Shown here: positions 1-49,729 of the stretch, one piece after another
Layout: each line of letters begins with the position of its first letter
Numbering within the stretch: the first letter of the stretch is position 1
Source: a virus
IMG/VR virus record: IMGVR_UViG_3300032102_000006
Reading direction: 5' to 3' (one strand)
DNA length: 49,729 nucleotides
Notes under the pieces: model-generated
Seen by the model: only the letters and a program-made list of their open reading frames with translations
Databases searched by the model: none
What the model was told of the DNA's origin: nothing
Program-made: the position numbers and the translations under genes

Positions 1-17
1 TTAAAAATATAAACCTG

Positions 18-3000
18 TTGCCGCAAGTGTTTGCAACAGAGCCAAATAAAAAGATGCTAGATGCAACGCTTGATGTTATGTCCAGCAAGGGGCAAATGCT
101 GCCGTTTAGAGAAACACATGGCTTAAGATCTGCAAGTAATAAAGTAGAAGAGTTTTTTGTCGAAGAAGCAGACGAAGTCCGTAGGGAAAGTCAAGCAAAT
201 ACTGCATTGATTTTTCAAGACAGCAACTCTGATTTCTCAGGCAAAGCTAGTTACTTAGACATAGATAATTATTTTAATTTGAAAAACATGCCATTGTTAG
301 ACGGAACTGTGCTGGATAAGAATATTAACGTTTTAGATTTGCCTGTTAACCCTTATAAGATTACCGACTATGGTTTATTTTATTGGCTAGCAGCAGGCTT
401 ACCTGCTTGTAAAATTCACCTCGAGCCAAAAGAAGATAACACATCTAAATTTTCTGTAATTGATGATATTATCGGAAAACCGTATGTAACTATTGTAGAT
501 GATGCAACAGGAAGAAGTTTAGAACTACAAACTGGCATGGTGATTTATTTTACAGGTAAGTTAGACGACACAGATTACTTAACTGTCGATGAAGACAATC
601 CCGTTACGTTTTTTGTTCACGGAGTTGGTGATTATATCGAATTAACCAGAACAACCGCAGTAGACAAAAGAATACCTAACAGCTATTTAAAAAAGCGTCC
701 GTGGGATAAAGATGCAGTATATATAGACCCGCCTGCAATAAAATGGGATAGCGAAGTATGGGACGGTAGTGAATTGATAAGCAGCCAGCCAGAGTATGTC
801 ACGCAAGAACGAGCAAACGTTAATCATAATCCATGGCAAGTAATAGATCGCTGGTATCACATAACAACGATCAGAACAGTTGCACAATTCTTAGGGATCA
901 ATGTTAGTGAAATTGCAAACGCCACTAACAAAGCAAAACGTCCGATTATCACTTTTTACAAAGGTATTAAATTATTCAACTGGCCTAATAATATTCGTGC
1001 AGAAGTTGCAGCGATATTACCTTACAACAAAACAAAATATCAAGGACTAACAACAATAAAAGACTCTGTTAGTTTTAGCTTATCTGACAATGACCTGGTA
1101 GTATTTGAAGACGCGGCAGGAGTGTACCGTGTTAACAACTTGGCAACAGGTGCTACATTTACCTTAGTGTTAACTGCCGCAGAAAAAGACGGTGCATTGA
1201 TTACAGCAGAAAGTGCATTGCAATACCACCGATTGATTTATAAAAATTCTTCATGGCAGTTTGCACAAAACAAAACAGAGCCAAACCAAACTCCTTTGTT
1301 TGATTTTTATAATAGCGATAAAGTTTCTTTAGAAACATTAAACGAATCAAACTTTGCAGGTGCTGCAATATTAGGATTTAAAGAAGGTAACACTTTAGAT
1401 CTTGTATTACAAAAATACATAGAAGTTAGCAGCATTGATTTTGATTTGATAAATGAAGCCAATTCAAGTGCAGTTAGTCCTAACCAATTAAAATTCTACA
1501 CTGAAGTAGATTCTGCATGGGAATATACAGATTCGTTAACAGGTCAAGCAAAGAACATTGTAGGCCCGTATGGATTTGCAATAGGATCTAACGTTTTTAG
1601 TTTTTATCAACAACGTCGAGGACTTGATATAACAAAACAAGTTCAAGACTTGATTTACAAAACAGGCCAAGATGAAATATGGTCAGCACCTATAGAACCC
1701 TTTGCTAGTGCAATGGAAGTGATACATGTATACTATGATCAAACAGACCGCTGGCAATTTTACACAGAGGTGGGTAATTATGGATTGGTTAAATTTTCTA
1801 GTAAAAAGAGTTTTAACACAATCGAGTCATTGTTGCCTTTAATTGCAGGCAAGAAAATACAAATAGTTTGTCATAACCTACCGCAGCCCTTTGTTCTTTA
1901 CAAAACTGAAATCATTGATAACATCACATCTGCAATCTTGTTAGAAGAACCTTATTGCTTTAATAACGCAATAACTGACGGGGTTATAAATCTTGACCTT
2001 ACAGATAGCATTTCATTAGACGGTGGTATCTCTTTCATAGAAAACGAATTAGTAGCCGACGAAAGAGTTTTACAATTTAGTTTTACTTCTTCCGGAGGCA
2101 AGCCTTTATTAAAAACAGCTCTAGTTAAACCAGAATATAAATGGAGGTTTTTACAGAATTTACATTTTAAAGATAAAACTAATCCCATATTCAATGGTTA
2201 TGATTATCTAATAGATGATTATATTTTACCTGACGGCTCTTTTAGTTATTACCAAGCGGTTCGTGCAACACCTTTACTAGTCACTAAAATTGCAGATGGC
2301 AACAAAGTATTAGTAGACGGAGTACTTAATAATCCTGTACAAAAAACAGCGCCACTTAGCTTAACGCTTAATCCGTTAAACCAGGCCCTGACAACGTTAA
2401 ACTATTTTAGTTTATATCAGCATGCAACGAGTATCAAATCAAATGCTACTAATAGTAAAGAGTACGTTGATTTTGAATCATTGCTACAGTCGGCACAATT
2501 ATCTACAGGCACATTTGTTAAACACAGTAGTCCTATTAGTAAGTTATCTGTCTTGGCAACAAGTATGCCGTTTGATTTTACTGAGTTATTAATTAAACAA
2601 GGGAAACACTATGACATTTTCCTTACTAAGTTAAAAACAGAATTAGCAAATGTTATAGACAATAACAATTATGAACAACTTTCTTCGTACGAATTATTAT
2701 CGTTAGTGTTGGAGAAAATATTTGTCAATGATATTAAAAAAGATGGATTTTGGTCTCACAGCAATATGTTGGGCTGGGGAGAAAAGTTAGACAACTATAG
2801 AGAAACCTCATTCGTTGTTGATCTGACTACACAAACTTTTGCTTTGAGCGGAGACTTTGAAACAATTAGTCATCGTGCAGGTAAGGAGTTGTTGACGCAA
2901 ATTACTGCTGACAATAAATTTTTAGTTAGAGGTATTGACTATACTTTTAATTCTTCCGATGATGATTATGTTAGCTTAACGTTTGCAGATGCAGTTATAG

Positions 3001-6000
3001 GGAAAACAGTTAATATCAAGCAGTGGTATAGTAGATTTAAATCTCAAGTACCTGCCAGCTTGGCAAAGTTAGGATTAGTTCCTCCGTATCGTCCTGAAAT
3101 TTATCAAGACAATTCATTTGCTTCTTCAGCTTATTTCTTGATAAGACACGATGGTTCTAAATTATTTTTAGAGCAAGGAGTTGACAGCGACAATTATCCT
3201 AATAATTTAGTAGAAAGATTATTGTATGAATACGAACTAGCAGTCTGGGCTAATTTGTCATATGATGTTAGAAATAACGACTTTAAAGAAATAATAGAAT
3301 CAATACCTGGATATTTCAGAACCAAAGAACGTACATATAAAGAAGCAATACAACCGCATACTGACGAAGCACATTCTTGGTTAGTTGAGAACAATATTTA
3401 CGATATTGCTAACTTTAACTACGATGCTAATGATGGATTTACATGGTTATATCAACTTGGTTCGGGAGACGATGAATCTACTTTAGTAGGATCATGGAGA
3501 CTAATATATAAATTTATATTTGATACAGATAGACCTCATACACATCCATGGGAAATGTTAGGCTATACAGTTAAACCATATTGGTGGGATACTTATTATA
3601 GCTGGACTGATCCTGTCAAACGAACTGCACTTGAGCTTGCATTAAGAACAGGCAAGTTCAGCAACCCTTCACAAGCAAGTCGAGTGAATCCAAAATTTGC
3701 AAGGTGCAATTCAACTGGTATAGATCAGTTTTTCCCAGTAGACACTTTAGGTAATCTGCTGGCACCAAATGATAGTAGCATGTCTTGGTCGAATGTTAAT
3801 GCACTAAACGAAACATGGACATGGGATTTGGGCACATTCGGTCCTTATGAACAAGTATTCGCCAGCACCCAGCGAGGCGTTGCTGCAACAGCTAAAGTCA
3901 TGTTCTTAAATGCTCCAATTTTATACACAAATAGAAATTGGGTACCTGGACAACAAGTTAGAAATTCTTGGGAACAATATATTGACAGAACTTCGGGCAT
4001 TTGGCAACAAGGTGCTATCGAACACGACTATCATCGTTCTGAAGTAGACGGCCAAATAGTGTATACGTCTGGTATTGAAAGTTTATATGCAGAATTTTGT
4101 ATTCTAAATAACAAAGATTTTGTCAGTGAAGTAGTAGACAAATTTAATAATGTTAAAGTTAACAAGGAATTCTTATTACAAGGATTTAGCAATAAAGACA
4201 ACGTTAAAATACAAAGCACTAGCATTAATAGTCAACGTCAGACACTATTCATTCCTGAAGAAAGTTATGCAGTTCGCACAGTTAAACATTATCCACACAA
4301 GGAAGTGTTTTATTCTGCAATGAGAATTGTGTTCGACGGCGACCGTTATTCTGTGTTTGGTTTTTGTAAAGAAAATACAAAATTTAATGTATTCTTACCA
4401 ACAGTTGGCAGCTCTACTATGAGTATTAACGTCGGCGGAACCGTGATAAAACAAAAAGTCAAGTACGATGCTGCTGCAATCTCGTTAGATTACGGAAGCT
4501 CATTTACAAACAGATTTGATTTATTCGACTATATTATCGGTTATGGCAAATACTTAGAATCACTGGGGTTCAAATTTGATGCCCCGGAAGGCGGCGACAT
4601 TAGAAACTGGCAATTAAGTGCAAAGCAATTTATATTCTGGAGCAATGATCAACTTGCACCGGGAAATTACATCGATTTAAATCCTGCTGCCGATTCTATT
4701 GAGTATGCAAACACTTTCGGTCAATTAGAAAACTTAGAAGGCACAAACTTAAATCCAGGATTGTGTGTAGACCGATATAATCGTCCGTTGTTTAGTAAAG
4801 ACTTGTTAGTTAATAGAAACAACGACGGTTTTGTTTCTATCTCAACTAAAGATACTGCAAGAGCTATCTACGGTATTAAGATGACGTTTGCTTCTTATGA
4901 AACAGTTGTGCATTTAGATTCTGTCAGTGTGTTTAATGACATATATTTCCTACCCGAACAAAGTACGTCTAAACGTAGCTTTGTACTTGGTGGTAAGAAA
5001 ACACAAAACTGGACAGGAGAATATTTTGCACCAGGTTATGTATTCGCATCTGGAAACAAAGGATTAATTCCTAACTTAGATACTATGTCAGAACAAGGAA
5101 GAAACTTATTAGATATAGAATCCGTCTTGATAGATCCTACAGTAGCCGACGCAATCAGAGACCAATTTGGTCTAAGCAGAAACGTTGAATTAAAGCAGTT
5201 ATTCCTGCAAGAGTCTAACGAAGTATTGTTTAAAAATGCAATCACTTATACAAAAGGTACAAATCAAGTGTTCTCCGGATTGGAACCGTTAACTCACACA
5301 GACGAATCTAGCACTAGACCGTATGAAGAATATATGGTCCGCCTGGGAGAATTTGGTAATACAAAAAATATCGATTATTTTGAATTCGAATTATTATCGG
5401 AAGATCTAAAGAGAGATTCACAAGTTGCGCAAGTAGTTAAATTTATAGGATCTGCAGAACCGGAAACAGAATCTAAGATATTGTATATTAAAGACAATAG
5501 CCCACGTTGGGTTTATAAGCCTTTAAACAAGCAATTACGCTTCAGCACTTTAGAAAATTCATACAGTTTATTAAAGTCAGGTGGTCCTGTACTCGACGGA
5601 GATTTTAATTTTAAAGTTGATAGGCTCGAAACTCTTCCAACTTTATTTGATGAATTTGCACCTTTGGCGATCATTGAACATTATGATGCAACTGCTAGCT
5701 ATAAAAAGTTTGACCAAGTTCGTTATGACGGTAAGTTGTATTATGCAAGAACTACGGTTAGTCCGAACACCTGGGCAAATAACAATGACAAGTTTACACA
5801 AATAGATGAGCCATTTTTGCCTAACATTTATGTTAATAACTATTACAAAACTAATCCGGATTTAAGTTCTAGCGGTTCTAGTATTTTTACTCCAGGTACT
5901 TGGCAACTGTTGCAAACTATAGATAGAAGCATTGGGGTCGTTGAAACTTGCCCTGGTCCAAACGATACTAGCCGCGCAAGAATATCGACGAACAAACCGC

Positions 6001-8462
6001 ACGGTTTGCAAAAAGGTGATTACGTTGTTATTGTCAACGTTATTAAAGATGCAACTTCGGTAGATGGTTTATGGCAAGTTGTAGAAATAGAAGGCACTGA
6101 CAAATTCTATGTTAATACTAGAATAACTTGTGTCATTGACACAGGCAAAATATTCCCGCTGAAGCCGGTTAGATTTAAAAATAGTGAAGACTTTGCACTT
6201 GCCACAGACGCTCGAGGTTATGCTTGGAAGAAAAAAGTTAATCCTTTTGAAAATGCAGTAGACGGAACAATTGCAGACTATCCGTTGACTACTAGTGGAT
6301 ATTCTAGCATTTATCCTATTGCTATAATTGACGATGGCTTAAATTCTAACAATGCTGAAGCAAGTTTTGACTATGGAAACTTTAAAGTTTATTCCGTCAA
6401 CGGGGGAACAAGTTCGTTAGTTAAAGAAGAAAGTCAGCTAGTTGATGTAAGCGATGTAGAACATTTAGTAATATACGACTATAGTTCAAACAAGACACTT
6501 GCAAGTTTAGAGCTCTTTAATCCAAAGAAATTGCTAATTCCTGAAGTCTTTAAAAACGATATCGATGTTATAGGACGAGTAGATCCTGCACGTTACAATA
6601 GAACATCAGATGAATTTAAGAGTGTATATACTAGTTTAAGTTGGTATGAAGAAATGGTAGGACGCCGTTGGTGGGATACTAGCACTGTTAACTTTGCTGA
6701 TTACGAAACCGGAAGTGATTTATTAAAAGCTAAACATTGGGGAAGCAATTTAAGCACAGCACCTGCAGATGTGTATGAATGGACTAAGAGCCCAGTGCAC
6801 CCAAATCAATGGAAAAAGTTAGTAGAAAATAAAACTGAAGTATTCGGACAAGTTGCAACAGGTGACGCCTACGTAGATCGTTCTTTAAACAAGGACAATT
6901 ACCACTGGGTGGAAGAACAAGATTACACCAATGGCAATGCTTACACAGTTTATTATTTCTGGGTAAAAAACAAAAAGACAATTGCTAAGGAAAGTTCTAA
7001 TAGAATTTATACTACACATCAATTAGCAGCTTATGTGTTAAATCCAAGTGCAGCTGGATTAGCATGGTGGTCGCCGATAGGACACGATTCTATCATGTTA
7101 AAAGGCGTTGATAGATATTTGAATAATTCTAGTACAGTTGTACAGATTAAGAAAAAATCCAAAGGCAATGAAAAACACCAGCAATGGACATTTATTGCAG
7201 AAGGACACGAAACTGAAACTATTCCGGAATGGATACATATCCGCTTTAGAGATAGCATTAGTGCTCATGTTTATTACAGAACTATAGGTAACTATACTTC
7301 GTTCTCAGGCACTGAAATTTATAAGCAAAGCAATATTGTTAAATTTAACGACGAGTTCTATGTATGCAGAATTAACATGTTTGCGCCTGCTGGAACTATG
7401 GATATCTACAGCGAAGATAACTTAAACGGTGCATGGTTTAAACTAACTGATGTTTTTGAACTTCCTGGATCATTAATAGGAACATGGGATGGTTACTTCT
7501 GGGATAACATACCATATGACTACTCTTTAGACAAGTTCTGGTTTTGGAAAACTAAAAACGTTCCTGATCAAATCAACTTACATAGATACAGCCGTTTAGG
7601 CAACGGCATTAGACCGTACTTACAAAGTTGGTTTGCAGACACACTAGAAGCTAGAAGAACGTTTATTAAACAATTAAACGAAACAATGACTCATGTTGAT
7701 ATTTCTAGTGTTGCTAATTGGGGAAACACAAGACTAAACAACACAGAGTTTAAAATTGCAGATGAACAAGTAGACATAACACAATACTGGTCTTATGTTG
7801 ATTTCAGTGCAGAAACTTTTGACTCTACGAAAGCTATATCATTAGTTCTTGATTCTGAGTCAGACATCTACACAGTGTCTACAGCATCAGGCGATTATGT
7901 TAAAGTGAACACAGGTATTCGCGATTATGTAATTTACGAAAAGAATTCGGATCAAAGCTTCTCAGTTGTTTACAGAACTAACGGTGCAATCGAATTTGAT
8001 GCAATCTTATATGATCCAGTTGGATTAAGTTCGTGGGACACAGTTGGTAATGATGTATATCCTTGGGACTTTGATTTGAATGCAGTGTTTAACGCAATAG
8101 TTGATGCATTGAGGTATGAAATACTAATTGGCAACTATGTCAAGTACTATTCTACTTTAATTTGTGTCATGTTTAGATATGTTCTTGCAGAACAAGTTAA
8201 CGTTGATTGGCTAACAAAATCTAGTACAATCGAACCTGTAAACTTAATCGGACAAAGCCTAACTAACGATGATACGTTAAAGCGTGACAAAATTTCTGTA
8301 TTAACTAATTTCTACTCAAGCGTTAAATCTTACAGAGATAAGATACGCGGAGGGTCTGTTAGCAAGACAGTTAGCGAAGATGTTGTTTTAGAAACAACAG
8401 AAACACTAAAAATAACAGAATTTGAAGCAGGCATTGAAGTAGATTCTTATTTTAGAATTTAA
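18..8462 (+). CDS. Very large virion structural protein (baseplate/tail-associated), probably 5'-truncated by the window edge
   Basis: 2814-aa ORF. The frame is open from base 3 (KNINLLPQVF), so the TTG at 18 is probably not the true start. No enzyme motifs; it heads a run of structural-type genes. It has WD/YD micro-motifs and short aromatic modules. Confidence 0.7.
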   Translation: MPQVFATEPNKKMLDATLDVMSSKGQMLPFRETHGLRSASNKVEEFFVEEADEVRRESQANTALIFQDSNSDFSGKASYLDIDNYFNLKNMPLLDGTVLDKNINVLDLPVNPYKITDYGLFYWLAAGLPACKIHLEPKEDNTSKFSVIDDIIGKPYVTIVDDATGRSLELQTGMVIYFTGKLDDTDYLTVDEDNPVTFFVHGVGDYIELTRTTAVDKRIPNSYLKKRPWDKDAVYIDPPAIKWDSEVWDGSELISSQPEYVTQERANVNHNPWQVIDRWYHITTIRTVAQFLGINVSEIANATNKAKRPIITFYKGIKLFNWPNNIRAEVAAILPYNKTKYQGLTTIKDSVSFSLSDNDLVVFEDAAGVYRVNNLATGATFTLVLTAAEKDGALITAESALQYHRLIYKNSSWQFAQNKTEPNQTPLFDFYNSDKVSLETLNESNFAGAAILGFKEGNTLDLVLQKYIEVSSIDFDLINEANSSAVSPNQLKFYTEVDSAWEYTDSLTGQAKNIVGPYGFAIGSNVFSFYQQRRGLDITKQVQDLIYKTGQDEIWSAPIEPFASAMEVIHVYYDQTDRWQFYTEVGNYGLVKFSSKKSFNTIESLLPLIAGKKIQIVCHNLPQPFVLYKTEIIDNITSAILLEEPYCFNNAITDGVINLDLTDSISLDGGISFIENELVADERVLQFSFTSSGGKPLLKTALVKPEYKWRFLQNLHFKDKTNPIFNGYDYLIDDYILPDGSFSYYQAVRATPLLVTKIADGNKVLVDGVLNNPVQKTAPLSLTLNPLNQALTTLNYFSLYQHATSIKSNATNSKEYVDFESLLQSAQLSTGTFVKHSSPISKLSVLATSMPFDFTELLIKQGKHYDIFLTKLKTELANVIDNNNYEQLSSYELLSLVLEKIFVNDIKKDGFWSHSNMLGWGEKLDNYRETSFVVDLTTQTFALSGDFETISHRAGKELLTQITADNKFLVRGIDYTFNSSDDDYVSLTFADAVIGKTVNIKQWYSRFKSQVPASLAKLGLVPPYRPEIYQDNSFASSAYFLIRHDGSKLFLEQGVDSDNYPNNLVERLLYEYELAVWANLSYDVRNNDFKEIIESIPGYFRTKERTYKEAIQPHTDEAHSWLVENNIYDIANFNYDANDGFTWLYQLGSGDDESTLVGSWRLIYKFIFDTDRPHTHPWEMLGYTVKPYWWDTYYSWTDPVKRTALELALRTGKFSNPSQASRVNPKFARCNSTGIDQFFPVDTLGNLLAPNDSSMSWSNVNALNETWTWDLGTFGPYEQVFASTQRGVAATAKVMFLNAPILYTNRNWVPGQQVRNSWEQYIDRTSGIWQQGAIEHDYHRSEVDGQIVYTSGIESLYAEFCILNNKDFVSEVVDKFNNVKVNKEFLLQGFSNKDNVKIQSTSINSQRQTLFIPEESYAVRTVKHYPHKEVFYSAMRIVFDGDRYSVFGFCKENTKFNVFLPTVGSSTMSINVGGTVIKQKVKYDAAAISLDYGSSFTNRFDLFDYIIGYGKYLESLGFKFDAPEGGDIRNWQLSAKQFIFWSNDQLAPGNYIDLNPAADSIEYANTFGQLENLEGTNLNPGLCVDRYNRPLFSKDLLVNRNNDGFVSISTKDTARAIYGIKMTFASYETVVHLDSVSVFNDIYFLPEQSTSKRSFVLGGKKTQNWTGEYFAPGYVFASGNKGLIPNLDTMSEQGRNLLDIESVLIDPTVADAIRDQFGLSRNVELKQLFLQESNEVLFKNAITYTKGTNQVFSGLEPLTHTDESSTRPYEEYMVRLGEFGNTKNIDYFEFELLSEDLKRDSQVAQVVKFIGSAEPETESKILYIKDNSPRWVYKPLNKQLRFSTLENSYSLLKSGGPVLDGDFNFKVDRLETLPTLFDEFAPLAIIEHYDATASYKKFDQVRYDGKLYYARTTVSPNTWANNNDKFTQIDEPFLPNIYVNNYYKTNPDLSSSGSSIFTPGTWQLLQTIDRSIGVVETCPGPNDTSRARISTNKPHGLQKGDYVVIVNVIKDATSVDGLWQVVEIEGTDKFYVNTRITCVIDTGKIFPLKPVRFKNSEDFALATDARGYAWKKKVNPFENAVDGTIADYPLTTSGYSSIYPIAIIDDGLNSNNAEASFDYGNFKVYSVNGGTSSLVKEESQLVDVSDVEHLVIYDYSSNKTLASLELFNPKKLLIPEVFKNDIDVIGRVDPARYNRTSDEFKSVYTSLSWYEEMVGRRWWDTSTVNFADYETGSDLLKAKHWGSNLSTAPADVYEWTKSPVHPNQWKKLVENKTEVFGQVATGDAYVDRSLNKDNYHWVEEQDYTNGNAYTVYYFWVKNKKTIAKESSNRIYTTHQLAAYVLNPSAAGLAWWSPIGHDSIMLKGVDRYLNNSSTVVQIKKKSKGNEKHQQWTFIAEGHETETIPEWIHIRFRDSISAHVYYRTIGNYTSFSGTEIYKQSNIVKFNDEFYVCRINMFAPAGTMDIYSEDNLNGAWFKLTDVFELPGSLIGTWDGYFWDNIPYDYSLDKFWFWKTKNVPDQINLHRYSRLGNGIRPYLQSWFADTLEARRTFIKQLNETMTHVDISSVANWGNTRLNNTEFKIADEQVDITQYWSYVDFSAETFDSTKAISLVLDSESDIYTVSTASGDYVKVNTGIRDYVIYEKNSDQSFSVVYRTNGAIEFDAILYDPVGLSSWDTVGNDVYPWDFDLNAVFNAIVDALRYEILIGNYVKYYSTLICVMFRYVLAEQVNVDWLTKSSTIEPVNLIGQSLTNDDTLKRDKISVLTNFYSSVKSYRDKIRGGSVSKTVSEDVVLETTETLKITEFEAGIEVDSYFRI

Positions 8463-8489
8463 ATACCTAGTTAAATAAAATGTTAAATA
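8460..8489 (+). promoter_or_regulatory. Three TAAATA late-promoter-like boxes
   Basis: TAAATA at 8460, 8472 and 8484 (12-nt period), followed by an AAGGA SD and ATG at 8508. Resembles the core of the T4 late promoter TATAAATA. Confidence 0.55.
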
Positions 8490-8507
8490 TAATAAACAAG
8501 GAACAAT

Positions 8508-9080
8508 ATGCTTACGCCAGTTAAAGTTACAATACAGGGATTAATTAAGATAACAGACTTAGAAACAGGTGCAGTATTACGGGAAACTGAAAATGCTGCT
8601 AACCCTGAAGCTATGAGCTTGATACTTGCAACAATGCTACAAGGAAACAATAGTCAATATGTATACGAATTGCATTTGGGCAACGGCGGAACGGTTATTG
8701 ACGAAACTGGTAATATTACCTACAAAGATGTAACAGAAAACTTATCATTAGGAACAGTTGCAGATCTGTATAATCCCGTGTTTTATCGAGTAGTAGACAC
8801 TTTAGACGAAATTAATAATCCGGACTTTACAAGCAATTATGTAGCAGTGAACCATTTGGATGGTTTGCCCTATACTGACCTTGTATTGGTTTGCACGCTA
8901 GACGAAGAAGATCCTGCGGATTTTTTAGGAGAGCTAATTTTTAATGAAATTGGCATTAAGAGCAAGGGCAGCTCTGGGTTAAATTCCGGATTCCTGCTAA
9001 CTCATGCAACTTTCGAACCCGTTGTTAAGAATACAAACAGGGCTATACAAATAGAGTACACTTTACGCATACGTTCGTAA
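8508..9080 (+). CDS. Putative virion structural protein
   Basis: 190 aa with SD. The FNEIG...LLTHATFEPVVKNTNRAIQIEYTLRI ending resembles tail/baseplate proteins of large myophages; structural context. Confidence 0.6.
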   Translation: MLTPVKVTIQGLIKITDLETGAVLRETENAANPEAMSLILATMLQGNNSQYVYELHLGNGGTVIDETGNITYKDVTENLSLGTVADLYNPVFYRVVDTLDEINNPDFTSNYVAVNHLDGLPYTDLVLVCTLDEEDPADFLGELIFNEIGIKSKGSSGLNSGFLLTHATFEPVVKNTNRAIQIEYTLRIRS

Positions 9081-9085
9081 TTTGA

Positions 9086-9091
9086 TAAATA
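9086..9091 (+). promoter_or_regulatory. TAAATA late-promoter-like box
   Basis: Intergenic TAAATA upstream of an AAGGA SD and ATG 9117. Confidence 0.5.
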
Positions 9092-9116
9092 ATTCTAGTA
9101 AAGGAATTTTAATGCA

Positions 9117-10037
9117 ATGGCATATGATGTAACTAAAACAGACGGTTCTCGATTAACAATCGTCGCAGACAGAACAGTAGACGTAACTACTCCTATTAAG
9201 TTAGTTGGTAAAAATTACGCTGGCTACGGTGAAATTATGGCAGAGAACCTAGTTCACATAATCGAACATTTCAGTAATCCTACCGCACCTGTTAACCCGG
9301 TTATCGGACAACACTGGTGGAACAGCTCAGAGCAAGTACTTTATGTTTACCATTCTACAGGTTGGAGCCCGATTGGCGGCAAGGACTTACTAGGTGGCTT
9401 GCAAACAGGCTTTAAAATCGGCGTAATTCATGATAACGCTGGCAACAGTCACCCTGCTATGCAAATTTTAGTAGGCGGAGATATTGTTGCAATTATGAGC
9501 AGCGAAGCTGGTAGTTATACGCCAGGCGGAGTAGATGCAGGGTTAGTAGATAGATTTCCTTTAATCGGACAAGGTATTAATATGAACGATGGCTCTAGTT
9601 CGGGAGCTGACTATGGAAACTTTAAAATTCGTGGCCGGGCAATGGAAGCAGAATTTGCCGACATGGCTGAAATTTATCGCAGCGACACAGAATTACTTCC
9701 TGGTAATTTAGTTATACTAGGCGGCGAAAAAGAAATTACAAAAACAAATAAAGAATTTGATGACCAAATCTTTGGTATCATTTCTACTGCACCTGGCTTC
9801 TTACTAAATGCAAAAGAAAAACTAAAAGATTTTGCCTACCCTGTTGCACTAAAAGGTCGAGTTCCTTGCCTAGTTACAGGAACAGTCCGCAAAGGACAAC
9901 GTATTGTTGCAAGTGACATTGCAGGGGTTGGCATGGCAACAGACACATTTGATGCCGCAGCTATTATTGGTCGTGCAATTGGTTATAAAGAAACAGATGG
10001 CGTAGGGCTAGTTGAAGTAGCAGTTGGAGTAAGATAA
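9117..10037 (+). CDS. Virion/tail-fibre-like protein with C-terminal intramolecular-chaperone (peptidase G2-like) domain
   Basis: N-terminal LVGKNYAGYGE..AENL..IIEHFSN.TAP.NP..GQ.WW module. The C-terminal ADMAEIY...GIISTAPGF...PVALKGRVP is typical of autocleaving chaperone domains. Confidence 0.65.
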   Translation: MAYDVTKTDGSRLTIVADRTVDVTTPIKLVGKNYAGYGEIMAENLVHIIEHFSNPTAPVNPVIGQHWWNSSEQVLYVYHSTGWSPIGGKDLLGGLQTGFKIGVIHDNAGNSHPAMQILVGGDIVAIMSSEAGSYTPGGVDAGLVDRFPLIGQGINMNDGSSSGADYGNFKIRGRAMEAEFADMAEIYRSDTELLPGNLVILGGEKEITKTNKEFDDQIFGIISTAPGFLLNAKEKLKDFAYPVALKGRVPCLVTGTVRKGQRIVASDIAGVGMATDTFDAAAIIGRAIGYKETDGVGLVEVAVGVR

Positions 10038-11131
10038 TGTCTGTATACGCAGGGAAAAAGATTACTGCTATAGACTATAATGAGTTAGTTTCTAATACTA
10101 ACAAAATTTTTGCAGACAATTATTCGTCAAGTGCTCCTACAGTTGATCCTACACAGCAAGCACAACAGGCTTTTGGTTGGGGAAATAGCCCGGCTAGATT
10201 TGCTAGTATTGGGACTAAAGTATCCGCCGAGCTAGTCAATCAAGTTGTTGACCGTTTGAACATTGGTTCCGAGCATACTGGCGGACAATACGAGCTAGAC
10301 CGAGTCATATCTGGACAAAAAATTACAGCAAGTATTTGGCAAGATATTGAAACGGTTATAGCAGATATTGTACCTAATAAAAATATTGCCGCAGCAGGGC
10401 AGACTAGCTTATCCCAATTAGGTTCGGTTGCTCACGCAACTGGCTTTGGTAACACATTGACCTTTACAGTTGATTTGACTTTTGACAGTTATAACCAAGC
10501 TCGTTACTACTTTAACAGTGGTAGTTCCATTCACTTATCACTAGGACAAGTAAATGGAAATGCAGCAGCTAATAGCTGGGGTGTAGTATACGACAGACTG
10601 GGAGTTGTTTCTTTTAGCTTGTCTAATACGTTGTCTACTACTTCTAACATTATAAGTGAGAATAAAGGATTTGAGGACTTATCAGCAACTGAGCAGCTAT
10701 TACTTTCTTGCACTGGCCAAAGTAACGGCGGTTATGGCTATGGCTACGGCTACGGCTACGGCTACGGCTACGGTTATGGCTACGGATCAAGCAGCAATGG
10801 CAGAACTATACGAATCTATGGATCGATCCCTGCTGATAACCAGTCTGTAGTTAGACTTCGTGTAAGTTTAACCTACACTGACACCGAAGTTACCGGAACA
10901 CATACCCTTTATGTGGATGGACGTACAGCAACAGCTAAAACGAGCGGGTCTGTCCAATTTGAAATAACAACACCAACATTCTCTGGATCTTCTGTTGCCC
11001 CAGATGATCCTACGGCGACACCTGTATCGGAAGATACTGTAGTTAACGAAGGAAGTACAGTTACATTTAGTGTTACTACTACTGGTATAGATGATGGGAC
11101 GACTTTATATTGGACATCTAGTTTGGAATAA
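10037..11131 (+). CDS. Putative virion structural protein with (GY)9 tract
   Basis: 364 aa, S/T/G-rich. Repeated G.KITA motif, FD....ARYYFNSGSSI motif and a GY repeat; ends in half of a VNEG beta-sandwich module. Confidence 0.6.
   Translation: MSVYAGKKITAIDYNELVSNTNKIFADNYSSSAPTVDPTQQAQQAFGWGNSPARFASIGTKVSAELVNQVVDRLNIGSEHTGGQYELDRVISGQKITASIWQDIETVIADIVPNKNIAAAGQTSLSQLGSVAHATGFGNTLTFTVDLTFDSYNQARYYFNSGSSIHLSLGQVNGNAAANSWGVVYDRLGVVSFSLSNTLSTTSNIISENKGFEDLSATEQLLLSCTGQSNGGYGYGYGYGYGYGYGYGYGSSSNGRTIRIYGSIPADNQSVVRLRVSLTYTDTEVTGTHTLYVDGRTATAKTSGSVQFEITTPTFSGSSVAPDDPTATPVSEDTVVNEGSTVTFSVTTTGIDDGTTLYWTSSLE
10730..10783 (+). repeat. Hexanucleotide tandem repeat (GGYTAY)x9 encoding (Gly-Tyr)9
   Basis: Read directly: ggttat ggctat (ggctac)x5 ggttat ggctac. 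Confidence 0.95.
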
Positions 11132-11133
11132 AT

Positions 11134-12522
11134 ATGACAGAAAAAAAGAGCGGATCATTTCAAGTTTTAAATAATCAAGGAACTTTTACTGTTCCAATTG
11201 ACTTGGATCAACAAACTAGCGGCCAAAAAACCCTTCAAGTTCAAATAAGAAGAAATTCAACTACTGGACCGATAATAGGAACGTTGTCTTCTCCTATAGT
11301 TATAAATGATACGTCTTTTACTCCGGCAGGAACTCTTGTAAGATCAGAATGCCGCGGAGTTAATAAATGGGGAATTTACGCGAACGGTTCCGGCGGAACA
11401 TATGATCAATTAATACAAGAGAACAGTACAGATTGTGGCTATGTTGCACCACCTACATATCCAGTTGCAGGAACAGTATTAAGTCAAGGATGTGTTCCGG
11501 GAACCTATACTTATAGGATCGTCAAAGCGGATGGCAATGGCGGCACTTACAACGAAGATACGCCAAATAGCGTTCAATGCGGGTATACTCCCCCGACAGA
11601 AACATATTACATTTTCACAAGTTCTGCAAATGAAGTCAACGAAGGACAAACGTTTACTATATCTTTTTCAACAAATCTTACCGGTGCGTTCGGCCCTGGT
11701 AGCCCAGCATATACAATCACAGGAGTTACTTCTTCTGATATAGGTGGTGCTCCACTTAAAGGTTTTATAGGAAATGGTAATGTGTTGACATTCGATGTAA
11801 CTGCTGATAATGTTACAGACGGTAGAAAGACATTTACTATATCTTTAGATAACGGGTTGGCTAGTAAGAGTGTTATTATCAACGATACATCGTTATCTCC
11901 GGTGATTACACGTTCAGTTAATTGGTCTCCTTCGAACGGTAGTCTTATATTATTTGTTGCCAACAGAAATTTTATAGGATGGATAGGGGATATAACAAAA
12001 TCTAATATTCAAATTGATAACACAGAAAGAAATTCTATAATTTATGATCCTACAATGAGACAAAAAATAACCGAATTGATACAATATATGCAAACTCAAT
12101 TCGGAGTAACCATAAACGAATCGAATATAGATGCAGAATTAAACAGAGGTATCGATTCTTATAATTCTATAATAAATGAAGCTTTGGGTAATAATACTGC
12201 CGGAGTTTACTTACTAGCAGAAACACCAAAATTGACAAATCAAAATTCTTTTGATATTGGCGGCAAACGTTACACACGAACAACATTAAAATATAGTGCT
12301 GTTGATTTTGGCTTTCGTAATGATATAGATGTTAGCGGTGCTGCCGAAGAACTTACAACAGCCCTGGTTACTGAACTTAGCAATAATGGTATATCGGTTA
12401 ATGCTAGTCAAAGAACACAGATAAAAAATTTAATAATAGCCGTTCTTCAGTTACTGTCTAATACTCTTAACAGTATTACTGATAAAGTCGATCTATACGA
12501 TTATACTGAACAACCTGTATAA
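11134..12522 (+). CDS. Putative tail fibre/adhesin-like protein with Calx-beta/Ig-like modules
   Basis: Contains VNEGQTFTI...D.VTDG.KTFTI...INDTS modules and two Cys-bracketed repeats (aa ~64-103 and ~110-151). Confidence 0.55.
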   Translation: MTEKKSGSFQVLNNQGTFTVPIDLDQQTSGQKTLQVQIRRNSTTGPIIGTLSSPIVINDTSFTPAGTLVRSECRGVNKWGIYANGSGGTYDQLIQENSTDCGYVAPPTYPVAGTVLSQGCVPGTYTYRIVKADGNGGTYNEDTPNSVQCGYTPPTETYYIFTSSANEVNEGQTFTISFSTNLTGAFGPGSPAYTITGVTSSDIGGAPLKGFIGNGNVLTFDVTADNVTDGRKTFTISLDNGLASKSVIINDTSLSPVITRSVNWSPSNGSLILFVANRNFIGWIGDITKSNIQIDNTERNSIIYDPTMRQKITELIQYMQTQFGVTINESNIDAELNRGIDSYNSIINEALGNNTAGVYLLAETPKLTNQNSFDIGGKRYTRTTLKYSAVDFGFRNDIDVSGAAEELTTALVTELSNNGISVNASQRTQIKNLIIAVLQLLSNTLNSITDKVDLYDYTEQPV

Positions 12523-12539
12523 ATTGCTATTTTAGAAAA

Positions 12540-12545
12540 TAAATA
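12540..12545 (+). promoter_or_regulatory. TAAATA late-promoter-like box at the head of the modification cluster
   Basis: Intergenic TAAATA upstream of a GGAG SD (12570-12573). Confidence 0.5.
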
Positions 12546-12579
12546 TTAAACTAGCATTTAATACATTATGGAGATCTGG

Positions 12580-12939
12580 ATGGATGACAAACTAAAAGCG
12601 GCCCTTGAGTTTAGCAACTACCGCTTAACACTGAGCAATCAACGACAAAATCTCAAACAACGAATGAATACCATGTTAACCATTGGCTACATGAGTTCTC
12701 TCTTTACGGCAAAAATCGAACTACTTAATTTTGTAAAACAACTTATCGATCTCGGTGCAGAACGATATATCATTTTGGATGATAATGAAACTCCGGTATT
12801 GGTAAGCAATCTTCGAGAATTTCACGAAAAACTGTTTAGTGCCTACACTGAAGCACTTAATGAATACTATGTCGAATCCGAAAAGCTAAAAAAACAAAGA
12901 GACACTCGGGGGCTAGTTGGAGCCAATGAAGAAGTTTGA
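12580..12939 (+). CDS. Hypothetical phage protein
   Basis: The ORF track starts at 12568, but the GGAG SD favours ATG 12580 (MDDKLKAALEFSNY). Looks helical; no motif recognised. Confidence 0.7.
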   Translation: MDDKLKAALEFSNYRLTLSNQRQNLKQRMNTMLTIGYMSSLFTAKIELLNFVKQLIDLGAERYIILDDNETPVLVSNLREFHEKLFSAYTEALNEYYVESEKLKKQRDTRGLVGANEEV

Positions 12940-13822
12940 TTCGGGTATATTGCTAATTGCCTACAACAATGGTAAAATAGCATATGAAAAATTAGCACTG
13001 ATTGCGGCTAGATTAGTCAAGTTGCATATGAAGCACAACCATGTTACACTGCTAACAGACACGCCAACACTGGCAGCACTTGAAGCAGCTCTGCCCGTTG
13101 ACTTGTTTGTTAAAACGTTCGATCACATTATTGTAGAAGATATTGCACACGAACAAAATACAAGGACACATAGAGACAGTCCTTGGACAGAATTTACAAC
13201 GCAGTTTAACAACAAAAACAAACATAGCATTTTTGAAAAAAGTCCTTACAACAAGACCTTGATGATTGATGTGGACTACTTAATCGGTAACAACACCTTT
13301 GATGCAATATTTGAAACTGATACTGAAATAGCCATGTATAAGGATGCTATTAGTGTTAGAAACTACAAACCTAGAATATGGGAACAAAAACTGCACCCAG
13401 ACGGTATAGACATGTGGTGGTCAACTGCTATCTACTGGCGCGCCGACAGCGAAACAGCAAGATTATTTTTTGATCTTTGGGAGCATGTCAAGGAAAATTA
13501 TAGCTACTATAAATGGCTGTATAAGTTTCCAGGCGTTCTATTTAGAACAGACTATGCGGTTAGTATAGCAGCACATATTTTAAATGGACATAAACAGGGG
13601 AATTTAATACACGAATTACCTGGAAAGACCATGCGGTTCAGTGAGCAAATAGATGATATTGCTAGCGTTGATGGAGCAGCAGATTTACTTTTAGTTTGCC
13701 CTGACCCTAAAGAATTATGGAAAAATATTGCCAGCAGAATTAAAAATGAAAACGTTCACGTTATGAACAAGATGGCAATATTGAGACACTACGAAAAAAT
13801 TAAACGTATAATATATGAGTGA
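12926..13822 (+). CDS. GT-A fold (GT8-like) glycosyltransferase-like protein
   Basis: GILLIAYN start, SPYNKTLMIDVDY (DxD) and FRTDYAVSIA. GGAG SD before ATG 12926. Confidence 0.65.
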   Translation: MKKFDSGILLIAYNNGKIAYEKLALIAARLVKLHMKHNHVTLLTDTPTLAALEAALPVDLFVKTFDHIIVEDIAHEQNTRTHRDSPWTEFTTQFNNKNKHSIFEKSPYNKTLMIDVDYLIGNNTFDAIFETDTEIAMYKDAISVRNYKPRIWEQKLHPDGIDMWWSTAIYWRADSETARLFFDLWEHVKENYSYYKWLYKFPGVLFRTDYAVSIAAHILNGHKQGNLIHELPGKTMRFSEQIDDIASVDGAADLLLVCPDPKELWKNIASRIKNENVHVMNKMAILRHYEKIKRIIYE

Positions 13823-14654
13823 AGGTTATTTAATTGTTGGCTGTTCTATGAAGAACCTAACGCAAGTCGAACTGCTGGCTAAAAGCATTAGACTTGCAGA
13901 TCCTGCACGTCCTATTAGTATTATTAGTCACGAAGCCGGCCTTAAAGATTATATCTTACATATCGATCAGGAAATACTTTTTGAAAGCAAGCGAATGAAC
14001 AGTACCGCTGTATACTTTCACTCATTGTTAAAAAGCCCTTATGAAAAAACAATAGCGTTTTTGCCTGATCAGCTACTGATAGATTTTAATACAGATGTAT
14101 GGGAAAACTTGCGAGGGATGAACAGTATTGTAATTCCTAAAACAGTTAAGAGTTTTAACGGCGAAATAATTTCAGCAGACCAAACAGCTCGCGGTCAAAT
14201 AGAACAACAAAGTTTTAGTGAACAGTCGGTTTTAAATGCTATATTTTTTAATCGAAACAAAGCATGTGATTATATTTTTGGTATGTGTAGCTTGCTAGCA
14301 CATAATTATAACCAAAATACTTTTATAGATTTTTTTGCAGGACAAAATCATAGTATGCCAAGTTTTCCTGAGAAAATATGGCCATCGTGGTTATTATCTA
14401 TGATGGCACAGATGTTGCCTGCTAAAATTACTAAATTTAATTTTTTAGAATGTGTTGATTTAAGTCCCCGAGAGCAGTGTTATACTAATAATAATTGGGC
14501 AACAAAAGCATGGCCTGAGTTTTTGTCATGCTGGGTAAACGATACTGGCAGTATAAAAATTGAAAATTTTGTACAGACTGGCTTGGTTAAGTATAATACA
14601 AGTAGTTGGTTAACTGATGCAAATTTAACCAATCTACGCCGCAGATATATTTAA
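13815..14654 (+). CDS. Degenerate GT8-like glycosyltransferase paralog
   Basis: GYLIV...LAKSIR...SPYEKTIAFLPDQL parallels the upstream gene, but DxD is reduced to LPD. Confidence 0.5.
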   Translation: MSEGYLIVGCSMKNLTQVELLAKSIRLADPARPISIISHEAGLKDYILHIDQEILFESKRMNSTAVYFHSLLKSPYEKTIAFLPDQLLIDFNTDVWENLRGMNSIVIPKTVKSFNGEIISADQTARGQIEQQSFSEQSVLNAIFFNRNKACDYIFGMCSLLAHNYNQNTFIDFFAGQNHSMPSFPEKIWPSWLLSMMAQMLPAKITKFNFLECVDLSPREQCYTNNNWATKAWPEFLSCWVNDTGSIKIENFVQTGLVKYNTSSWLTDANLTNLRRRYI

Positions 14655-15599
14655 ATGGACAACAACACAGAATTTGACGTACAAAAAACTATTCTTAAAA
14701 AGAAAGATGTTAAGAGTAGTAAATTCTTTGTTGGCTATAATAAAATAACAGGGCAAGTTTATTCAGTATCGCCTGCCGAACCTGAAAACCTCCCATTTTT
14801 TGAAACAGATAATTACCTATTAGTTAAAAATTTATTTGATAATAAAATAACTTTACATAAACTCAAAGCGGTAAGAAACAATCTTGGTCAACTAGTACTA
14901 GCAGAAAAAACATCAACGCGCCGCAGCGAATTTAATTATATCACCGCCGAAATAAATTTACAAGCATTTGTGCAGTTGTCCTGTGATTTAGTTTCTAAAC
15001 GAATAACAATTAAATTTATTGACGAATTATTTAAATTAGCTTATACTAATAATAGTATAAACGAAGAAATACTAGGGTCGTTGCCGGACTATATCGAAGT
15101 CAATTGTTTTAATGCATTTGATCCCGGAAAGTTCTCCGGAAAGATTATAATAGATGTTGATGCCATATTTAAAAATAAACAGCAAAGTATACAGGCTGTT
15201 TGGTTGCCAGATGACCCTGTTGAATTTAGCCAACTAAAGTTTATGCATTATGATTTTGGATTAAAGATAAGTCCAGAATATCAAGATAGGCCGTCAGAAG
15301 CTAAAAATAAAAACGAGCGTCCTGTTATTGTTTATAAACAAACTCAAAACCAATTAGAGCTACAAAGTTTAATAGAGCAAGCTGATAATTTTAGACTAGC
15401 TGCAACCATCGAGTTCTTTATAACAGAGTACAACGACCCTGGTAAAATATTAGATGTTGTAAGTGTAAATAGCAGTAGATTAAATGATTACGCAAAGACA
15501 ACTATTTCTTTAGCAACAAATAAACCAGTACAAGTAATTTCCAATTATGATTATTTGTCTATTAAGGATGTAAATGAAAGCACCTATTACGAATTTTGA
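14655..15599 (+). CDS. Hypothetical protein
   Basis: 314-aa ORF abutting its neighbours; no recognisable motif. Confidence 0.7.
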   Translation: MDNNTEFDVQKTILKKKDVKSSKFFVGYNKITGQVYSVSPAEPENLPFFETDNYLLVKNLFDNKITLHKLKAVRNNLGQLVLAEKTSTRRSEFNYITAEINLQAFVQLSCDLVSKRITIKFIDELFKLAYTNNSINEEILGSLPDYIEVNCFNAFDPGKFSGKIIIDVDAIFKNKQQSIQAVWLPDDPVEFSQLKFMHYDFGLKISPEYQDRPSEAKNKNERPVIVYKQTQNQLELQSLIEQADNFRLAATIEFFITEYNDPGKILDVVSVNSSRLNDYAKTTISLATNKPVQVISNYDYLSIKDVNESTYYEF

Positions 15600-16545
15600 C
15601 ATAGTTTTTATCAGTTATGATGAACCAAATGCTGATAAAAACTATGCAGACTTATTAACAAAAGCGCCCTGGGCAAAAAGAGTGCATGGGGTTAAAGGCT
15701 TTGACGCCGCACACAAAGCAGCAGCTCGAGTGGCAACTACTGATAGATTTATCACCGTCGATGCTGACAATATTGTGCGAGATGAATTTTTTACTATTGA
15801 ACTTGACATGGACAAGATTGGTCGTCACGATGTTATCAGTTGGGCAGGCAAAAATATTGCCAATGGTCTAGTCTACGGCAACGGTGGTATTAAACTATGG
15901 CCCAAGCACGTAGTCGAACAAATGAAAACACACGAAGCGGCCGAGGACCCAAAGGCACAAGTAGATTTTTGTTGGGACATTTATTATTTTCAAATGAACA
16001 ATATCTACTCTGATGTGCATAATAATGCTAGTGCTTATCAAGCGTTCAGAGCAGGCTTTAGGGAAGGAATTAAACTTTTGTTAGAAGGTGGACAGCCCGT
16101 CGATCCAAGACTACTTAAACAGAGAGTGCATGATAGAAACTACAAGCGAATGTTAGTTTGGTCTAGTGTCGGAGCAGATGTTGATAACGGACTTTGGATG
16201 CAGTTTGGTACTAGACTAGGGGCGTACATGTCTAACCTAGCTAGAGATGAGTTTGACTTTACGCTAGTTAGAGATTATGACTGGATTGACGGATTTTGGG
16301 AAGCAAGCATACAACCGCAGTTTGTTGGCACTACTGGGAAATGCACAGCAACAGGCTGGACTTATGATGTTGAGTTGTTAAAAAAGAAAATATTTACATT
16401 TGGCGAAACACTACGCAGCAGACTAGGTTTGGAAATTGCAGAGTTAGATGCTAACGGTAGCCGCATGTTTAAAGAAAGTTGGATCAATCCTCCTCGCCTT
16501 GGTGCATTAGTAAAAGAAACAGAAGTGGATAATAGCATACAATGA
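15574..16545 (+). CDS. Glycosyltransferase-like protein (NGLVYGxGG family, copy 1)
   Basis: DIVFISYDEPNAD, FITVDADN (DxD), NGLVYGNGGIKLW and AFRAGFRE. Confidence 0.6.
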   Translation: MKAPITNFDIVFISYDEPNADKNYADLLTKAPWAKRVHGVKGFDAAHKAAARVATTDRFITVDADNIVRDEFFTIELDMDKIGRHDVISWAGKNIANGLVYGNGGIKLWPKHVVEQMKTHEAAEDPKAQVDFCWDIYYFQMNNIYSDVHNNASAYQAFRAGFREGIKLLLEGGQPVDPRLLKQRVHDRNYKRMLVWSSVGADVDNGLWMQFGTRLGAYMSNLARDEFDFTLVRDYDWIDGFWEASIQPQFVGTTGKCTATGWTYDVELLKKKIFTFGETLRSRLGLEIAELDANGSRMFKESWINPPRLGALVKETEVDNSIQ

Positions 16546-17939
16546 CTTCTATAAAACAATTTAAACAGCAACTCGATGCAGTAAGCCCTAGTTTTTGTGT
16601 TGCAAAGTGGAAACAGGTGACATTGCATTTACAAACCGGACACAATCATAGTTGCCATCACCCAACTGTACATAAAATCCCGCTGGGAGAAATTGCAATA
16701 AACCCAGCAGCACTGCACAATACTAATTTTAAAAAACAACAACGCAAGAAGATGTTAGAAGGAACTCGTCCTTCTGAATGTGAATATTGCTGGAAAGTAG
16801 AAGACAGTCATGAAGATGCAATAAGCGACCGTGTATGGAAAAGTCATGATGTGTGGGCACAGCCTTACATGCAAGAAGTTGCAGCATTGCCGTGGGATGC
16901 AGACATTAGTCCTAGCTACTTAGAAGTTAGCTTTAGCAGTGTTTGCAATTTTAAATGCAGCTATTGCACTCCGCAGGTAAGCAGCGCATGGATGGACGAA
17001 ATTAAACAGTTTGGCGCATATCCTACACATGATCGATTTAATGACATCACTTGGTATAATGCAGCAGGGCAAATGCCTATCCCTCATAATCAAGATAATC
17101 CCTATGTAGATGCGTTTTGGGCATGGTGGCCCGGCATTTACAAAGAATTAAAACATTTTAGAGTCACAGGTGGAGAGCCATTGTTAAGTAAGGACACATT
17201 TAAAGTTCTTGATTATATTATAGAGAATCCTAATCCAGACCTTGATTTAAGTATCAATAGCAATATGTGTATTCCTGAAGCACTACTTGAAAAGTTTATA
17301 GAAAAAGTAAAAATAATTTGCAGCGAGAAAAAAGTTAGACGATTTAAGATATTCACAAGTGCAGACGCGCACGGCGCAGCAGCAGAATATATTAGAAACG
17401 GTTTAGATTATACTGCATGGTTGGCTAATATACAACGGGTATTAGACCAAGTCCCAGAATGCACTTTTACAATTATGAGCACGTATAATTTACTCAGCGT
17501 TGCAAGTTATTTAAAATTCTTAGAAGACGTTGTTGCTATTAAGAACAAATACGGCGGCGCAACCGGTCGCCCTAATCCTTTAATATTAGATACTCCTTAT
17601 TTGAGATACCCAAGCCATCAGTCTATTTTTCTTTTGCCAAACAATGCGGCAGAATTTATACAAGAACAAGTTGATTTTATGCAACAGCACATGGAAGATC
17701 GTAATGATCCTGCAAAAATAAACACAGGGTTTGCAGAATGGGAAGTTGAAAAGTTTAAGAGAATTTTAGAACTAATGCGATCAAAGGATGAAATTCAGGG
17801 CAGAGTATTGCAATCGCATAAAGATTTTGTTGCATTTGTTGATGAGCACGATCGTCGTAGAGGAACAGATTTTAAAAAGACTTTTCCAGAGTATGTAGCA
17901 CTTTACGACTACTGGAAAGCAAACCCAATAACAGGTTAA
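16542..17939 (+). CDS. Radical SAM enzyme with N-terminal Twitch/SPASM-like domain
   Basis: CNFKCSYC and TGGEP. N-terminal FCVAKW...SCHH...CEYC. Confidence 0.9.
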   Translation: MTSIKQFKQQLDAVSPSFCVAKWKQVTLHLQTGHNHSCHHPTVHKIPLGEIAINPAALHNTNFKKQQRKKMLEGTRPSECEYCWKVEDSHEDAISDRVWKSHDVWAQPYMQEVAALPWDADISPSYLEVSFSSVCNFKCSYCTPQVSSAWMDEIKQFGAYPTHDRFNDITWYNAAGQMPIPHNQDNPYVDAFWAWWPGIYKELKHFRVTGGEPLLSKDTFKVLDYIIENPNPDLDLSINSNMCIPEALLEKFIEKVKIICSEKKVRRFKIFTSADAHGAAAEYIRNGLDYTAWLANIQRVLDQVPECTFTIMSTYNLLSVASYLKFLEDVVAIKNKYGGATGRPNPLILDTPYLRYPSHQSIFLLPNNAAEFIQEQVDFMQQHMEDRNDPAKINTGFAEWEVEKFKRILELMRSKDEIQGRVLQSHKDFVAFVDEHDRRRGTDFKKTFPEYVALYDYWKANPITG

Positions 17940-17943
17940 AATT

Positions 17944-18825
17944 ATGAGCAAAGTAAGAATAGCATTTTGCATAAGTGGTCAGCCCAGGACCTGGCGCAAA
18001 TGTGTACCTGGCTGGAAAAAGTTTGAGCAACGCTTGAAAGAAATAACAGGTGCCGAGCAGGTTGATTATTTTTGCCATGCTTGGGACTTTAACACTCCTC
18101 CGCATGTTGTCTTGGCTAACGCTGTTGATAATACTGGTATAGCTGAAACTTATACCAGTGTAAAAGGAATTACAATTAGTCAGCAGGAAAAAGAAGATTT
18201 AATTGCAGAAATAAATCCCGTTAGTATCAAATGGGAAAACGAATCTGTAAGCAAGCGAAGGTCCTCTATAACATGGGAACGCGGCACTGTAAATGCAAAT
18301 GAACATGGACAGCCGGTTATGGCCTGGGCTGCAAGTCAATTCTATGGAGTTATGCAAGCTGCTGAACTTAAAAAAACATACGAATACGAAAACTTTTTTA
18401 CATATGATTATGTTTTTAAATTGAGATTTGATTTATTTTTAGACGATCATCAAATTGATTGGTTTTTTAATAAGGACAGCGGAGACTTTGTCGAGCCAGC
18501 ACATAATACAGTTTATACCTGTCATACTAGAAAAGATCCTGCACAATTCCCCTTTCACAGATTTGGTGACATATTTTGGTATAGCGATAGTTATTCTTTT
18601 GATAAAATCTCTAGGTTCTATGACTGGCTACCTTGTATAGGTTCTAGAAGCTTTATTGGCAATGATATTGCTACTGAGCATGTGCTTTATTTTTATGCTA
18701 AAATGTTAAAAATGTCAGTCAGGGCAATATCCATCGATCCGAAAATATTTAGACAATCAAATTATTTAGAATTAAAACAACAAGCAGGATTTGCAGAAGG
18801 ATTAGGCGGCCATGAGCTTATATAA
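17944..18825 (+). CDS. Putative glycosyltransferase-like protein (SGQPR family, copy 1)
   Basis: IAFCISGQPR, DYFCHAWD, YDYVFKLRFD and GDIFWY. Confidence 0.5.
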   Translation: MSKVRIAFCISGQPRTWRKCVPGWKKFEQRLKEITGAEQVDYFCHAWDFNTPPHVVLANAVDNTGIAETYTSVKGITISQQEKEDLIAEINPVSIKWENESVSKRRSSITWERGTVNANEHGQPVMAWAASQFYGVMQAAELKKTYEYENFFTYDYVFKLRFDLFLDDHQIDWFFNKDSGDFVEPAHNTVYTCHTRKDPAQFPFHRFGDIFWYSDSYSFDKISRFYDWLPCIGSRSFIGNDIATEHVLYFYAKMLKMSVRAISIDPKIFRQSNYLELKQQAGFAEGLGGHELI

Positions 18826-19678
18826 TTTTAAACACGAAGCAAGCGACAAAGAAAATATTTTTGTAAAACCTTTTAAGATTGCTGTCTGTCTCAGCGGGCA
18901 ACCCCGACACTGGAGAACAGCAGCAAAAAATATTCATCACTTTTTTGAACAGCAAAAAATTCACCACGATCTCGGCACAGAAATGAAAGTTGATTACTTT
19001 ATTCACACATGGGATACAAACACTTGGAGGAAGCCAAAAACAGATCATGCAGTGTTTGAAAATGTTAAACATGAAGATGCCCGAGATATACATAAGGAAT
19101 TTAATCCTAAAGGCATGATATGCGAAGAATTTATACAAGATAACTTTGCATTAGCATGGGATCCGATGTTTTATAGCTTTGCTCGCAGCATAAGATTAAA
19201 AAGAGAATACGAACTTGCAAATGATATGCAATATGACATTGTGATCAAGGCAAGATTGGATACGATTTACAATCCAAATTGGACTATGAATTACGGGCGT
19301 TGCTATCCTGGAGTATGCTATACTAGTACTCCGATTACAAAATTCCCAAGTGAATTTAATTACAATAATTTCGACGATGTATTATTCTGGGCCAACAGTC
19401 CTACTATGGATCTAGTTGGAGAACTTTATAATAACAATTTACGTTTATTAAATAGTCAGTATAAACTACAAAATGAAGCCGGCACGGATCTAGATCCTGC
19501 ATTATACTATGGCCCTGGTTGTTCTATATACAAATACCTAACAGACAACGGGCTTCATCCTGAAGGTAGTAGAATTATAGAATATGCCGTTGTTAGAGAA
19601 ACAGCAACGACTGAAAATTTAGATAGCATTATTGATTATGACGAAATTAGAAAAAAATGGTTTGAGTGGTACATTTAA
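18812..19678 (+). CDS. Putative glycosyltransferase-like protein (SGQPR family, copy 2)
   Basis: IAVCLSGQPR, DYFIHTWD, YDIVIKARLD and DDVLFW; clear paralog of the previous gene. Confidence 0.5.
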   Translation: MSLYNFKHEASDKENIFVKPFKIAVCLSGQPRHWRTAAKNIHHFFEQQKIHHDLGTEMKVDYFIHTWDTNTWRKPKTDHAVFENVKHEDARDIHKEFNPKGMICEEFIQDNFALAWDPMFYSFARSIRLKREYELANDMQYDIVIKARLDTIYNPNWTMNYGRCYPGVCYTSTPITKFPSEFNYNNFDDVLFWANSPTMDLVGELYNNNLRLLNSQYKLQNEAGTDLDPALYYGPGCSIYKYLTDNGLHPEGSRIIEYAVVRETATTENLDSIIDYDEIRKKWFEWYI

Positions 19679-20612
19679 AAAAGACAGCTTGTTTGATTCG
19701 ATCAACAACGCAACAGACACGCAAGAACCTTTAGAAATTATTGTCGATGGAGACAGTTGGGTTTTTGGTTGTGAAATTGTAGATCCTGTTCTAGTTGAAA
19801 AACATGGAGAGGATTTGTTTCCTGGATATTACGATTTCGAAGAAGCCAATGACAAATACAGACGAACGAAGATATTTTCCTATCACTTAAGTAAAATGCT
19901 CAACTGTAAAGTCACTAACTTGTCGTGGCCTGCAGACGACAACGGTAGTATTTTGCGCAGGACTATGGAGTATATTGCTAGCGAATACATCGCCCTTGGG
20001 CGCAGCACAAAAAATCTATTAGTAATGATTGGCTGGTCTAGTCCTGAGCGCAATAGCTTTTGGTTTAAAGATCAGGATATGAGTCATTTGTTTAGACTAT
20101 GGCCGCAAGTTAGACATTTTGATCACCCTGCACAGGAAAAGTTTTGGGAACTTTACGTATCCTACCTATGGAATCCCGAAGAATACATTACCCGTTATGT
20201 TTTTAACGTTGTTCAGTTTCAGAATTTCTGTAAGGCACATGATATATCTTGGCTCTGCTGGAATAGCTTTTATCAGTCGCCGGGAAAAAATCCTCAAGAC
20301 TGGCATGACTTGGATATTCGACAAGAGATAGAACAACTGTTAGGAGCAACTGGCGGATATCAATATCAAGAAACTACTAGACCATCAGAGCGATCTGCTC
20401 GCACTAATAACTATTTGAATTTATGGAACACAGTTGATCCTGTTAGATTTTACAAAAAAGATCAGCCGTGTAGCACATTTAAGAGCTATGTAGAACAACC
20501 GCATTTAAAAATAAAACAAGTACTAAACGGTTGGCACCCAGGGCCAGACAGTCATCATGCATGGGCAAAAGAACTTGTTAGATACATTAAAGAACACAAT
20601 TTGCTTCCATGA
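19632..20612 (+). CDS. SGNH/GDSL-fold hydrolase or acyltransferase-like protein (start uncertain)
   Basis: VDGDSW block I, IGWSSPER and C-terminal WHPGPDSH..WA. Confidence 0.65.
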   Translation: MIMTKLEKNGLSGTFKKDSLFDSINNATDTQEPLEIIVDGDSWVFGCEIVDPVLVEKHGEDLFPGYYDFEEANDKYRRTKIFSYHLSKMLNCKVTNLSWPADDNGSILRRTMEYIASEYIALGRSTKNLLVMIGWSSPERNSFWFKDQDMSHLFRLWPQVRHFDHPAQEKFWELYVSYLWNPEEYITRYVFNVVQFQNFCKAHDISWLCWNSFYQSPGKNPQDWHDLDIRQEIEQLLGATGGYQYQETTRPSERSARTNNYLNLWNTVDPVRFYKKDQPCSTFKSYVEQPHLKIKQVLNGWHPGPDSHHAWAKELVRYIKEHNLLP

Positions 20613-21454
20613 TAAAAACACTTTATGTAAATGGTTGCAGTTGGACAGCCGGCAATGAATTAGAACAAGACCTTGAATTTGATCTACACATTGATAATTT
20701 AGGATTATACAAAGAGGACCCTGCTGATCCGTTAAATTGGAATTTGTTAGATAAAAAAACGCACAGCCCTGTAGCAGCGTATAGTGACTATTATAATGAA
20801 TTTAATTGGGGAAAGTATCTTGCAGATGCAGTCAATGCAAAGTATATAAATGCAGCAGCAGGAGGCGGCAGTAATGCAAGAATAGTTAGAACTACGCTCG
20901 ACTACGTGCTTTCATTGTCTGAACAAGACAGAAAAGAATTATTTGTCATAATAGGATGGACTTGCGCAGACCGCAGCGAAATTTATTTAGAAAATGCGTG
21001 GCAGTTGTGGAATAATACTCAGCCATTTGGACAAACTGTTGATAGATTGTTATTCGACAATGAAAAAACAATTGCAGCAGTTGAAAAGATACAGGAACAA
21101 TCTTGTGTCTATTTAAATTCCGACACTGCTAATATGCAGAATTACTTTCAGTCAGTTTATTTGCTTGCAAATACTTTAGAAAATTTAGGTGTTAAGTTTT
21201 TCTTTTTTAATGCACTGCCTGCTTGGTGGACAGGCGGAGACTTACAGTGTAAGATAAATGTAGAGGAAGAATTTAAACACTATATTAAATGGCACGAACA
21301 GCATAATAATATACTTGGTGCAACTGATTCGATGTATGCTTTTATGCATGATAATCGGCTTCCGGTTGCAAAATATCTGCATCCGTTATGTCGTGGACAT
21401 AGAGCTTGGGCTGAATACTTACTTGATAATATGCAAGCAAGAGGAATTATATGA
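20609..21454 (+). CDS. SGNH/GDSL-fold protein
   Basis: NGCSWTAG, N.AAGGGSN.RI.R, IGWT..DR and LHP...GH.AWA. Confidence 0.7.
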   Translation: MIKTLYVNGCSWTAGNELEQDLEFDLHIDNLGLYKEDPADPLNWNLLDKKTHSPVAAYSDYYNEFNWGKYLADAVNAKYINAAAGGGSNARIVRTTLDYVLSLSEQDRKELFVIIGWTCADRSEIYLENAWQLWNNTQPFGQTVDRLLFDNEKTIAAVEKIQEQSCVYLNSDTANMQNYFQSVYLLANTLENLGVKFFFFNALPAWWTGGDLQCKINVEEEFKHYIKWHEQHNNILGATDSMYAFMHDNRLPVAKYLHPLCRGHRAWAEYLLDNMQARGII

Positions 21455-22077
21455 ACTCACTGTGGGTATATGGTTGTAGTTTTAGCGAACCGTTTGGATT
21501 AGAATCAACTGGACCTCGATTTGACTCTAGTGGAGCTAGGATACTTTCGGCAGACTACTGGGGAACACATTTAGCTGCTAAACTTAATTTAACTTGTAAA
21601 ACAAAAAGTATTAGCGGCGTAGGATGGAACTATATTACAGAAGCAGTAGATGCTGATGTTTTATCATGGGATAGAAATGATGTAATAATAATAAGCCCTA
21701 GTTTTTTTACTAGGGTGACACTCGAGGAACTGGTTAAAAGAGATAGCCAAAGCGAACTAGCTATGCAAATGAAACCGTGGGATCAAATTTATAACTACAA
21801 TAAGACTAGGTGGAAACAAAAAATAAAAACCTTGCAGCACTTTGGCTATCAAGTTTATACATGGTCGGTTGATCCTGTAGAAGCAGATATAGTTGATAAT
21901 TTATTAGTGCCCAACGATACAACCGCCTGTTGGAAAGACTGGATGGATCAACACTACGAATATTGGACTAGCTTGCCTGGTGTAGTATATCCTATGGGCG
22001 ACTGGCATTTTAATCCGCAAGGACACCGAGCTGTGGCAGAAATAATCTATAAGCAACTATGCAAAAAACAGCAGTAA
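21451..22077 (+). CDS. SGNH/GDSL-fold protein
   Basis: YGCSFS, SISGVG and DWHFNPQGH. Confidence 0.65.
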   Translation: MNSLWVYGCSFSEPFGLESTGPRFDSSGARILSADYWGTHLAAKLNLTCKTKSISGVGWNYITEAVDADVLSWDRNDVIIISPSFFTRVTLEELVKRDSQSELAMQMKPWDQIYNYNKTRWKQKIKTLQHFGYQVYTWSVDPVEADIVDNLLVPNDTTACWKDWMDQHYEYWTSLPGVVYPMGDWHFNPQGHRAVAEIIYKQLCKKQQ

Positions 22078-22847
22078 TTGTTTCCGGTTCATTAAGGCAT
22101 ATGTCTTGGGCAGCAACCAGCTGGCAATTTAAAAATGCTGATTATTTTTTAGTAGTTGATGAATCTATTCAAGCTGCACAAAGTCAAACTTTTATCGATT
22201 CGGCTTATAATCAACTGCCTTGCAACAATATTAAATTTACTTCTACTTGTATTCTTGCGAGTAATGCAGCAATTGATGAAAATTTATTAGAGAAATTTCC
22301 TGCACACTCTACTAATGTCAGTGTTAAGATGGCATTTAAATGGCTAGTGGCTTATAATCAAATTCTTGCATTTAATAAAAATAGAAATTATAATCGTATA
22401 GTTTTAATACGACCAGATTTATACTTGTGGGGAGCAGCAGAATGGCCTGACATGTTATGTAATTTTAATACGCTGCCTAATACAGTGCATTCAGTTGCAG
22501 GAATAAGCGAAGACTGGAATAAGGATAGGAATTATCCGGTTATGGGTGATGTTTTATTTGTAGTAGATTTAGAAACGTTTGAAAAGCTATCTGGTTTTTA
22601 TGCTTATTTTTTAAAAAATTACAATTTAATACAGCAGCATAGATATGATATACACAGCCTGTTGCCTAAATTCCTAACAGAACATAATATAAAAGTAAGC
22701 GGTGATTTATCCCCGTGGCTAACTTTTAACGTGCTCAGACCCAATATGGAAGATTGCTTTGATGCACACGGGCTAAAACAAGGATTAAGCCCGAATGTGC
22801 TAATAAACAAACAGCAAGAATGGTGGAAAAATAAATATGGAACCTAA
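22059..22847 (+). CDS. Putative glycosyltransferase-like protein (SG.LR family, copy 3)
   Basis: AVIVSGSLR, YNRIVLIRPDL and GDVLFV; distant paralog of 17944/18812. Confidence 0.45.
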   Translation: MQKTAVIVSGSLRHMSWAATSWQFKNADYFLVVDESIQAAQSQTFIDSAYNQLPCNNIKFTSTCILASNAAIDENLLEKFPAHSTNVSVKMAFKWLVAYNQILAFNKNRNYNRIVLIRPDLYLWGAAEWPDMLCNFNTLPNTVHSVAGISEDWNKDRNYPVMGDVLFVVDLETFEKLSGFYAYFLKNYNLIQQHRYDIHSLLPKFLTEHNIKVSGDLSPWLTFNVLRPNMEDCFDAHGLKQGLSPNVLINKQQEWWKNKYGT

Positions 22848-23673
22848 AAATATTGTAATGTGCGGGGATAGTTTTGCAGCAGGAATAGGCTGTCATGACT
22901 TAACAACTGAACCAGTAGTAGCCCTTGTAGCAAAAAAATTAAACATGCCCTGGCTTAATTTAGCTAAAGGATCAAGTACAAATTTAAGTATTTTCTTGCA
23001 GGCCAAATATGTTGCAGAGCAATTAAAAGACACTACTGAATTAGTCTTAATAGGAAATACAAGTTATGACAGAGTAGAATGGTTTCCTGAAGGCACTGAA
23101 TTTGGCAACGGCGAACTGTCTATGCTGGACGTAAATTATCACGAATACCCGCCGTTTATGCCGGGTACTTATGTTGCTGATGGGGTAGGAATAGAAGGCA
23201 GGCCTCATCCTATGCAAGACCTTGACGATTATCGTGGTACTATGCTCACGGAAAATTACATGGGTGTTATAGATTTTTGGGAAACATTTGCCAGTCAAGG
23301 ACGCCCAAGCGATTACTACAAACGGTTTGACACTGAACCGAAATCTAAAATGCAAGCCCTTTATAATTTTGCAGCCATGGTGCATGAACCGAGAATAAAT
23401 CGAATCTACAGCATGGGAGTTCTTACCATGGCTCACAATATTCTTAAAAAGAATAATATCAAGCACTTGATCTTTAGTCAAGAGCCGAATGCCTATGCTA
23501 ACTATATAGACACTACAAATTTAGTCGAAATAAGCTGGGGGCAATTGAGTTTAGACTATCCTGATGATTTGGGAACGTATCACACTAGCGCCCAAGGGCA
23601 TCAAGTAGCAGCTCAAGCAGTTATGACTAAATTAAAAGAAAACAGATGGAACAAAAAATGGAAATCAAACTAG
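22837..23673 (+). CDS. SGNH/GDSL-fold protein
   Basis: CGDSFAAG, NLAKGSSTN and YHTSAQGH. Confidence 0.7.
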   Translation: MEPKNIVMCGDSFAAGIGCHDLTTEPVVALVAKKLNMPWLNLAKGSSTNLSIFLQAKYVAEQLKDTTELVLIGNTSYDRVEWFPEGTEFGNGELSMLDVNYHEYPPFMPGTYVADGVGIEGRPHPMQDLDDYRGTMLTENYMGVIDFWETFASQGRPSDYYKRFDTEPKSKMQALYNFAAMVHEPRINRIYSMGVLTMAHNILKKNNIKHLIFSQEPNAYANYIDTTNLVEISWGQLSLDYPDDLGTYHTSAQGHQVAAQAVMTKLKENRWNKKWKSN

Positions 23674-24098
23674 TAAGCAAACATTGGGGACATGAACTTT
23701 GGATAGCCGATGGCGTAAGGACTCCTTATGCTAGTAAGCGTATTTTGTTTAAAGCTGGGAATAGAACCAGCTTGCAAGTACATGAAAAAAAGTTTGAGAC
23801 TAACTATGTCTTAAGCGGCACTGGTATTTTGCATCGTAGTAAAACAATTTTAAACATAGAATATTTCCTAGAACACGGTATGACCTCTAAAGAAGTAGAA
23901 GAATATGAAGCAACTTTTGAAGTTATAGAACTTAAGGAAGGCGTTGTGTTTGATGTTGCTCCGGGTTATGTGCATCGTGTTATAGCAACTACAGACTTAG
24001 AGTTTATGGAAACTAGCACTACTGAACTAGATGATGTTATAAGACTACAAGACGATCAAGGACGCACACATGGCAGAATCAGCTACGAACACCAATAA
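23646..24098 (+). CDS. Cupin, mannose-6-phosphate isomerase type II-like
   Basis: KHWGHE, TSLQVHEKKFET, PGYVHR and DDVIRLQDDQGR. Alternative start at 23658. Confidence 0.8.
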   Translation: MEQKMEIKLVSKHWGHELWIADGVRTPYASKRILFKAGNRTSLQVHEKKFETNYVLSGTGILHRSKTILNIEYFLEHGMTSKEVEEYEATFEVIELKEGVVFDVAPGYVHRVIATTDLEFMETSTTELDDVIRLQDDQGRTHGRISYEHQ

Positions 24099-25620
24099 TA
24101 CTGTTATTATACCTACTGCTGGATTAGGCAGCAGAATGGGCAACTTTACTAAAAATCTAAACAAAGCCTTGTTGCCTTACAAAGACAAACCAGTCTTGGG
24201 GCATATTATAGATGCATTTCCCGCAGATACACATTTTGTTATCCCTGTGGGTTATCTTGCAGATCAAGTTATGGATTTTTGCCGTGTAGCTTATGCAGAT
24301 AGAAACATAACTTTTGTTAAAATAGATGATTATATAAGCGAACGCAGCGGTACGGCTTATACATTAAAACAATGCCGTGAATATATTACAGGGGCATTTT
24401 GGTATGTTCCTTGTGATACTTATTTTAATGAAGCTATAGTAGATAAAATAGGCAATAATGATTGCTATTTCGTCAAGCATGTTCCGGAAAAAGATACTCA
24501 TCTTTATACAATGTTTGATTTAGCTAGTGATTTTACTATTAAAGAAATACAGTTTAAAAAAACAACTCCTGACTCATGGACAGCATTTACAGGTTTAATG
24601 TATATACACTATCATGCTGAATTTTGGGCAGCATTAGAACAATTAAAAAGCAACGAGTTTATCTATACTATTAAACAAGGTTCCGACACGGCTGGATTAG
24701 TCTCATGGAAAGACTTTGGAAGTCCTGAAATTTATCAAACAGAATTAAGTAAAAGTCAAAAGTTTGATTTTAGTAAAAAGGACGAAATAACTTATATTGT
24801 AAATAATCGAGTTGTTAAATGGTGGCTTGATCCTAGCATTGCCGAGAAAAAAGCTCGTAAGGCTGAAATTAATGCAGGAGTATTTCCTCCTAATGTCACA
24901 CATAGTGGAAATTATATGGCCTATGACTTTTGGCCAGGACAAACACTTTACGAATTTAATAATCCTATTGCATTCGGTGAATTATTAGATTGGCTTGAAC
25001 AGACTGTATGGCAGGATTATTCTGTTAATGTAGAAGCCGCAGCAATAGAATTTTATAAAACAAAAACTCTATTAAGAATAAACAAATTTTTAGAAAAGTA
25101 TCCAAATTTATCTCCAGTACTTACCGTTGATGGTATTGCAATTAAGAGTTATCAACACTACTTGGATAATATAGATTGGCTATATTTGGCGCAGACTGCC
25201 CGACCGGGATTTATGCACGGCGATTTGCAGTTTGATAACATTGTTATTAACAGCGCAGGAGAGTTTAAGCTAATTGATTGGCGACACGAGTTTGCGGGCA
25301 TAGTTGAGTATGGTGATATTTACTATGACTTGGCAAAAATGGCTGGTGGCTTTATAATTAACTATGCCAACATTAAAAACCATAACTTTAATGTTGAAAT
25401 AGACAATCACGCAGTGACATTAAGCGTTCCTAATATAGACAATATAACAGTGTATCAACAAAAATTAAAAGACTATGTTGTTGCTCACGGACTTGACTAT
25501 AAAAAAGTTAAACAGCTTGTGCCTATTATATTTTGGAATATGAGTCCATTGCATACTGCACCGTTTGATCTGTTCCTTTGGTATTTAGGATTAAAGTTAT
25601 TTGCAGAGTTGGAACAATGA
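24070..25620 (+). CDS. Nucleotidyltransferase fused to choline/aminoglycoside-kinase-like phosphotransferase
   Basis: N-terminal AGLGSRM...NKALLP and CD, DFGS. C-terminal HGDLQFDNI, LIDW and YDLAK. Confidence 0.85.
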   Translation: MAESATNTNNTVIIPTAGLGSRMGNFTKNLNKALLPYKDKPVLGHIIDAFPADTHFVIPVGYLADQVMDFCRVAYADRNITFVKIDDYISERSGTAYTLKQCREYITGAFWYVPCDTYFNEAIVDKIGNNDCYFVKHVPEKDTHLYTMFDLASDFTIKEIQFKKTTPDSWTAFTGLMYIHYHAEFWAALEQLKSNEFIYTIKQGSDTAGLVSWKDFGSPEIYQTELSKSQKFDFSKKDEITYIVNNRVVKWWLDPSIAEKKARKAEINAGVFPPNVTHSGNYMAYDFWPGQTLYEFNNPIAFGELLDWLEQTVWQDYSVNVEAAAIEFYKTKTLLRINKFLEKYPNLSPVLTVDGIAIKSYQHYLDNIDWLYLAQTARPGFMHGDLQFDNIVINSAGEFKLIDWRHEFAGIVEYGDIYYDLAKMAGGFIINYANIKNHNFNVEIDNHAVTLSVPNIDNITVYQQKLKDYVVAHGLDYKKVKQLVPIIFWNMSPLHTAPFDLFLWYLGLKLFAELEQ

Positions 25621-26363
25621 AACATTATGTAAGTGTAAGCCAATTTCCCGGGAAGACTGGGCAATATTATTATACTAAATTTTTTGAACATTACAATTTA
25701 TCAGCAGACTACACACCGATTGGTATATCAGATAAGTTGAGTGAGTTTATTCAGCAACAAAAAACTCTAGCATCGGGTATAAGTGTTAGCATGCCTTTTA
25801 AATCTCGAGTTATTGACTATCTAGATGAGTTAGATATTTCTGCTATCGAATACGGTTCCGTTAATACTATTACCATTAACAACGGTATTACTCGCGGATA
25901 TAATGCAGACCTAGCAGGAGTAGAATACACTTGCAATTTAATTAATAAACATGATAGAATTATTATATTAGGTTCGGGCGCAATGGCTAAAATGTTTTTT
26001 GATTATTTAAAAACAAATGGTTATTCTAATGTAAAAATTGCAGCTAGAAATACTGCATATAACTCTTGGCATAATAGATTTAATGCAGCTGACGTTATAA
26101 TAAACTGCACAGCACTAGGAACTAGCTCAAGCGAAAGCCCTTATAAAATTGGACAAATGAGTCCAGATGTTAGAATGGTGATCGATTTAGCTATTAAAGA
26201 CAACGAGTTTGCAAAACAATGTGCGGATAAGTCTGTTAAATACATCAACGGAACGGTGTTTTATCGTGAGCAGTTTTTACGACAGTTTGAAATATACACA
26301 GGTATAAAACCCGATGCCGAATTATTTGATAAATTTGAGAGACAATTGCATGAAAAAATTTAA
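25617..26363 (+). CDS. Shikimate dehydrogenase (AroE)-like oxidoreductase
   Basis: GISVSMPFK, SVNTI, GYNAD, ILGSGAMA and IINCTALG. ATG 25617 overlaps the upstream stop (ATGA). Confidence 0.8.
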   Translation: MKHYVSVSQFPGKTGQYYYTKFFEHYNLSADYTPIGISDKLSEFIQQQKTLASGISVSMPFKSRVIDYLDELDISAIEYGSVNTITINNGITRGYNADLAGVEYTCNLINKHDRIIILGSGAMAKMFFDYLKTNGYSNVKIAARNTAYNSWHNRFNAADVIINCTALGTSSSESPYKIGQMSPDVRMVIDLAIKDNEFAKQCADKSVKYINGTVFYREQFLRQFEIYTGIKPDAELFDKFERQLHEKI

Positions 26364-27411
26364 ATTAGGCTTTGGTCCTATGAGCAAGTTGATTGCTAAA
26401 TCGCTTGCAAAATACTCTGCAACAACTAATAGTCCTTTAATGATTATTGCAAGCAGAAACCAAGTTGATGCAACTTCGGGCTATGTTTGTACTAGCCGAG
26501 AATTAGTAGAACTTGTAAAAGAGTATAAAACAGATAACCTGTTAATTTGTAGAGACCATTGCGGTCCTTATTTTGCAGATGCTGATAAAACACTGACATT
26601 AGAGCAGGCAATGGCTCGTTGTCGTGAAACTATTGCTGCGGACATTGCAGCGGGCTTTGACCTCTTGCACATTGATGTTAGTAGAGTTAAACCGGATCCG
26701 TTAGCAGCCGCAGCAGAATTGTTTGACTATGCATTAAGTTTGAATCCTAACATTAAATTTGAGTTTGGTAGCGAAGATAATACAGGCATTGATTTAGATT
26801 CAAGTATTGCTAGAATAGAAAGTCAATTAGAGTTTTTAGAAAAGTATAAAAACAATTTGGTATTTTTTGTTAGCCAAACCGGCAGCTTGACTAAAGAACA
26901 CCAAGCAGGCAAATTTGATGTTGCTATGAATAAACAGACTGCTCAGAAAATACATGCAGCGGGCTTGCTGTTTAAAGAACACAATGCAGATTATTTTACA
27001 GCAGAAGATTTAACTGCTAGAGCGTCTGCTGGAATTGACAGTTTAAATATTGCCCCGCAGTTGGGTAAAATACAAACGCTACTAACCGAAAAATTTGCAG
27101 CAGCTACAGCCTGGGCAGAATTTTCTGACTATGTTTATCAACAAGGCTTTTGGGCGCGTTGGGTAAGCGATCAAGGTCAAGACCGTAGTAATGCAGTTGC
27201 AGCCAGTGCTCATTATTGTTTTGCTACTGAAGAATATCAAAAGGTACTAGCAAGCATTATAGACTTAACACAGTTCGATCAAGCCCTTGAACGAGAGATA
27301 TTTGCCTTAATCGACTTTTACAAAAAGTTTGTCGAAGAGTCAGAATTCCAGGAAAAATTACAACAACGACTAGAAGAACTGCGTCGTAGAGATCCATTTA
27401 TATACCGATGA
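26350..27411 (+). CDS. KbaZ/GatZ (tagatose-phosphate aldolase subunit/epimerase)-like TIM barrel
   Basis: IASRNQVD..SGY, RDHCGP, AGFDLLHID, EFGSE, KEHNADY and NIAPQLG. Confidence 0.65.
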   Translation: MKKFKLGFGPMSKLIAKSLAKYSATTNSPLMIIASRNQVDATSGYVCTSRELVELVKEYKTDNLLICRDHCGPYFADADKTLTLEQAMARCRETIAADIAAGFDLLHIDVSRVKPDPLAAAAELFDYALSLNPNIKFEFGSEDNTGIDLDSSIARIESQLEFLEKYKNNLVFFVSQTGSLTKEHQAGKFDVAMNKQTAQKIHAAGLLFKEHNADYFTAEDLTARASAGIDSLNIAPQLGKIQTLLTEKFAAATAWAEFSDYVYQQGFWARWVSDQGQDRSNAVAASAHYCFATEEYQKVLASIIDLTQFDQALEREIFALIDFYKKFVEESEFQEKLQQRLEELRRRDPFIYR

Positions 27412-28880
27412 ACATTTGGGGAATAAGTGCCAACAGCCATGATGCTGCGGTTAGTGTTTGGCACGATAAACAACTACAATTTGCAGCACACAGTGAACGC
27501 TACAGCGGCATTAAAAATGATGGACATTTATGCGCAGGTATATTAGAACAAGCATATACGTTTGGCAAGCCTGATCTAGTTGTTTGGTATGAAAATCCCA
27601 AACTAAAAACCGCTAGACAATTTTATGCTGGCCAAGGCGATCGAACTGCCGAGAACGATGTTGAGTCTTATTTGGCAAAATACAACATTGATGTCCCTGT
27701 ATTTTATGGCGAGCATCACAAGAGCCATGCAGCAGCGGGCTACTATACCAGTGGCTTTGCAGATGCAACGGTTGTAGTTATCGACAGTATAGGCGAGTTT
27801 GAAACACTAACAGTATGGTCCGGTGAGGGCAATGAACTAAAACGAGTTTATACGCAGAACTACCCTGACAGCGTAGGCCTTTGGTTTAGTGCTATGACAC
27901 AGCGTATTGGTTTAAAGCCCAACGAAGAAGAATACATTCTAATGGGCATGGCTGCATACGGCGATGCTAACAAGTATAAAGCAGCTATATATGAAGATTT
28001 CTTTTCTACCATCAACGGCCCAGAAATTAAATTTAAACGCAACTTGCACAGAGGTTGCCCAGACTGGAGACTTGATTTATTAAGCCAGCAAGATAGCTTT
28101 GACATTGCAGCCGCAACGCAAGCGATATATGAGGAACTTCTACAGGGCATTAGTCGCTGGGCACGTAAAACTTTGCCTAGTAAGAATATTGTTCTTATGG
28201 GAGGCTGTGCTCTAAACTGTGTTGCTAACAGCACCATATCCGGAGATTGGGATAATGTTTGGATTATGCCCAACCCGGGGGATGCAGGATCTAGTGTCGG
28301 AGCAGTTGCAGCATACTTTAGCGAACAAGTTGCATGGCCTGGCGCTTACCTGGGCACCAATATGGGCGACACTTATCCGGTAGAGGAAACAATCGATGTT
28401 CTTAAAACTGAAAAAATTGCCGGCGTGGCTACAGGACGAGCTGAATTTGGTCCTCGTGCATTGGGGCACCGCAGCCTGTTGGCAGATCCCCGAGGACCCG
28501 AAATCAAAGATGCAGTCAACGAAATTAAGCGCAGACAAAAGTTTAGACCATTTGCCCCTGCAATCCTAGAAGAATATGTACATGACTACTTTGACATGCC
28601 CTTAGGTATAACAGCTAGCCCTTATATGCAGTATGTTGCTCGGTGCAAACAGCCCGATCTATTCCCTGCTATTATTCACGCAGATGGAACTAGCCGTGTG
28701 CAAACCGTTAGTAAAAACGACAGCCCCGGGTTCCGTAAGTTGCTAGAAGAATGGCACAAGGAAACAGGTTGCCCTATGCTGGTTAATACTAGCTTAAACA
28801 TCAAAGGACAGCCTATGGTTGATAATATCGAACACGCTCGTGCCTTTACAGCCAAATACGGTGTTAAGGTATTATCCTGA
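27408..28880 (+). CDS. Carbamoyltransferase, NodU/CmcH/TobZ family
   Basis: HDAA, HHKSHAA, EYILMGMAAYG, GGCALNC, PGDAG, EFGPRALGHRS, RPFAP and NTSLN. Confidence 0.95.
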   Translation: MNIWGISANSHDAAVSVWHDKQLQFAAHSERYSGIKNDGHLCAGILEQAYTFGKPDLVVWYENPKLKTARQFYAGQGDRTAENDVESYLAKYNIDVPVFYGEHHKSHAAAGYYTSGFADATVVVIDSIGEFETLTVWSGEGNELKRVYTQNYPDSVGLWFSAMTQRIGLKPNEEEYILMGMAAYGDANKYKAAIYEDFFSTINGPEIKFKRNLHRGCPDWRLDLLSQQDSFDIAAATQAIYEELLQGISRWARKTLPSKNIVLMGGCALNCVANSTISGDWDNVWIMPNPGDAGSSVGAVAAYFSEQVAWPGAYLGTNMGDTYPVEETIDVLKTEKIAGVATGRAEFGPRALGHRSLLADPRGPEIKDAVNEIKRRQKFRPFAPAILEEYVHDYFDMPLGITASPYMQYVARCKQPDLFPAIIHADGTSRVQTVSKNDSPGFRKLLEEWHKETGCPMLVNTSLNIKGQPMVDNIEHARAFTAKYGVKVLS

Positions 28881-28890
28881 GCAAGTGCGT

Positions 28891-28896
28891 TAAATA
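28891..28896 (+). promoter_or_regulatory. TAAATA late-promoter-like box
   Basis: Lies in a 24-bp gap, 8 nt before ATG 28905, with no SD. Confidence 0.5.
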
Positions 28897-28904
28897 TAAG
28901 CACA

Positions 28905-29654
28905 ATGCTGGATGTATTCTTTTTAAGTTATAACGAACCTTATGCCGACGAGAACTATGCGGAGCTACTAAAAAAGGCTCCTCATGCTCGTCGTGTTAAT
29001 GGCATTACGGGATTTACACGAGCACACCAAGAATGTGCTCGTAGAAGTTTAACTAACAACTTTTATGTTGTTGATAGTGATGCAGTTATAGTTGACGAGT
29101 TTGACTTTAAGTTTACCCCGAGTAAGTATAACACATGGTGGGGTATTCCTGAAAGCGAATGTTTATGTTTATGGAACAGCGTCAATCCCATCAACGGACT
29201 CGTTTATGGACACGGTGGTGTTAAACTATTGCCTAAAAAATCCCTACTAACAAAAAATCCCCATACTGTTGACTTTACTACCGGCTTTGGATTGAGTATT
29301 AAGGTATTCGACCAAGTAAGTAATATAACAAAATTTAACTACGACGAGTTTAGCACATGGCGTAGTGCATTTAGAGAATGTGCAAAATTAGCAACGAATT
29401 TAACTAATGAAGAATTGCGGCATAAATTAAATTATAATCAACAGGCAATTGCTCGTGCAATAGAAGAAACTAATCACCGGTTAACTGTGTGGACAAGCAA
29501 AGGTGCAAAAAAATCCTTTGGCAAGTTTGCCATAGAAGGCGCACGAGCAGGAAAAGATTATGGCATCGAGCATGCCGGTGCAGTTGATGCATTAGTTAAG
29601 ATAAATGATTTAGAATGGATGAAAGATGAGTTTATTAAATTCTATAAACAGTGA
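28905..29654 (+). CDS. Glycosyltransferase-like protein (NGLVYGxGG family, copy 2)
   Basis: DVFFLSYNEP, YVVDSDA, NGLVYGHGGVKL and TWRSAFRE. Confidence 0.6.
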   Translation: MLDVFFLSYNEPYADENYAELLKKAPHARRVNGITGFTRAHQECARRSLTNNFYVVDSDAVIVDEFDFKFTPSKYNTWWGIPESECLCLWNSVNPINGLVYGHGGVKLLPKKSLLTKNPHTVDFTTGFGLSIKVFDQVSNITKFNYDEFSTWRSAFRECAKLATNLTNEELRHKLNYNQQAIARAIEETNHRLTVWTSKGAKKSFGKFAIEGARAGKDYGIEHAGAVDALVKINDLEWMKDEFIKFYKQ

Positions 29655-30645
29655 TAATATTTTTGAAGTGTTTAAACCAAGCACTGTAAAATTAAAGGAA
29701 ATTCCGGTAATATTTTTAAGTTTTGATGAGCCTAACGCTGATGAAAACTTTCGACATCTTATTGATAATCACCCTAAACCGCATATGTGCAAAAGAGTGC
29801 ATGGGGTTAAAGGATTCGATGCTGCACATAAAGCAGCAGCTGAAGCAGCAGGCACTGATAGGTTTTTTACAGTTGATGCCGACTGTCAAGTTGATCCTGC
29901 CCTTTGGAAAAAAAGTATCGAGCTAACTAAAGAATTGGCAAGTGCAACATTAAGTTGGAGTAGTAGAAATTTAGTCAATGGTCTAGTCTATGGCAACGGC
30001 GGCGTTAAGCTATGGTTTGCAGAACATGTTAAAAACATGAAGAGTCATGAAGCAGCTGATAAACAGGACGGTAAGAACAATGTTGATTTTTGCTGGGACG
30101 CTGAAAACTACAAGCAAATGAACAATACCTGCGGTATAGTCTATAGTAATGCAAGTCCTAAGCAAGCATTTAGAGCAGGTTTTAGAGAAGGCATTAAAAT
30201 GGGTCTGGACCAAGGGAATAAAGTTGATATAGCCGACTTTAAACACAAGATGTATCCTGCAAATTTTGCACGTTGGCTCATTTGGATGACAGTTGGCAGA
30301 GATGTTGAAAATGGAGCATGGTGTATATATGGAGCACGTTTAGCCGCTTACATGTTGTATGTCGAGAACTTTGACTACACCACTATTGCAGACTACAGCT
30401 GGTTTAATAAATTTTGGAAAGAACAATTAGAAACACTAGCGCACGGGGAATACTTAGAAACGCATAATAAGCAACTTCTCACTGAACTTAGAACAGCACT
30501 AGACCTTCCGTTAGTTGAGCTAGAAGCTGATCAAAGTGTTTGGTTTAAACATGTGCATATTAGTCCTAACAAAGGACAAGGCTGGCCAGCACTGTTGAAC
30601 CAAAGTGCGTTGCCTTTATATGGATTTACTTTACCTAAATTTTAA
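29626..30645 (+). CDS. Glycosyltransferase-like protein (NGLVYGxGG family, copy 3)
   Basis: FLSFDEPNAD, FTVDADC, NGLVYGNGGVKLW and AFRAGFRE. Confidence 0.6.
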   Translation: MSLLNSINSDNIFEVFKPSTVKLKEIPVIFLSFDEPNADENFRHLIDNHPKPHMCKRVHGVKGFDAAHKAAAEAAGTDRFFTVDADCQVDPALWKKSIELTKELASATLSWSSRNLVNGLVYGNGGVKLWFAEHVKNMKSHEAADKQDGKNNVDFCWDAENYKQMNNTCGIVYSNASPKQAFRAGFREGIKMGLDQGNKVDIADFKHKMYPANFARWLIWMTVGRDVENGAWCIYGARLAAYMLYVENFDYTTIADYSWFNKFWKEQLETLAHGEYLETHNKQLLTELRTALDLPLVELEADQSVWFKHVHISPNKGQGWPALLNQSALPLYGFTLPKF

Positions 30646-30647
30646 TA

Positions 30648-31334
30648 ATGACTCCTGTTTATTTTTTATATACAAACGAAGCAAATTTACAAACAAACTG
30701 GGAACGACTGCAACAGTTTGCACCTAAAGCGATTGCAGTAGCAGCAGTTGGTTCGATATTCGAAAGCCATAAGCATATTGCTTCTATGTGCAGTGAATCT
30801 AGTTTTTACGTAGTTGATGCAGACTGCTGGATAGTCGATCGGTTTAGCTTTGATAAAAAAATAGAACTAACACCGCGCAGTGTTGCAGTGTTTAGAGCAA
30901 AGAATCCCATCAACGGATTAGTTTATGGTCATGGGGGTATAAAGCTGTTCAGCAGCGATTGTTTCGGCGTAGAGCGCTTAGACAAGCCCGACATGACCAC
31001 CACATTAGCTGATAGTTATATCAAGGTTAATATATTAGCCAGCGAACATAGATTTAACTACAGCCCATATGCCACTTGGCGAACAGCATTTAGAGAAGCA
31101 ATCAAGTTAAGCGCAGGCATTAATAAAAACAACAATGATCAAGAAAGCCTGGACCGTCTTAACATGTGGCTAAACGCTGGTATAGAAGCAGAGCACGGAT
31201 ACTTTGCTATACAAGGTGCTAGAGCCGGAGAACAGTATGCACGTTCTAAAGCAGCAGACTTCACGCTTGTTAATAATTTTGCGTGGCTAGAAAGCCAATT
31301 CAAAGAATGGACGGGATTAAATGCAGGCAAATGA
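30648..31334 (+). CDS. Glycosyltransferase-like protein (NGLVYGxGG family, copy 4)
   Basis: YVVDADC, NGLVYGHGGIKLF and TWRTAFRE. Confidence 0.6.
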   Translation: MTPVYFLYTNEANLQTNWERLQQFAPKAIAVAAVGSIFESHKHIASMCSESSFYVVDADCWIVDRFSFDKKIELTPRSVAVFRAKNPINGLVYGHGGIKLFSSDCFGVERLDKPDMTTTLADSYIKVNILASEHRFNYSPYATWRTAFREAIKLSAGINKNNNDQESLDRLNMWLNAGIEAEHGYFAIQGARAGEQYARSKAADFTLVNNFAWLESQFKEWTGLNAGK

Positions 31335-32178
31335 CATAACATGGTTATTTGGAGTTGAAAAGTATTTTCATTTTGTACAGGACTCGTCTAAAAAAGAATT
31401 TATACGTAATATTATAAATTTAAAATATGCAGATCCTGCTTCTAAACCATGGAGCTTGCGTAATTTAATTTCTGATGACTATAAGAAATACCCCGAGTTG
31501 CAACGAGAAGATCGTTTAAATTTTTACACTAAAGTATGTTCAGTCAATGAAATTACTACAGAAGAAATAACGTTTGCACTTCGTTCGATTTGGCCCGATG
31601 ATTCTATTGTGTGCAAGTTGAATAAGATAATGGAATTAGGCTACGGCGATTTACTTCCTGTTATATTTTCTAAAAGTCAAGTATTGAGTAAGATTTGGAT
31701 GGCTGAAATTCTTTCTAAATTCGATACTAAATTTAACACCATCCTATTGATCGGCGGCTGGCTAACACATCATACATGGTATCTAACTGACTTAAAATTT
31801 AATACCTTATATAGCATAGACCCTGATAACAGCATAAACGATCTAGTAGCAGAAGTAAATCCCGGCGCGTTTGTTTTAAATAAAGATGTAATAGACTGTT
31901 TTGATTCTAACAATAGATTGTCTTTTTACAATAAGACTTTAGATGCAGATTTAATTATTAACACCAGTAGCGAACATATGGATCAACAATGGTTCGAACG
32001 GTTGCCGATTGGTTCTCGTGTGTTTATCGAAGGTAACAATTATTCTATACCGGAACATATTAACTATTCTCATTCTTTTGATAATTTTATAGAAAAATAC
32101 CCTATGACCACAACGTTATATAAGGGTGAATTGACTTTGCAAAATTATTCTAGATATGCAATTTACGGAATCAAATAA
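31321..32178 (+). CDS. Class I SAM-dependent methyltransferase-like protein
   Basis: ILLIGGW (motif I-like), SIDPD and DLIINTSSEH in the C-terminal half. Confidence 0.5.
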   Translation: MQANDITWLFGVEKYFHFVQDSSKKEFIRNIINLKYADPASKPWSLRNLISDDYKKYPELQREDRLNFYTKVCSVNEITTEEITFALRSIWPDDSIVCKLNKIMELGYGDLLPVIFSKSQVLSKIWMAEILSKFDTKFNTILLIGGWLTHHTWYLTDLKFNTLYSIDPDNSINDLVAEVNPGAFVLNKDVIDCFDSNNRLSFYNKTLDADLIINTSSEHMDQQWFERLPIGSRVFIEGNNYSIPEHINYSHSFDNFIEKYPMTTTLYKGELTLQNYSRYAIYGIK

Positions 32179-33350
32179 TGTATCATTATAATGAAATAAC
32201 TACAGTGCATTTAGAAATGACAGAAGCATGTAATGCCAGCTGCCCTATGTGCGCAAGGAACCTAAACGGCGGAGAAGTAAGCCCTTTGCTACATGGTGCA
32301 GAATTGTCTATTGCAGATATAGAGCATATATTTTCCGTTGAATTTATTCAACAGTTAAACCGTTTATACATGTGCGGCAACTATGGAGATCCGGCTGTAG
32401 CAAGTGACACACTAGAAGCGTTTGCTTACTTTAGAGAACATAATCCTAAAATAAATTTAAGCATGCATACGAACGGCAGTATGAAGAAACCTGAATGGTG
32501 GGCAGAACTAGCACAGGTCATTAATGGCCGTGGACATGTAGTATTCGGGATTGACGGGCTAGAGGATACAAATCATTTATATAGACAAGGCACTGTTTTT
32601 AAAAAGATAATGGAAAACGCTGCGGCATTTATTCAAGCAGGCGGTCGGGCACGCTGGGATTATATTGTCTTTGCACACAATGAGCACCAAGTAAAAGAAG
32701 CCCGTGCTCTAGCTGAACAAATGGGTTTTGAAAAGTTTAATATCAAAAAGTCTAATAGATTCTTTAGTAATACTCGCGGTGAAGTCAAACAAGAGCATCA
32801 AGCAGGAAATCGTAAAGGAGCAGCAACTACTCTGCTGGCTATGCCCTCTAATCCTGAGTATCACAACCAAGCTATTAAAAAACTCAGTGATATTACAAAA
32901 GGGCAACAGTCTGATCCTTATCAACTTATCACAACTGTTGCAGAACTAGAAGGACGTGTTGGTAGTCAAAAGTTTAACACAGATCCTGATAAGAAAAAGC
33001 CTATGGAAAAATATTGGGACTCTGTTCCTATTAAGTGCAAGGTAGCAGAAGAAAAAAGCATTTACATTACAGCCGAAGGCTACTTACAACCTTGCTGCTG
33101 GACTGCTGGGCAAATGTATGTTTGGTATTGGAAAAACCGTGGCGGACAAATTTGGGATGCAATAGATCGAGCAGGTTTAGATACACTTGACTTAAAAAAG
33201 ATATCACTTGAGCAGGCTATAGAAGGACAGTTTATGCAGGAAGTTGTACCCAATAGTTGGAACAAGCCTAGTTGTGCAGAAGGTAAATTAGCAGTATGTG
33301 CCAAGACATGCGGAACTAAATATGATGTATTTGCAGAACAATTTAAATGA
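32178..33350 (+). CDS. Radical SAM enzyme with C-terminal SPASM/Twitch-like domain
   Basis: CNASCPMC, GNYGDP and TNG. C-terminal C...PCC...CAKTC. Confidence 0.9.
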   Translation: MYHYNEITTVHLEMTEACNASCPMCARNLNGGEVSPLLHGAELSIADIEHIFSVEFIQQLNRLYMCGNYGDPAVASDTLEAFAYFREHNPKINLSMHTNGSMKKPEWWAELAQVINGRGHVVFGIDGLEDTNHLYRQGTVFKKIMENAAAFIQAGGRARWDYIVFAHNEHQVKEARALAEQMGFEKFNIKKSNRFFSNTRGEVKQEHQAGNRKGAATTLLAMPSNPEYHNQAIKKLSDITKGQQSDPYQLITTVAELEGRVGSQKFNTDPDKKKPMEKYWDSVPIKCKVAEEKSIYITAEGYLQPCCWTAGQMYVWYWKNRGGQIWDAIDRAGLDTLDLKKISLEQAIEGQFMQEVVPNSWNKPSCAEGKLAVCAKTCGTKYDVFAEQFK

Positions 33351-34474
33351 AATTAAAAGACGTTAAAAAAGTAGAATTAGAAATTACAAGCAACTGTAAT
33401 GCAGCTTGCCCTGGTTGTGCAAGAACACAAAATTTAGACCTTATAACTATAGATACAGTAACATTAGCAGACATAATTAATATGTTTCCTGACGAAGAAT
33501 CTATAGAAGATAAACGTTTTAAATTTTGCGGAGTATTAGGCGACCCTATTATCAATAAAGAATGTTTAGATATTGTAACTTATCTAGTAGCACATGGCGG
33601 ACATTGTCAATTGAGTACAAATGCCGGACTACGCGATGCAGAATTTTGGTCGTCACTGGGTAGTTTAAGCCTGCATACTGGGAGAGTAGATATTAATTTC
33701 TGTATCGATGGACACAGAGAAACTAATCACATTTATCGTATTAATACAGACTGGGATGTTATCGAACGTAATATAGAAGCGTATTCAGCAGCCGGTAACA
33801 AACAAGCATTGGGTACTTGGGTGTACATTGTATTTGATCATAACGAGCGAGAAGTAGAAATAGCGCAGGCACATGCAGAACGTTTAGGTTTTACATTTGC
33901 TACAAGAACTGGCATGCGAAATAGTCTGCACAACTGGGTTAGTGATCTTAAGAAAAAGGATAAAAAGACACGAAAAGTAACAGAACAACACACGGTTATC
34001 ACTACCACTGGAAACAAAGAACATAGTAAAAAAGAATTAGTGCAAGCACTTGACCAGTTTATTAGTATTGCAAATAAAAAGAAAAAAACTCCTCCTCCAA
34101 ATGTTATGATGATGCTAACAGACGACGACTATGATAAGAAAAAACAAGAAGTTATTGATAGCATCAAATGCAAGATGATACATGAAGACGAAATTTTTAT
34201 TGCAAGCAATATGACACTATGGCCATGTTGTTTCCTCTGGGATAATGCTTTTAAGAATAAAGAAAACATAAACGAAAAACTTGGTATATTCGAAGAAGGG
34301 TGGAACGATCTACGCAAGCATAGCGTAGATGAAATTATGGCTCATCCTTGGTTTAGTAAGATTTTAGGGGACAGCTGGGATCCAGACCATCCCTTACACT
34401 TTAGCCGATGCATTAGAACATGTGCTTACAATAAAGCATATCAAAACGAATTTAATTATAAAGATAAAAAATAA
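33347..34474 (+). CDS. Radical SAM enzyme with C-terminal SPASM/Twitch-like domain
   Basis: CNAACPGC and GVLGDP. C-terminal C...PCC...CIRTC; paralog of the previous gene. Confidence 0.9.
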   Translation: MKLKDVKKVELEITSNCNAACPGCARTQNLDLITIDTVTLADIINMFPDEESIEDKRFKFCGVLGDPIINKECLDIVTYLVAHGGHCQLSTNAGLRDAEFWSSLGSLSLHTGRVDINFCIDGHRETNHIYRINTDWDVIERNIEAYSAAGNKQALGTWVYIVFDHNEREVEIAQAHAERLGFTFATRTGMRNSLHNWVSDLKKKDKKTRKVTEQHTVITTTGNKEHSKKELVQALDQFISIANKKKKTPPPNVMMMLTDDDYDKKKQEVIDSIKCKMIHEDEIFIASNMTLWPCCFLWDNAFKNKENINEKLGIFEEGWNDLRKHSVDEIMAHPWFSKILGDSWDPDHPLHFSRCIRTCAYNKAYQNEFNYKDKK

Positions 34475-35872
34475 ATGGCAAATTTACCTAGCAAAACATT
34501 TTGTATTCTTCCGTGGGTACATTTAAGCACTCGCCCAAACGGCCATATGCGCGTATGCTGTACTGCAAATGCTAGCAGCGTAGGTCCAACAAACGATAAA
34601 GTACATGGCGGCGAAGTTGGTGTGCTCAAAAATGATGATGGCAAGCCAGCAAACTTAAACGTAACTGATTTTTTAAGTAGTTGGAATAATACCTACATGA
34701 AAAATACTCGTCTTAAAATGCTAGCAGGCGAAGAGCCTCCTAGTTGCACCAAGTGTTACAAAGAAGAACGTGAAGGTCATAAGAGTAAGCGCCAATGGGA
34801 AACATCCTACTGGGCTCAACGAGTAAATGTTGATAAGCTAGTTGCTGATACCGCAGAAGACGGGAGCATTCCGCCGCAGATTACCTACATAGACATGCGC
34901 TTTGGCACCAAGTGTAACCTAGCCTGTGTTATGTGCAGCCCGCACGATAGTAGCCTTTGGGTGCCAGAGTGGAACGCAGTTTATCCTACTATCGAGAACG
35001 CAACTTTGAAAGAAACAATGGGTTGGAACAACAAAGGTAAGGAAAATGGAGCTAGCTATAACTGGCACAAGAACAACCCTAAGTTCTGGGAACAGTTGTG
35101 GGAACAAGTACCCAACATGAAACAGCTTTACTTTGCTGGCGGGGAACCTTTGATCATTGAAGAACACTATAAGATTCTGGAGCAATGTATCAAACAGGGC
35201 TATGCAAAGGACATGGAAATACGTTATAATAGCAATGGCGTAGAGTGGCGCGAAGATTTATTTGAGCTATGGAGTCATTTTAAACTAGTTCGTTTCCACT
35301 ACAGTGTTGATGCAGTTGGCGAGCGTAATGATTACATTCGCTATCCGAGTAAGTGGGATCGCAACCTAGAGGCATTTAGGCAATTGGATGAAGAGACCGG
35401 TGACAACGTAGAAGTGACTATTGCATGTGCAGTGCAGGCGCTAAACATTTACTACATTCCAGAATTCCTAAAGTGGAAATTAGAGCATGGGTTTAAAAAG
35501 ATTAACATGTGGCCATTTGGCGCCGGCGGAGTCAACTATCACTTTGTCTATCACCCACCACACCTAAACGTTAAAGTACTGCCAATGTGGTTTAAGGATG
35601 AGATTGAACGCAAGTACGAAGAGTTTATCCCATGGTGGCAAGCTAATTGGGAAAAGGGTGTTCCGGAATGGCACATTGGCAAGGTAACACAGGAAATGTT
35701 TGATAAGGCAGACTACGGTGTAGATCGTCTACGCGGCATGGTTCGCTTTGCTAAGAGTGAGGACTGGAGCAATAGACTTCCTGAAATGAAAGAGTATTTA
35801 GAAAAGTTAGATGCACATCGAGGCACCAACTTTTATGAAACGTTTCCCGAAATGAAGGATATATTTAAATGA
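34475..35872 (+). CDS. Radical SAM enzyme with N-terminal Twitch/SPASM-like domain
   Basis: FCILPW...RVCC...CTKC, then CNLACVMC and AGGEP. Confidence 0.9.
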   Translation: MANLPSKTFCILPWVHLSTRPNGHMRVCCTANASSVGPTNDKVHGGEVGVLKNDDGKPANLNVTDFLSSWNNTYMKNTRLKMLAGEEPPSCTKCYKEEREGHKSKRQWETSYWAQRVNVDKLVADTAEDGSIPPQITYIDMRFGTKCNLACVMCSPHDSSLWVPEWNAVYPTIENATLKETMGWNNKGKENGASYNWHKNNPKFWEQLWEQVPNMKQLYFAGGEPLIIEEHYKILEQCIKQGYAKDMEIRYNSNGVEWREDLFELWSHFKLVRFHYSVDAVGERNDYIRYPSKWDRNLEAFRQLDEETGDNVEVTIACAVQALNIYYIPEFLKWKLEHGFKKINMWPFGAGGVNYHFVYHPPHLNVKVLPMWFKDEIERKYEEFIPWWQANWEKGVPEWHIGKVTQEMFDKADYGVDRLRGMVRFAKSEDWSNRLPEMKEYLEKLDAHRGTNFYETFPEMKDIFK

Positions 35873-37200
35873 GCGGACCGATAAAATGTTTTTACACCCT
35901 AGGCGGCTTAAATTACAAAAATGGTTTTGTAACTAGTTGCCCTCAACAGAGCGATCAATTACACATAATTGAAAATGCTAATCTAATTAAGCCTAGCGAT
36001 ATTTTAAATAGCAACGGCTTTAAAAACCACAGGTTGGAAATGATGTCGGGTAACTGGAGTAGCGGTTGTCATTTATGCAAAGATGTAGAGCAATCAAATG
36101 CAGGCCGCAGTATGCGAGCTGACTACTCGGCAATAGAAGATGACTATGATGTAACAACCGGTGCTATTAAGTTCACTGGCTTACGGCATGTCGAATTACG
36201 TTTTAGTAATGCATGTAATATGGCTTGTTTGCACTGTAGCGAAGTGTATAGCAGTGGGTGGATGTCTAAGCTCAAACATTATAACGCTGATAAAGAAGAC
36301 TGGTCTAATAATTTAATTCAACTAACCAAAACTATGCATAGGTCCAGTCCCGACGACGATATGAGTATAAGCATTAGCATAGAAGAGATGACTGAAATTG
36401 TCAACGACTTAAATGACAATTTTCCAAATATAGAAAAAGTAGATTTTGCAGGCGGTGAAGTATTGTACCAAAAACAGTTCTTTCCTTGTTTGGAATTACT
36501 AGGTCAACACCCAAACGCTAAAAACATGACGTTGTGTTTTCATTCTAATTTCAATGCTAAATTTGATCCTGTTCGTTTATACGAATTATTAAGTGTCTTC
36601 GGTAAAGTTACTATTATGTTGAGTATAGACAGCGGCAGAAACATATATCCTTACTTTAGAACTGGTAATTGGGATGTACTAAAATCTAATGTTGATACGT
36701 TCAAAGCACTAGACAAGAGAAAAAAGATGGATATAAATTTAGTTTGCACAACTAGCGTTTATCAAATTATGGACATCGAAAATATTATAGAGAGTTTTCT
36801 CAGTTTAGATATAGATTGGATTAAAAGTAGCATTGTATATACGCCTAAATATTTAAATCCAGCAATTCTTATGCATAATTTTGAAGAGTATATTCGACAA
36901 GACTTGCAAGCAGCACGCTTACTTGTTGATGCAGAAAAAATAAAAAGATTTGCTAACATAGAAGTGTATTCTAAGTTAAGATCGTGGAGGAAAGGAAAGC
37001 AACATTTTGCAGACATTGACAGTGCATATACTGCACTAGACGGGATAGAGGATTATATTTTTAATCATAAAGCAGAAGTAAATCAGTACGAAGCATTCTT
37101 AGTTTATATCAAGAAGACTGATTTGATTTGGAAACAAAATTTTAATGATCATTTTGTTAAGTACAAATACGAAAATAATAAAATAGTTAGGAAAGAATAA
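35869..37200 (+). CDS. Radical SAM enzyme with N-terminal Twitch/SPASM-like domain
   Basis: C...SC...CHLC, then CNMACLHC and AGGEV. Confidence 0.88.
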   Translation: MSGPIKCFYTLGGLNYKNGFVTSCPQQSDQLHIIENANLIKPSDILNSNGFKNHRLEMMSGNWSSGCHLCKDVEQSNAGRSMRADYSAIEDDYDVTTGAIKFTGLRHVELRFSNACNMACLHCSEVYSSGWMSKLKHYNADKEDWSNNLIQLTKTMHRSSPDDDMSISISIEEMTEIVNDLNDNFPNIEKVDFAGGEVLYQKQFFPCLELLGQHPNAKNMTLCFHSNFNAKFDPVRLYELLSVFGKVTIMLSIDSGRNIYPYFRTGNWDVLKSNVDTFKALDKRKKMDINLVCTTSVYQIMDIENIIESFLSLDIDWIKSSIVYTPKYLNPAILMHNFEEYIRQDLQAARLLVDAEKIKRFANIEVYSKLRSWRKGKQHFADIDSAYTALDGIEDYIFNHKAEVNQYEAFLVYIKKTDLIWKQNFNDHFVKYKYENNKIVRKE

Positions 37201-38039
37201 TGATGGATTTTACAGCATCAAATAAATTGTACGCATCTGCGGATCCTGCGTTAGGAATTAATCTTTATAAGTTCGACGGTTTAGATATACCATTCAACCC
37301 CGACTGGAAGAACATTGGTATTAATCTAAGCGGCGGCGCCGATAGTAGTTGCTTGTTAATGTTATTAAGTAAAATAATATTGCAAACAGGAAGCAAATGC
37401 CGTGTGCATGTAATTCAGCATCACCGTTGCTGGAATATTCGCCCATGGCAATCGTTTATTGCACAACAGGTATTTGATAAATTTCAATCTTTGTTTCCTG
37501 GCATAGAATACATACGCTATAAAAATTTTATCCCTGTGTCATTAGAATGGGGCGTTCTTGGTCCTATTACTAAAGATGCTAAAGGTCGTGATCGCAGCGG
37601 AGATCAGATTATAGTAGATGAATTTAACGAATACGTTATGTATAACGAAAACTTAGACGCTTTGTATAACGGTACTAGTCGCAACCCTGATGTTGATCTT
37701 CCGCACAAAATGATGAACAGAGAAAAGGCGCCCGAAGAAGGAGAATTACGCGACTTAATGCTTAAAAAGCGCAAGGGAATAGTTTTATTGCCATTTAAGT
37801 TTGTTCGCAAGGACTGGATCGTTGCAGAATTTTATCGACAAGGACTGGAAGATTTGTACAACACAACTCGTAGTTGTGAAGGAAACGTTGGTCATCCTAC
37901 TAGTGCAGACATAATCCTTTCGCTCGATGACTACAAGCCCGGAATGTACGTTCCGTTATGTAATGAATGTTTCTGGTGCTTAGAAAGAAACTGGGCAGAC
38001 GGCAAACTACAAGAAACACTTGCAAAATTCAATGACTAA
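37200..38039 (+). CDS. QueC-like PP-loop ATPase (adenine nucleotide alpha-hydrolase)
   Basis: NLSGGADS PP-loop and TRSC...CNECFWCLER Zn-site pattern. Confidence 0.7.
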   Translation: MMDFTASNKLYASADPALGINLYKFDGLDIPFNPDWKNIGINLSGGADSSCLLMLLSKIILQTGSKCRVHVIQHHRCWNIRPWQSFIAQQVFDKFQSLFPGIEYIRYKNFIPVSLEWGVLGPITKDAKGRDRSGDQIIVDEFNEYVMYNENLDALYNGTSRNPDVDLPHKMMNREKAPEEGELRDLMLKKRKGIVLLPFKFVRKDWIVAEFYRQGLEDLYNTTRSCEGNVGHPTSADIILSLDDYKPGMYVPLCNECFWCLERNWADGKLQETLAKFND

Positions 38040-39342
38040 TACTTTTTGCCCTATACCTTGGAACTTTCAAGCTATACGTGCCAATGGCGACGTGCGTATT
38101 TGCTGTCAAGCCAACGTAACTAATAACCAAGGTGTTATCCGCAAGGCAGATGGTTCTGCTTATAATGCAGGCCGTGATGACTTGCTCAAGGCACGTAATG
38201 CAGAACTAATGAAGATAGTTCGTAAAAATATGTTAGCGGGAGAGTGGAGTGAAGAATGTGGTCGTTGTAAAAGTGAAGAAGCAAACGGATTGGTTAGTAG
38301 ACGTAGTTATGAAAATCAACAATGGCCTATGCAGATTGAGACGGTTGCGAATAGAACAGCCAAGGACGGAAGCATAAACGTAAACGACTTTCCTGTACAT
38401 TACTATGACTTACGCTTTGGTAACTTCTGTAACTTGAAGTGCCGCATGTGCGGTCCAACGGATAGTAATGCCTGGTATGATGATTGGATCGAACTAACTG
38501 GCACTAGCGAGTTTAAAGATACAGGCGGTATCGTACAAATAACAAAAACAGATAAAGGCTACGATGTTCCCCAGTTTGATTGGTGCAATCACGAGCCATT
38601 TTGGGAACAGCTAGAAAAGAACATGCATAATATTGAGCATGTTTATTTTGCAGGTGGCGAACCAATGCTGATCGAACGACATTACGATTTCCTTGAGCGT
38701 TGCGTTAACAGTGGCGCAGCCGAGAAAATGGTTATTGAATACAATACTAATATGAGCACAGTGCCTACTAGAGTATTAAACCTTTGGGCACAGTTTAAGC
38801 AAGTGCGTGTAGGTGCAAGTGTCGACGGCATGGGCGCAGTGTTAGAATATCAACGCAATCCTGCCAAGTGGGGTAAAGTATTAGCAAACTTATACAAAGT
38901 CGATGCGCTACCTAATAACGTTATCAGTTGGCTTGCTTTTACAGTTACAGCTTATAATGTATTGCATATGATTGACTTTATGAAATGGAAGCTAACTGAA
39001 AGTAAATTTAAGCGAATAAACAGTAGCAACCGTAGACCTATAGTAACATATCATGTTGCCCATCATCCAAAGCATTTAAACATCCGTGTATTGCCTGCAG
39101 AATTTAAACAAGAAGTAGCTCACCGCTATGCTGAGTTTTTGCAATGGGTAGAACAAGGCAACTTCAATGAGCATGTCGAGCGTCATGCAAAAGAAATTGC
39201 TAATGGTGTAGTTAGTTATATGTCAAGTGAAGACTATCACGATAAACACTGGCACGAGTTTGTTAAATACACAGAAGATTTAGACCGTATCCGCGGCGAA
39301 TCTGTTACATATATAGAACCAGAATTTAAAAAATACATATGA
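38032..39342 (+). CDS. Radical SAM enzyme with N-terminal Twitch/SPASM-like domain
   Basis: FCPIPW...RICC...CGRC, then CNLKCRMC and AGGEP. Confidence 0.9.
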   Translation: MTNTFCPIPWNFQAIRANGDVRICCQANVTNNQGVIRKADGSAYNAGRDDLLKARNAELMKIVRKNMLAGEWSEECGRCKSEEANGLVSRRSYENQQWPMQIETVANRTAKDGSINVNDFPVHYYDLRFGNFCNLKCRMCGPTDSNAWYDDWIELTGTSEFKDTGGIVQITKTDKGYDVPQFDWCNHEPFWEQLEKNMHNIEHVYFAGGEPMLIERHYDFLERCVNSGAAEKMVIEYNTNMSTVPTRVLNLWAQFKQVRVGASVDGMGAVLEYQRNPAKWGKVLANLYKVDALPNNVISWLAFTVTAYNVLHMIDFMKWKLTESKFKRINSSNRRPIVTYHVAHHPKHLNIRVLPAEFKQEVAHRYAEFLQWVEQGNFNEHVERHAKEIANGVVSYMSSEDYHDKHWHEFVKYTEDLDRIRGESVTYIEPEFKKYI

Positions 39343-40067
39343 GCGATTTAATCTCAAATTACAAAACACTAGACTTGCTAACCGGAAGTGTTTTCCAAGT
39401 TACATGGGACCTTGGTCGCAGATGCAACTATGATTGCAGCTACTGCCCTGCAATTAGGCATGACAATTTTAGTTCCCATGCAAGTCTAGAAGAACTTAAG
39501 AAAAATGCAGACTTTGTTTTCAAATATATTAGTTTGTATATGAAATATCGTAACTATAAAGAAGCAAGCATCAGTTTTACTGGCGGTGAGCCAACAGTTA
39601 ATCCAAACTTTATTGAGTTTATTAAATATTTGAACGAAACGTATGAAACAAACTATAAAGATCAATTTGTATGTACATTTGCATTAACAAGTAACGGAGC
39701 AATGAGTCCTAAAATGGCAGATGCAATTGTTGAGCATATGAGTCACATTACAATAAGTTATCACACAGAAGCAGATCAAAGTATCAAGGACAATGTGCTA
39801 GAGAGAATTCAACAAATTTATACTAACGGTCCTGCAAAATGGTGCACCGTTAGTATAAATGTAATGTTTCACGCTCAGTATTTTGATGAATGTGTTAAAG
39901 TTTGCGAATTTTTGGATAGTAAAGGCATCGGTTATGTTCCGCGGGTCATAGGGGAAGAACCTGATAGCCGACCTAGTTTTGCACATAAATATTCCGATGA
40001 GCAGCTCAAGTGGATGAAAGACTACTGGGCAAAGAAAAATAAAAAGGTACAGGAACAACATGGCTGA
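39339..40067 (+). CDS. Radical SAM core domain protein (no own C-terminal auxiliary domain)
   Basis: WDLGRRCNYDCSYC, TGGEP and TSNG. Confidence 0.88.
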   Translation: MSDLISNYKTLDLLTGSVFQVTWDLGRRCNYDCSYCPAIRHDNFSSHASLEELKKNADFVFKYISLYMKYRNYKEASISFTGGEPTVNPNFIEFIKYLNETYETNYKDQFVCTFALTSNGAMSPKMADAIVEHMSHITISYHTEADQSIKDNVLERIQQIYTNGPAKWCTVSINVMFHAQYFDECVKVCEFLDSKGIGYVPRVIGEEPDSRPSFAHKYSDEQLKWMKDYWAKKNKKVQEQHG

Positions 40068-40497
40068 AGAGAAAAAACTTGGGATGAAGATCGGTCGCCC
40101 TTGCTGCGGCGGTAGAACAATGTGTTTTAGTAGCGGCGGCGAAAGCATCACTGGCACATTTAGCGGACAACGAGAATTTAAAAGCTGGCATTGCAGTGTA
40201 AATTGGTTCTTCTTTCATATAGAACAACAAACAGGTAATGTATTCCATCACCAAACTTGCCAAGCGCAGTTCGGTGAAACGCGAGGTCCTATCGGAACGC
40301 TACAAGATAGCGACAAGATATTAGAAGAACTAGAACGCAATTTACAAAATCAAACAATGCCTACTATTGTATGTCCCCGTAAAACTTGTGGTTGTGGTAT
40401 GTGTGCGCCGAAAAGTATCGAAAAAGAAGATTATAAGCGTGTATTTTTTGGACATGTAAACGATACTAGTATTTTTAATAAGACGTTAAACAAATAA
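40060..40497 (+). CDS. Stand-alone Cys-rich SPASM-like Fe-S domain
   Basis: PCCGGRTMC, WHC, TC and CPRKTCGCGMC. Has its own AGGA SD. Confidence 0.65.
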   Translation: MAEEKKLGMKIGRPCCGGRTMCFSSGGESITGTFSGQREFKSWHCSVNWFFFHIEQQTGNVFHHQTCQAQFGETRGPIGTLQDSDKILEELERNLQNQTMPTIVCPRKTCGCGMCAPKSIEKEDYKRVFFGHVNDTSIFNKTLNK

Positions 40498-40519
40498 TCG
40501 ATACATTGTTACATTTCTA

Positions 40520-41620
40520 ATGTCGAAATACTACTGCCCAATACCATTTCATCACATAGCAATGCGTCCTAACGGGACTATGCAACCGTGCTGCTATTTT
40601 AATCACCAAGATATTCCCCAAGATTTTACATTAGCTTATAAAAATTTGTTTTACGAACATCCGTTTATGAAACAAATGAGAGATGACCTTCGCAAAGACA
40701 AACCAGTTAACGGGTGTAGCAAATGTTATAAAGCAGAACAACTCACAGGCAAAAGTATGCGAACAGAGTATATTGCAGAAAGTCGATTGGGATTTAGTGA
40801 TACTCCTCCTTCAGAGCCTGTTCTAACATACATAGATTTAGCATTGAGTAATGTGTGTAATAATCGTTGCCGCATGTGTGGATTCGAATTGAGTACAAAT
40901 TGGTACAGCGATAGTAAGAAGTTGGGAAGAGAAATTCCTCACGGCCTTATACAACATAAAAACGATTTAACTGATATAGACTTTAGCAAGATTAACTATA
41001 TTAAAATGATCGGCGGCGAACCTTTGATGGAGCAGGACAAGTTTATCGCAGTACTCGAAAAATGTAAGTTAAACGAGTTAAACATCCTAGTAACTACAAA
41101 TGCAACAGTAAGGCCAAACAACAAGCTGCTGGCGCTATTACAACAGTGTAAAAAAGTTCGTTGGAATTTAAGTATAGATGCGTTCGGTCCGTTAAATGAC
41201 TTTTTGCGAAAAGGAAGTTACTGGGATGAAGTAAAAGAAAACATTGCATGGTTTGCAATCAACTTTTATAAGAACGTTAATATAAACGGGGTTGTTAGCA
41301 TTTACAACTCAAATAATTTTTTCGAGCTAACAGATTACACATCTAAACACCATCCGGAAGTTAATGTTAAATTCAATATGATAGATGGTGTTGATTATAT
41401 GCACCCCAAGCATTTGCCTGACTCGGCTAAACAGTACTTAATAAAAAAGATATCAGCACTTGATTATCCTGTAGCGCCCAGAGTAGTTGATGCACTCAAG
41501 CAACACGGCGACTTTAGTCTTTTCTTAAAAGAAGATACTGTTATGAATGAACTCAGAAACGAAACATGGTATGAACTTAATCCAGAGCTGTTTGAATTAA
41601 TTAAAGACTACTTGCCTTAA
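40520..41620 (+). CDS. Radical SAM enzyme with N-terminal Twitch/SPASM-like domain
   Basis: YCPIPF...PCC...CSKC, then CNNRCRMC and IGGEP. Confidence 0.9.
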   Translation: MSKYYCPIPFHHIAMRPNGTMQPCCYFNHQDIPQDFTLAYKNLFYEHPFMKQMRDDLRKDKPVNGCSKCYKAEQLTGKSMRTEYIAESRLGFSDTPPSEPVLTYIDLALSNVCNNRCRMCGFELSTNWYSDSKKLGREIPHGLIQHKNDLTDIDFSKINYIKMIGGEPLMEQDKFIAVLEKCKLNELNILVTTNATVRPNNKLLALLQQCKKVRWNLSIDAFGPLNDFLRKGSYWDEVKENIAWFAINFYKNVNINGVVSIYNSNNFFELTDYTSKHHPEVNVKFNMIDGVDYMHPKHLPDSAKQYLIKKISALDYPVAPRVVDALKQHGDFSLFLKEDTVMNELRNETWYELNPELFELIKDYLP

Positions 41621-41629
41621 ATATCATAC

Positions 41630-41863
41630 ATGACAACCATAACTGATTTGCCTTTGCGTCAATTGCAACTAGAAGCAGCCCGTGTAATAAGTACAATGCC
41701 TGCCACGAATGATAACATATACAAATTTAATATTGCTAGCAGACATAACAGCCAAGGCTGGTATATTGCGGCTATCGAATGGTATGTAAAAGAATACGGC
41801 GGCTTGCCAAGCGAAGTCGGACCCGGTAAAGACGTTAAAATGATATACGAACAAGATGAGTGA
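41630..41863 (+). CDS. Small hypothetical protein
   Basis: 77 aa filling the gap between two radical SAM genes. TAAATA 6 nt upstream; 8-nt overlap downstream. Confidence 0.65.
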   Translation: MTTITDLPLRQLQLEAARVISTMPATNDNIYKFNIASRHNSQGWYIAAIEWYVKEYGGLPSEVGPGKDVKMIYEQDE

Positions 41864-43046
41864 TGATTTAAAGAAAAGCGCATACGACTTTACTAAGATA
41901 CCATACAAGGATATAGTAAGGGTGGGACAAAGAACAATGCTATACCGTGACATGTTCACAGTAAGCTGGTTGCTAGGGCGCTACTGTAACTATCGTTGTA
42001 GCTATTGCTGGCCCTATGCCCGCAGTGATAAAAAAGATCATCGTCCTACACCTTTAATGCTTAAGACAGTTGACGAGATTAAACGTCAAGCTCGTGAACG
42101 TGGCTTTAATAGTTTCCACTTTAGTCTAAGTGGCGGCGAGCCAACATTCCACCCTGCTTACATTGACATCTTAAACTACTTGAATGATGACGTACACAAT
42201 ACAAACTATACCAGCGTACACATGACAAGTAATATGAGTCGTCCTTTAAAATGGTTTGAAGAAAAGTATGTGCCCGCAGTAAAGAACTTCCATCGTGCAA
42301 GTATCACAGCAAGTTGTCATCGCGAGCACGTGGATACAGACGACAAGGTTCGAGAGTTTGCCGATAAATTAGTCTTATGTCAGGACTACGATACACAGAT
42401 TACCGTTAACCAAGTTATGGTACCTGAACAGTTCTATGAGATATATGACTTAGCCCTTTACTTCCATGAACGTGGCATCAACGTTACACTAAAGCCACAA
42501 AGCGATCCTACTGCGAGTAGAGTTGTTGATGGCTACACTGATGACATGTTGGAAAAGTTGCACAACGGTATGCCGCAACGTGCCTTTACGGAACAAAAAG
42601 CAGCAGTAGCAGGACTAGTGGCTCGCCCAAAGCCTACATTTAAGATTGACGAAGCACGTACAATGCAAAAGCAAACTTACAGTCAAGGTGTGCCACAACA
42701 CTTCCAAGTAGAATTTATTGATAAAGATGGCGAGACTTGGTTCATGGATCAAGCAGAACGCTTTAACGCATTCAACTTTAACAACTTTAACAAGTGGGAA
42801 TGTAGCAGTGGTTACCGCAGTATTATTATTCGCGAACCTGATGGAACAGTTAAGCGTAGCTACAGTTGCAGCGAAGTTCCACTTGGTCATATCGAGACCG
42901 GATTCAAGTTATATGACAAGCCAATGCCTTGTGGCGGAACAAGTTGCGTAAGTAGTGCAGATAGTAAGATACCAAAAAGAGCACCTGGCACTAAATTGCC
43001 GCTGTTCCCAGGAGATACAACATATGAAGATACTAGTAGCAGGTAA
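41856..43046 (+). CDS. Radical SAM enzyme with C-terminal Cys domain
   Basis: WLLGRYCNYRCSYC and SGGEP. C-terminal WEC...SC...C....C. Confidence 0.9.
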   Translation: MSDDLKKSAYDFTKIPYKDIVRVGQRTMLYRDMFTVSWLLGRYCNYRCSYCWPYARSDKKDHRPTPLMLKTVDEIKRQARERGFNSFHFSLSGGEPTFHPAYIDILNYLNDDVHNTNYTSVHMTSNMSRPLKWFEEKYVPAVKNFHRASITASCHREHVDTDDKVREFADKLVLCQDYDTQITVNQVMVPEQFYEIYDLALYFHERGINVTLKPQSDPTASRVVDGYTDDMLEKLHNGMPQRAFTEQKAAVAGLVARPKPTFKIDEARTMQKQTYSQGVPQHFQVEFIDKDGETWFMDQAERFNAFNFNNFNKWECSSGYRSIIIREPDGTVKRSYSCSEVPLGHIETGFKLYDKPMPCGGTSCVSSADSKIPKRAPGTKLPLFPGDTTYEDTSSR

Positions 43047-43572
43047 CAGTGAGTACGGTCTAGCACAAGCTATCCGCCAAGAGTTAACAGACTATGATAT
43101 AACTTTTCTAAGTAGGAAAAGCGGATACGATTTAACTCGTGCAGAGCAACAGGCACGATTTGCCGAAGCAGCCGTTGACTTTGATGTTATTATATTATGC
43201 AGTGCTCTTTGGAAATTTAACCAAACGTTATTACTAGAAGCAGTTTATAAAAAGACAAAAGCAGAAGGAAAAAGCCCTTTGATTATCTGCATAGGTAGCA
43301 CTACTGATAGAGTAAACAAAGCGTCTGACTGGTTATATAGTGCAGAGAAAAAAGCTCTACGTGACTATGCTAATAGTCTCAGTCTATCCGGAGTATGGAA
43401 CAAATGTCCGCGTGTCACTTATATTAGTTTTGGTACATTAACTAATATGCAACATAAACATCCTGACAGAAAAACTTTACAGATAGAAAAAGCCGCTCAA
43501 TATATCAAATGGATAATAGAGCAGCCCGAAGGAACACACATCAACGAACTAAGTGTTGATCCTGTGCAGTAA
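43024..43572 (+). CDS. Short-chain dehydrogenase/reductase (SDR)-like protein
   Basis: MKILVAGNSEYGLA Rossmann start (ATG 43024), IICIGS and catalytic YSAEK (YxxxK). Confidence 0.75.
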   Translation: MKILVAGNSEYGLAQAIRQELTDYDITFLSRKSGYDLTRAEQQARFAEAAVDFDVIILCSALWKFNQTLLLEAVYKKTKAEGKSPLIICIGSTTDRVNKASDWLYSAEKKALRDYANSLSLSGVWNKCPRVTYISFGTLTNMQHKHPDRKTLQIEKAAQYIKWIIEQPEGTHINELSVDPVQ

Positions 43573-43573
43573 G

Positions 43574-44485
43574 TTAAACAGCCATAGCAGCTTTAATAGC
43601 ACTGTGACTAACATAGCCATCTAGTTCAATGTCTGCCATAGTAAATCCGTCTATATTATCCACGGCAGGATTTAGTTTTAGAGTAGGTAATGCTAGTGGT
43701 TCCCTAGCCAGCTGCTCGCGAACTTGTTCTACGTGGTTAAGGTAAATGTGCGCATCGCCTACTGTGTGAACGAACTCGCCTACCCCCAATCCGCACACTT
43801 GTGCAATCATATGCGTAAACAAGCTATAGCTGGCAATGTTAAACGGAACACCTAAAAAGAAGTCTGCACTACGCTGATACATTTGGCAGCTTAACTTTCC
43901 GTTGCGAACATAGAACTGTGCAAAACAATGGCAAGGAGGTAGTGCCATTTGGTCAATCTCCCCAGGATTCCAAGCAGTAAGGATATGCCTACGACCTTCT
44001 GGATCTCGTTTAATGCCTTCTATTAGTTGTGCAAGTTGATCCACTTCCTTGCAGTGTAATCCGCCTTGTACGTGATACGTTGTACCAAAGTCGTCTTTAA
44101 CAGTTTGCTCTCGAGTCTTACTTATAGCTTTCCACTTACGCCATTGTACACCGTAAACACGGCCAAGATCGCCGGCATACTCTGCTTTTGATTGCCAATA
44201 GTTTGCACCTGCATTAGCAGTCCAGATCGTTGACTTATCGGTATCACGAGTTCCGTGTAGAATCTCTGCTAGCCTGCGTTCATCACCGCTTCCTTCTATA
44301 AACCAAAGTAGTTCGCTAACTACTGCACGCCACGCCAACTTTTTAGTCGTGACAGCAGGGAAACCTTTTGATAGATCATATCGAGACTGCATACCGAATA
44401 CGCTGATTGTACCAGTACCAGTTCTGTCTCGTGCTTCTACGCCATTGTCTAAAATAAATCGTAAATCTTGCAAATAAGTTTTCAT
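43574..44485 (-). CDS. thyA: Thymidylate synthase
   Basis: DRTGTGT, ELLWF, ALPPCH, YQRSAD.FLGVPFN and HIY.NH. Start probably 44485 (ATGA overlap with DHFR); the track gives 44494. Confidence 0.97.
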   Translation of the reverse strand: MKTYLQDLRFILDNGVEARDRTGTGTISVFGMQSRYDLSKGFPAVTTKKLAWRAVVSELLWFIEGSGDERRLAEILHGTRDTDKSTIWTANAGANYWQSKAEYAGDLGRVYGVQWRKWKAISKTREQTVKDDFGTTYHVQGGLHCKEVDQLAQLIEGIKRDPEGRRHILTAWNPGEIDQMALPPCHCFAQFYVRNGKLSCQMYQRSADFFLGVPFNIASYSLFTHMIAQVCGLGVGEFVHTVGDAHIYLNHVEQVREQLAREPLALPTLKLNPAVDNIDGFTMADIELDGYVSHSAIKAAMAV

Positions 44486-44931
44486 CTTTTCCAAACCTCA
44501 AATGCTAACGCATCTCGTTCTTGTCTTTCTACGATAGAAAAACCATCTAATAAAGCGTCGACGTCGACAAAAGTATCGCAGTTAAACTCGCCTTTAAATC
44601 GTGTAAGATAAATTAAGTCTATACGATCCTTTAAGCTGGTTATCAGTCGACTTCCTCCTATGACAATAGCATCGTTGATAAAAGGATCGTCGATTGAGTT
44701 GACTGTTATAACATCAGGAACGTTGATAAATTGGCTGCTAACAACTACATTAAGTCTGTTTGCTAAAGGCTTTGGAAAACAAGGATCATCCCAAGTTCCT
44801 CGGCCCATGACAATTTTGCAGCCCATAGTGTGTTGTTTAAACCAAGCAAAATCTTCCTTGTTATGCGGCCAAGGAAGAGTTCCGTTTTTGCCTATACCGT
44901 TTTTTGCATCTACTGCAAGTATTGCTTTCAT
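44482..44931 (-). CDS. folA: Dihydrofolate reductase
   Basis: GIGKNGTLPW, MGRGTW, PLANRLNVV, VIGG and CDTF; adjacent to thyA. Confidence 0.95.
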   Translation of the reverse strand: MKAILAVDAKNGIGKNGTLPWPHNKEDFAWFKQHTMGCKIVMGRGTWDDPCFPKPLANRLNVVVSSQFINVPDVITVNSIDDPFINDAIVIGGSRLITSLKDRIDLIYLTRFKGEFNCDTFVDVDALLDGFSIVERQERDALAFEVWKR

Positions 44932-45233
44932 TTATCCTTGCCAAATTGATTGGTTAGTAAATTACGAACATATTGAACAACTTTGCCTTTGATCTTTGCA
45001 CTGTCGATAAACACTTCGATATCGTGTATATTGTCCTTTAAGTGCTCAAGTCCTTGTGCCTTTAAAAGATCTTTTGCATCTTTCATCCCTGCAAGTTCTT
45101 CTTGATCAAATTCAATTGTATCGCCGTTTAACAATTTTAATTGAATGTGTGTTATGTATTCGATAGGAACCTCTTCCATGACCACATCTTTAAGGATCTC
45201 TTCAAAACTTCTATCCTTTTTTCTAATTGCCAT
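44928..45233 (-). CDS. Hypothetical protein
   Basis: 101 aa with SD; overlaps the DHFR start. Confidence 0.7.
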   Translation of the reverse strand: MAIRKKDRSFEEILKDVVMEEVPIEYITHIQLKLLNGDTIEFDQEELAGMKDAKDLLKAQGLEHLKDNIHDIEVFIDSAKIKGKVVQYVRNLLTNQFGKDK

Positions 45234-45249
45234 GTGTTAGATTCCTCTA

Positions 45250-45873
45250 TTACTTTTTTGGCGGACGACCGCGCCCTTTTTTTGCTGGCTCTGTTGTTGA
45301 TGCTACAGATTTTTTTTGTTGCACTACTGAGCCAGTAGTTTGCGGATCTAATGTATCTGCTTCTGCATACAAGCGCTCTGCTTCTTTACGGAAGAAAGCA
45401 GCTTGGCTTCGCATTTGATTTGCAATTTGGCTATCACTTAGTGTACCTGGTGCATTAGCAGGTTCTTCCACACTTGTGTTGCCACTAATGTCACCGCTGG
45501 TTGTGCGTCCATCGTTGTTAAGTTGTCCGAGTTGCGCATTAAGGTCGCTTAGTTTGATCTTAATCTCGCGTGTTGGCAACATGGTAATTTCGCTAGTAGG
45601 AAACTTTCGTAGCCATCCGCTCATGTGCATAGCTTCTAGCATACCGCGTCCATCATGGAATGTTGCACGAGTTGCAAATTTAAAAAAGTCCATGTCTTCT
45701 TGTGCGCTAGCACCTTCAACACTGCTAATTAAATCGTCATGGTATAGTTGCGGCAAACTCTCAGTTTCAACAACAAGGCAAGAGCCTGCTTCTCCCGGGA
45801 TTTCTCGGAAGACAACAACACACTTCTTGCCGGTTGCGTCTACTTGCCCAACGTGTTTGATAAATTGGGGCAT
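45250..45873 (-). CDS. Hypothetical protein with C-terminal AT-hook-like tail
   Basis: 207 aa with AGGAG SD; ends KKGRGRPPKK. Confidence 0.75.
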   Translation of the reverse strand: MPQFIKHVGQVDATGKKCVVVFREIPGEAGSCLVVETESLPQLYHDDLISSVEGASAQEDMDFFKFATRATFHDGRGMLEAMHMSGWLRKFPTSEITMLPTREIKIKLSDLNAQLGQLNNDGRTTSGDISGNTSVEEPANAPGTLSDSQIANQMRSQAAFFRKEAERLYAEADTLDPQTTGSVVQQKKSVASTTEPAKKGRGRPPKK

Positions 45874-45885
45874 AATAGTCTCCTA

Positions 45886-46083
45886 TTAAGCGCCTGTAGA
45901 TTCGGCTGCTGGTGCTTCGCCTTCTGCGGCAGCAGCATTAGCCTGTTCGTTTGCATTCTTGAGGAATTCATTCAAACGAGCAGCAGTGTCACCAATTGCG
46001 CCAACTTCTAAAATGCTAAAAGTCCCACGCTTAATAGCGATGTCAACAGCAGCAAGCAAAATGCTCAAATCATTAATGGTCAT
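45886..46083 (-). CDS. Small hypothetical protein
   Basis: 65 aa with a strong AAGGAG SD and promoters upstream. Confidence 0.75.
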   Translation of the reverse strand: MTINDLSILLAAVDIAIKRGTFSILEVGAIGDTAARLNEFLKNANEQANAAAAEGEAPAAESTGA

Positions 46084-46114
46084 ATCTAACTCCTTTTGTG
46101 TAATATACCTATTC

Positions 46115-46122
46115 TATTTATA
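46115..46122 (-). promoter_or_regulatory. TATAAATA T4-type late promoter consensus
   Basis: Plus strand tatttata at 46115-46122, within an imperfect inverted repeat upstream of the 46083 start. Confidence 0.55.
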
Positions 46123-46135
46123 GGGTAGGTTCTTT

Positions 46136-46164
46136 ATTATATACTGCTATTTGCACAAAGTCAA
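46136..46164 (-). promoter_or_regulatory. Sigma70-type promoter TTGACT-N17-TATAAT
   Basis: Plus strand agtcaa 46159-46164 and attata 46136-46141, with a 17-nt spacer. Confidence 0.8.
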
Positions 46165-46187
46165 AAAAAAGGACTCCGAAGAGTCCT
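46163..46187 (-). terminator. Rho-independent terminator with UUCG tetraloop
   Basis: Minus strand AGGACTC-TTCG-GAGTCCT followed by a T-run, just downstream of the VWA gene stop. Confidence 0.9.
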
Positions 46188-46211
46188 AAATTTAAAAGTT
46201 TATTTTTATTA

Positions 46212-47423
46212 TTATACGGTTTCTTTGCTAAACGTATAGTGAGCAGTGACACCAAATGGTGCTTCAATCTGCTCGTTGCCATGAATAACAAACAGGCTGT
46301 CGCAGTAGTTCTCGTCACCCCAGCTACCGCAAGGGTAACCGTCTGTAAACATGATAAACTGCTTGGGCTCAATACCTTCGTCCTTCATATAACGGAAACA
46401 AGCATCAAAGTCTGTGCCGCCGCCGCCTTGAGGATCGTAGTCGTAAATGTCTTCGGCGCCATCTTCTGTAAATGTCACAGGATTATACACTTCTGTGTCA
46501 AAGCTAAACACATGGATGCTATATGTAGTGTACATATCCATCATGCCCTTAACCTCACTCAAGAAGTCCTGTGCCATAGCAGTGCTGATAGATCCTGACA
46601 TGTCGATAGCAATAACCACATCCAAGTGCTCTGCTGGCAACATGCCGGGGAGCACTGCACCAGTATGCCAGCCCTTGCGGCTTGGACGCATAAAGCTATA
46701 GTTATTCTTCAGACTAGATTCCAATTGGATGCGAAGCAGGTCTTGCCAACGCATTTTAGGCGCGGTGAACTGCTGGATCAGTCGACGAATGCCAGCAGGT
46801 GTGTTGCCTGCGCCTGCCGCTTGGGCACTTTGCAGGATAGCTTCCTTCATCTCGTCGCGAATCTTCTTAGCAGTTTCCTCGTCAATCTTAATACCCGAGC
46901 TTTTGCTCTTACCATCACTACCCGGCTTTGGGTTACCGTTCTCGTCTTCTTCACCTTCTTTACCGGAGCCGTCCAAGTGCATGTCCAATGTTACTTGGAC
47001 TTTGACAGCGTTTTTAACCAGCTCGTCGTAGACTTCTTCGGCAGTCATATCGCGATACTTGGTATCGTGCAAAATTTGCACAGCAGTGATCTTCTTGCCA
47101 ACGTTATTTTGGATCAACATGTCGTTGATGAGATAGTCACCTGCCATGTTCCAAATAGCAGGATCTCGGTCGCCACGGCGGCCCATGTGATTATAAACGC
47201 AGTGCCCGACTTCGTGTCCAAACAAGAACACAAGCTCGTCGTCGTCTAGCTTGTTGATAAAGTCTGTGCAGTAGTAAAAATGGCGCCCATCAGTTGCCGC
47301 AGTTGCCAGCCACTCACTGGCTTCTACTAGCTTCATACGAGTAGCCAAGTTGCCCCAAAAGGGGTGTTTTAGCAACATACGAACACGGGCTTTAGTAAGA
47401 CGGTCACGAACATCGAGTTTCAT
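46212..47423 (-). CDS. Metallopeptidase-like (DUF2201-type) domain plus VWA domain protein
   Basis: TAATDG and HEVGH (HExxH); MIDAS DMSGS, GGGTDF and FTDG. Confidence 0.88.
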   Translation of the reverse strand: MKLDVRDRLTKARVRMLLKHPFWGNLATRMKLVEASEWLATAATDGRHFYYCTDFINKLDDDELVFLFGHEVGHCVYNHMGRRGDRDPAIWNMAGDYLINDMLIQNNVGKKITAVQILHDTKYRDMTAEEVYDELVKNAVKVQVTLDMHLDGSGKEGEEDENGNPKPGSDGKSKSSGIKIDEETAKKIRDEMKEAILQSAQAAGAGNTPAGIRRLIQQFTAPKMRWQDLLRIQLESSLKNNYSFMRPSRKGWHTGAVLPGMLPAEHLDVVIAIDMSGSISTAMAQDFLSEVKGMMDMYTTYSIHVFSFDTEVYNPVTFTEDGAEDIYDYDPQGGGGTDFDACFRYMKDEGIEPKQFIMFTDGYPCGSWGDENYCDSLFVIHGNEQIEAPFGVTAHYTFSKETV

Positions 47424-47444
47424 ATAATTCCTTAGTAATGCTTT

Positions 47445-47473
47445 ATTATAAAGCCAAAGTTATTTTGTGTCAA
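47445..47473 (-). promoter_or_regulatory. Perfect sigma70 promoter TTGACA-N17-TATAAT
   Basis: Plus strand tgtcaa 47468-47473 and attata 47445-47450. Confidence 0.88.
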
Positions 47474-47763
47474 TTAATTTTGGCACTGGATTTAACGCGG
47501 TCAAAGATATATGCCGCACGTTTTACGTCAAAGTTTTTATGCTTATACATATAGGCCTTCTTACGCTCTGCAATTTCCAATGCCTCCATCAACTTAAACT
47601 TGTCATTAAAGTTTTTAGTCTGCATTAGTTCTTTTTGCATGTCCATAATGTCAAGGGCATACTCGATCCACTTTTCCGTTGCTTTTACTTTGTCGTAAGG
47701 TACAATGCCTTTAGACCTTCCGGCAGTAGAGGAATATTTGTTAAAGTAACCAGCAACTTGCAT
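47470..47763 (-). CDS. Hypothetical protein
   Basis: 97 aa with AAGGAG SD and its own promoter. Confidence 0.75.
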   Translation of the reverse strand: MQVAGYFNKYSSTAGRSKGIVPYDKVKATEKWIEYALDIMDMQKELMQTKNFNDKFKLMEALEIAERKKAYMYKHKNFDVKRAAYIFDRVKSSAKIN

Positions 47764-47785
47764 AGCAGAACTCCTTAAAAATTAA

Positions 47786-47814
47786 ATTATAACAGAGTTT
47801 TGATTTTATGCCAA
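47786..47814 (-). promoter_or_regulatory. Sigma70-type promoter TTGGCA-N17-TATAAT
   Basis: Plus strand tgccaa 47809-47814 and attata 47786-47791. Confidence 0.78.
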
Positions 47815-47843
47815 TTATTGTTTCAGGAAACAATAAATAGTTC

Positions 47844-48728
47844 ATGCTAAACGATATACTAGACCAGGACTTATATAATCATTTTATTCCTGTGATTTGG
47901 CCTGCAAATCACATGGGTTCGTTTTTAATGAACCTGCTATTCGACGGTGAAGATCGAGAACCAAATCTGGTTGTAATGGATCCAGTAACATACGAATGGC
48001 ACCGCAGAGATTCATTGCACAATGTATTCGGAGACGTACGTTTGATATACATATTAGCAAGCTATATAAAAAAACTGCGATTAACAAATCATATAAACGA
48101 AAGCACTGTTATGAGACTAGCATTTAACTTGACCATCAAATATGATAAAAAAACTTTAATTCAAATCACTGATGGTAGTTTAGACCTGTCCGAATTGTTA
48201 ATCAACGACCCGATTAGTCTTTTGATCGAAAGAGATAGTTTATTTGCATCGTTTAAGTACTTAAAAATGCACTGTTACAAACCGCTAGAATCTACTAACA
48301 GAACCTTTAATTTTTCAAAAAAAATCTTTGCCTATTATCCCGAAAACAAAAGTTGGATTCCGACAATTTTAGGATGGCACAAATGCCATAGAGATTTCCG
48401 CGTTCGAGAAATGCACGGGGATGTTGCAGGTCACTCGTTTAAAGAGTATAAACAAAATGTGTTAGGTTCTGCAACTGATTCTGATATTAGTATAGACATG
48501 TATAATCTCGTAATACAAAAGAACTACAATGCGATACTAGATGTTATACCAGATTTTAAATTTACTAACGATAAGATTAGAATTCTCGAGATTGCCCACG
48601 ATACTACGTTAGAAATATTAAACAAATTTAATATGGATCACAATCTTGATATTCCTATGAATTTAAAATATTCTGAATTTCTAAAAACATACAACCTAGA
48701 CCCGCATAGTAGTGAAATTATGCGCTAA
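47844..48728 (+). CDS. Hypothetical protein, counter-oriented
   Basis: 294-aa ORF, the only long + strand gene in this block; TAAATA at 47834-47839. Confidence 0.7.
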   Translation: MLNDILDQDLYNHFIPVIWPANHMGSFLMNLLFDGEDREPNLVVMDPVTYEWHRRDSLHNVFGDVRLIYILASYIKKLRLTNHINESTVMRLAFNLTIKYDKKTLIQITDGSLDLSELLINDPISLLIERDSLFASFKYLKMHCYKPLESTNRTFNFSKKIFAYYPENKSWIPTILGWHKCHRDFRVREMHGDVAGHSFKEYKQNVLGSATDSDISIDMYNLVIQKNYNAILDVIPDFKFTNDKIRILEIAHDTTLEILNKFNMDHNLDIPMNLKYSEFLKTYNLDPHSSEIMR

Positions 48729-49004
48729 TTGTTCGTATGTAGCTCTGAGCATTTTGATCAATTGCTCACATGCTAGCTCATTCATTGACAATGTAATAGC
48801 TCCGTAGTCGTCACCGGACATGACAGTCAAAGTGGTAAAGCCATCTGCTCTACGACCAACCCTGTAATATTCTTTTGGCTGTTCCTTCGCAGGCTGAACC
48901 GGAGGCACTTTTGGTACAACCTTGGGGTCGGGGAATTTAATCACGTTCTTGGGCTCAGTGTCTTTCATAAATTTCTCAAAGCCTAAAAATTCAAAGAAGT
49001 TCAT
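48696..49004 (-). CDS. Hypothetical protein
   Basis: 102 aa in the - strand run; its 3' end overlaps the convergent gene by 33 nt. Confidence 0.6.
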   Translation of the reverse strand: MNFFEFLGFEKFMKDTEPKNVIKFPDPKVVPKVPPVQPAKEQPKEYYRVGRRADGFTTLTVMSGDDYGAITLSMNELACEQLIKMLRATYEQLAHNFTTMRV

Positions 49005-49146
49005 CGCTTTTCCTTAGTTTTTTCCGTATTTCTTTTTCTTCGTCTGTCTTTGCAGTCCAGATCACACTATTGTATCCTTTGGAGAACAAGTAAGTGTCGC
49101 AGGCAACAAACACACTTAGAAAGATCCAGAACCCTAGCCATTCCAT
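48991..49146 (-). CDS. Small predicted membrane protein
   Basis: Likely start MEWLGFWIFLSVFVAC at 49146 (TAATG coupling); hydrophobic N-terminus and basic tail. Confidence 0.6.
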   Translation of the reverse strand: MEWLGFWIFLSVFVACDTYLFSKGYNSVIWTAKTDEEKEIRKKLRKSDELL

Positions 49147-49421
49147 TACATACTCCCAAAGGCACCGTGCTTGCCAGCATTTGGGTTTTCGCAACGAACA
49201 CCTTTACCAAACTCGTCCAGGATTTGGCGAGCATGACCGTTCTCTCCAACTACAAACTTGTAGCTTTCAATGCATCGAATTTCGGTTAACCCATTAACAC
49301 CAATGCTAAGTGAGTTACTTGGTGTAGTGCCGTTGACTACACCAAGTGCAAGCAACCCAACAATACCAACGATCACAACTGCAATCATCATTTCAATTAG
49401 AGTAAATCCACGCTGTTTCAT
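49146..49421 (-). CDS. Type IV prepilin-like protein (N-terminal cleavage/methylation motif)
   Basis: MKQRG|FTLIEMMIAVVIVGIVGLLAL, with a small C-terminal domain containing two Cys. Confidence 0.8.
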   Translation of the reverse strand: MKQRGFTLIEMMIAVVIVGIVGLLALGVVNGTTPSNSLSIGVNGLTEIRCIESYKFVVGENGHARQILDEFGKGVRCENPNAGKHGAFGSM

Positions 49422-49669
49422 TATTCAACTCCGAAATGATGTTTAATCTTAGCAACACCGATACTCACTGCCGCTATATGTGTAGCATCAACTAATTTCT
49501 GGTGTTCTTCATTGGAAATTTTCAGTGGCGTTAATTCTTGTAATTGGTTCAAACATTCCCGAACAATCAACTCGGCAAAATGTCCAAATTCTTCCCCGAT
49601 GCCCATTGCCTCGAGTACAAAATCATACATACCAGCCTGTTCAGCAAGTTCTCGAATTCGTTCGTTCAT
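49421..49669 (-). CDS. Small hypothetical phage protein (MNERIRELAEQA...HFGVE type)
   Basis: 82 aa, coupled to both neighbours. Confidence 0.7.
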   Translation of the reverse strand: MNERIRELAEQAGMYDFVLEAMGIGEEFGHFAELIVRECLNQLQELTPLKISNEEHQKLVDATHIAAVSIGVAKIKHHFGVE

Positions 49670-49728
49670 TCTTCAACTCCGAAATGTTGTTTGATATCTT
49701 CACGACACATCATTGCACCATCACGGAA
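49666..49728 (-). CDS. 3' end of a paralog of the preceding gene (partial)
   Basis: Translates FRDGAMMCREDIKQHFGVEE*, with an ATGA overlap with the 49669 start. Confidence 0.65.
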   Translation of the reverse strand, partial: FRDGAMMCREDIKQHFGVEE

Positions 49729-49729
49729 A

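Follow-up and report, generated by a model that had tools for sequence, protein, structure and literature searches.

A predicted glycan-building and tailoring island beside the tail-fibre genes of a giant freshwater phage

A co-oriented gene block behind the fibre genes

What might a phage build with a long run of sugar, transferase and radical SAM genes placed behind its tail-fibre genes, and on which acceptor? The question was raised by the window, i.e., the whole 49,729-nt stretch of DNA analysed here (IMGVR_UViG_3300032102_000006), which came from a giant uncultured freshwater phage of the jumbo T4 type, strictly lytic in appearance. Since genes for the major head protein, portal, baseplate hub and baseplate wedge precede the island, the contig is viral and not cellular, an origin that the preliminary description had also considered.

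The island (12568-43572, +) contained 33 plus-strand ORFs of at least 80 aa as well as a 77-aa ORF, giving 34 co-oriented genes. Most of them overlap or abut, as previously described; only three gaps within the block exceed 10 nt, and one of the three harbours the 77-aa ORF. Genes are referred to below by their start positions. The surroundings of the island were as follows:

18-8462 (+): giant virion structural protein, 2814 aa, outside the island
8508-9080, 9117-10037, 10037-11131 and 11134-12522 (+): fibre module of four genes (PHROG)
43574-44931 (-): boundary genes for thymidylate synthase and dihydrofolate reductase (DHFR), outside the island (Pfam, 352 and 88.7 bits)

The 2814-aa gene comes after a 1157-aa baseplate wedge gene, a position kept in relatives, and its product shared about 25% identity over half its length with annotated virion structural proteins of the jumbo phages PA5oct, Atu_ph07 and Phosso. 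The fibre module had PHROG matches to tail-fibre and virion proteins, and its gene order was kept in 30 loci; 11134 was present in some relatives and absent in others, and the C-terminal domain of 9117 is Peptidase_G2/IMC. TAAATA, a short AT-rich word, was located 14-36 nt ahead of the starts of 8508, 9117, 12568 and 28905 (14 nt for the last), confirming that the structural block and the island have these boxes in common. The T4 late consensus TATAAATA was depleted (1 found vs 6.6 expected). Furthermore, the products are soluble: no membrane segment was found in any of 37 products by the Kyte-Doolittle criterion (19-residue mean of at least 1.6), in line with the earlier remark that membrane-anchored proteins are not evident.

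Predicted enzymes of the island

The first genes and the glycosyltransferase-like genes are listed here:

12568-12939 (+): first gene of the island, 123 aa, with a TAAATA box at 12540, 28 nt upstream
12917-13822 (+): GT8-like candidate, a lead only (ESM Atlas)
13815-14654 and 14655-15599 (+): two fast-evolving genes, syntenic in relatives (23-63% identity)
15574-16545 (+): GT-A-fold protein of family A1, a paralog of 28905, 29626 and 30648 (45% identity to 29626)
17944-18825 and 18812-19678 (+): two GT-A-fold paralogs of family A3 (AlphaFold2/Foldseek)
22059-22847 (+): third family A3 GT-A-like member, matching in its C-terminal half
28905-29654, 29626-30645 and 30648-31334 (+): three GT-A-fold paralogs of family A1, conserved core

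The protein encoded by 12568 was 67-93% identical within the clade and 26-52% in the most distant loci, a conservation above that of the fibre genes; it had no family match in Pfam or PHROG. About nine GT-like proteins had been counted before, and seven of them were supported as GT-A-fold proteins by AlphaFold2/Foldseek and profile comparison. The AlphaFold2 model of 29626 (pLDDT 81) placed family A1 in the GT-A fold, and D84-x-D86 was invariant in this family. The top PDB structure matches of the model were PBCV-1 A64R, chondroitin polymerase and SpsA, the match to A64R being at fold level only (TM 0.29-0.44, 14% identity). The family A3 model (pLDDT 86, pTM 0.88) obtained 107 Foldseek PDB matches at E<=1e-3, and those listed were GT-A-fold enzymes, mostly GT6 blood-group transferases. 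The third member, 22059, matched the family A3 profile with an hhalign probability of 67% (E 5e-5, 143 columns). As to the remaining candidates, the nearest named ESM Atlas clusters of 12917 were Mannosyl_trans3/Glyco_transf_8 (score 0.95) and its D118-x-D120 was invariant across 11 homologues, with no sequence match in the PDB; 13815 and 14655 matched neither Pfam nor PHROG families, nor GT-A or SGNH profiles by hhalign.

Nine radical SAM genes were recovered by a six-frame Pfam search and NCBIfam, all nine with CX3CX2C, in agreement with the earlier count. N_Twi_rSAM (NF033640, cut-off 170 bits) accounted for five of the nine.

16542-17939 (+): N_Twi_rSAM copy 1 (342.9 bits), CX3CX2C at residue 135
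32178-33350 (core) and 33347-34474 (+): radical SAM family B pair (Pfam Radical_SAM; 27% mutual identity)
34475-35872 and 35869-37200 (+): N_Twi_rSAM copies 2 and 3 (438 and 205 bits)
38020-39342 (+): N_Twi_rSAM copy 4 (379 bits)
39339-40067 (+): short radical SAM of family C, 34% identical to the N-terminal part of 41856
40060-40497 (+): 145-aa protein with nine cysteines, after the short radical SAM gene
40520-41620 (+): N_Twi_rSAM copy 5 (222.5 bits)
41630-41863 (+): 77-aa ORF, the 34th gene (ORF listing)
41856-43046 (+): radical SAM of family C, conserved island end (87-88% identity in phage relatives)

Together with 39339, 40060 may form a split version of the 41856 type; pairwise BLAST between 40060 and 41856 was not significant (E 0.36).

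The precursor, tailoring and other enzymes were assigned as follows:

19632-20612 and 20609-21454 (+): two SGNH-like DUF6071 proteins (PF19547, above cut-off)
21451-22077 (+): short protein, SGNH-like in part (hhalign 93% over only 27 residues)
22837-23673 (+): SGNH/GDSL-like protein with a GDS motif (hhalign 96% to DUF6071; weak Lipase_GDSL_2)
23646-24098 (+): cupin of precursor module A, partial or weak match
24070-25620 (+): module A, sugar-1-phosphate nucleotidyltransferase fused to an APH-type kinase (NTP_transf_3, clear match)
25578-26363 (+): module A, AroE-like dehydrogenase (clear Pfam/NCBIfam match)
26314-27411 (+): module A, GatZ/KbaZ-like protein, match limited to the N-terminal 95 residues
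27408-28880 (+): O-carbamoyltransferase of the NodU/CmcH/TobZ type (Carbam_trans_N 127.3 bits, Carbam_trans_C 177.8 bits)
31321-32178 (+): class I SAM methyltransferase-like protein, a lead, core
37200-38039 (+): PP-loop ATPase-like protein, weak (ATP_bind_3 E 0.0025, TilS N-domain E 3e-5)
42955-43572 (+): SDR-like protein, conserved island end (weak NCBIfam matches)

The carbamoyltransferase, the nucleotidyltransferase-kinase fusion and the AroE-like protein thus kept their previous assignments on strong or clear matches. The cupin, KbaZ-like, QueC-like (37200, both matches below cut-offs) and SDR assignments were borne out only by partial or weak ones, and the methyltransferase stayed a lead from ESM Atlas neighbours (0.96-0.97). 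The GatZ/KbaZ-like protein had a conserved C-terminal tail, ...EELRRRDPFIYR. Four SGNH proteins had been proposed, and three to four were found: 19632, 20609 and 22837 held, and 21451 offered its short stretch alone. In 19632 and 20609, G-x-S, N, D and H were invariant (G9, S11, G15, N81, H258, H264), and weak PDB profile matches led to SGNH esterases.

A mosaic in phages and its cellular homologues

Such a gene set was common in phages of this kind and variable among close relatives. The synteny with the structural block that had been proposed as a check holds: the position after the fibre genes was fixed in 30 related loci, down to 43% identity, and the island keeps both ends. The kept core consisted of the carbamoyltransferase, the GT-A trio, the methyltransferase-like protein and radical SAM 32178 (64-87% identity in phage relatives). 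Conservation within the island was highest for the carbamoyltransferase, with 504 related viral contigs. Around this core the island is a mosaic, in which relatives have a 6-deoxyhexose/branched-sugar module in place of module A and a reshuffled set of radical SAM cassettes. The replacement module (RmlC-like, three SDR epimerase/dehydratase/reductases and a split ThDP enzyme) is, by its predicted families, a textbook NDP-6-deoxyhexose set. Since module A was replaced by an NDP-sugar module while the core was kept, the substrate class is a sugar. Together with the GT-A folds and their invariant DxD, this bears out the glycan-cluster logic put forward earlier, and the island is predicted to serve glycan building and tailoring.

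Core enzymes were 46-63% identical to products of chromosomal loci of bacteria from the phylum to which a Bdellovibrionales MAG belongs (34475, 61-63%; 41856, 58-63%; 32178, 46-47%), and lower identities were observed for 42955 (26-39%), 31321 (25-31%) and 37200 (24%, locus G242). These loci shared no other phage genes and are therefore not prophages. They had multi-pass membrane proteins nearby, and membrane GT-C (PMT_2) transferases in two of four, whereas no GT-C, Bac_transf or Glycos_transf_4 initiating enzyme was found in the present record or in four phage relatives (<=66% complete). The cellular homologues would thus point to an envelope glycoconjugate in cells. In Ralstonia phage RsoM2USA, a mini-module carried genes 36% identical to 16542 and 46% identical to 27408, and nothing in it matched the glycosyltransferase-like genes of the island.

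Possible products and acceptors

We speculated that a cytoplasmic pathway turns an unusual NDP-sugar into a short, heavily edited glycan, likely on a virion protein, a scheme we favour with less than even confidence. A sugar or polyol would first be reshaped by the cupin, AroE-like and GatZ-like enzymes; the fused kinase/nucleotidyltransferase would then phosphorylate C1 and couple the nucleotide, and seven or eight GT-A-fold transferases would assemble the chain on the acceptor. Subsequently, O-carbamoyl and methyl groups may be added by the carbamoyltransferase and the methyltransferase-like protein, acyl groups may be added or removed by the SGNH-like proteins, and the nine radical SAM enzymes may perform sugar C-H chemistry (oxidation, epimerisation, deoxygenation or C-methylation). 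Transcription from the late-type TAAATA boxes would continue from the tail-fibre genes into the island. The acceptor would most likely be a co-produced virion protein, i.e., the fibres or the 2814-aa protein; we propose a virion acceptor tentatively. The fixed place after the fibre genes and the virion homologues of the 2814-aa protein favour this scheme. Points against it are the large number of radical SAM enzymes (nine) for a single glycan, the shortness and AT-richness of TAAATA, the depletion of the T4 late consensus, the fold-level nature of the A64R match and the lack of glycosyltransferase-like matches in the RsoM2USA mini-module. Precedents for virus-built virion glycans are the mycobacteriophages (Freeman 2023, cited in PMC12619734) and PBCV-1 with its A64R, the top structural match of the A1 model. 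If a virion protein is decorated, cassette swapping among close relatives would give each phage a different coat.

Alternatively, the soluble enzymes would alter lipid-linked O-antigen, capsule or other glycan intermediates of the host at the cytoplasmic face, and the product would be exported by a host flippase plus a GT-C or ligase; the changed surface would block superinfection or keep progeny off debris. O-antigen glycosyltransferases are likewise soluble, and action on such intermediates is thus compatible with the lack of membrane segments. Since the closest cellular homologues lie in the chromosomal, non-prophage loci described above, two of four with a GT-C, host-envelope remodelling is a strong rival, somewhat less likely than a virion acceptor. 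Cassette swapping resembles the diversity of O-antigen loci, and published work has already read the glycosyltransferases of the pelagimyophage hypervariable tail-fibre region (PMC7029224) and the LPS genes of cyanophages (PMC12801897, PMC5332604) in this way. However, 31-47 kb would be costly to a strictly lytic-looking jumbo phage, a place in the fibre operon behind late-type boxes is late for exclusion to pay, and the phages are without their own initiating transferase, flippase or GT-C.

Peptide maturation is the best-known role of SPASM/twitch radical SAM enzymes. The nine enzymes, with auxiliary Fe-S domains, could accordingly cross-link, epimerise or methylate a protein or peptide (e.g., fibre proteins, or a small precursor such as the product of 12568 or the 77-aa ORF), with glycosylation as a side activity. 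In favour of this, the island has small conserved ORFs, fusions to the protein-binding repeats TPR or Sel1 occur among N_Twi_rSAM relatives, and many secondary NCBIfam matches were maturases, but every one of these was far under its cut-off. The island showed neither a leader/core-like repeat nor a protease or exporter, and in both phages and bacteria the radical SAM genes accompany sugar-nucleotide genes, GT-A proteins and the carbamoyltransferase; such maturation therefore appears improbable.

Very improbable is a diffusible aminoglycoside- or nucleoside-like glycoside, freed at lysis or acting in the cell, on host or competitors. The mix of AroE-like, kinase/nucleotidyltransferase, carbamoyltransferase and twitch radical SAM enzymes recalls antibiotic pathways (carbamoyltransferases TobZ and NovN; BtrN-type twitch enzymes), but neither an enzyme to form a scaffold (cyclase, PKS/NRPS) nor a gene for resistance or export was found in the island, a small glycoside would not need as many as seven or eight glycosyltransferases, and the linkage to the fibre genes is fixed.

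The thymidylate-synthase family includes dCMP/dUMP hydroxymethylases, and this enzyme and DHFR adjoin the island. A tailored glycan on hydroxymethylated DNA bases could be a means of evading restriction, with T-even phages and the DNA-glycan systems described by Pyle et al. 2024 as models. Such a role would suit the T4-type ancestry and a hypervariable arms race, and there are known cases of phage glycosyltransferases building glycans on DNA (cited in PMC12619734). It is nevertheless hardly credible here, as ThyA scored as a full-length canonical enzyme paired with DHFR, the pair was missing at the island end in relatives G001 and G002, no other gene of the family was found in four relatives (<=66% complete), no DNA-binding or base-flipping domain was seen, and the island goes with the fibre genes rather than with genes for replication.

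The earlier statement that no characterised pathway has this composition stands, but the uniqueness it implied was overstated. In T4-like aquatic phages, tail-fibre regions that are hypervariable and contain glycosyltransferases as well as radical SAM cassettes have already been described (PMC7029224), and one T4-like genome has been described as having 12 radical SAM genes (PMC5332604).

Phage record, flanking genes, and layout of the island

The window belongs to a viral IMG/VR record of 90 kb, of which it represents the minus strand and for which CheckV reported a completeness of 25%. Genes for a major head protein, a portal, an SbcC-like nuclease, a DNA ligase, a baseplate hub/lysozyme, and a 1157-aa baseplate wedge protein were found upstream on the same record. 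Since head, portal, and baseplate genes lie upstream, the record derives from a T4-type myophage and not from cellular DNA; the possibility of a cellular contig, allowed for in the preliminary description, was thus ruled out. Related records of 233-235 kb were rated 65-66% complete, which places the genome at approximately 355 kb. When 20 kb of the island was compared by megablast with 50,697 phage records, no match was obtained.

Features of the window referred to in the text (coordinates or start coordinate, strand, description)
18-8462, +, giant 2814-aa ORF, ~25% identical to annotated virion structural proteins of the jumbo phages PA5oct, Atu_ph07, and Phosso
23646, +, cupin, weak match
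24070, +, nucleotidyltransferase-kinase, a sugar-1-phosphate nucleotidyltransferase domain fused to an APH/choline-kinase-type kinase
25578, +, AroE-like, 116 bits, under the equivalog cut-off
26314, +, GatZ/KbaZ-like, match confined to the first 125 residues
31321, +, methyltransferase-like, neighbour of methyltransferase-named clusters in the ESM Atlas
43574-44931, -, thymidylate synthase and DHFR, abutting the island end

The giant ORF is followed directly by four fibre-module genes. Pfam gave a single weak indication for it, a stretch resembling the carbohydrate-binding domain CBM_5_12 (E 0.014), and one of its homologues in the PA5oct group is annotated as 'chitin-binding type-3 domain-containing protein'. 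The 462-aa fibre-module gene at 11134-12522 was present in some relatives at 48-60% identity and missing in most, with its flanking genes syntenic.

The island (12568-43572, plus strand) comprises 33 ORFs of at least 80 aa and one 77-aa ORF. Nearly all of these genes, which are named by their start coordinates, abut or overlap, with only three gaps longer than 10 nt, and the island terminates where the strand switches to the thymidylate synthase and DHFR genes. This pair was absent from the island-end site in the phage relatives G001 and G002, and it is thus a neighbour of the island, not a component. No thymidylate-synthase-family gene was detected in four related records that are 35-66% complete. 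Profiles made from related loci were used for the 13 ORFs without a Pfam match; 12568, 13815, 14655, 40060, and the 77-aa ORF received no family assignment from the searches made. Overall, the earlier gene inventory was confirmed with two caveats, namely the number of glycosyltransferase-like proteins and the QueC-like and SDR labels, for which matches exist but are weak. As had been stated, the island appears to encode no membrane-anchored protein, and no membrane-spanning hydrophobic stretch was detected in any of its products.

In the 90-kb record, the T4 late consensus TATAAATA was depleted, with one copy, on the other strand, versus 6.6 expected. Sigma-70 and terminator scans gave no useful excess over shuffles. 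Enrichment ahead of genes was seen only for the shorter box TAAATA; 21 of its 81 copies were intergenic, where intergenic DNA makes up 8% of the record, and they were located 10-56 nt (mostly 23-44) before head, portal-region, fibre, and island genes. The sharing of this box between the island and the structural block was borne out, since it precedes structural genes as well as 12568 and 28905. TAAATA is a candidate for the late-promoter core of this phage group.

Radical SAM enzymes, glycosyltransferases, and tailoring enzymes

All nine radical SAM enzymes listed in the preliminary description were real, with CX3CX2C kept in each, and they belonged to three families: five N_Twi_rSAM proteins, the pair 32178/33347, and the pair 39339/41856. 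Against NF033640 (cut-off, 170 bits), the N_Twi_rSAM copies scored 342.9 (16542), 438 (34475), 205 (35869), 379.2 (38020), and 222.5 bits (40520), a six-frame check being made too, and the remaining four genes scored 33-42 bits, outside the family. The CX3CX2C motif of the N_Twi_rSAM copies lies at residues 113-147, after an N-terminal Cys-rich domain; the N-terminal cysteines C10, C28, C91, and C94 were conserved in a 20-sequence alignment, and weak Pfam SPASM matches covered residues 6-95. A profile search with N_Twi_rSAM retrieved 8493 representative clusters at E<=1e-30, and one radical SAM copy had more than 5000 close homologues in metagenomes. The top representatives were located in similar phage-like arrays with carbamoyltransferase, DegT, and SDR genes, and not in cellular loci. 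NF033640 is a catalogued family, of which no assayed member or reaction was found in the literature searched; what differs here is the five-copy array beside two other radical SAM families. Fusions were considered as a clue to the substrate of N_Twi_rSAM and discarded, since they were just tandem double or triple copies (770-1400 aa), some with TPR or Sel1 repeats, and none of the ten relatives examined was fused to a sugar-handling domain.

At 39339-40497, a 242-aa radical SAM protein is followed by a 145-aa nine-cysteine protein (40060), which together match the 396-aa paralog 41856 in length and order. G001 carries a comparable pair (233 aa and 112 aa). When 40060 was aligned pairwise with the C-terminal region of 41856, the similarity was not significant (E 0.36), and a split gene of the 41856 type is only a suggestion.

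None of the glycosyltransferase-like proteins reached a Pfam glycosyltransferase threshold; the best match was that of 29626 to Glycos_transf_2 (19.8 bits; cut-off, 23.3), and the others were lower or absent. Judged by sequence, these enzymes cannot be placed in a CAZy-type family. Since sequence-profile searches of the PDB with the A1, A3, and 12917 families gave nothing usable, fold comparison was needed instead. The model of family A1 (paralogs 15574, 28905, 29626, and 30648) adopted a GT-A fold (pLDDT 81), and its best PDB matches were PBCV-1 A64R, which ranked first, K4CP (chondroitin polymerase), LH3, and SpsA, with a probability of 1.00, yet a TM of just 0.24-0.45. D84 and D86 of the A1 DxD motif were invariant in 20 sequences. 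The family A3 model (17944 and 18812) also showed a GT-A fold (pLDDT 86), resembling GT6/GT31 enzymes, with 107 PDB matches at E<=1e-3, of which those listed were GT-A-fold enzymes. Of its metal-motif positions, D155 was invariant and D163 was conserved in at least 90%, and 22059 was aligned to this family by hhalign. With the GT-A models of A1 and A3 and the invariant A1 DxD, the earlier concern that these ORFs might lack glycosyltransferase folds did not hold. Among the 'about nine' glycosyltransferase-like proteins described, seven were supported and the remainder came down to one lead, 12917, which is GT8-like as a lead only. D118 and D120 were invariant in the 12917 family; hhalign of 12917, 13815, and 14655 against GT-A and SGNH profiles revealed no relation.

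The carbamoyltransferase 27408 was unambiguous, since both Pfam domains were above their cut-offs (Carbam_trans_N, 127.3 bits versus 24; Carbam_trans_C, 177.8 bits versus 27). It scored 141.9 bits against the NodU NCBIfam NF041651, under the cut-off of 1000, and belongs to the NodU/CmcH/TobZ superfamily, in a subfamily other than NodU. Its relatives were found on 504 viral contigs; with these, the metagenomic homologues of one radical SAM copy, and the 8493 N_Twi_rSAM clusters, such an island is not peculiar to a single contig. The nucleotidyltransferase-kinase was likewise verified by the domain matches in 24070.

Four SGNH proteins had been described. The alignment of DUF6071, to which 19632 and 20609 belong, had G9, S11, G15, N81, H258, and H264 invariant and D240 near-invariant, which fits the SGNH catalytic pattern (block I Gly-x-Ser, block III Asn, and block V Asp/His), and DUF6071 gave weak SGNH esterase matches to PDB profiles (E 0.2-0.8). 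22837 carries a GDS motif and matches the DUF6071 profile. For 21451, the match to DUF6071 extended over 27 residues only.

A conserved peptide, ...[RK][LI][EA]EL[RK]x[RK]DPFIY[KR], was observed at 27367-27411, where it forms the 14-residue C-terminal tail of the GatZ-like protein (26314-27411). In 61 of 79 loci (L009-L088), it stops exactly at the carbamoyltransferase start through a stop/start overlap; some loci encode it in a micro-ORF of its own (37-67 aa), and in others, as in the window, it is the tail of the GatZ-like protein. Its DNA occurred in 52 distinct versions with synonymous variation at every codon, which argues for selection on the peptide itself. The peptide may be a docking tail or a small partner of the carbamoyltransferase.

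Variation among phage relatives and counterparts elsewhere

To assess variation, the genes of 29 long loci were mapped, and two relatives were inspected over 60 kb. A fixed frame starts with the giant ORF, the fibre genes, 12568, 12917, 13815, 14655, the GT-A gene 15574, and the N_Twi_rSAM gene 16542. After a variable interior, it continues with the carbamoyltransferase, three GT-A genes, the methyltransferase-like gene, and the radical SAM gene 32178, followed by variable radical SAM cassettes, and it ends with a 41856-type radical SAM gene, a small last gene, and the strand switch. Synteny with the structural block, which had been proposed as a check, was evident: the head of the frame was kept in 30 of 30 loci with a 12917 homologue, at identities down to 43%. 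The relatives carried 13-14 radical-SAM-like ORFs in 40-47 kb, versus nine in the window.

The interior is swapped. Some phages carry the cupin, nucleotidyltransferase-kinase, AroE-like, and GatZ-like genes (23646-27411 in the window), and others carry an RmlC-like isomerase, three SDR epimerase/dehydratase/reductases, and a split ThDP-dependent E1/transketolase pair, which is the signature of NDP-6-deoxyhexose and branched-sugar synthesis. Since two alternative sugar-nucleotide modules are joined to the same transferase/tailoring core, the class of substrate would be a carbohydrate, and this is the strongest evidence obtained here.

Among cultured phages, the nearest carbamoyltransferase was that of the Ralstonia jumbo phage RsoM2USA (MG752970.1). 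Its genes 199-203, all annotated as hypothetical, include three DUF6071-like genes in a row and one N_Twi_rSAM gene (36%), after which the carbamoyltransferase (46%) follows. There are 5-6 such genes, versus 34 in the island, and a 41.6-kb stretch of RsoM2USA contained no match to the glycosyltransferase-like or precursor genes of the island.

Bacterial counterparts were reached through a single-protein scan of species genomes, which led from one MAG contig to its phylum. The matched MAG is named 'Bdellovibrionales bacterium', and the N_Twi_rSAM family was present in 87 of 301 sampled genomes of its phylum, often as several clustered copies on large chromosomal contigs. In four bacterial loci, homologues were identical to the phage proteins at 61-63% (34475), 58-63% (41856), 46-47% (32178), and 32-39% (A1 GT-A), and methyltransferase-like, SDR-like, PP-loop, and nucleotidyltransferase-kinase homologues were present as well. 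The high identity suggests gene exchange between phages and bacteria of this phylum. These loci contained no homologue of any phage gene outside the island; therefore, they are cellular loci, and a prophage origin was rejected. The genes sit among multi-pass membrane proteins, with PMT_2-type GT-C transferases in two of the four loci. No carbamoyltransferase, Wzx (Polysacc_synt), or Wzy_C was seen inside the four loci, and no PMT_2, Bac_transf, or Glycos_transf_4 was found in the window's record or four phage relatives. The bacterial loci (G141:C1:1395000-1434999, G242:C15:630000-669999, and two more; L160-L167) contain radical SAM arrays of as many as ten genes, which belong to the three families seen in the phage and are 58-63% identical to the phage copies.

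Product, acceptor, and related systems

We consider it quite likely that the island produces a nucleotide sugar, that its GT-A enzymes assemble a glycan, and that this glycan is tailored, all in the cytoplasm. Tailoring in the same reading would consist of carbamoylation, methylation, the transfer or removal of acyl groups, and reactions of radical chemistry, each step being predicted from the family membership of the enzyme. The observation in the preliminary description is confirmed, and its interpretation is supported in part, namely as to a cytoplasmic glycan cluster. A virion protein as the acceptor is a serious possibility, though one to which we give somewhat less than an even chance. 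It is consistent with the invariant position behind the fibre genes, the TAAATA boxes before structural genes, 12568, and 28905, the lack of lipid-carrier or export functions in the phages, and the precedents of mycobacteriophages and giant viruses. A host envelope glycan as the acceptor is a somewhat less likely alternative. It agrees with the position of the cellular homologues among membrane proteins, which in two loci include GT-C transferases, with the fact that O-antigen glycosyltransferases are likewise soluble, and with the published reading of comparable pelagimyophage regions (PMC7029224). That the radical SAM enzymes serve in peptide maturation is improbable, and a diffusible glycoside as the product is quite improbable. 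DNA hypermodification is very unlikely, since no hydroxymethylase and no tie to replication genes was found; in records that are all incomplete, the thymidylate synthase family had a single member, a canonical-scoring ThyA paired with DHFR, and no gene supporting DNA modification was found.

To return to the virion acceptor, a wider and rather doubtful proposal is that abundant jumbo phages of fresh and marine waters carry on their fibres, or on another virion protein, a coat of complex glycan that is specific to the strain and made wholly in the host cytoplasm, and that N_Twi_rSAM and the two other families form a new class of radical enzymes which edit carbohydrates and which bacteria of the MAG's phylum also possess. 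If so, no earlier glycan would have been both made by a virus and edited by radical enzymes, and a new layer would be added to the variation of phages in host range or defence evasion. The enzyme chemistry of the island is widespread and wholly uncharacterised. The identity of the product would give chemistry to a very large orphan enzyme family, explain the 'LPS-like' genes in tail-fibre regions of aquatic T4-type phages, and show whether phages vary glycan coats much as bacteria vary O-antigens; the cut-down version in RsoM2USA and the bacterial homologues bring the question within experimental reach.

The island is of a kind related to virus-encoded glycan clusters and to the hypervariable fibre-region islands of aquatic T4-type phages. 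The latter include the 'host recognition cluster', a hypervariable region of T4-like pelagimyophages and cyanomyophages that contains tail fibres, glycosyltransferases, sugar-nucleotide genes, and radical SAM cassettes and whose genes were read as host O-chain modification without experiment (PMC7029224; Zaragoza-Solas et al. 2020). That cluster and the present island are both large, non-syntenic, and set inside the structural region behind a giant structural gene and the tail fibres, and the cassettes of both vary between relatives. However, the pelagimyophages are of ~150 kb and the present phage is a ~355-kb jumbo phage of the PA5oct/Atu_ph07 type; their cluster is bounded downstream by the neck gene gp14, whereas the island ends at a strand switch (ThyA/DHFR, or other minus-strand genes in G001 and G002), and the N_Twi_rSAM array, carbamoyltransferase, and DUF6071 set are not described in PMC7029224. 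Twelve radical SAM genes and Fe-S assembly genes are present in a T4-like marine genome (PMC5332604), and 13 glycosyltransferases in one cyanophage (PMC12801897). Function was tested in none of the three studies, nor do they describe the core of N_Twi_rSAM, carbamoyltransferase, and DUF6071 or the counterparts of this core in bacteria.

Virion glycosylation systems use their own soluble glycosyltransferases and, in giant viruses, sugar-nucleotide pathways of their own; the genes adjoin structural genes or are expressed together with them, and the glycan is made in the cytoplasm without the host secretory route. In giant viruses, they comprise PBCV-1 A64R and its partners and the Mimivirus fibril clusters. 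Virus-encoded glycan pathways are known in giant viruses and a few phages, and to our knowledge none uses radical SAM chemistry and none is as large or variable; we also know of no mycobacteriophage or giant-virus system with radical SAM, carbamoyltransferase, or SGNH proteins. Mycobacteriophage glycans of the capsid and tail tube are virus-encoded (Freeman et al. 2023, as cited in PMC12619734). The likeness of the island to these systems is at the fold level only, and virion attachment is proven there and only postulated for the island.

We know of no described O-antigen or capsule cluster, dependent on Wzx/Wzy or on an ABC transporter, that approaches the radical SAM count of the island. Unlike these clusters, the island showed no initiating phosphoglycosyltransferase, flippase, polymerase, chain-length regulator, or transporter. 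The island resembles such clusters in its sugar-nucleotide genes, its several glycosyltransferases, and its O-acyl, methyl, and carbamoyl tailoring, and in having conserved flanks between which interior cassettes are swapped.

Follow-up and report, generated by a model that had tools for sequence, protein, structure and literature searches.

The DNA stretch analysed here (the window, 49,729 nt of a 90-kb viral record) comes from an uncultured T4-like water phage and carries, at 32178-43046, an island of eight radical SAM (rSAM) genes within 10.9 kb; a ninth rSAM gene lies at 16542. All window genes given with coordinates below are encoded on the + strand, and the island follows the genes for a 2819-aa virion structural protein and fibre-like proteins. 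A sequence-only reading had listed eight CxxxCxxC ORFs here plus the one at 16542, and we find them all in place, each with exactly one intact motif (9/9). Every one of them matches the Pfam Radical_SAM model (PF04055; E 3e-13 to 1.8e-05). Seven of the nine pass its cut-off of 29.5 bits in the protein scan, with 33347 (25.4 bits) and 16542 (28.2 bits) below it, the latter reaching 31.2 bits in the genome scan. Motif and core model together thus mark all nine as members of the radical SAM superfamily, and HMM searches of the whole 90-kb record found no further ones. The division into three architectures (A, B, and C) that had been proposed is borne out by class-specific Cys sites and motifs, with class A corresponding to NCBIfam family NF033640.

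The five class A genes are members of this catalogued family (N_Twi_rSAM, curated cut-off 170 bits on the full-length score), as their scores indicate; we found no papers naming NF033640, which stands as a catalogue entry only. They comprise 16542..17939 (N-terminal twitch; 343 bits; CNFKCSYC at residue 135, preceded by Cys19/38/80/83), the anchor gene 34475..35872 (438 bits), the variable cassette 35869..37200 (204-205 bits; CNMACLHC at residue 116), 38020..39342 (379 bits; 36% identical to 34475), and the short form 40520..41620 (366 aa; 222 bits; CNNRCRMC at residue 113). We place the start of the fourth ORF at 38020, where the earlier reading had 38032. All five match over the full model length and share the N-terminal four-Cys site, CxxxCxxC, and GGE, whereas classes B and C fall outside the family (30-42 bits). 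Of the Cys ahead of the core, C10, C91, and C94 never vary among 49 diverged class A sequences, and at least 90% of these also have C28. This Cx17C...CxxC pattern presumably resembles the twitch pattern of BtrN, and Pfam SPASM matches cover residues 6-95 at 17-18 bits, under the 21.5-bit cut-off. We rejected an assignment as BtrN-like twitch dehydrogenases, since class A has its auxiliary Cys domain at the N-terminus, not at the C-terminus as in BtrN and anSME, and searches gave no BtrN family match. The likeness to BtrN, anSME, DesII, and BlsE lies in the rSAM core combined with an auxiliary four-Cys cluster site. The AlphaFold2 model of A-34475 (pLDDT 89.4; more than 5000 relatives are detectable in the protein database) was used in a fold search, in which BlsE, DesII, and viperin tie with CteB, anSME, SkfB, and SuiB, all at Z 11-12 and with the N-terminal domain largely unaligned. 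Sugar- or nucleotide-acting and peptide- or protein-acting enzymes are thus matched equally well, so structure picks no substrate class. Sequence identity to BlsE, anSME, and DesII amounts to 12-18%, and the BlsE family score is 20 bits against a cut-off of 400.

Class B has the core first, followed by a GDP motif and the invariant C287/C306/C374/C378 (WPCC...CxxxC). It is represented by the anchor gene 32178..33350 (CNASCPMC at residue 18), present as an orthologue in 44 of the 51 related loci, and by the variable cassette 33347..34474, which is 27% identical to it and has orthologues in 10 related loci. Class C is recognizable by a WxLGxxCNYxCSYC signature plus GGE, common to 39339 and 41856. 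The long form, 41856..43046 (CNYRCSYC at residue 44), is the third anchor gene. The shorter 39339..40067 (CNYDCSYC at residue 29; Pfam Radical_SAM E 1e-11) is the core piece of a split enzyme, a detail absent from the earlier reading: its Cys-rich C-terminal domain, with nine Cys, is encoded separately at 40060..40497. A single-chain class C protein of 402 aa (L028:7565-8773) matches this detached piece with its residues 271-396, at 40% identity (E 3e-35). The same two-gene arrangement recurs in loci L019, L032, L054, and L057.

Several other gene families accompany the rSAM genes. Four paralogues, located at 15574..16545 (45% identical to 29626) and in tandem at 28905-29654, 29626-30645, and 30648-31334, are predicted to be GT-A-fold transferases with a DxD motif. 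D84 and D86 of this motif are invariant in 18/18 sequences, and the AlphaFold2 model (pLDDT 82.7) gives fold matches at Z 9-11 (rmsd 3.0-3.3 Å over ~140 residues), including B4GALNT1, a Leptospira GT, SpsA, WrtF, and ThuS at Z 9.8-11. The family scores 19.8 bits against Pfam GT2 (cut-off 23.3 bits). Adjacent to the anchor B-32178, 31321..32178 encodes a conserved 285-aa partner with Rossmann-like motifs, present in 39 related loci; its neighbours in the ESM Atlas carry Methyltransf_31 and PCMT (scores 0.86-0.96), and we regard "methyltransferase-like" as a lead only. Inside the array, 37200..38039 encodes a PP-loop ATP pyrophosphatase-like protein with a conserved SGGxDS motif (S44/G45/D48/S49 invariant, G46 in at least 90%) and an invariant C-terminal 4-Cys site (C226/C254/C257/C260); it weakly matches TilS, NAD synthetase, and Asn synthetase. 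A conserved 77-aa ORF (41630..41863), newly noted here, occupies the one "gap" of the array; it is 46-91% identical in ~20 loci, adjoining C-41856 or standing between the orthologues of 31321 and B-32178. Its product is Cys-free and uniformly conserved over its full length. A short SDR-type oxidoreductase follows at 43024..43572, its true start probably being the internal MKIL at ~43024; it shows weak NCBIfam SDR matches and a conserved G-rich N-terminus, GSTTD, and YxxxK. Genes lying upstream on the same strand encode a carbamoyltransferase (E 1e-52), an NTP-transferase and kinase fusion, and cupin, AroE-like, and GatZ-like proteins. TM-like segments are absent from all 38 operon proteins, which thus read as soluble. 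A single copy of the T4 late-promoter word TATAAATA is present, where chance would give 6.6; with no enrichment of sigma-70-like or terminator-like sites either, nothing points to internal transcription units. No genes for IscU, flavodoxin, or Fer2 (2Fe-2S ferredoxin) were found in the 90-kb record, which is a fragment, nor was an IscU gene in five related records, likewise all fragments, so that these absences carry little weight; the large Fe-S/SAM demand supposed in the earlier reading is conjectural.

Members of one class are 21-36% identical to each other, while most of the nine rSAM genes have orthologues in other phage contigs at 55-95% identity. The copies are therefore, as this comparison indicates, old and functionally constrained paralogues, in agreement with the earlier view that their divergence does not reflect recent duplication; the distinct sequential reactions also suggested there are conjecture. 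Relaxed selection was not seen either: dN/dS values of ~0.01-0.2 point to purifying selection, although dS is saturated (>1.5) in every comparison and omega is rough. Nor does any of the genes reach the cut-off of a cofactor-biosynthesis family (MoaA, NirJ, AhbC/D, QueE, or NifB), so that neither outcome named beforehand as speaking against the earlier reading is seen. The best scores are 40 bits for MoaA (cut-off 284), 30 for NirJ2 (500), 20 for QueE (260), and 17 for NifB (344). Viperin (NF038283; cut-off 180) was likewise rejected, its best score of 46 bits (39339) covering the N-terminal core only. RiPP maturase family scores are far under their cut-offs, and classes B and C reach no curated family cut-off. 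By sequence, the rSAM classes find only marginal matches in the PDB (SkfB, NifB, and anSME; E 3e-4 to 0.02), the GT-like and 31321 families find no meaningful ones, and the 77-aa family matches short stretches of designed repeat proteins, which we discounted.

The density of the array had been called extreme, a judgement that the relatives do not support: related records contain 8-15 Radical_SAM matches each, making such numbers the norm across the clade. Altogether, the window and 51 related viral contigs hold 385 rSAM ORFs, which sort into 82 orthogroups; 380 of them fall into classes A, B, or C. The anchor A-34475 has an orthologue in all 51 related loci (51-95% identity), and C-41856 orthologues in phage contigs are 69-91% identical. 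Many of these loci keep the gene order cbt-gt-gt-gt-m-B1-[cassettes]-A0-[cassettes]-sdr/C4. The three anchors are conserved and the cassettes between them swappable; that the array has such a three-gene core, shared with bacteria, had escaped the earlier reading. Asp/Asn hydroxylase-like and nitroreductase-like genes also occur in related islands.

The core extends beyond viruses. Cellular genomes were scanned through the GT-like family, and the three anchors together with a GT-A-fold transferase were found in Bdellovibrio-type bacteria. Identities in Bdellovibrionales are 45-48% for B-32178 and 58-65% for A-34475, and those of C-41856 in Bdellovibrionales and Bacteriovoracaceae are 56-59%. 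On a Bacteriovoracaceae contig (L091), the A/B/C core and GT-like gene stand among four GT2 genes above the Pfam cut-off, with a PP-loop enzyme, an FAD enzyme, and an 8-TM protein as further neighbours. On a Bdellovibrionales chromosome (L137), the five genes of the core sit by themselves amid housekeeping genes, and no further sugar genes lie nearby. An L137 ORF (9284-9958) in the position of the SDR was considered as its counterpart and rejected as not homologous (MBL-like). More distant GT-like homologues occur in Micromonospora, Salinispora, Streptomyces, and Actinosynnema.

Cultured phages offer more remote parallels. Megablast searches with the array found no match among 50,697 phage records; protein searches gave only matches of 23-25% in Vibrio K566/K567, Ralstonia RsoM2USA, the Campylobacter CP220 group, and Pelagibacter Mosig, and none for class C. 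The T4-related Campylobacter phages CP220 and CPt10 carry 11-12 rSAM genes in an array left unexplained (Timms et al. 2010, PMC2853527). Five of them form an interchangeable module that sits beside two nucleotide-diphospho-sugar transferases and behind baseplate genes. However, the identity to class B is ~25% over the rSAM core only, a class A orthologue was not found, and the partners differ (amidinotransferase and PAP2 phosphatase). In pelagimyophages and cyanomyophages, the host recognition cluster is a hypervariable island between VrlC and the tail-fibre or neck genes (Zaragoza-Solas et al. 2020, PMC7029224); that paper mentions rSAM cassettes in a single sentence, with no analysis, and notes that they are missing from its freshwater group. 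In Mosig, too, rSAM genes lie between tail fibres and VrlC, together with genes for a DegT aminotransferase, a carbamoyltransferase, and an epimerase, but these rSAM genes are only ~23% identical to ours.

On balance, we think it probable that the array does the tailoring in a sugar-building and sugar-editing pathway that the phage encodes and that runs wholly in the cytoplasm; the sugar substrate, reaction types, and acceptor are read from the context. A sugar-directed role, which had already been raised, fits the surroundings: the rSAM genes are embedded among four GT-A-like paralogues, follow sugar-handling genes on the same strand, and enclose or adjoin SDR and PP-loop tailoring genes. The gene frame is kept in relatives, with the L091 core standing among GT2 genes, and Mosig and CP220 repeat the theme of rSAM plus sugar genes. 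The position after the fibre genes and the soluble products also favour this reading. It is weakened by the tie in the class A fold search, by the GT-like family's score under the GT2 cut-off (cytidylyltransferases also possess the GT-A fold), by the hydroxylase-like and nitroreductase-like genes of related islands, which could act on peptides, and by the isolation of the L137 core from other sugar genes.

In such a pathway, the upstream cupin, fused nucleotidyltransferase-kinase, AroE-like, GatZ-like, and carbamoyltransferase proteins would make and nucleotide-activate an unusual sugar or polyol, and the four GT-A-fold paralogues would move sugars onto a soluble acceptor. The CxxxCxxC-bound [4Fe-4S] cluster of the rSAM enzymes and SAM would then generate a 5'-deoxyadenosyl radical that abstracts hydrogen from an unactivated sugar carbon. 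The electron would pass to a second four-Cys cluster site, which class A has at the N-terminus and classes B and C at the C-terminus, in the manner of BtrN or anSME, and the outcome could be oxidation, epimerization, deoxygenation, or C-C/C-methyl chemistry. The SDR, the PP-loop enzyme, and the methyltransferase-like protein would finish the products. B-32178, A-34475, C-41856, and the GT may represent the ancient core, with the other rSAM cassettes diversifying the product between related phages.

Peptides are another substrate to be weighed, anSME, QhpD, and RiPP maturases being models for protein or peptide modification by rSAM enzymes. Here, the array would introduce crosslinks, epimerizations, or oxidations into a virion fibre or small phage protein that the GT-like proteins also glycosylate. 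The peptide and protein enzymes among the top fold matches, the Asp/Asn beta-hydroxylase-like and nitroreductase-family genes of related islands, and the location directly after fibre genes would suit this, as would the 77-aa ORF beside anchor genes. However, the 77-aa protein, the sole small neighbour, lacks Cys, is evenly conserved, and was not found in bacterial cores. Pfam and NCBIfam scans report no PqqD/RRE-type domain in any rSAM gene, and in phage and bacterium alike the core is ringed by bona fide GT2 and sugar-activation genes. We consider this reading unlikely.

Rather improbable in our view is that the island makes a free small sugar metabolite, an aminoglycoside- or nucleoside-like pseudo-oligosaccharide that would act within the infected cell or outside it, for example against competing phages or host defences. 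A cyanophage paper does speculate on "antibiotic synthesis genes", including one rSAM gene (PMC12801897). All enzymes are soluble, carrier-lipid and export genes are lacking, and the toolkit looks aminocyclitol-like (AroE-like dehydrogenase, TobZ-type carbamoyltransferase architecture, twitch rSAM, and the CP220 amidinotransferase); the actinobacterial names among the distant GT-like homologues point the same way. Yet the island keeps a fixed position in the structural/host-recognition region, no resistance or export gene accompanies it, and the polytopic membrane protein and four GT2 genes of L091 are typical of surface polysaccharide loci.

Hypermodification of nucleotides or phage DNA (7-deazaguanine-like or glycosylated bases) seems quite improbable. 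The PP-loop protein has a QueC-like layout, thyA and DHFR genes lie just downstream, a QueD-like gene lies near the similar rSAM modules of CP220, and the best NCBIfam matches of class C, viperin and MoaA, act on nucleotides. Against this, thyA/DHFR form a separate module on the opposite strand, no FolE, QueD, DpdA, or TET-type gene turned up when every window ORF of 100 aa or more was scanned against the families, QueC, like QueE, viperin, and MoaA, scores far under its cut-off, and the bacterial homologues are located among GT2 genes. Auxiliary metabolic genes boosting host cofactor or anaerobic metabolism, as Timms et al. (PMC2853527) suggested for CP220 and as weak matches to MoaA, NirJ, AhbD, and NifB might recall, are very improbable, given scores about 10-30x under curated cut-offs, no partner genes of any cofactor pathway, and a cassette turnover ill-suited to conserved housekeeping chemistry.

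Returning to sugar editing, the virion fibre or structural proteins encoded just upstream are a possible acceptor, a tentative choice; a small pseudo-oligosaccharide and host envelope precursors are both unlikely ones. More speculatively, the A+B+C+GT core may be a combinatorial kit for radical glycan editing, modifying a sugar on a soluble acceptor (notably fibre or virion proteins) that the cassettes rewrite, so that related phages differ in surface chemistry. If this doubtful but attractive idea is true, Bdellovibrio-type predators and phages, both attackers of Gram-negative cells, share chemistry, and each class represents new radical SAM carbohydrate enzymology.

A very large group of T4-like and jumbo phages from aquatic habitats carries such islands, which span 10-30 kb, and owing to their location in the host-recognition region, the product could affect host range, virion stability, or phage competition. 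For enzymology, the islands are a source of dozens of diverged rSAM enzymes with two clusters and sugar-handling partners, which are experimentally approachable through the bacterial core, compact at about four conserved genes, and through the culturable carriers RsoM2USA, Mosig, and CP220. Outside the island, the ninth rSAM gene of the window (16542) is itself paired with a GT-A-like gene (15574).

The radical SAM (rSAM) array is a real and well-conserved member of a widespread phage gene island. The sequence-only reading had counted nine rSAM ORFs, and all nine indeed carry one CxxxCxxC motif apiece and match Pfam Radical_SAM, while whole-record HMM scans found no rSAM gene beyond these nine in the 90-kb IMG/VR viral record that includes the window. 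Its division into three architectures is likewise correct, as NF033640 scores, Cys patterns, and motifs separate classes A, B, and C. Class A (ORFs starting at 16542, 34475, 35869, 38020, and 40520) reaches 204-438 bits against NCBIfam NF033640 (curated cut-off 170 bits). Among 49 aligned, diverged members, C10, C91, C94, C147, C151, C154, and the GGE motif are invariant and C28 is kept in at least 90%; the C10/C28/C91/C94 pattern amounts to a four-Cys twitch-type site ahead of the core. In class B (32178 and 33347) the core leads, a GDP motif takes the usual place of GGE, and C287, C306, C374, and C378 are invariant. Class C (39339 and 41856) is defined by WxLGxxCNYxCSYC and GGE in common. 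Paralogues of the same class share just 21-36% identity.

The gene map of the array needed correcting at several points. The class C core piece of 242 aa (39339-40067, +) is followed in an overlapping frame by a Cys-rich tail of 145 aa with nine Cys (40060-40497, +). Since this tail aligns (40% identity, E 3e-35) with the last third of a 402-aa class C protein that a related locus encodes in one piece (L028:7565-8773), the two ORFs make up one split class C enzyme, and 40060-40497 does not count as an unknown gene of its own; splits of this type also occur in loci L019, L032, L054, and L057. The sole apparent gap in the array (41620-41856) is filled by a 77-aa ORF (41630-41863, +), which is absent from ORF lists that begin at 80 aa. 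About 20 related loci have this ORF at 46-91% identity, each time adjoining an anchor rSAM gene, and family and PDB searches gave no relative. Being Cys-free and conserved over its whole length, its product seems unlikely to be a RiPP-type precursor. The ORF at 42955 probably begins further in, at an MKIL around 43024, and its product is a short SDR carrying GSTTD and YxxxK motifs. Also within the array, 37200-38039 (+) encodes a protein that combines a PP-loop (SGGxDS) with four invariant Cys in its C-terminal part, a QueC-like layout; members of this family lie inside the rSAM arrays in 16 of the related loci, in some of them duplicated.

Orthologues of class A 34475 occur in 51 viral contigs (51-95% identity), and its detectable relatives in the protein database exceed 5000. 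The window and 51 related loci together hold 385 rSAM ORFs, not counting two short candidates without the Cys motif at or beside a locus edge; 380 belong to the three classes (222 A, 102 B, and 56 C), the remaining five being short ORFs, and at 45% identity the 385 fall into 82 orthogroups. Gene-order maps reveal a fixed frame: a carbamoyltransferase, three paralogues of a GT-A-fold transferase-like (GT-like) family, a relative of the 285-aa conserved protein 31321, B-32178, variable cassettes, A-34475, further variable cassettes, and often the SDR with C-41856. This clear definition of an A/B/C anchor core, together with the split class C enzyme and the conserved 77-aa partner ORF, is what the window newly contributes. 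Each of five larger related records has 8-15 Radical_SAM matches, which, given the shared frame, makes rSAM density a clade trait and not specific to the window. Four related phage records (G001, G002, G003, and G004) also have single open frames of 649-701 aa; the 701-aa frame (G002:C1:81495-82895) holds two Radical_SAM matches, hinting at a fused rSAM protein of two domains.

The enzymes do not score as members of known cofactor-biosynthesis families: matches to MoaA, NirJ, AhbC/D, QueE, and NifB, and equally to viperin, anSME, and named peptide maturases, all lie far under curated cut-offs. Nor is there any sign of relaxed selection: dN/dS against orthologues, where available, is 0.01-0.2, rough values as dS is saturated. 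The earlier observation itself holds, and its interpretation is supported in part; the "extreme" density that it had claimed is instead clade-wide. Sequence search found no close solved structure for the rSAM classes, and the confidently predicted structure of 34475 (pLDDT 89.4) fits a generic rSAM barrel, with BlsE, CteB, anSME, DesII, SkfB, and viperin tied at Z 11-12; the modeled fold does not separate sugar from peptide substrates. In the literature, Campylobacter phages CP220 and CPt10 were described with 11-12 rSAM genes, including an interchangeable five-gene module, and termed highly unusual (Timms et al. 2010, PMC2853527). Zaragoza-Solas et al. (2020, PMC7029224) mention rSAM gene cassettes in the pelagimyophage host recognition cluster, and a 2025 cyanophage paper labels one such gene "antibiotic synthesis" (PMC12801897). 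Our literature search yielded no paper that names NF033640, nor one that gives these enzymes a function.

The genomic context points to sugar chemistry. The commonest non-rSAM family in the islands is the GT-like family (108 members in 41 loci), to which 15574, 28905, 29626, and 30648 all belong; its DxD motif is invariant, and its model (pLDDT 82.7) has GT-A glycosyltransferases as fold matches (Z 9-11, rmsd about 3 Å over about 140 residues). Cultured phages follow a similar pattern: in Pelagibacter phage Mosig, genes for rSAM, DegT, carbamoyltransferase, and epimerase proteins lie between fibres and VrlC, and in CP220 five rSAM genes are accompanied by two genes of the nucleotide-sugar transferase fold.

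When the GT-like family was used as a query against 185,579 species genomes, it was found in bacterial-binned contigs (Bdellovibrionales and Bacteriovoracaceae) adjoining orthologues of exactly A-34475 (58-65%), B-32178 (45-48%), and C-41856 (56-59%). Bacterial loci with all three anchors and the GT-like gene (45-65% identity) are L137 (6704-12337), L091 (3536-11736), L085, L094, and L123. L137 is a 2.2-Mb Bdellovibrionales chromosome whose five-gene core lies between a ribosomal-protein/SecY/Adk operon and fatty-acid genes; with housekeeping genes on both sides, this core is cellular, and mis-binned phage as its source is excluded. In the Bacteriovoracaceae contig L091, the core sits among four GT2 genes that score above Pfam's threshold; the contig also encodes a PP-loop enzyme and an eight-TM protein, along with an FAD amine-oxidase/GLF-like enzyme, a gene set like that of a surface-polysaccharide locus. 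Several other "MAG" matches, with phage fibre genes, are probably phage contigs. Many cultured Rhodobacterales (Sulfitobacter, Tateyamaria, Ruegeria, and Cribrihabitans) carry a lone GT-like homologue of about 40% identity (L069, L073, L075, L078, L081, L082, L086-L090, and L093). A class B rSAM gene lies about 6 kb from such a homologue in L099 (Rhodobacteraceae isolate), L101 (Pseudomonadota MAG), and L105 (Ostreiculturibacter).

Among the genes of the 90-kb record is one for a T4-type Gp23 capsid protein (E 1e-80). CheckV estimates the record's completeness at about 25%, which would put the full genome at several hundred kb. All genes between base 3 and 43572 lie on the + strand almost without gaps. 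First comes a 2819-aa VrlC-like virion structural protein (phrog_10938, E 9e-186), then fibre-like genes and a block of unknown proteins with GT-like gene 15574 and the first rSAM gene, 16542. A sugar-precursor block (two DUF6071, cupin, fused nucleotidyltransferase-kinase, AroE-like, GatZ-like, and a carbamoyltransferase at E 1e-52) then precedes the three GT-like paralogues, the 285-aa protein, and the eight-gene rSAM array, downstream of which thyA and DHFR lie on the opposite strand. On balance, we favor radical editing of a sugar-containing product as the likeliest role of the array. None of the 38 phage operon proteins has a TM-like segment, and the operon has no flippase, polymerase, or polyprenyl-phosphate transferase; judged from this gene content, the phage pathway would be cytoplasmic with a soluble acceptor. 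As the island lies directly behind structural and fibre genes, virion proteins are the most attractive acceptor candidate; alternatively, the pathway may yield a pseudo-oligosaccharide in free form, or a nucleotide-sugar that is modified and supplied to the host.

Genes 12568, 12917, and 13815 (12568-14654, +) have no family match; many phage contigs keep them as a block that separates the fibre genes from the GT-like/rSAM pair, among them L064, L068, L072, and L106, which are binned into unrelated MAGs. The T4 late-promoter word TATAAATA occurs only once in 49.7 kb (6.6 expected by chance), at 46115-46122 (-). This site falls in the divergent region around 46.1 kb, with a hairpin and a strong sigma-70-like site adjacent.
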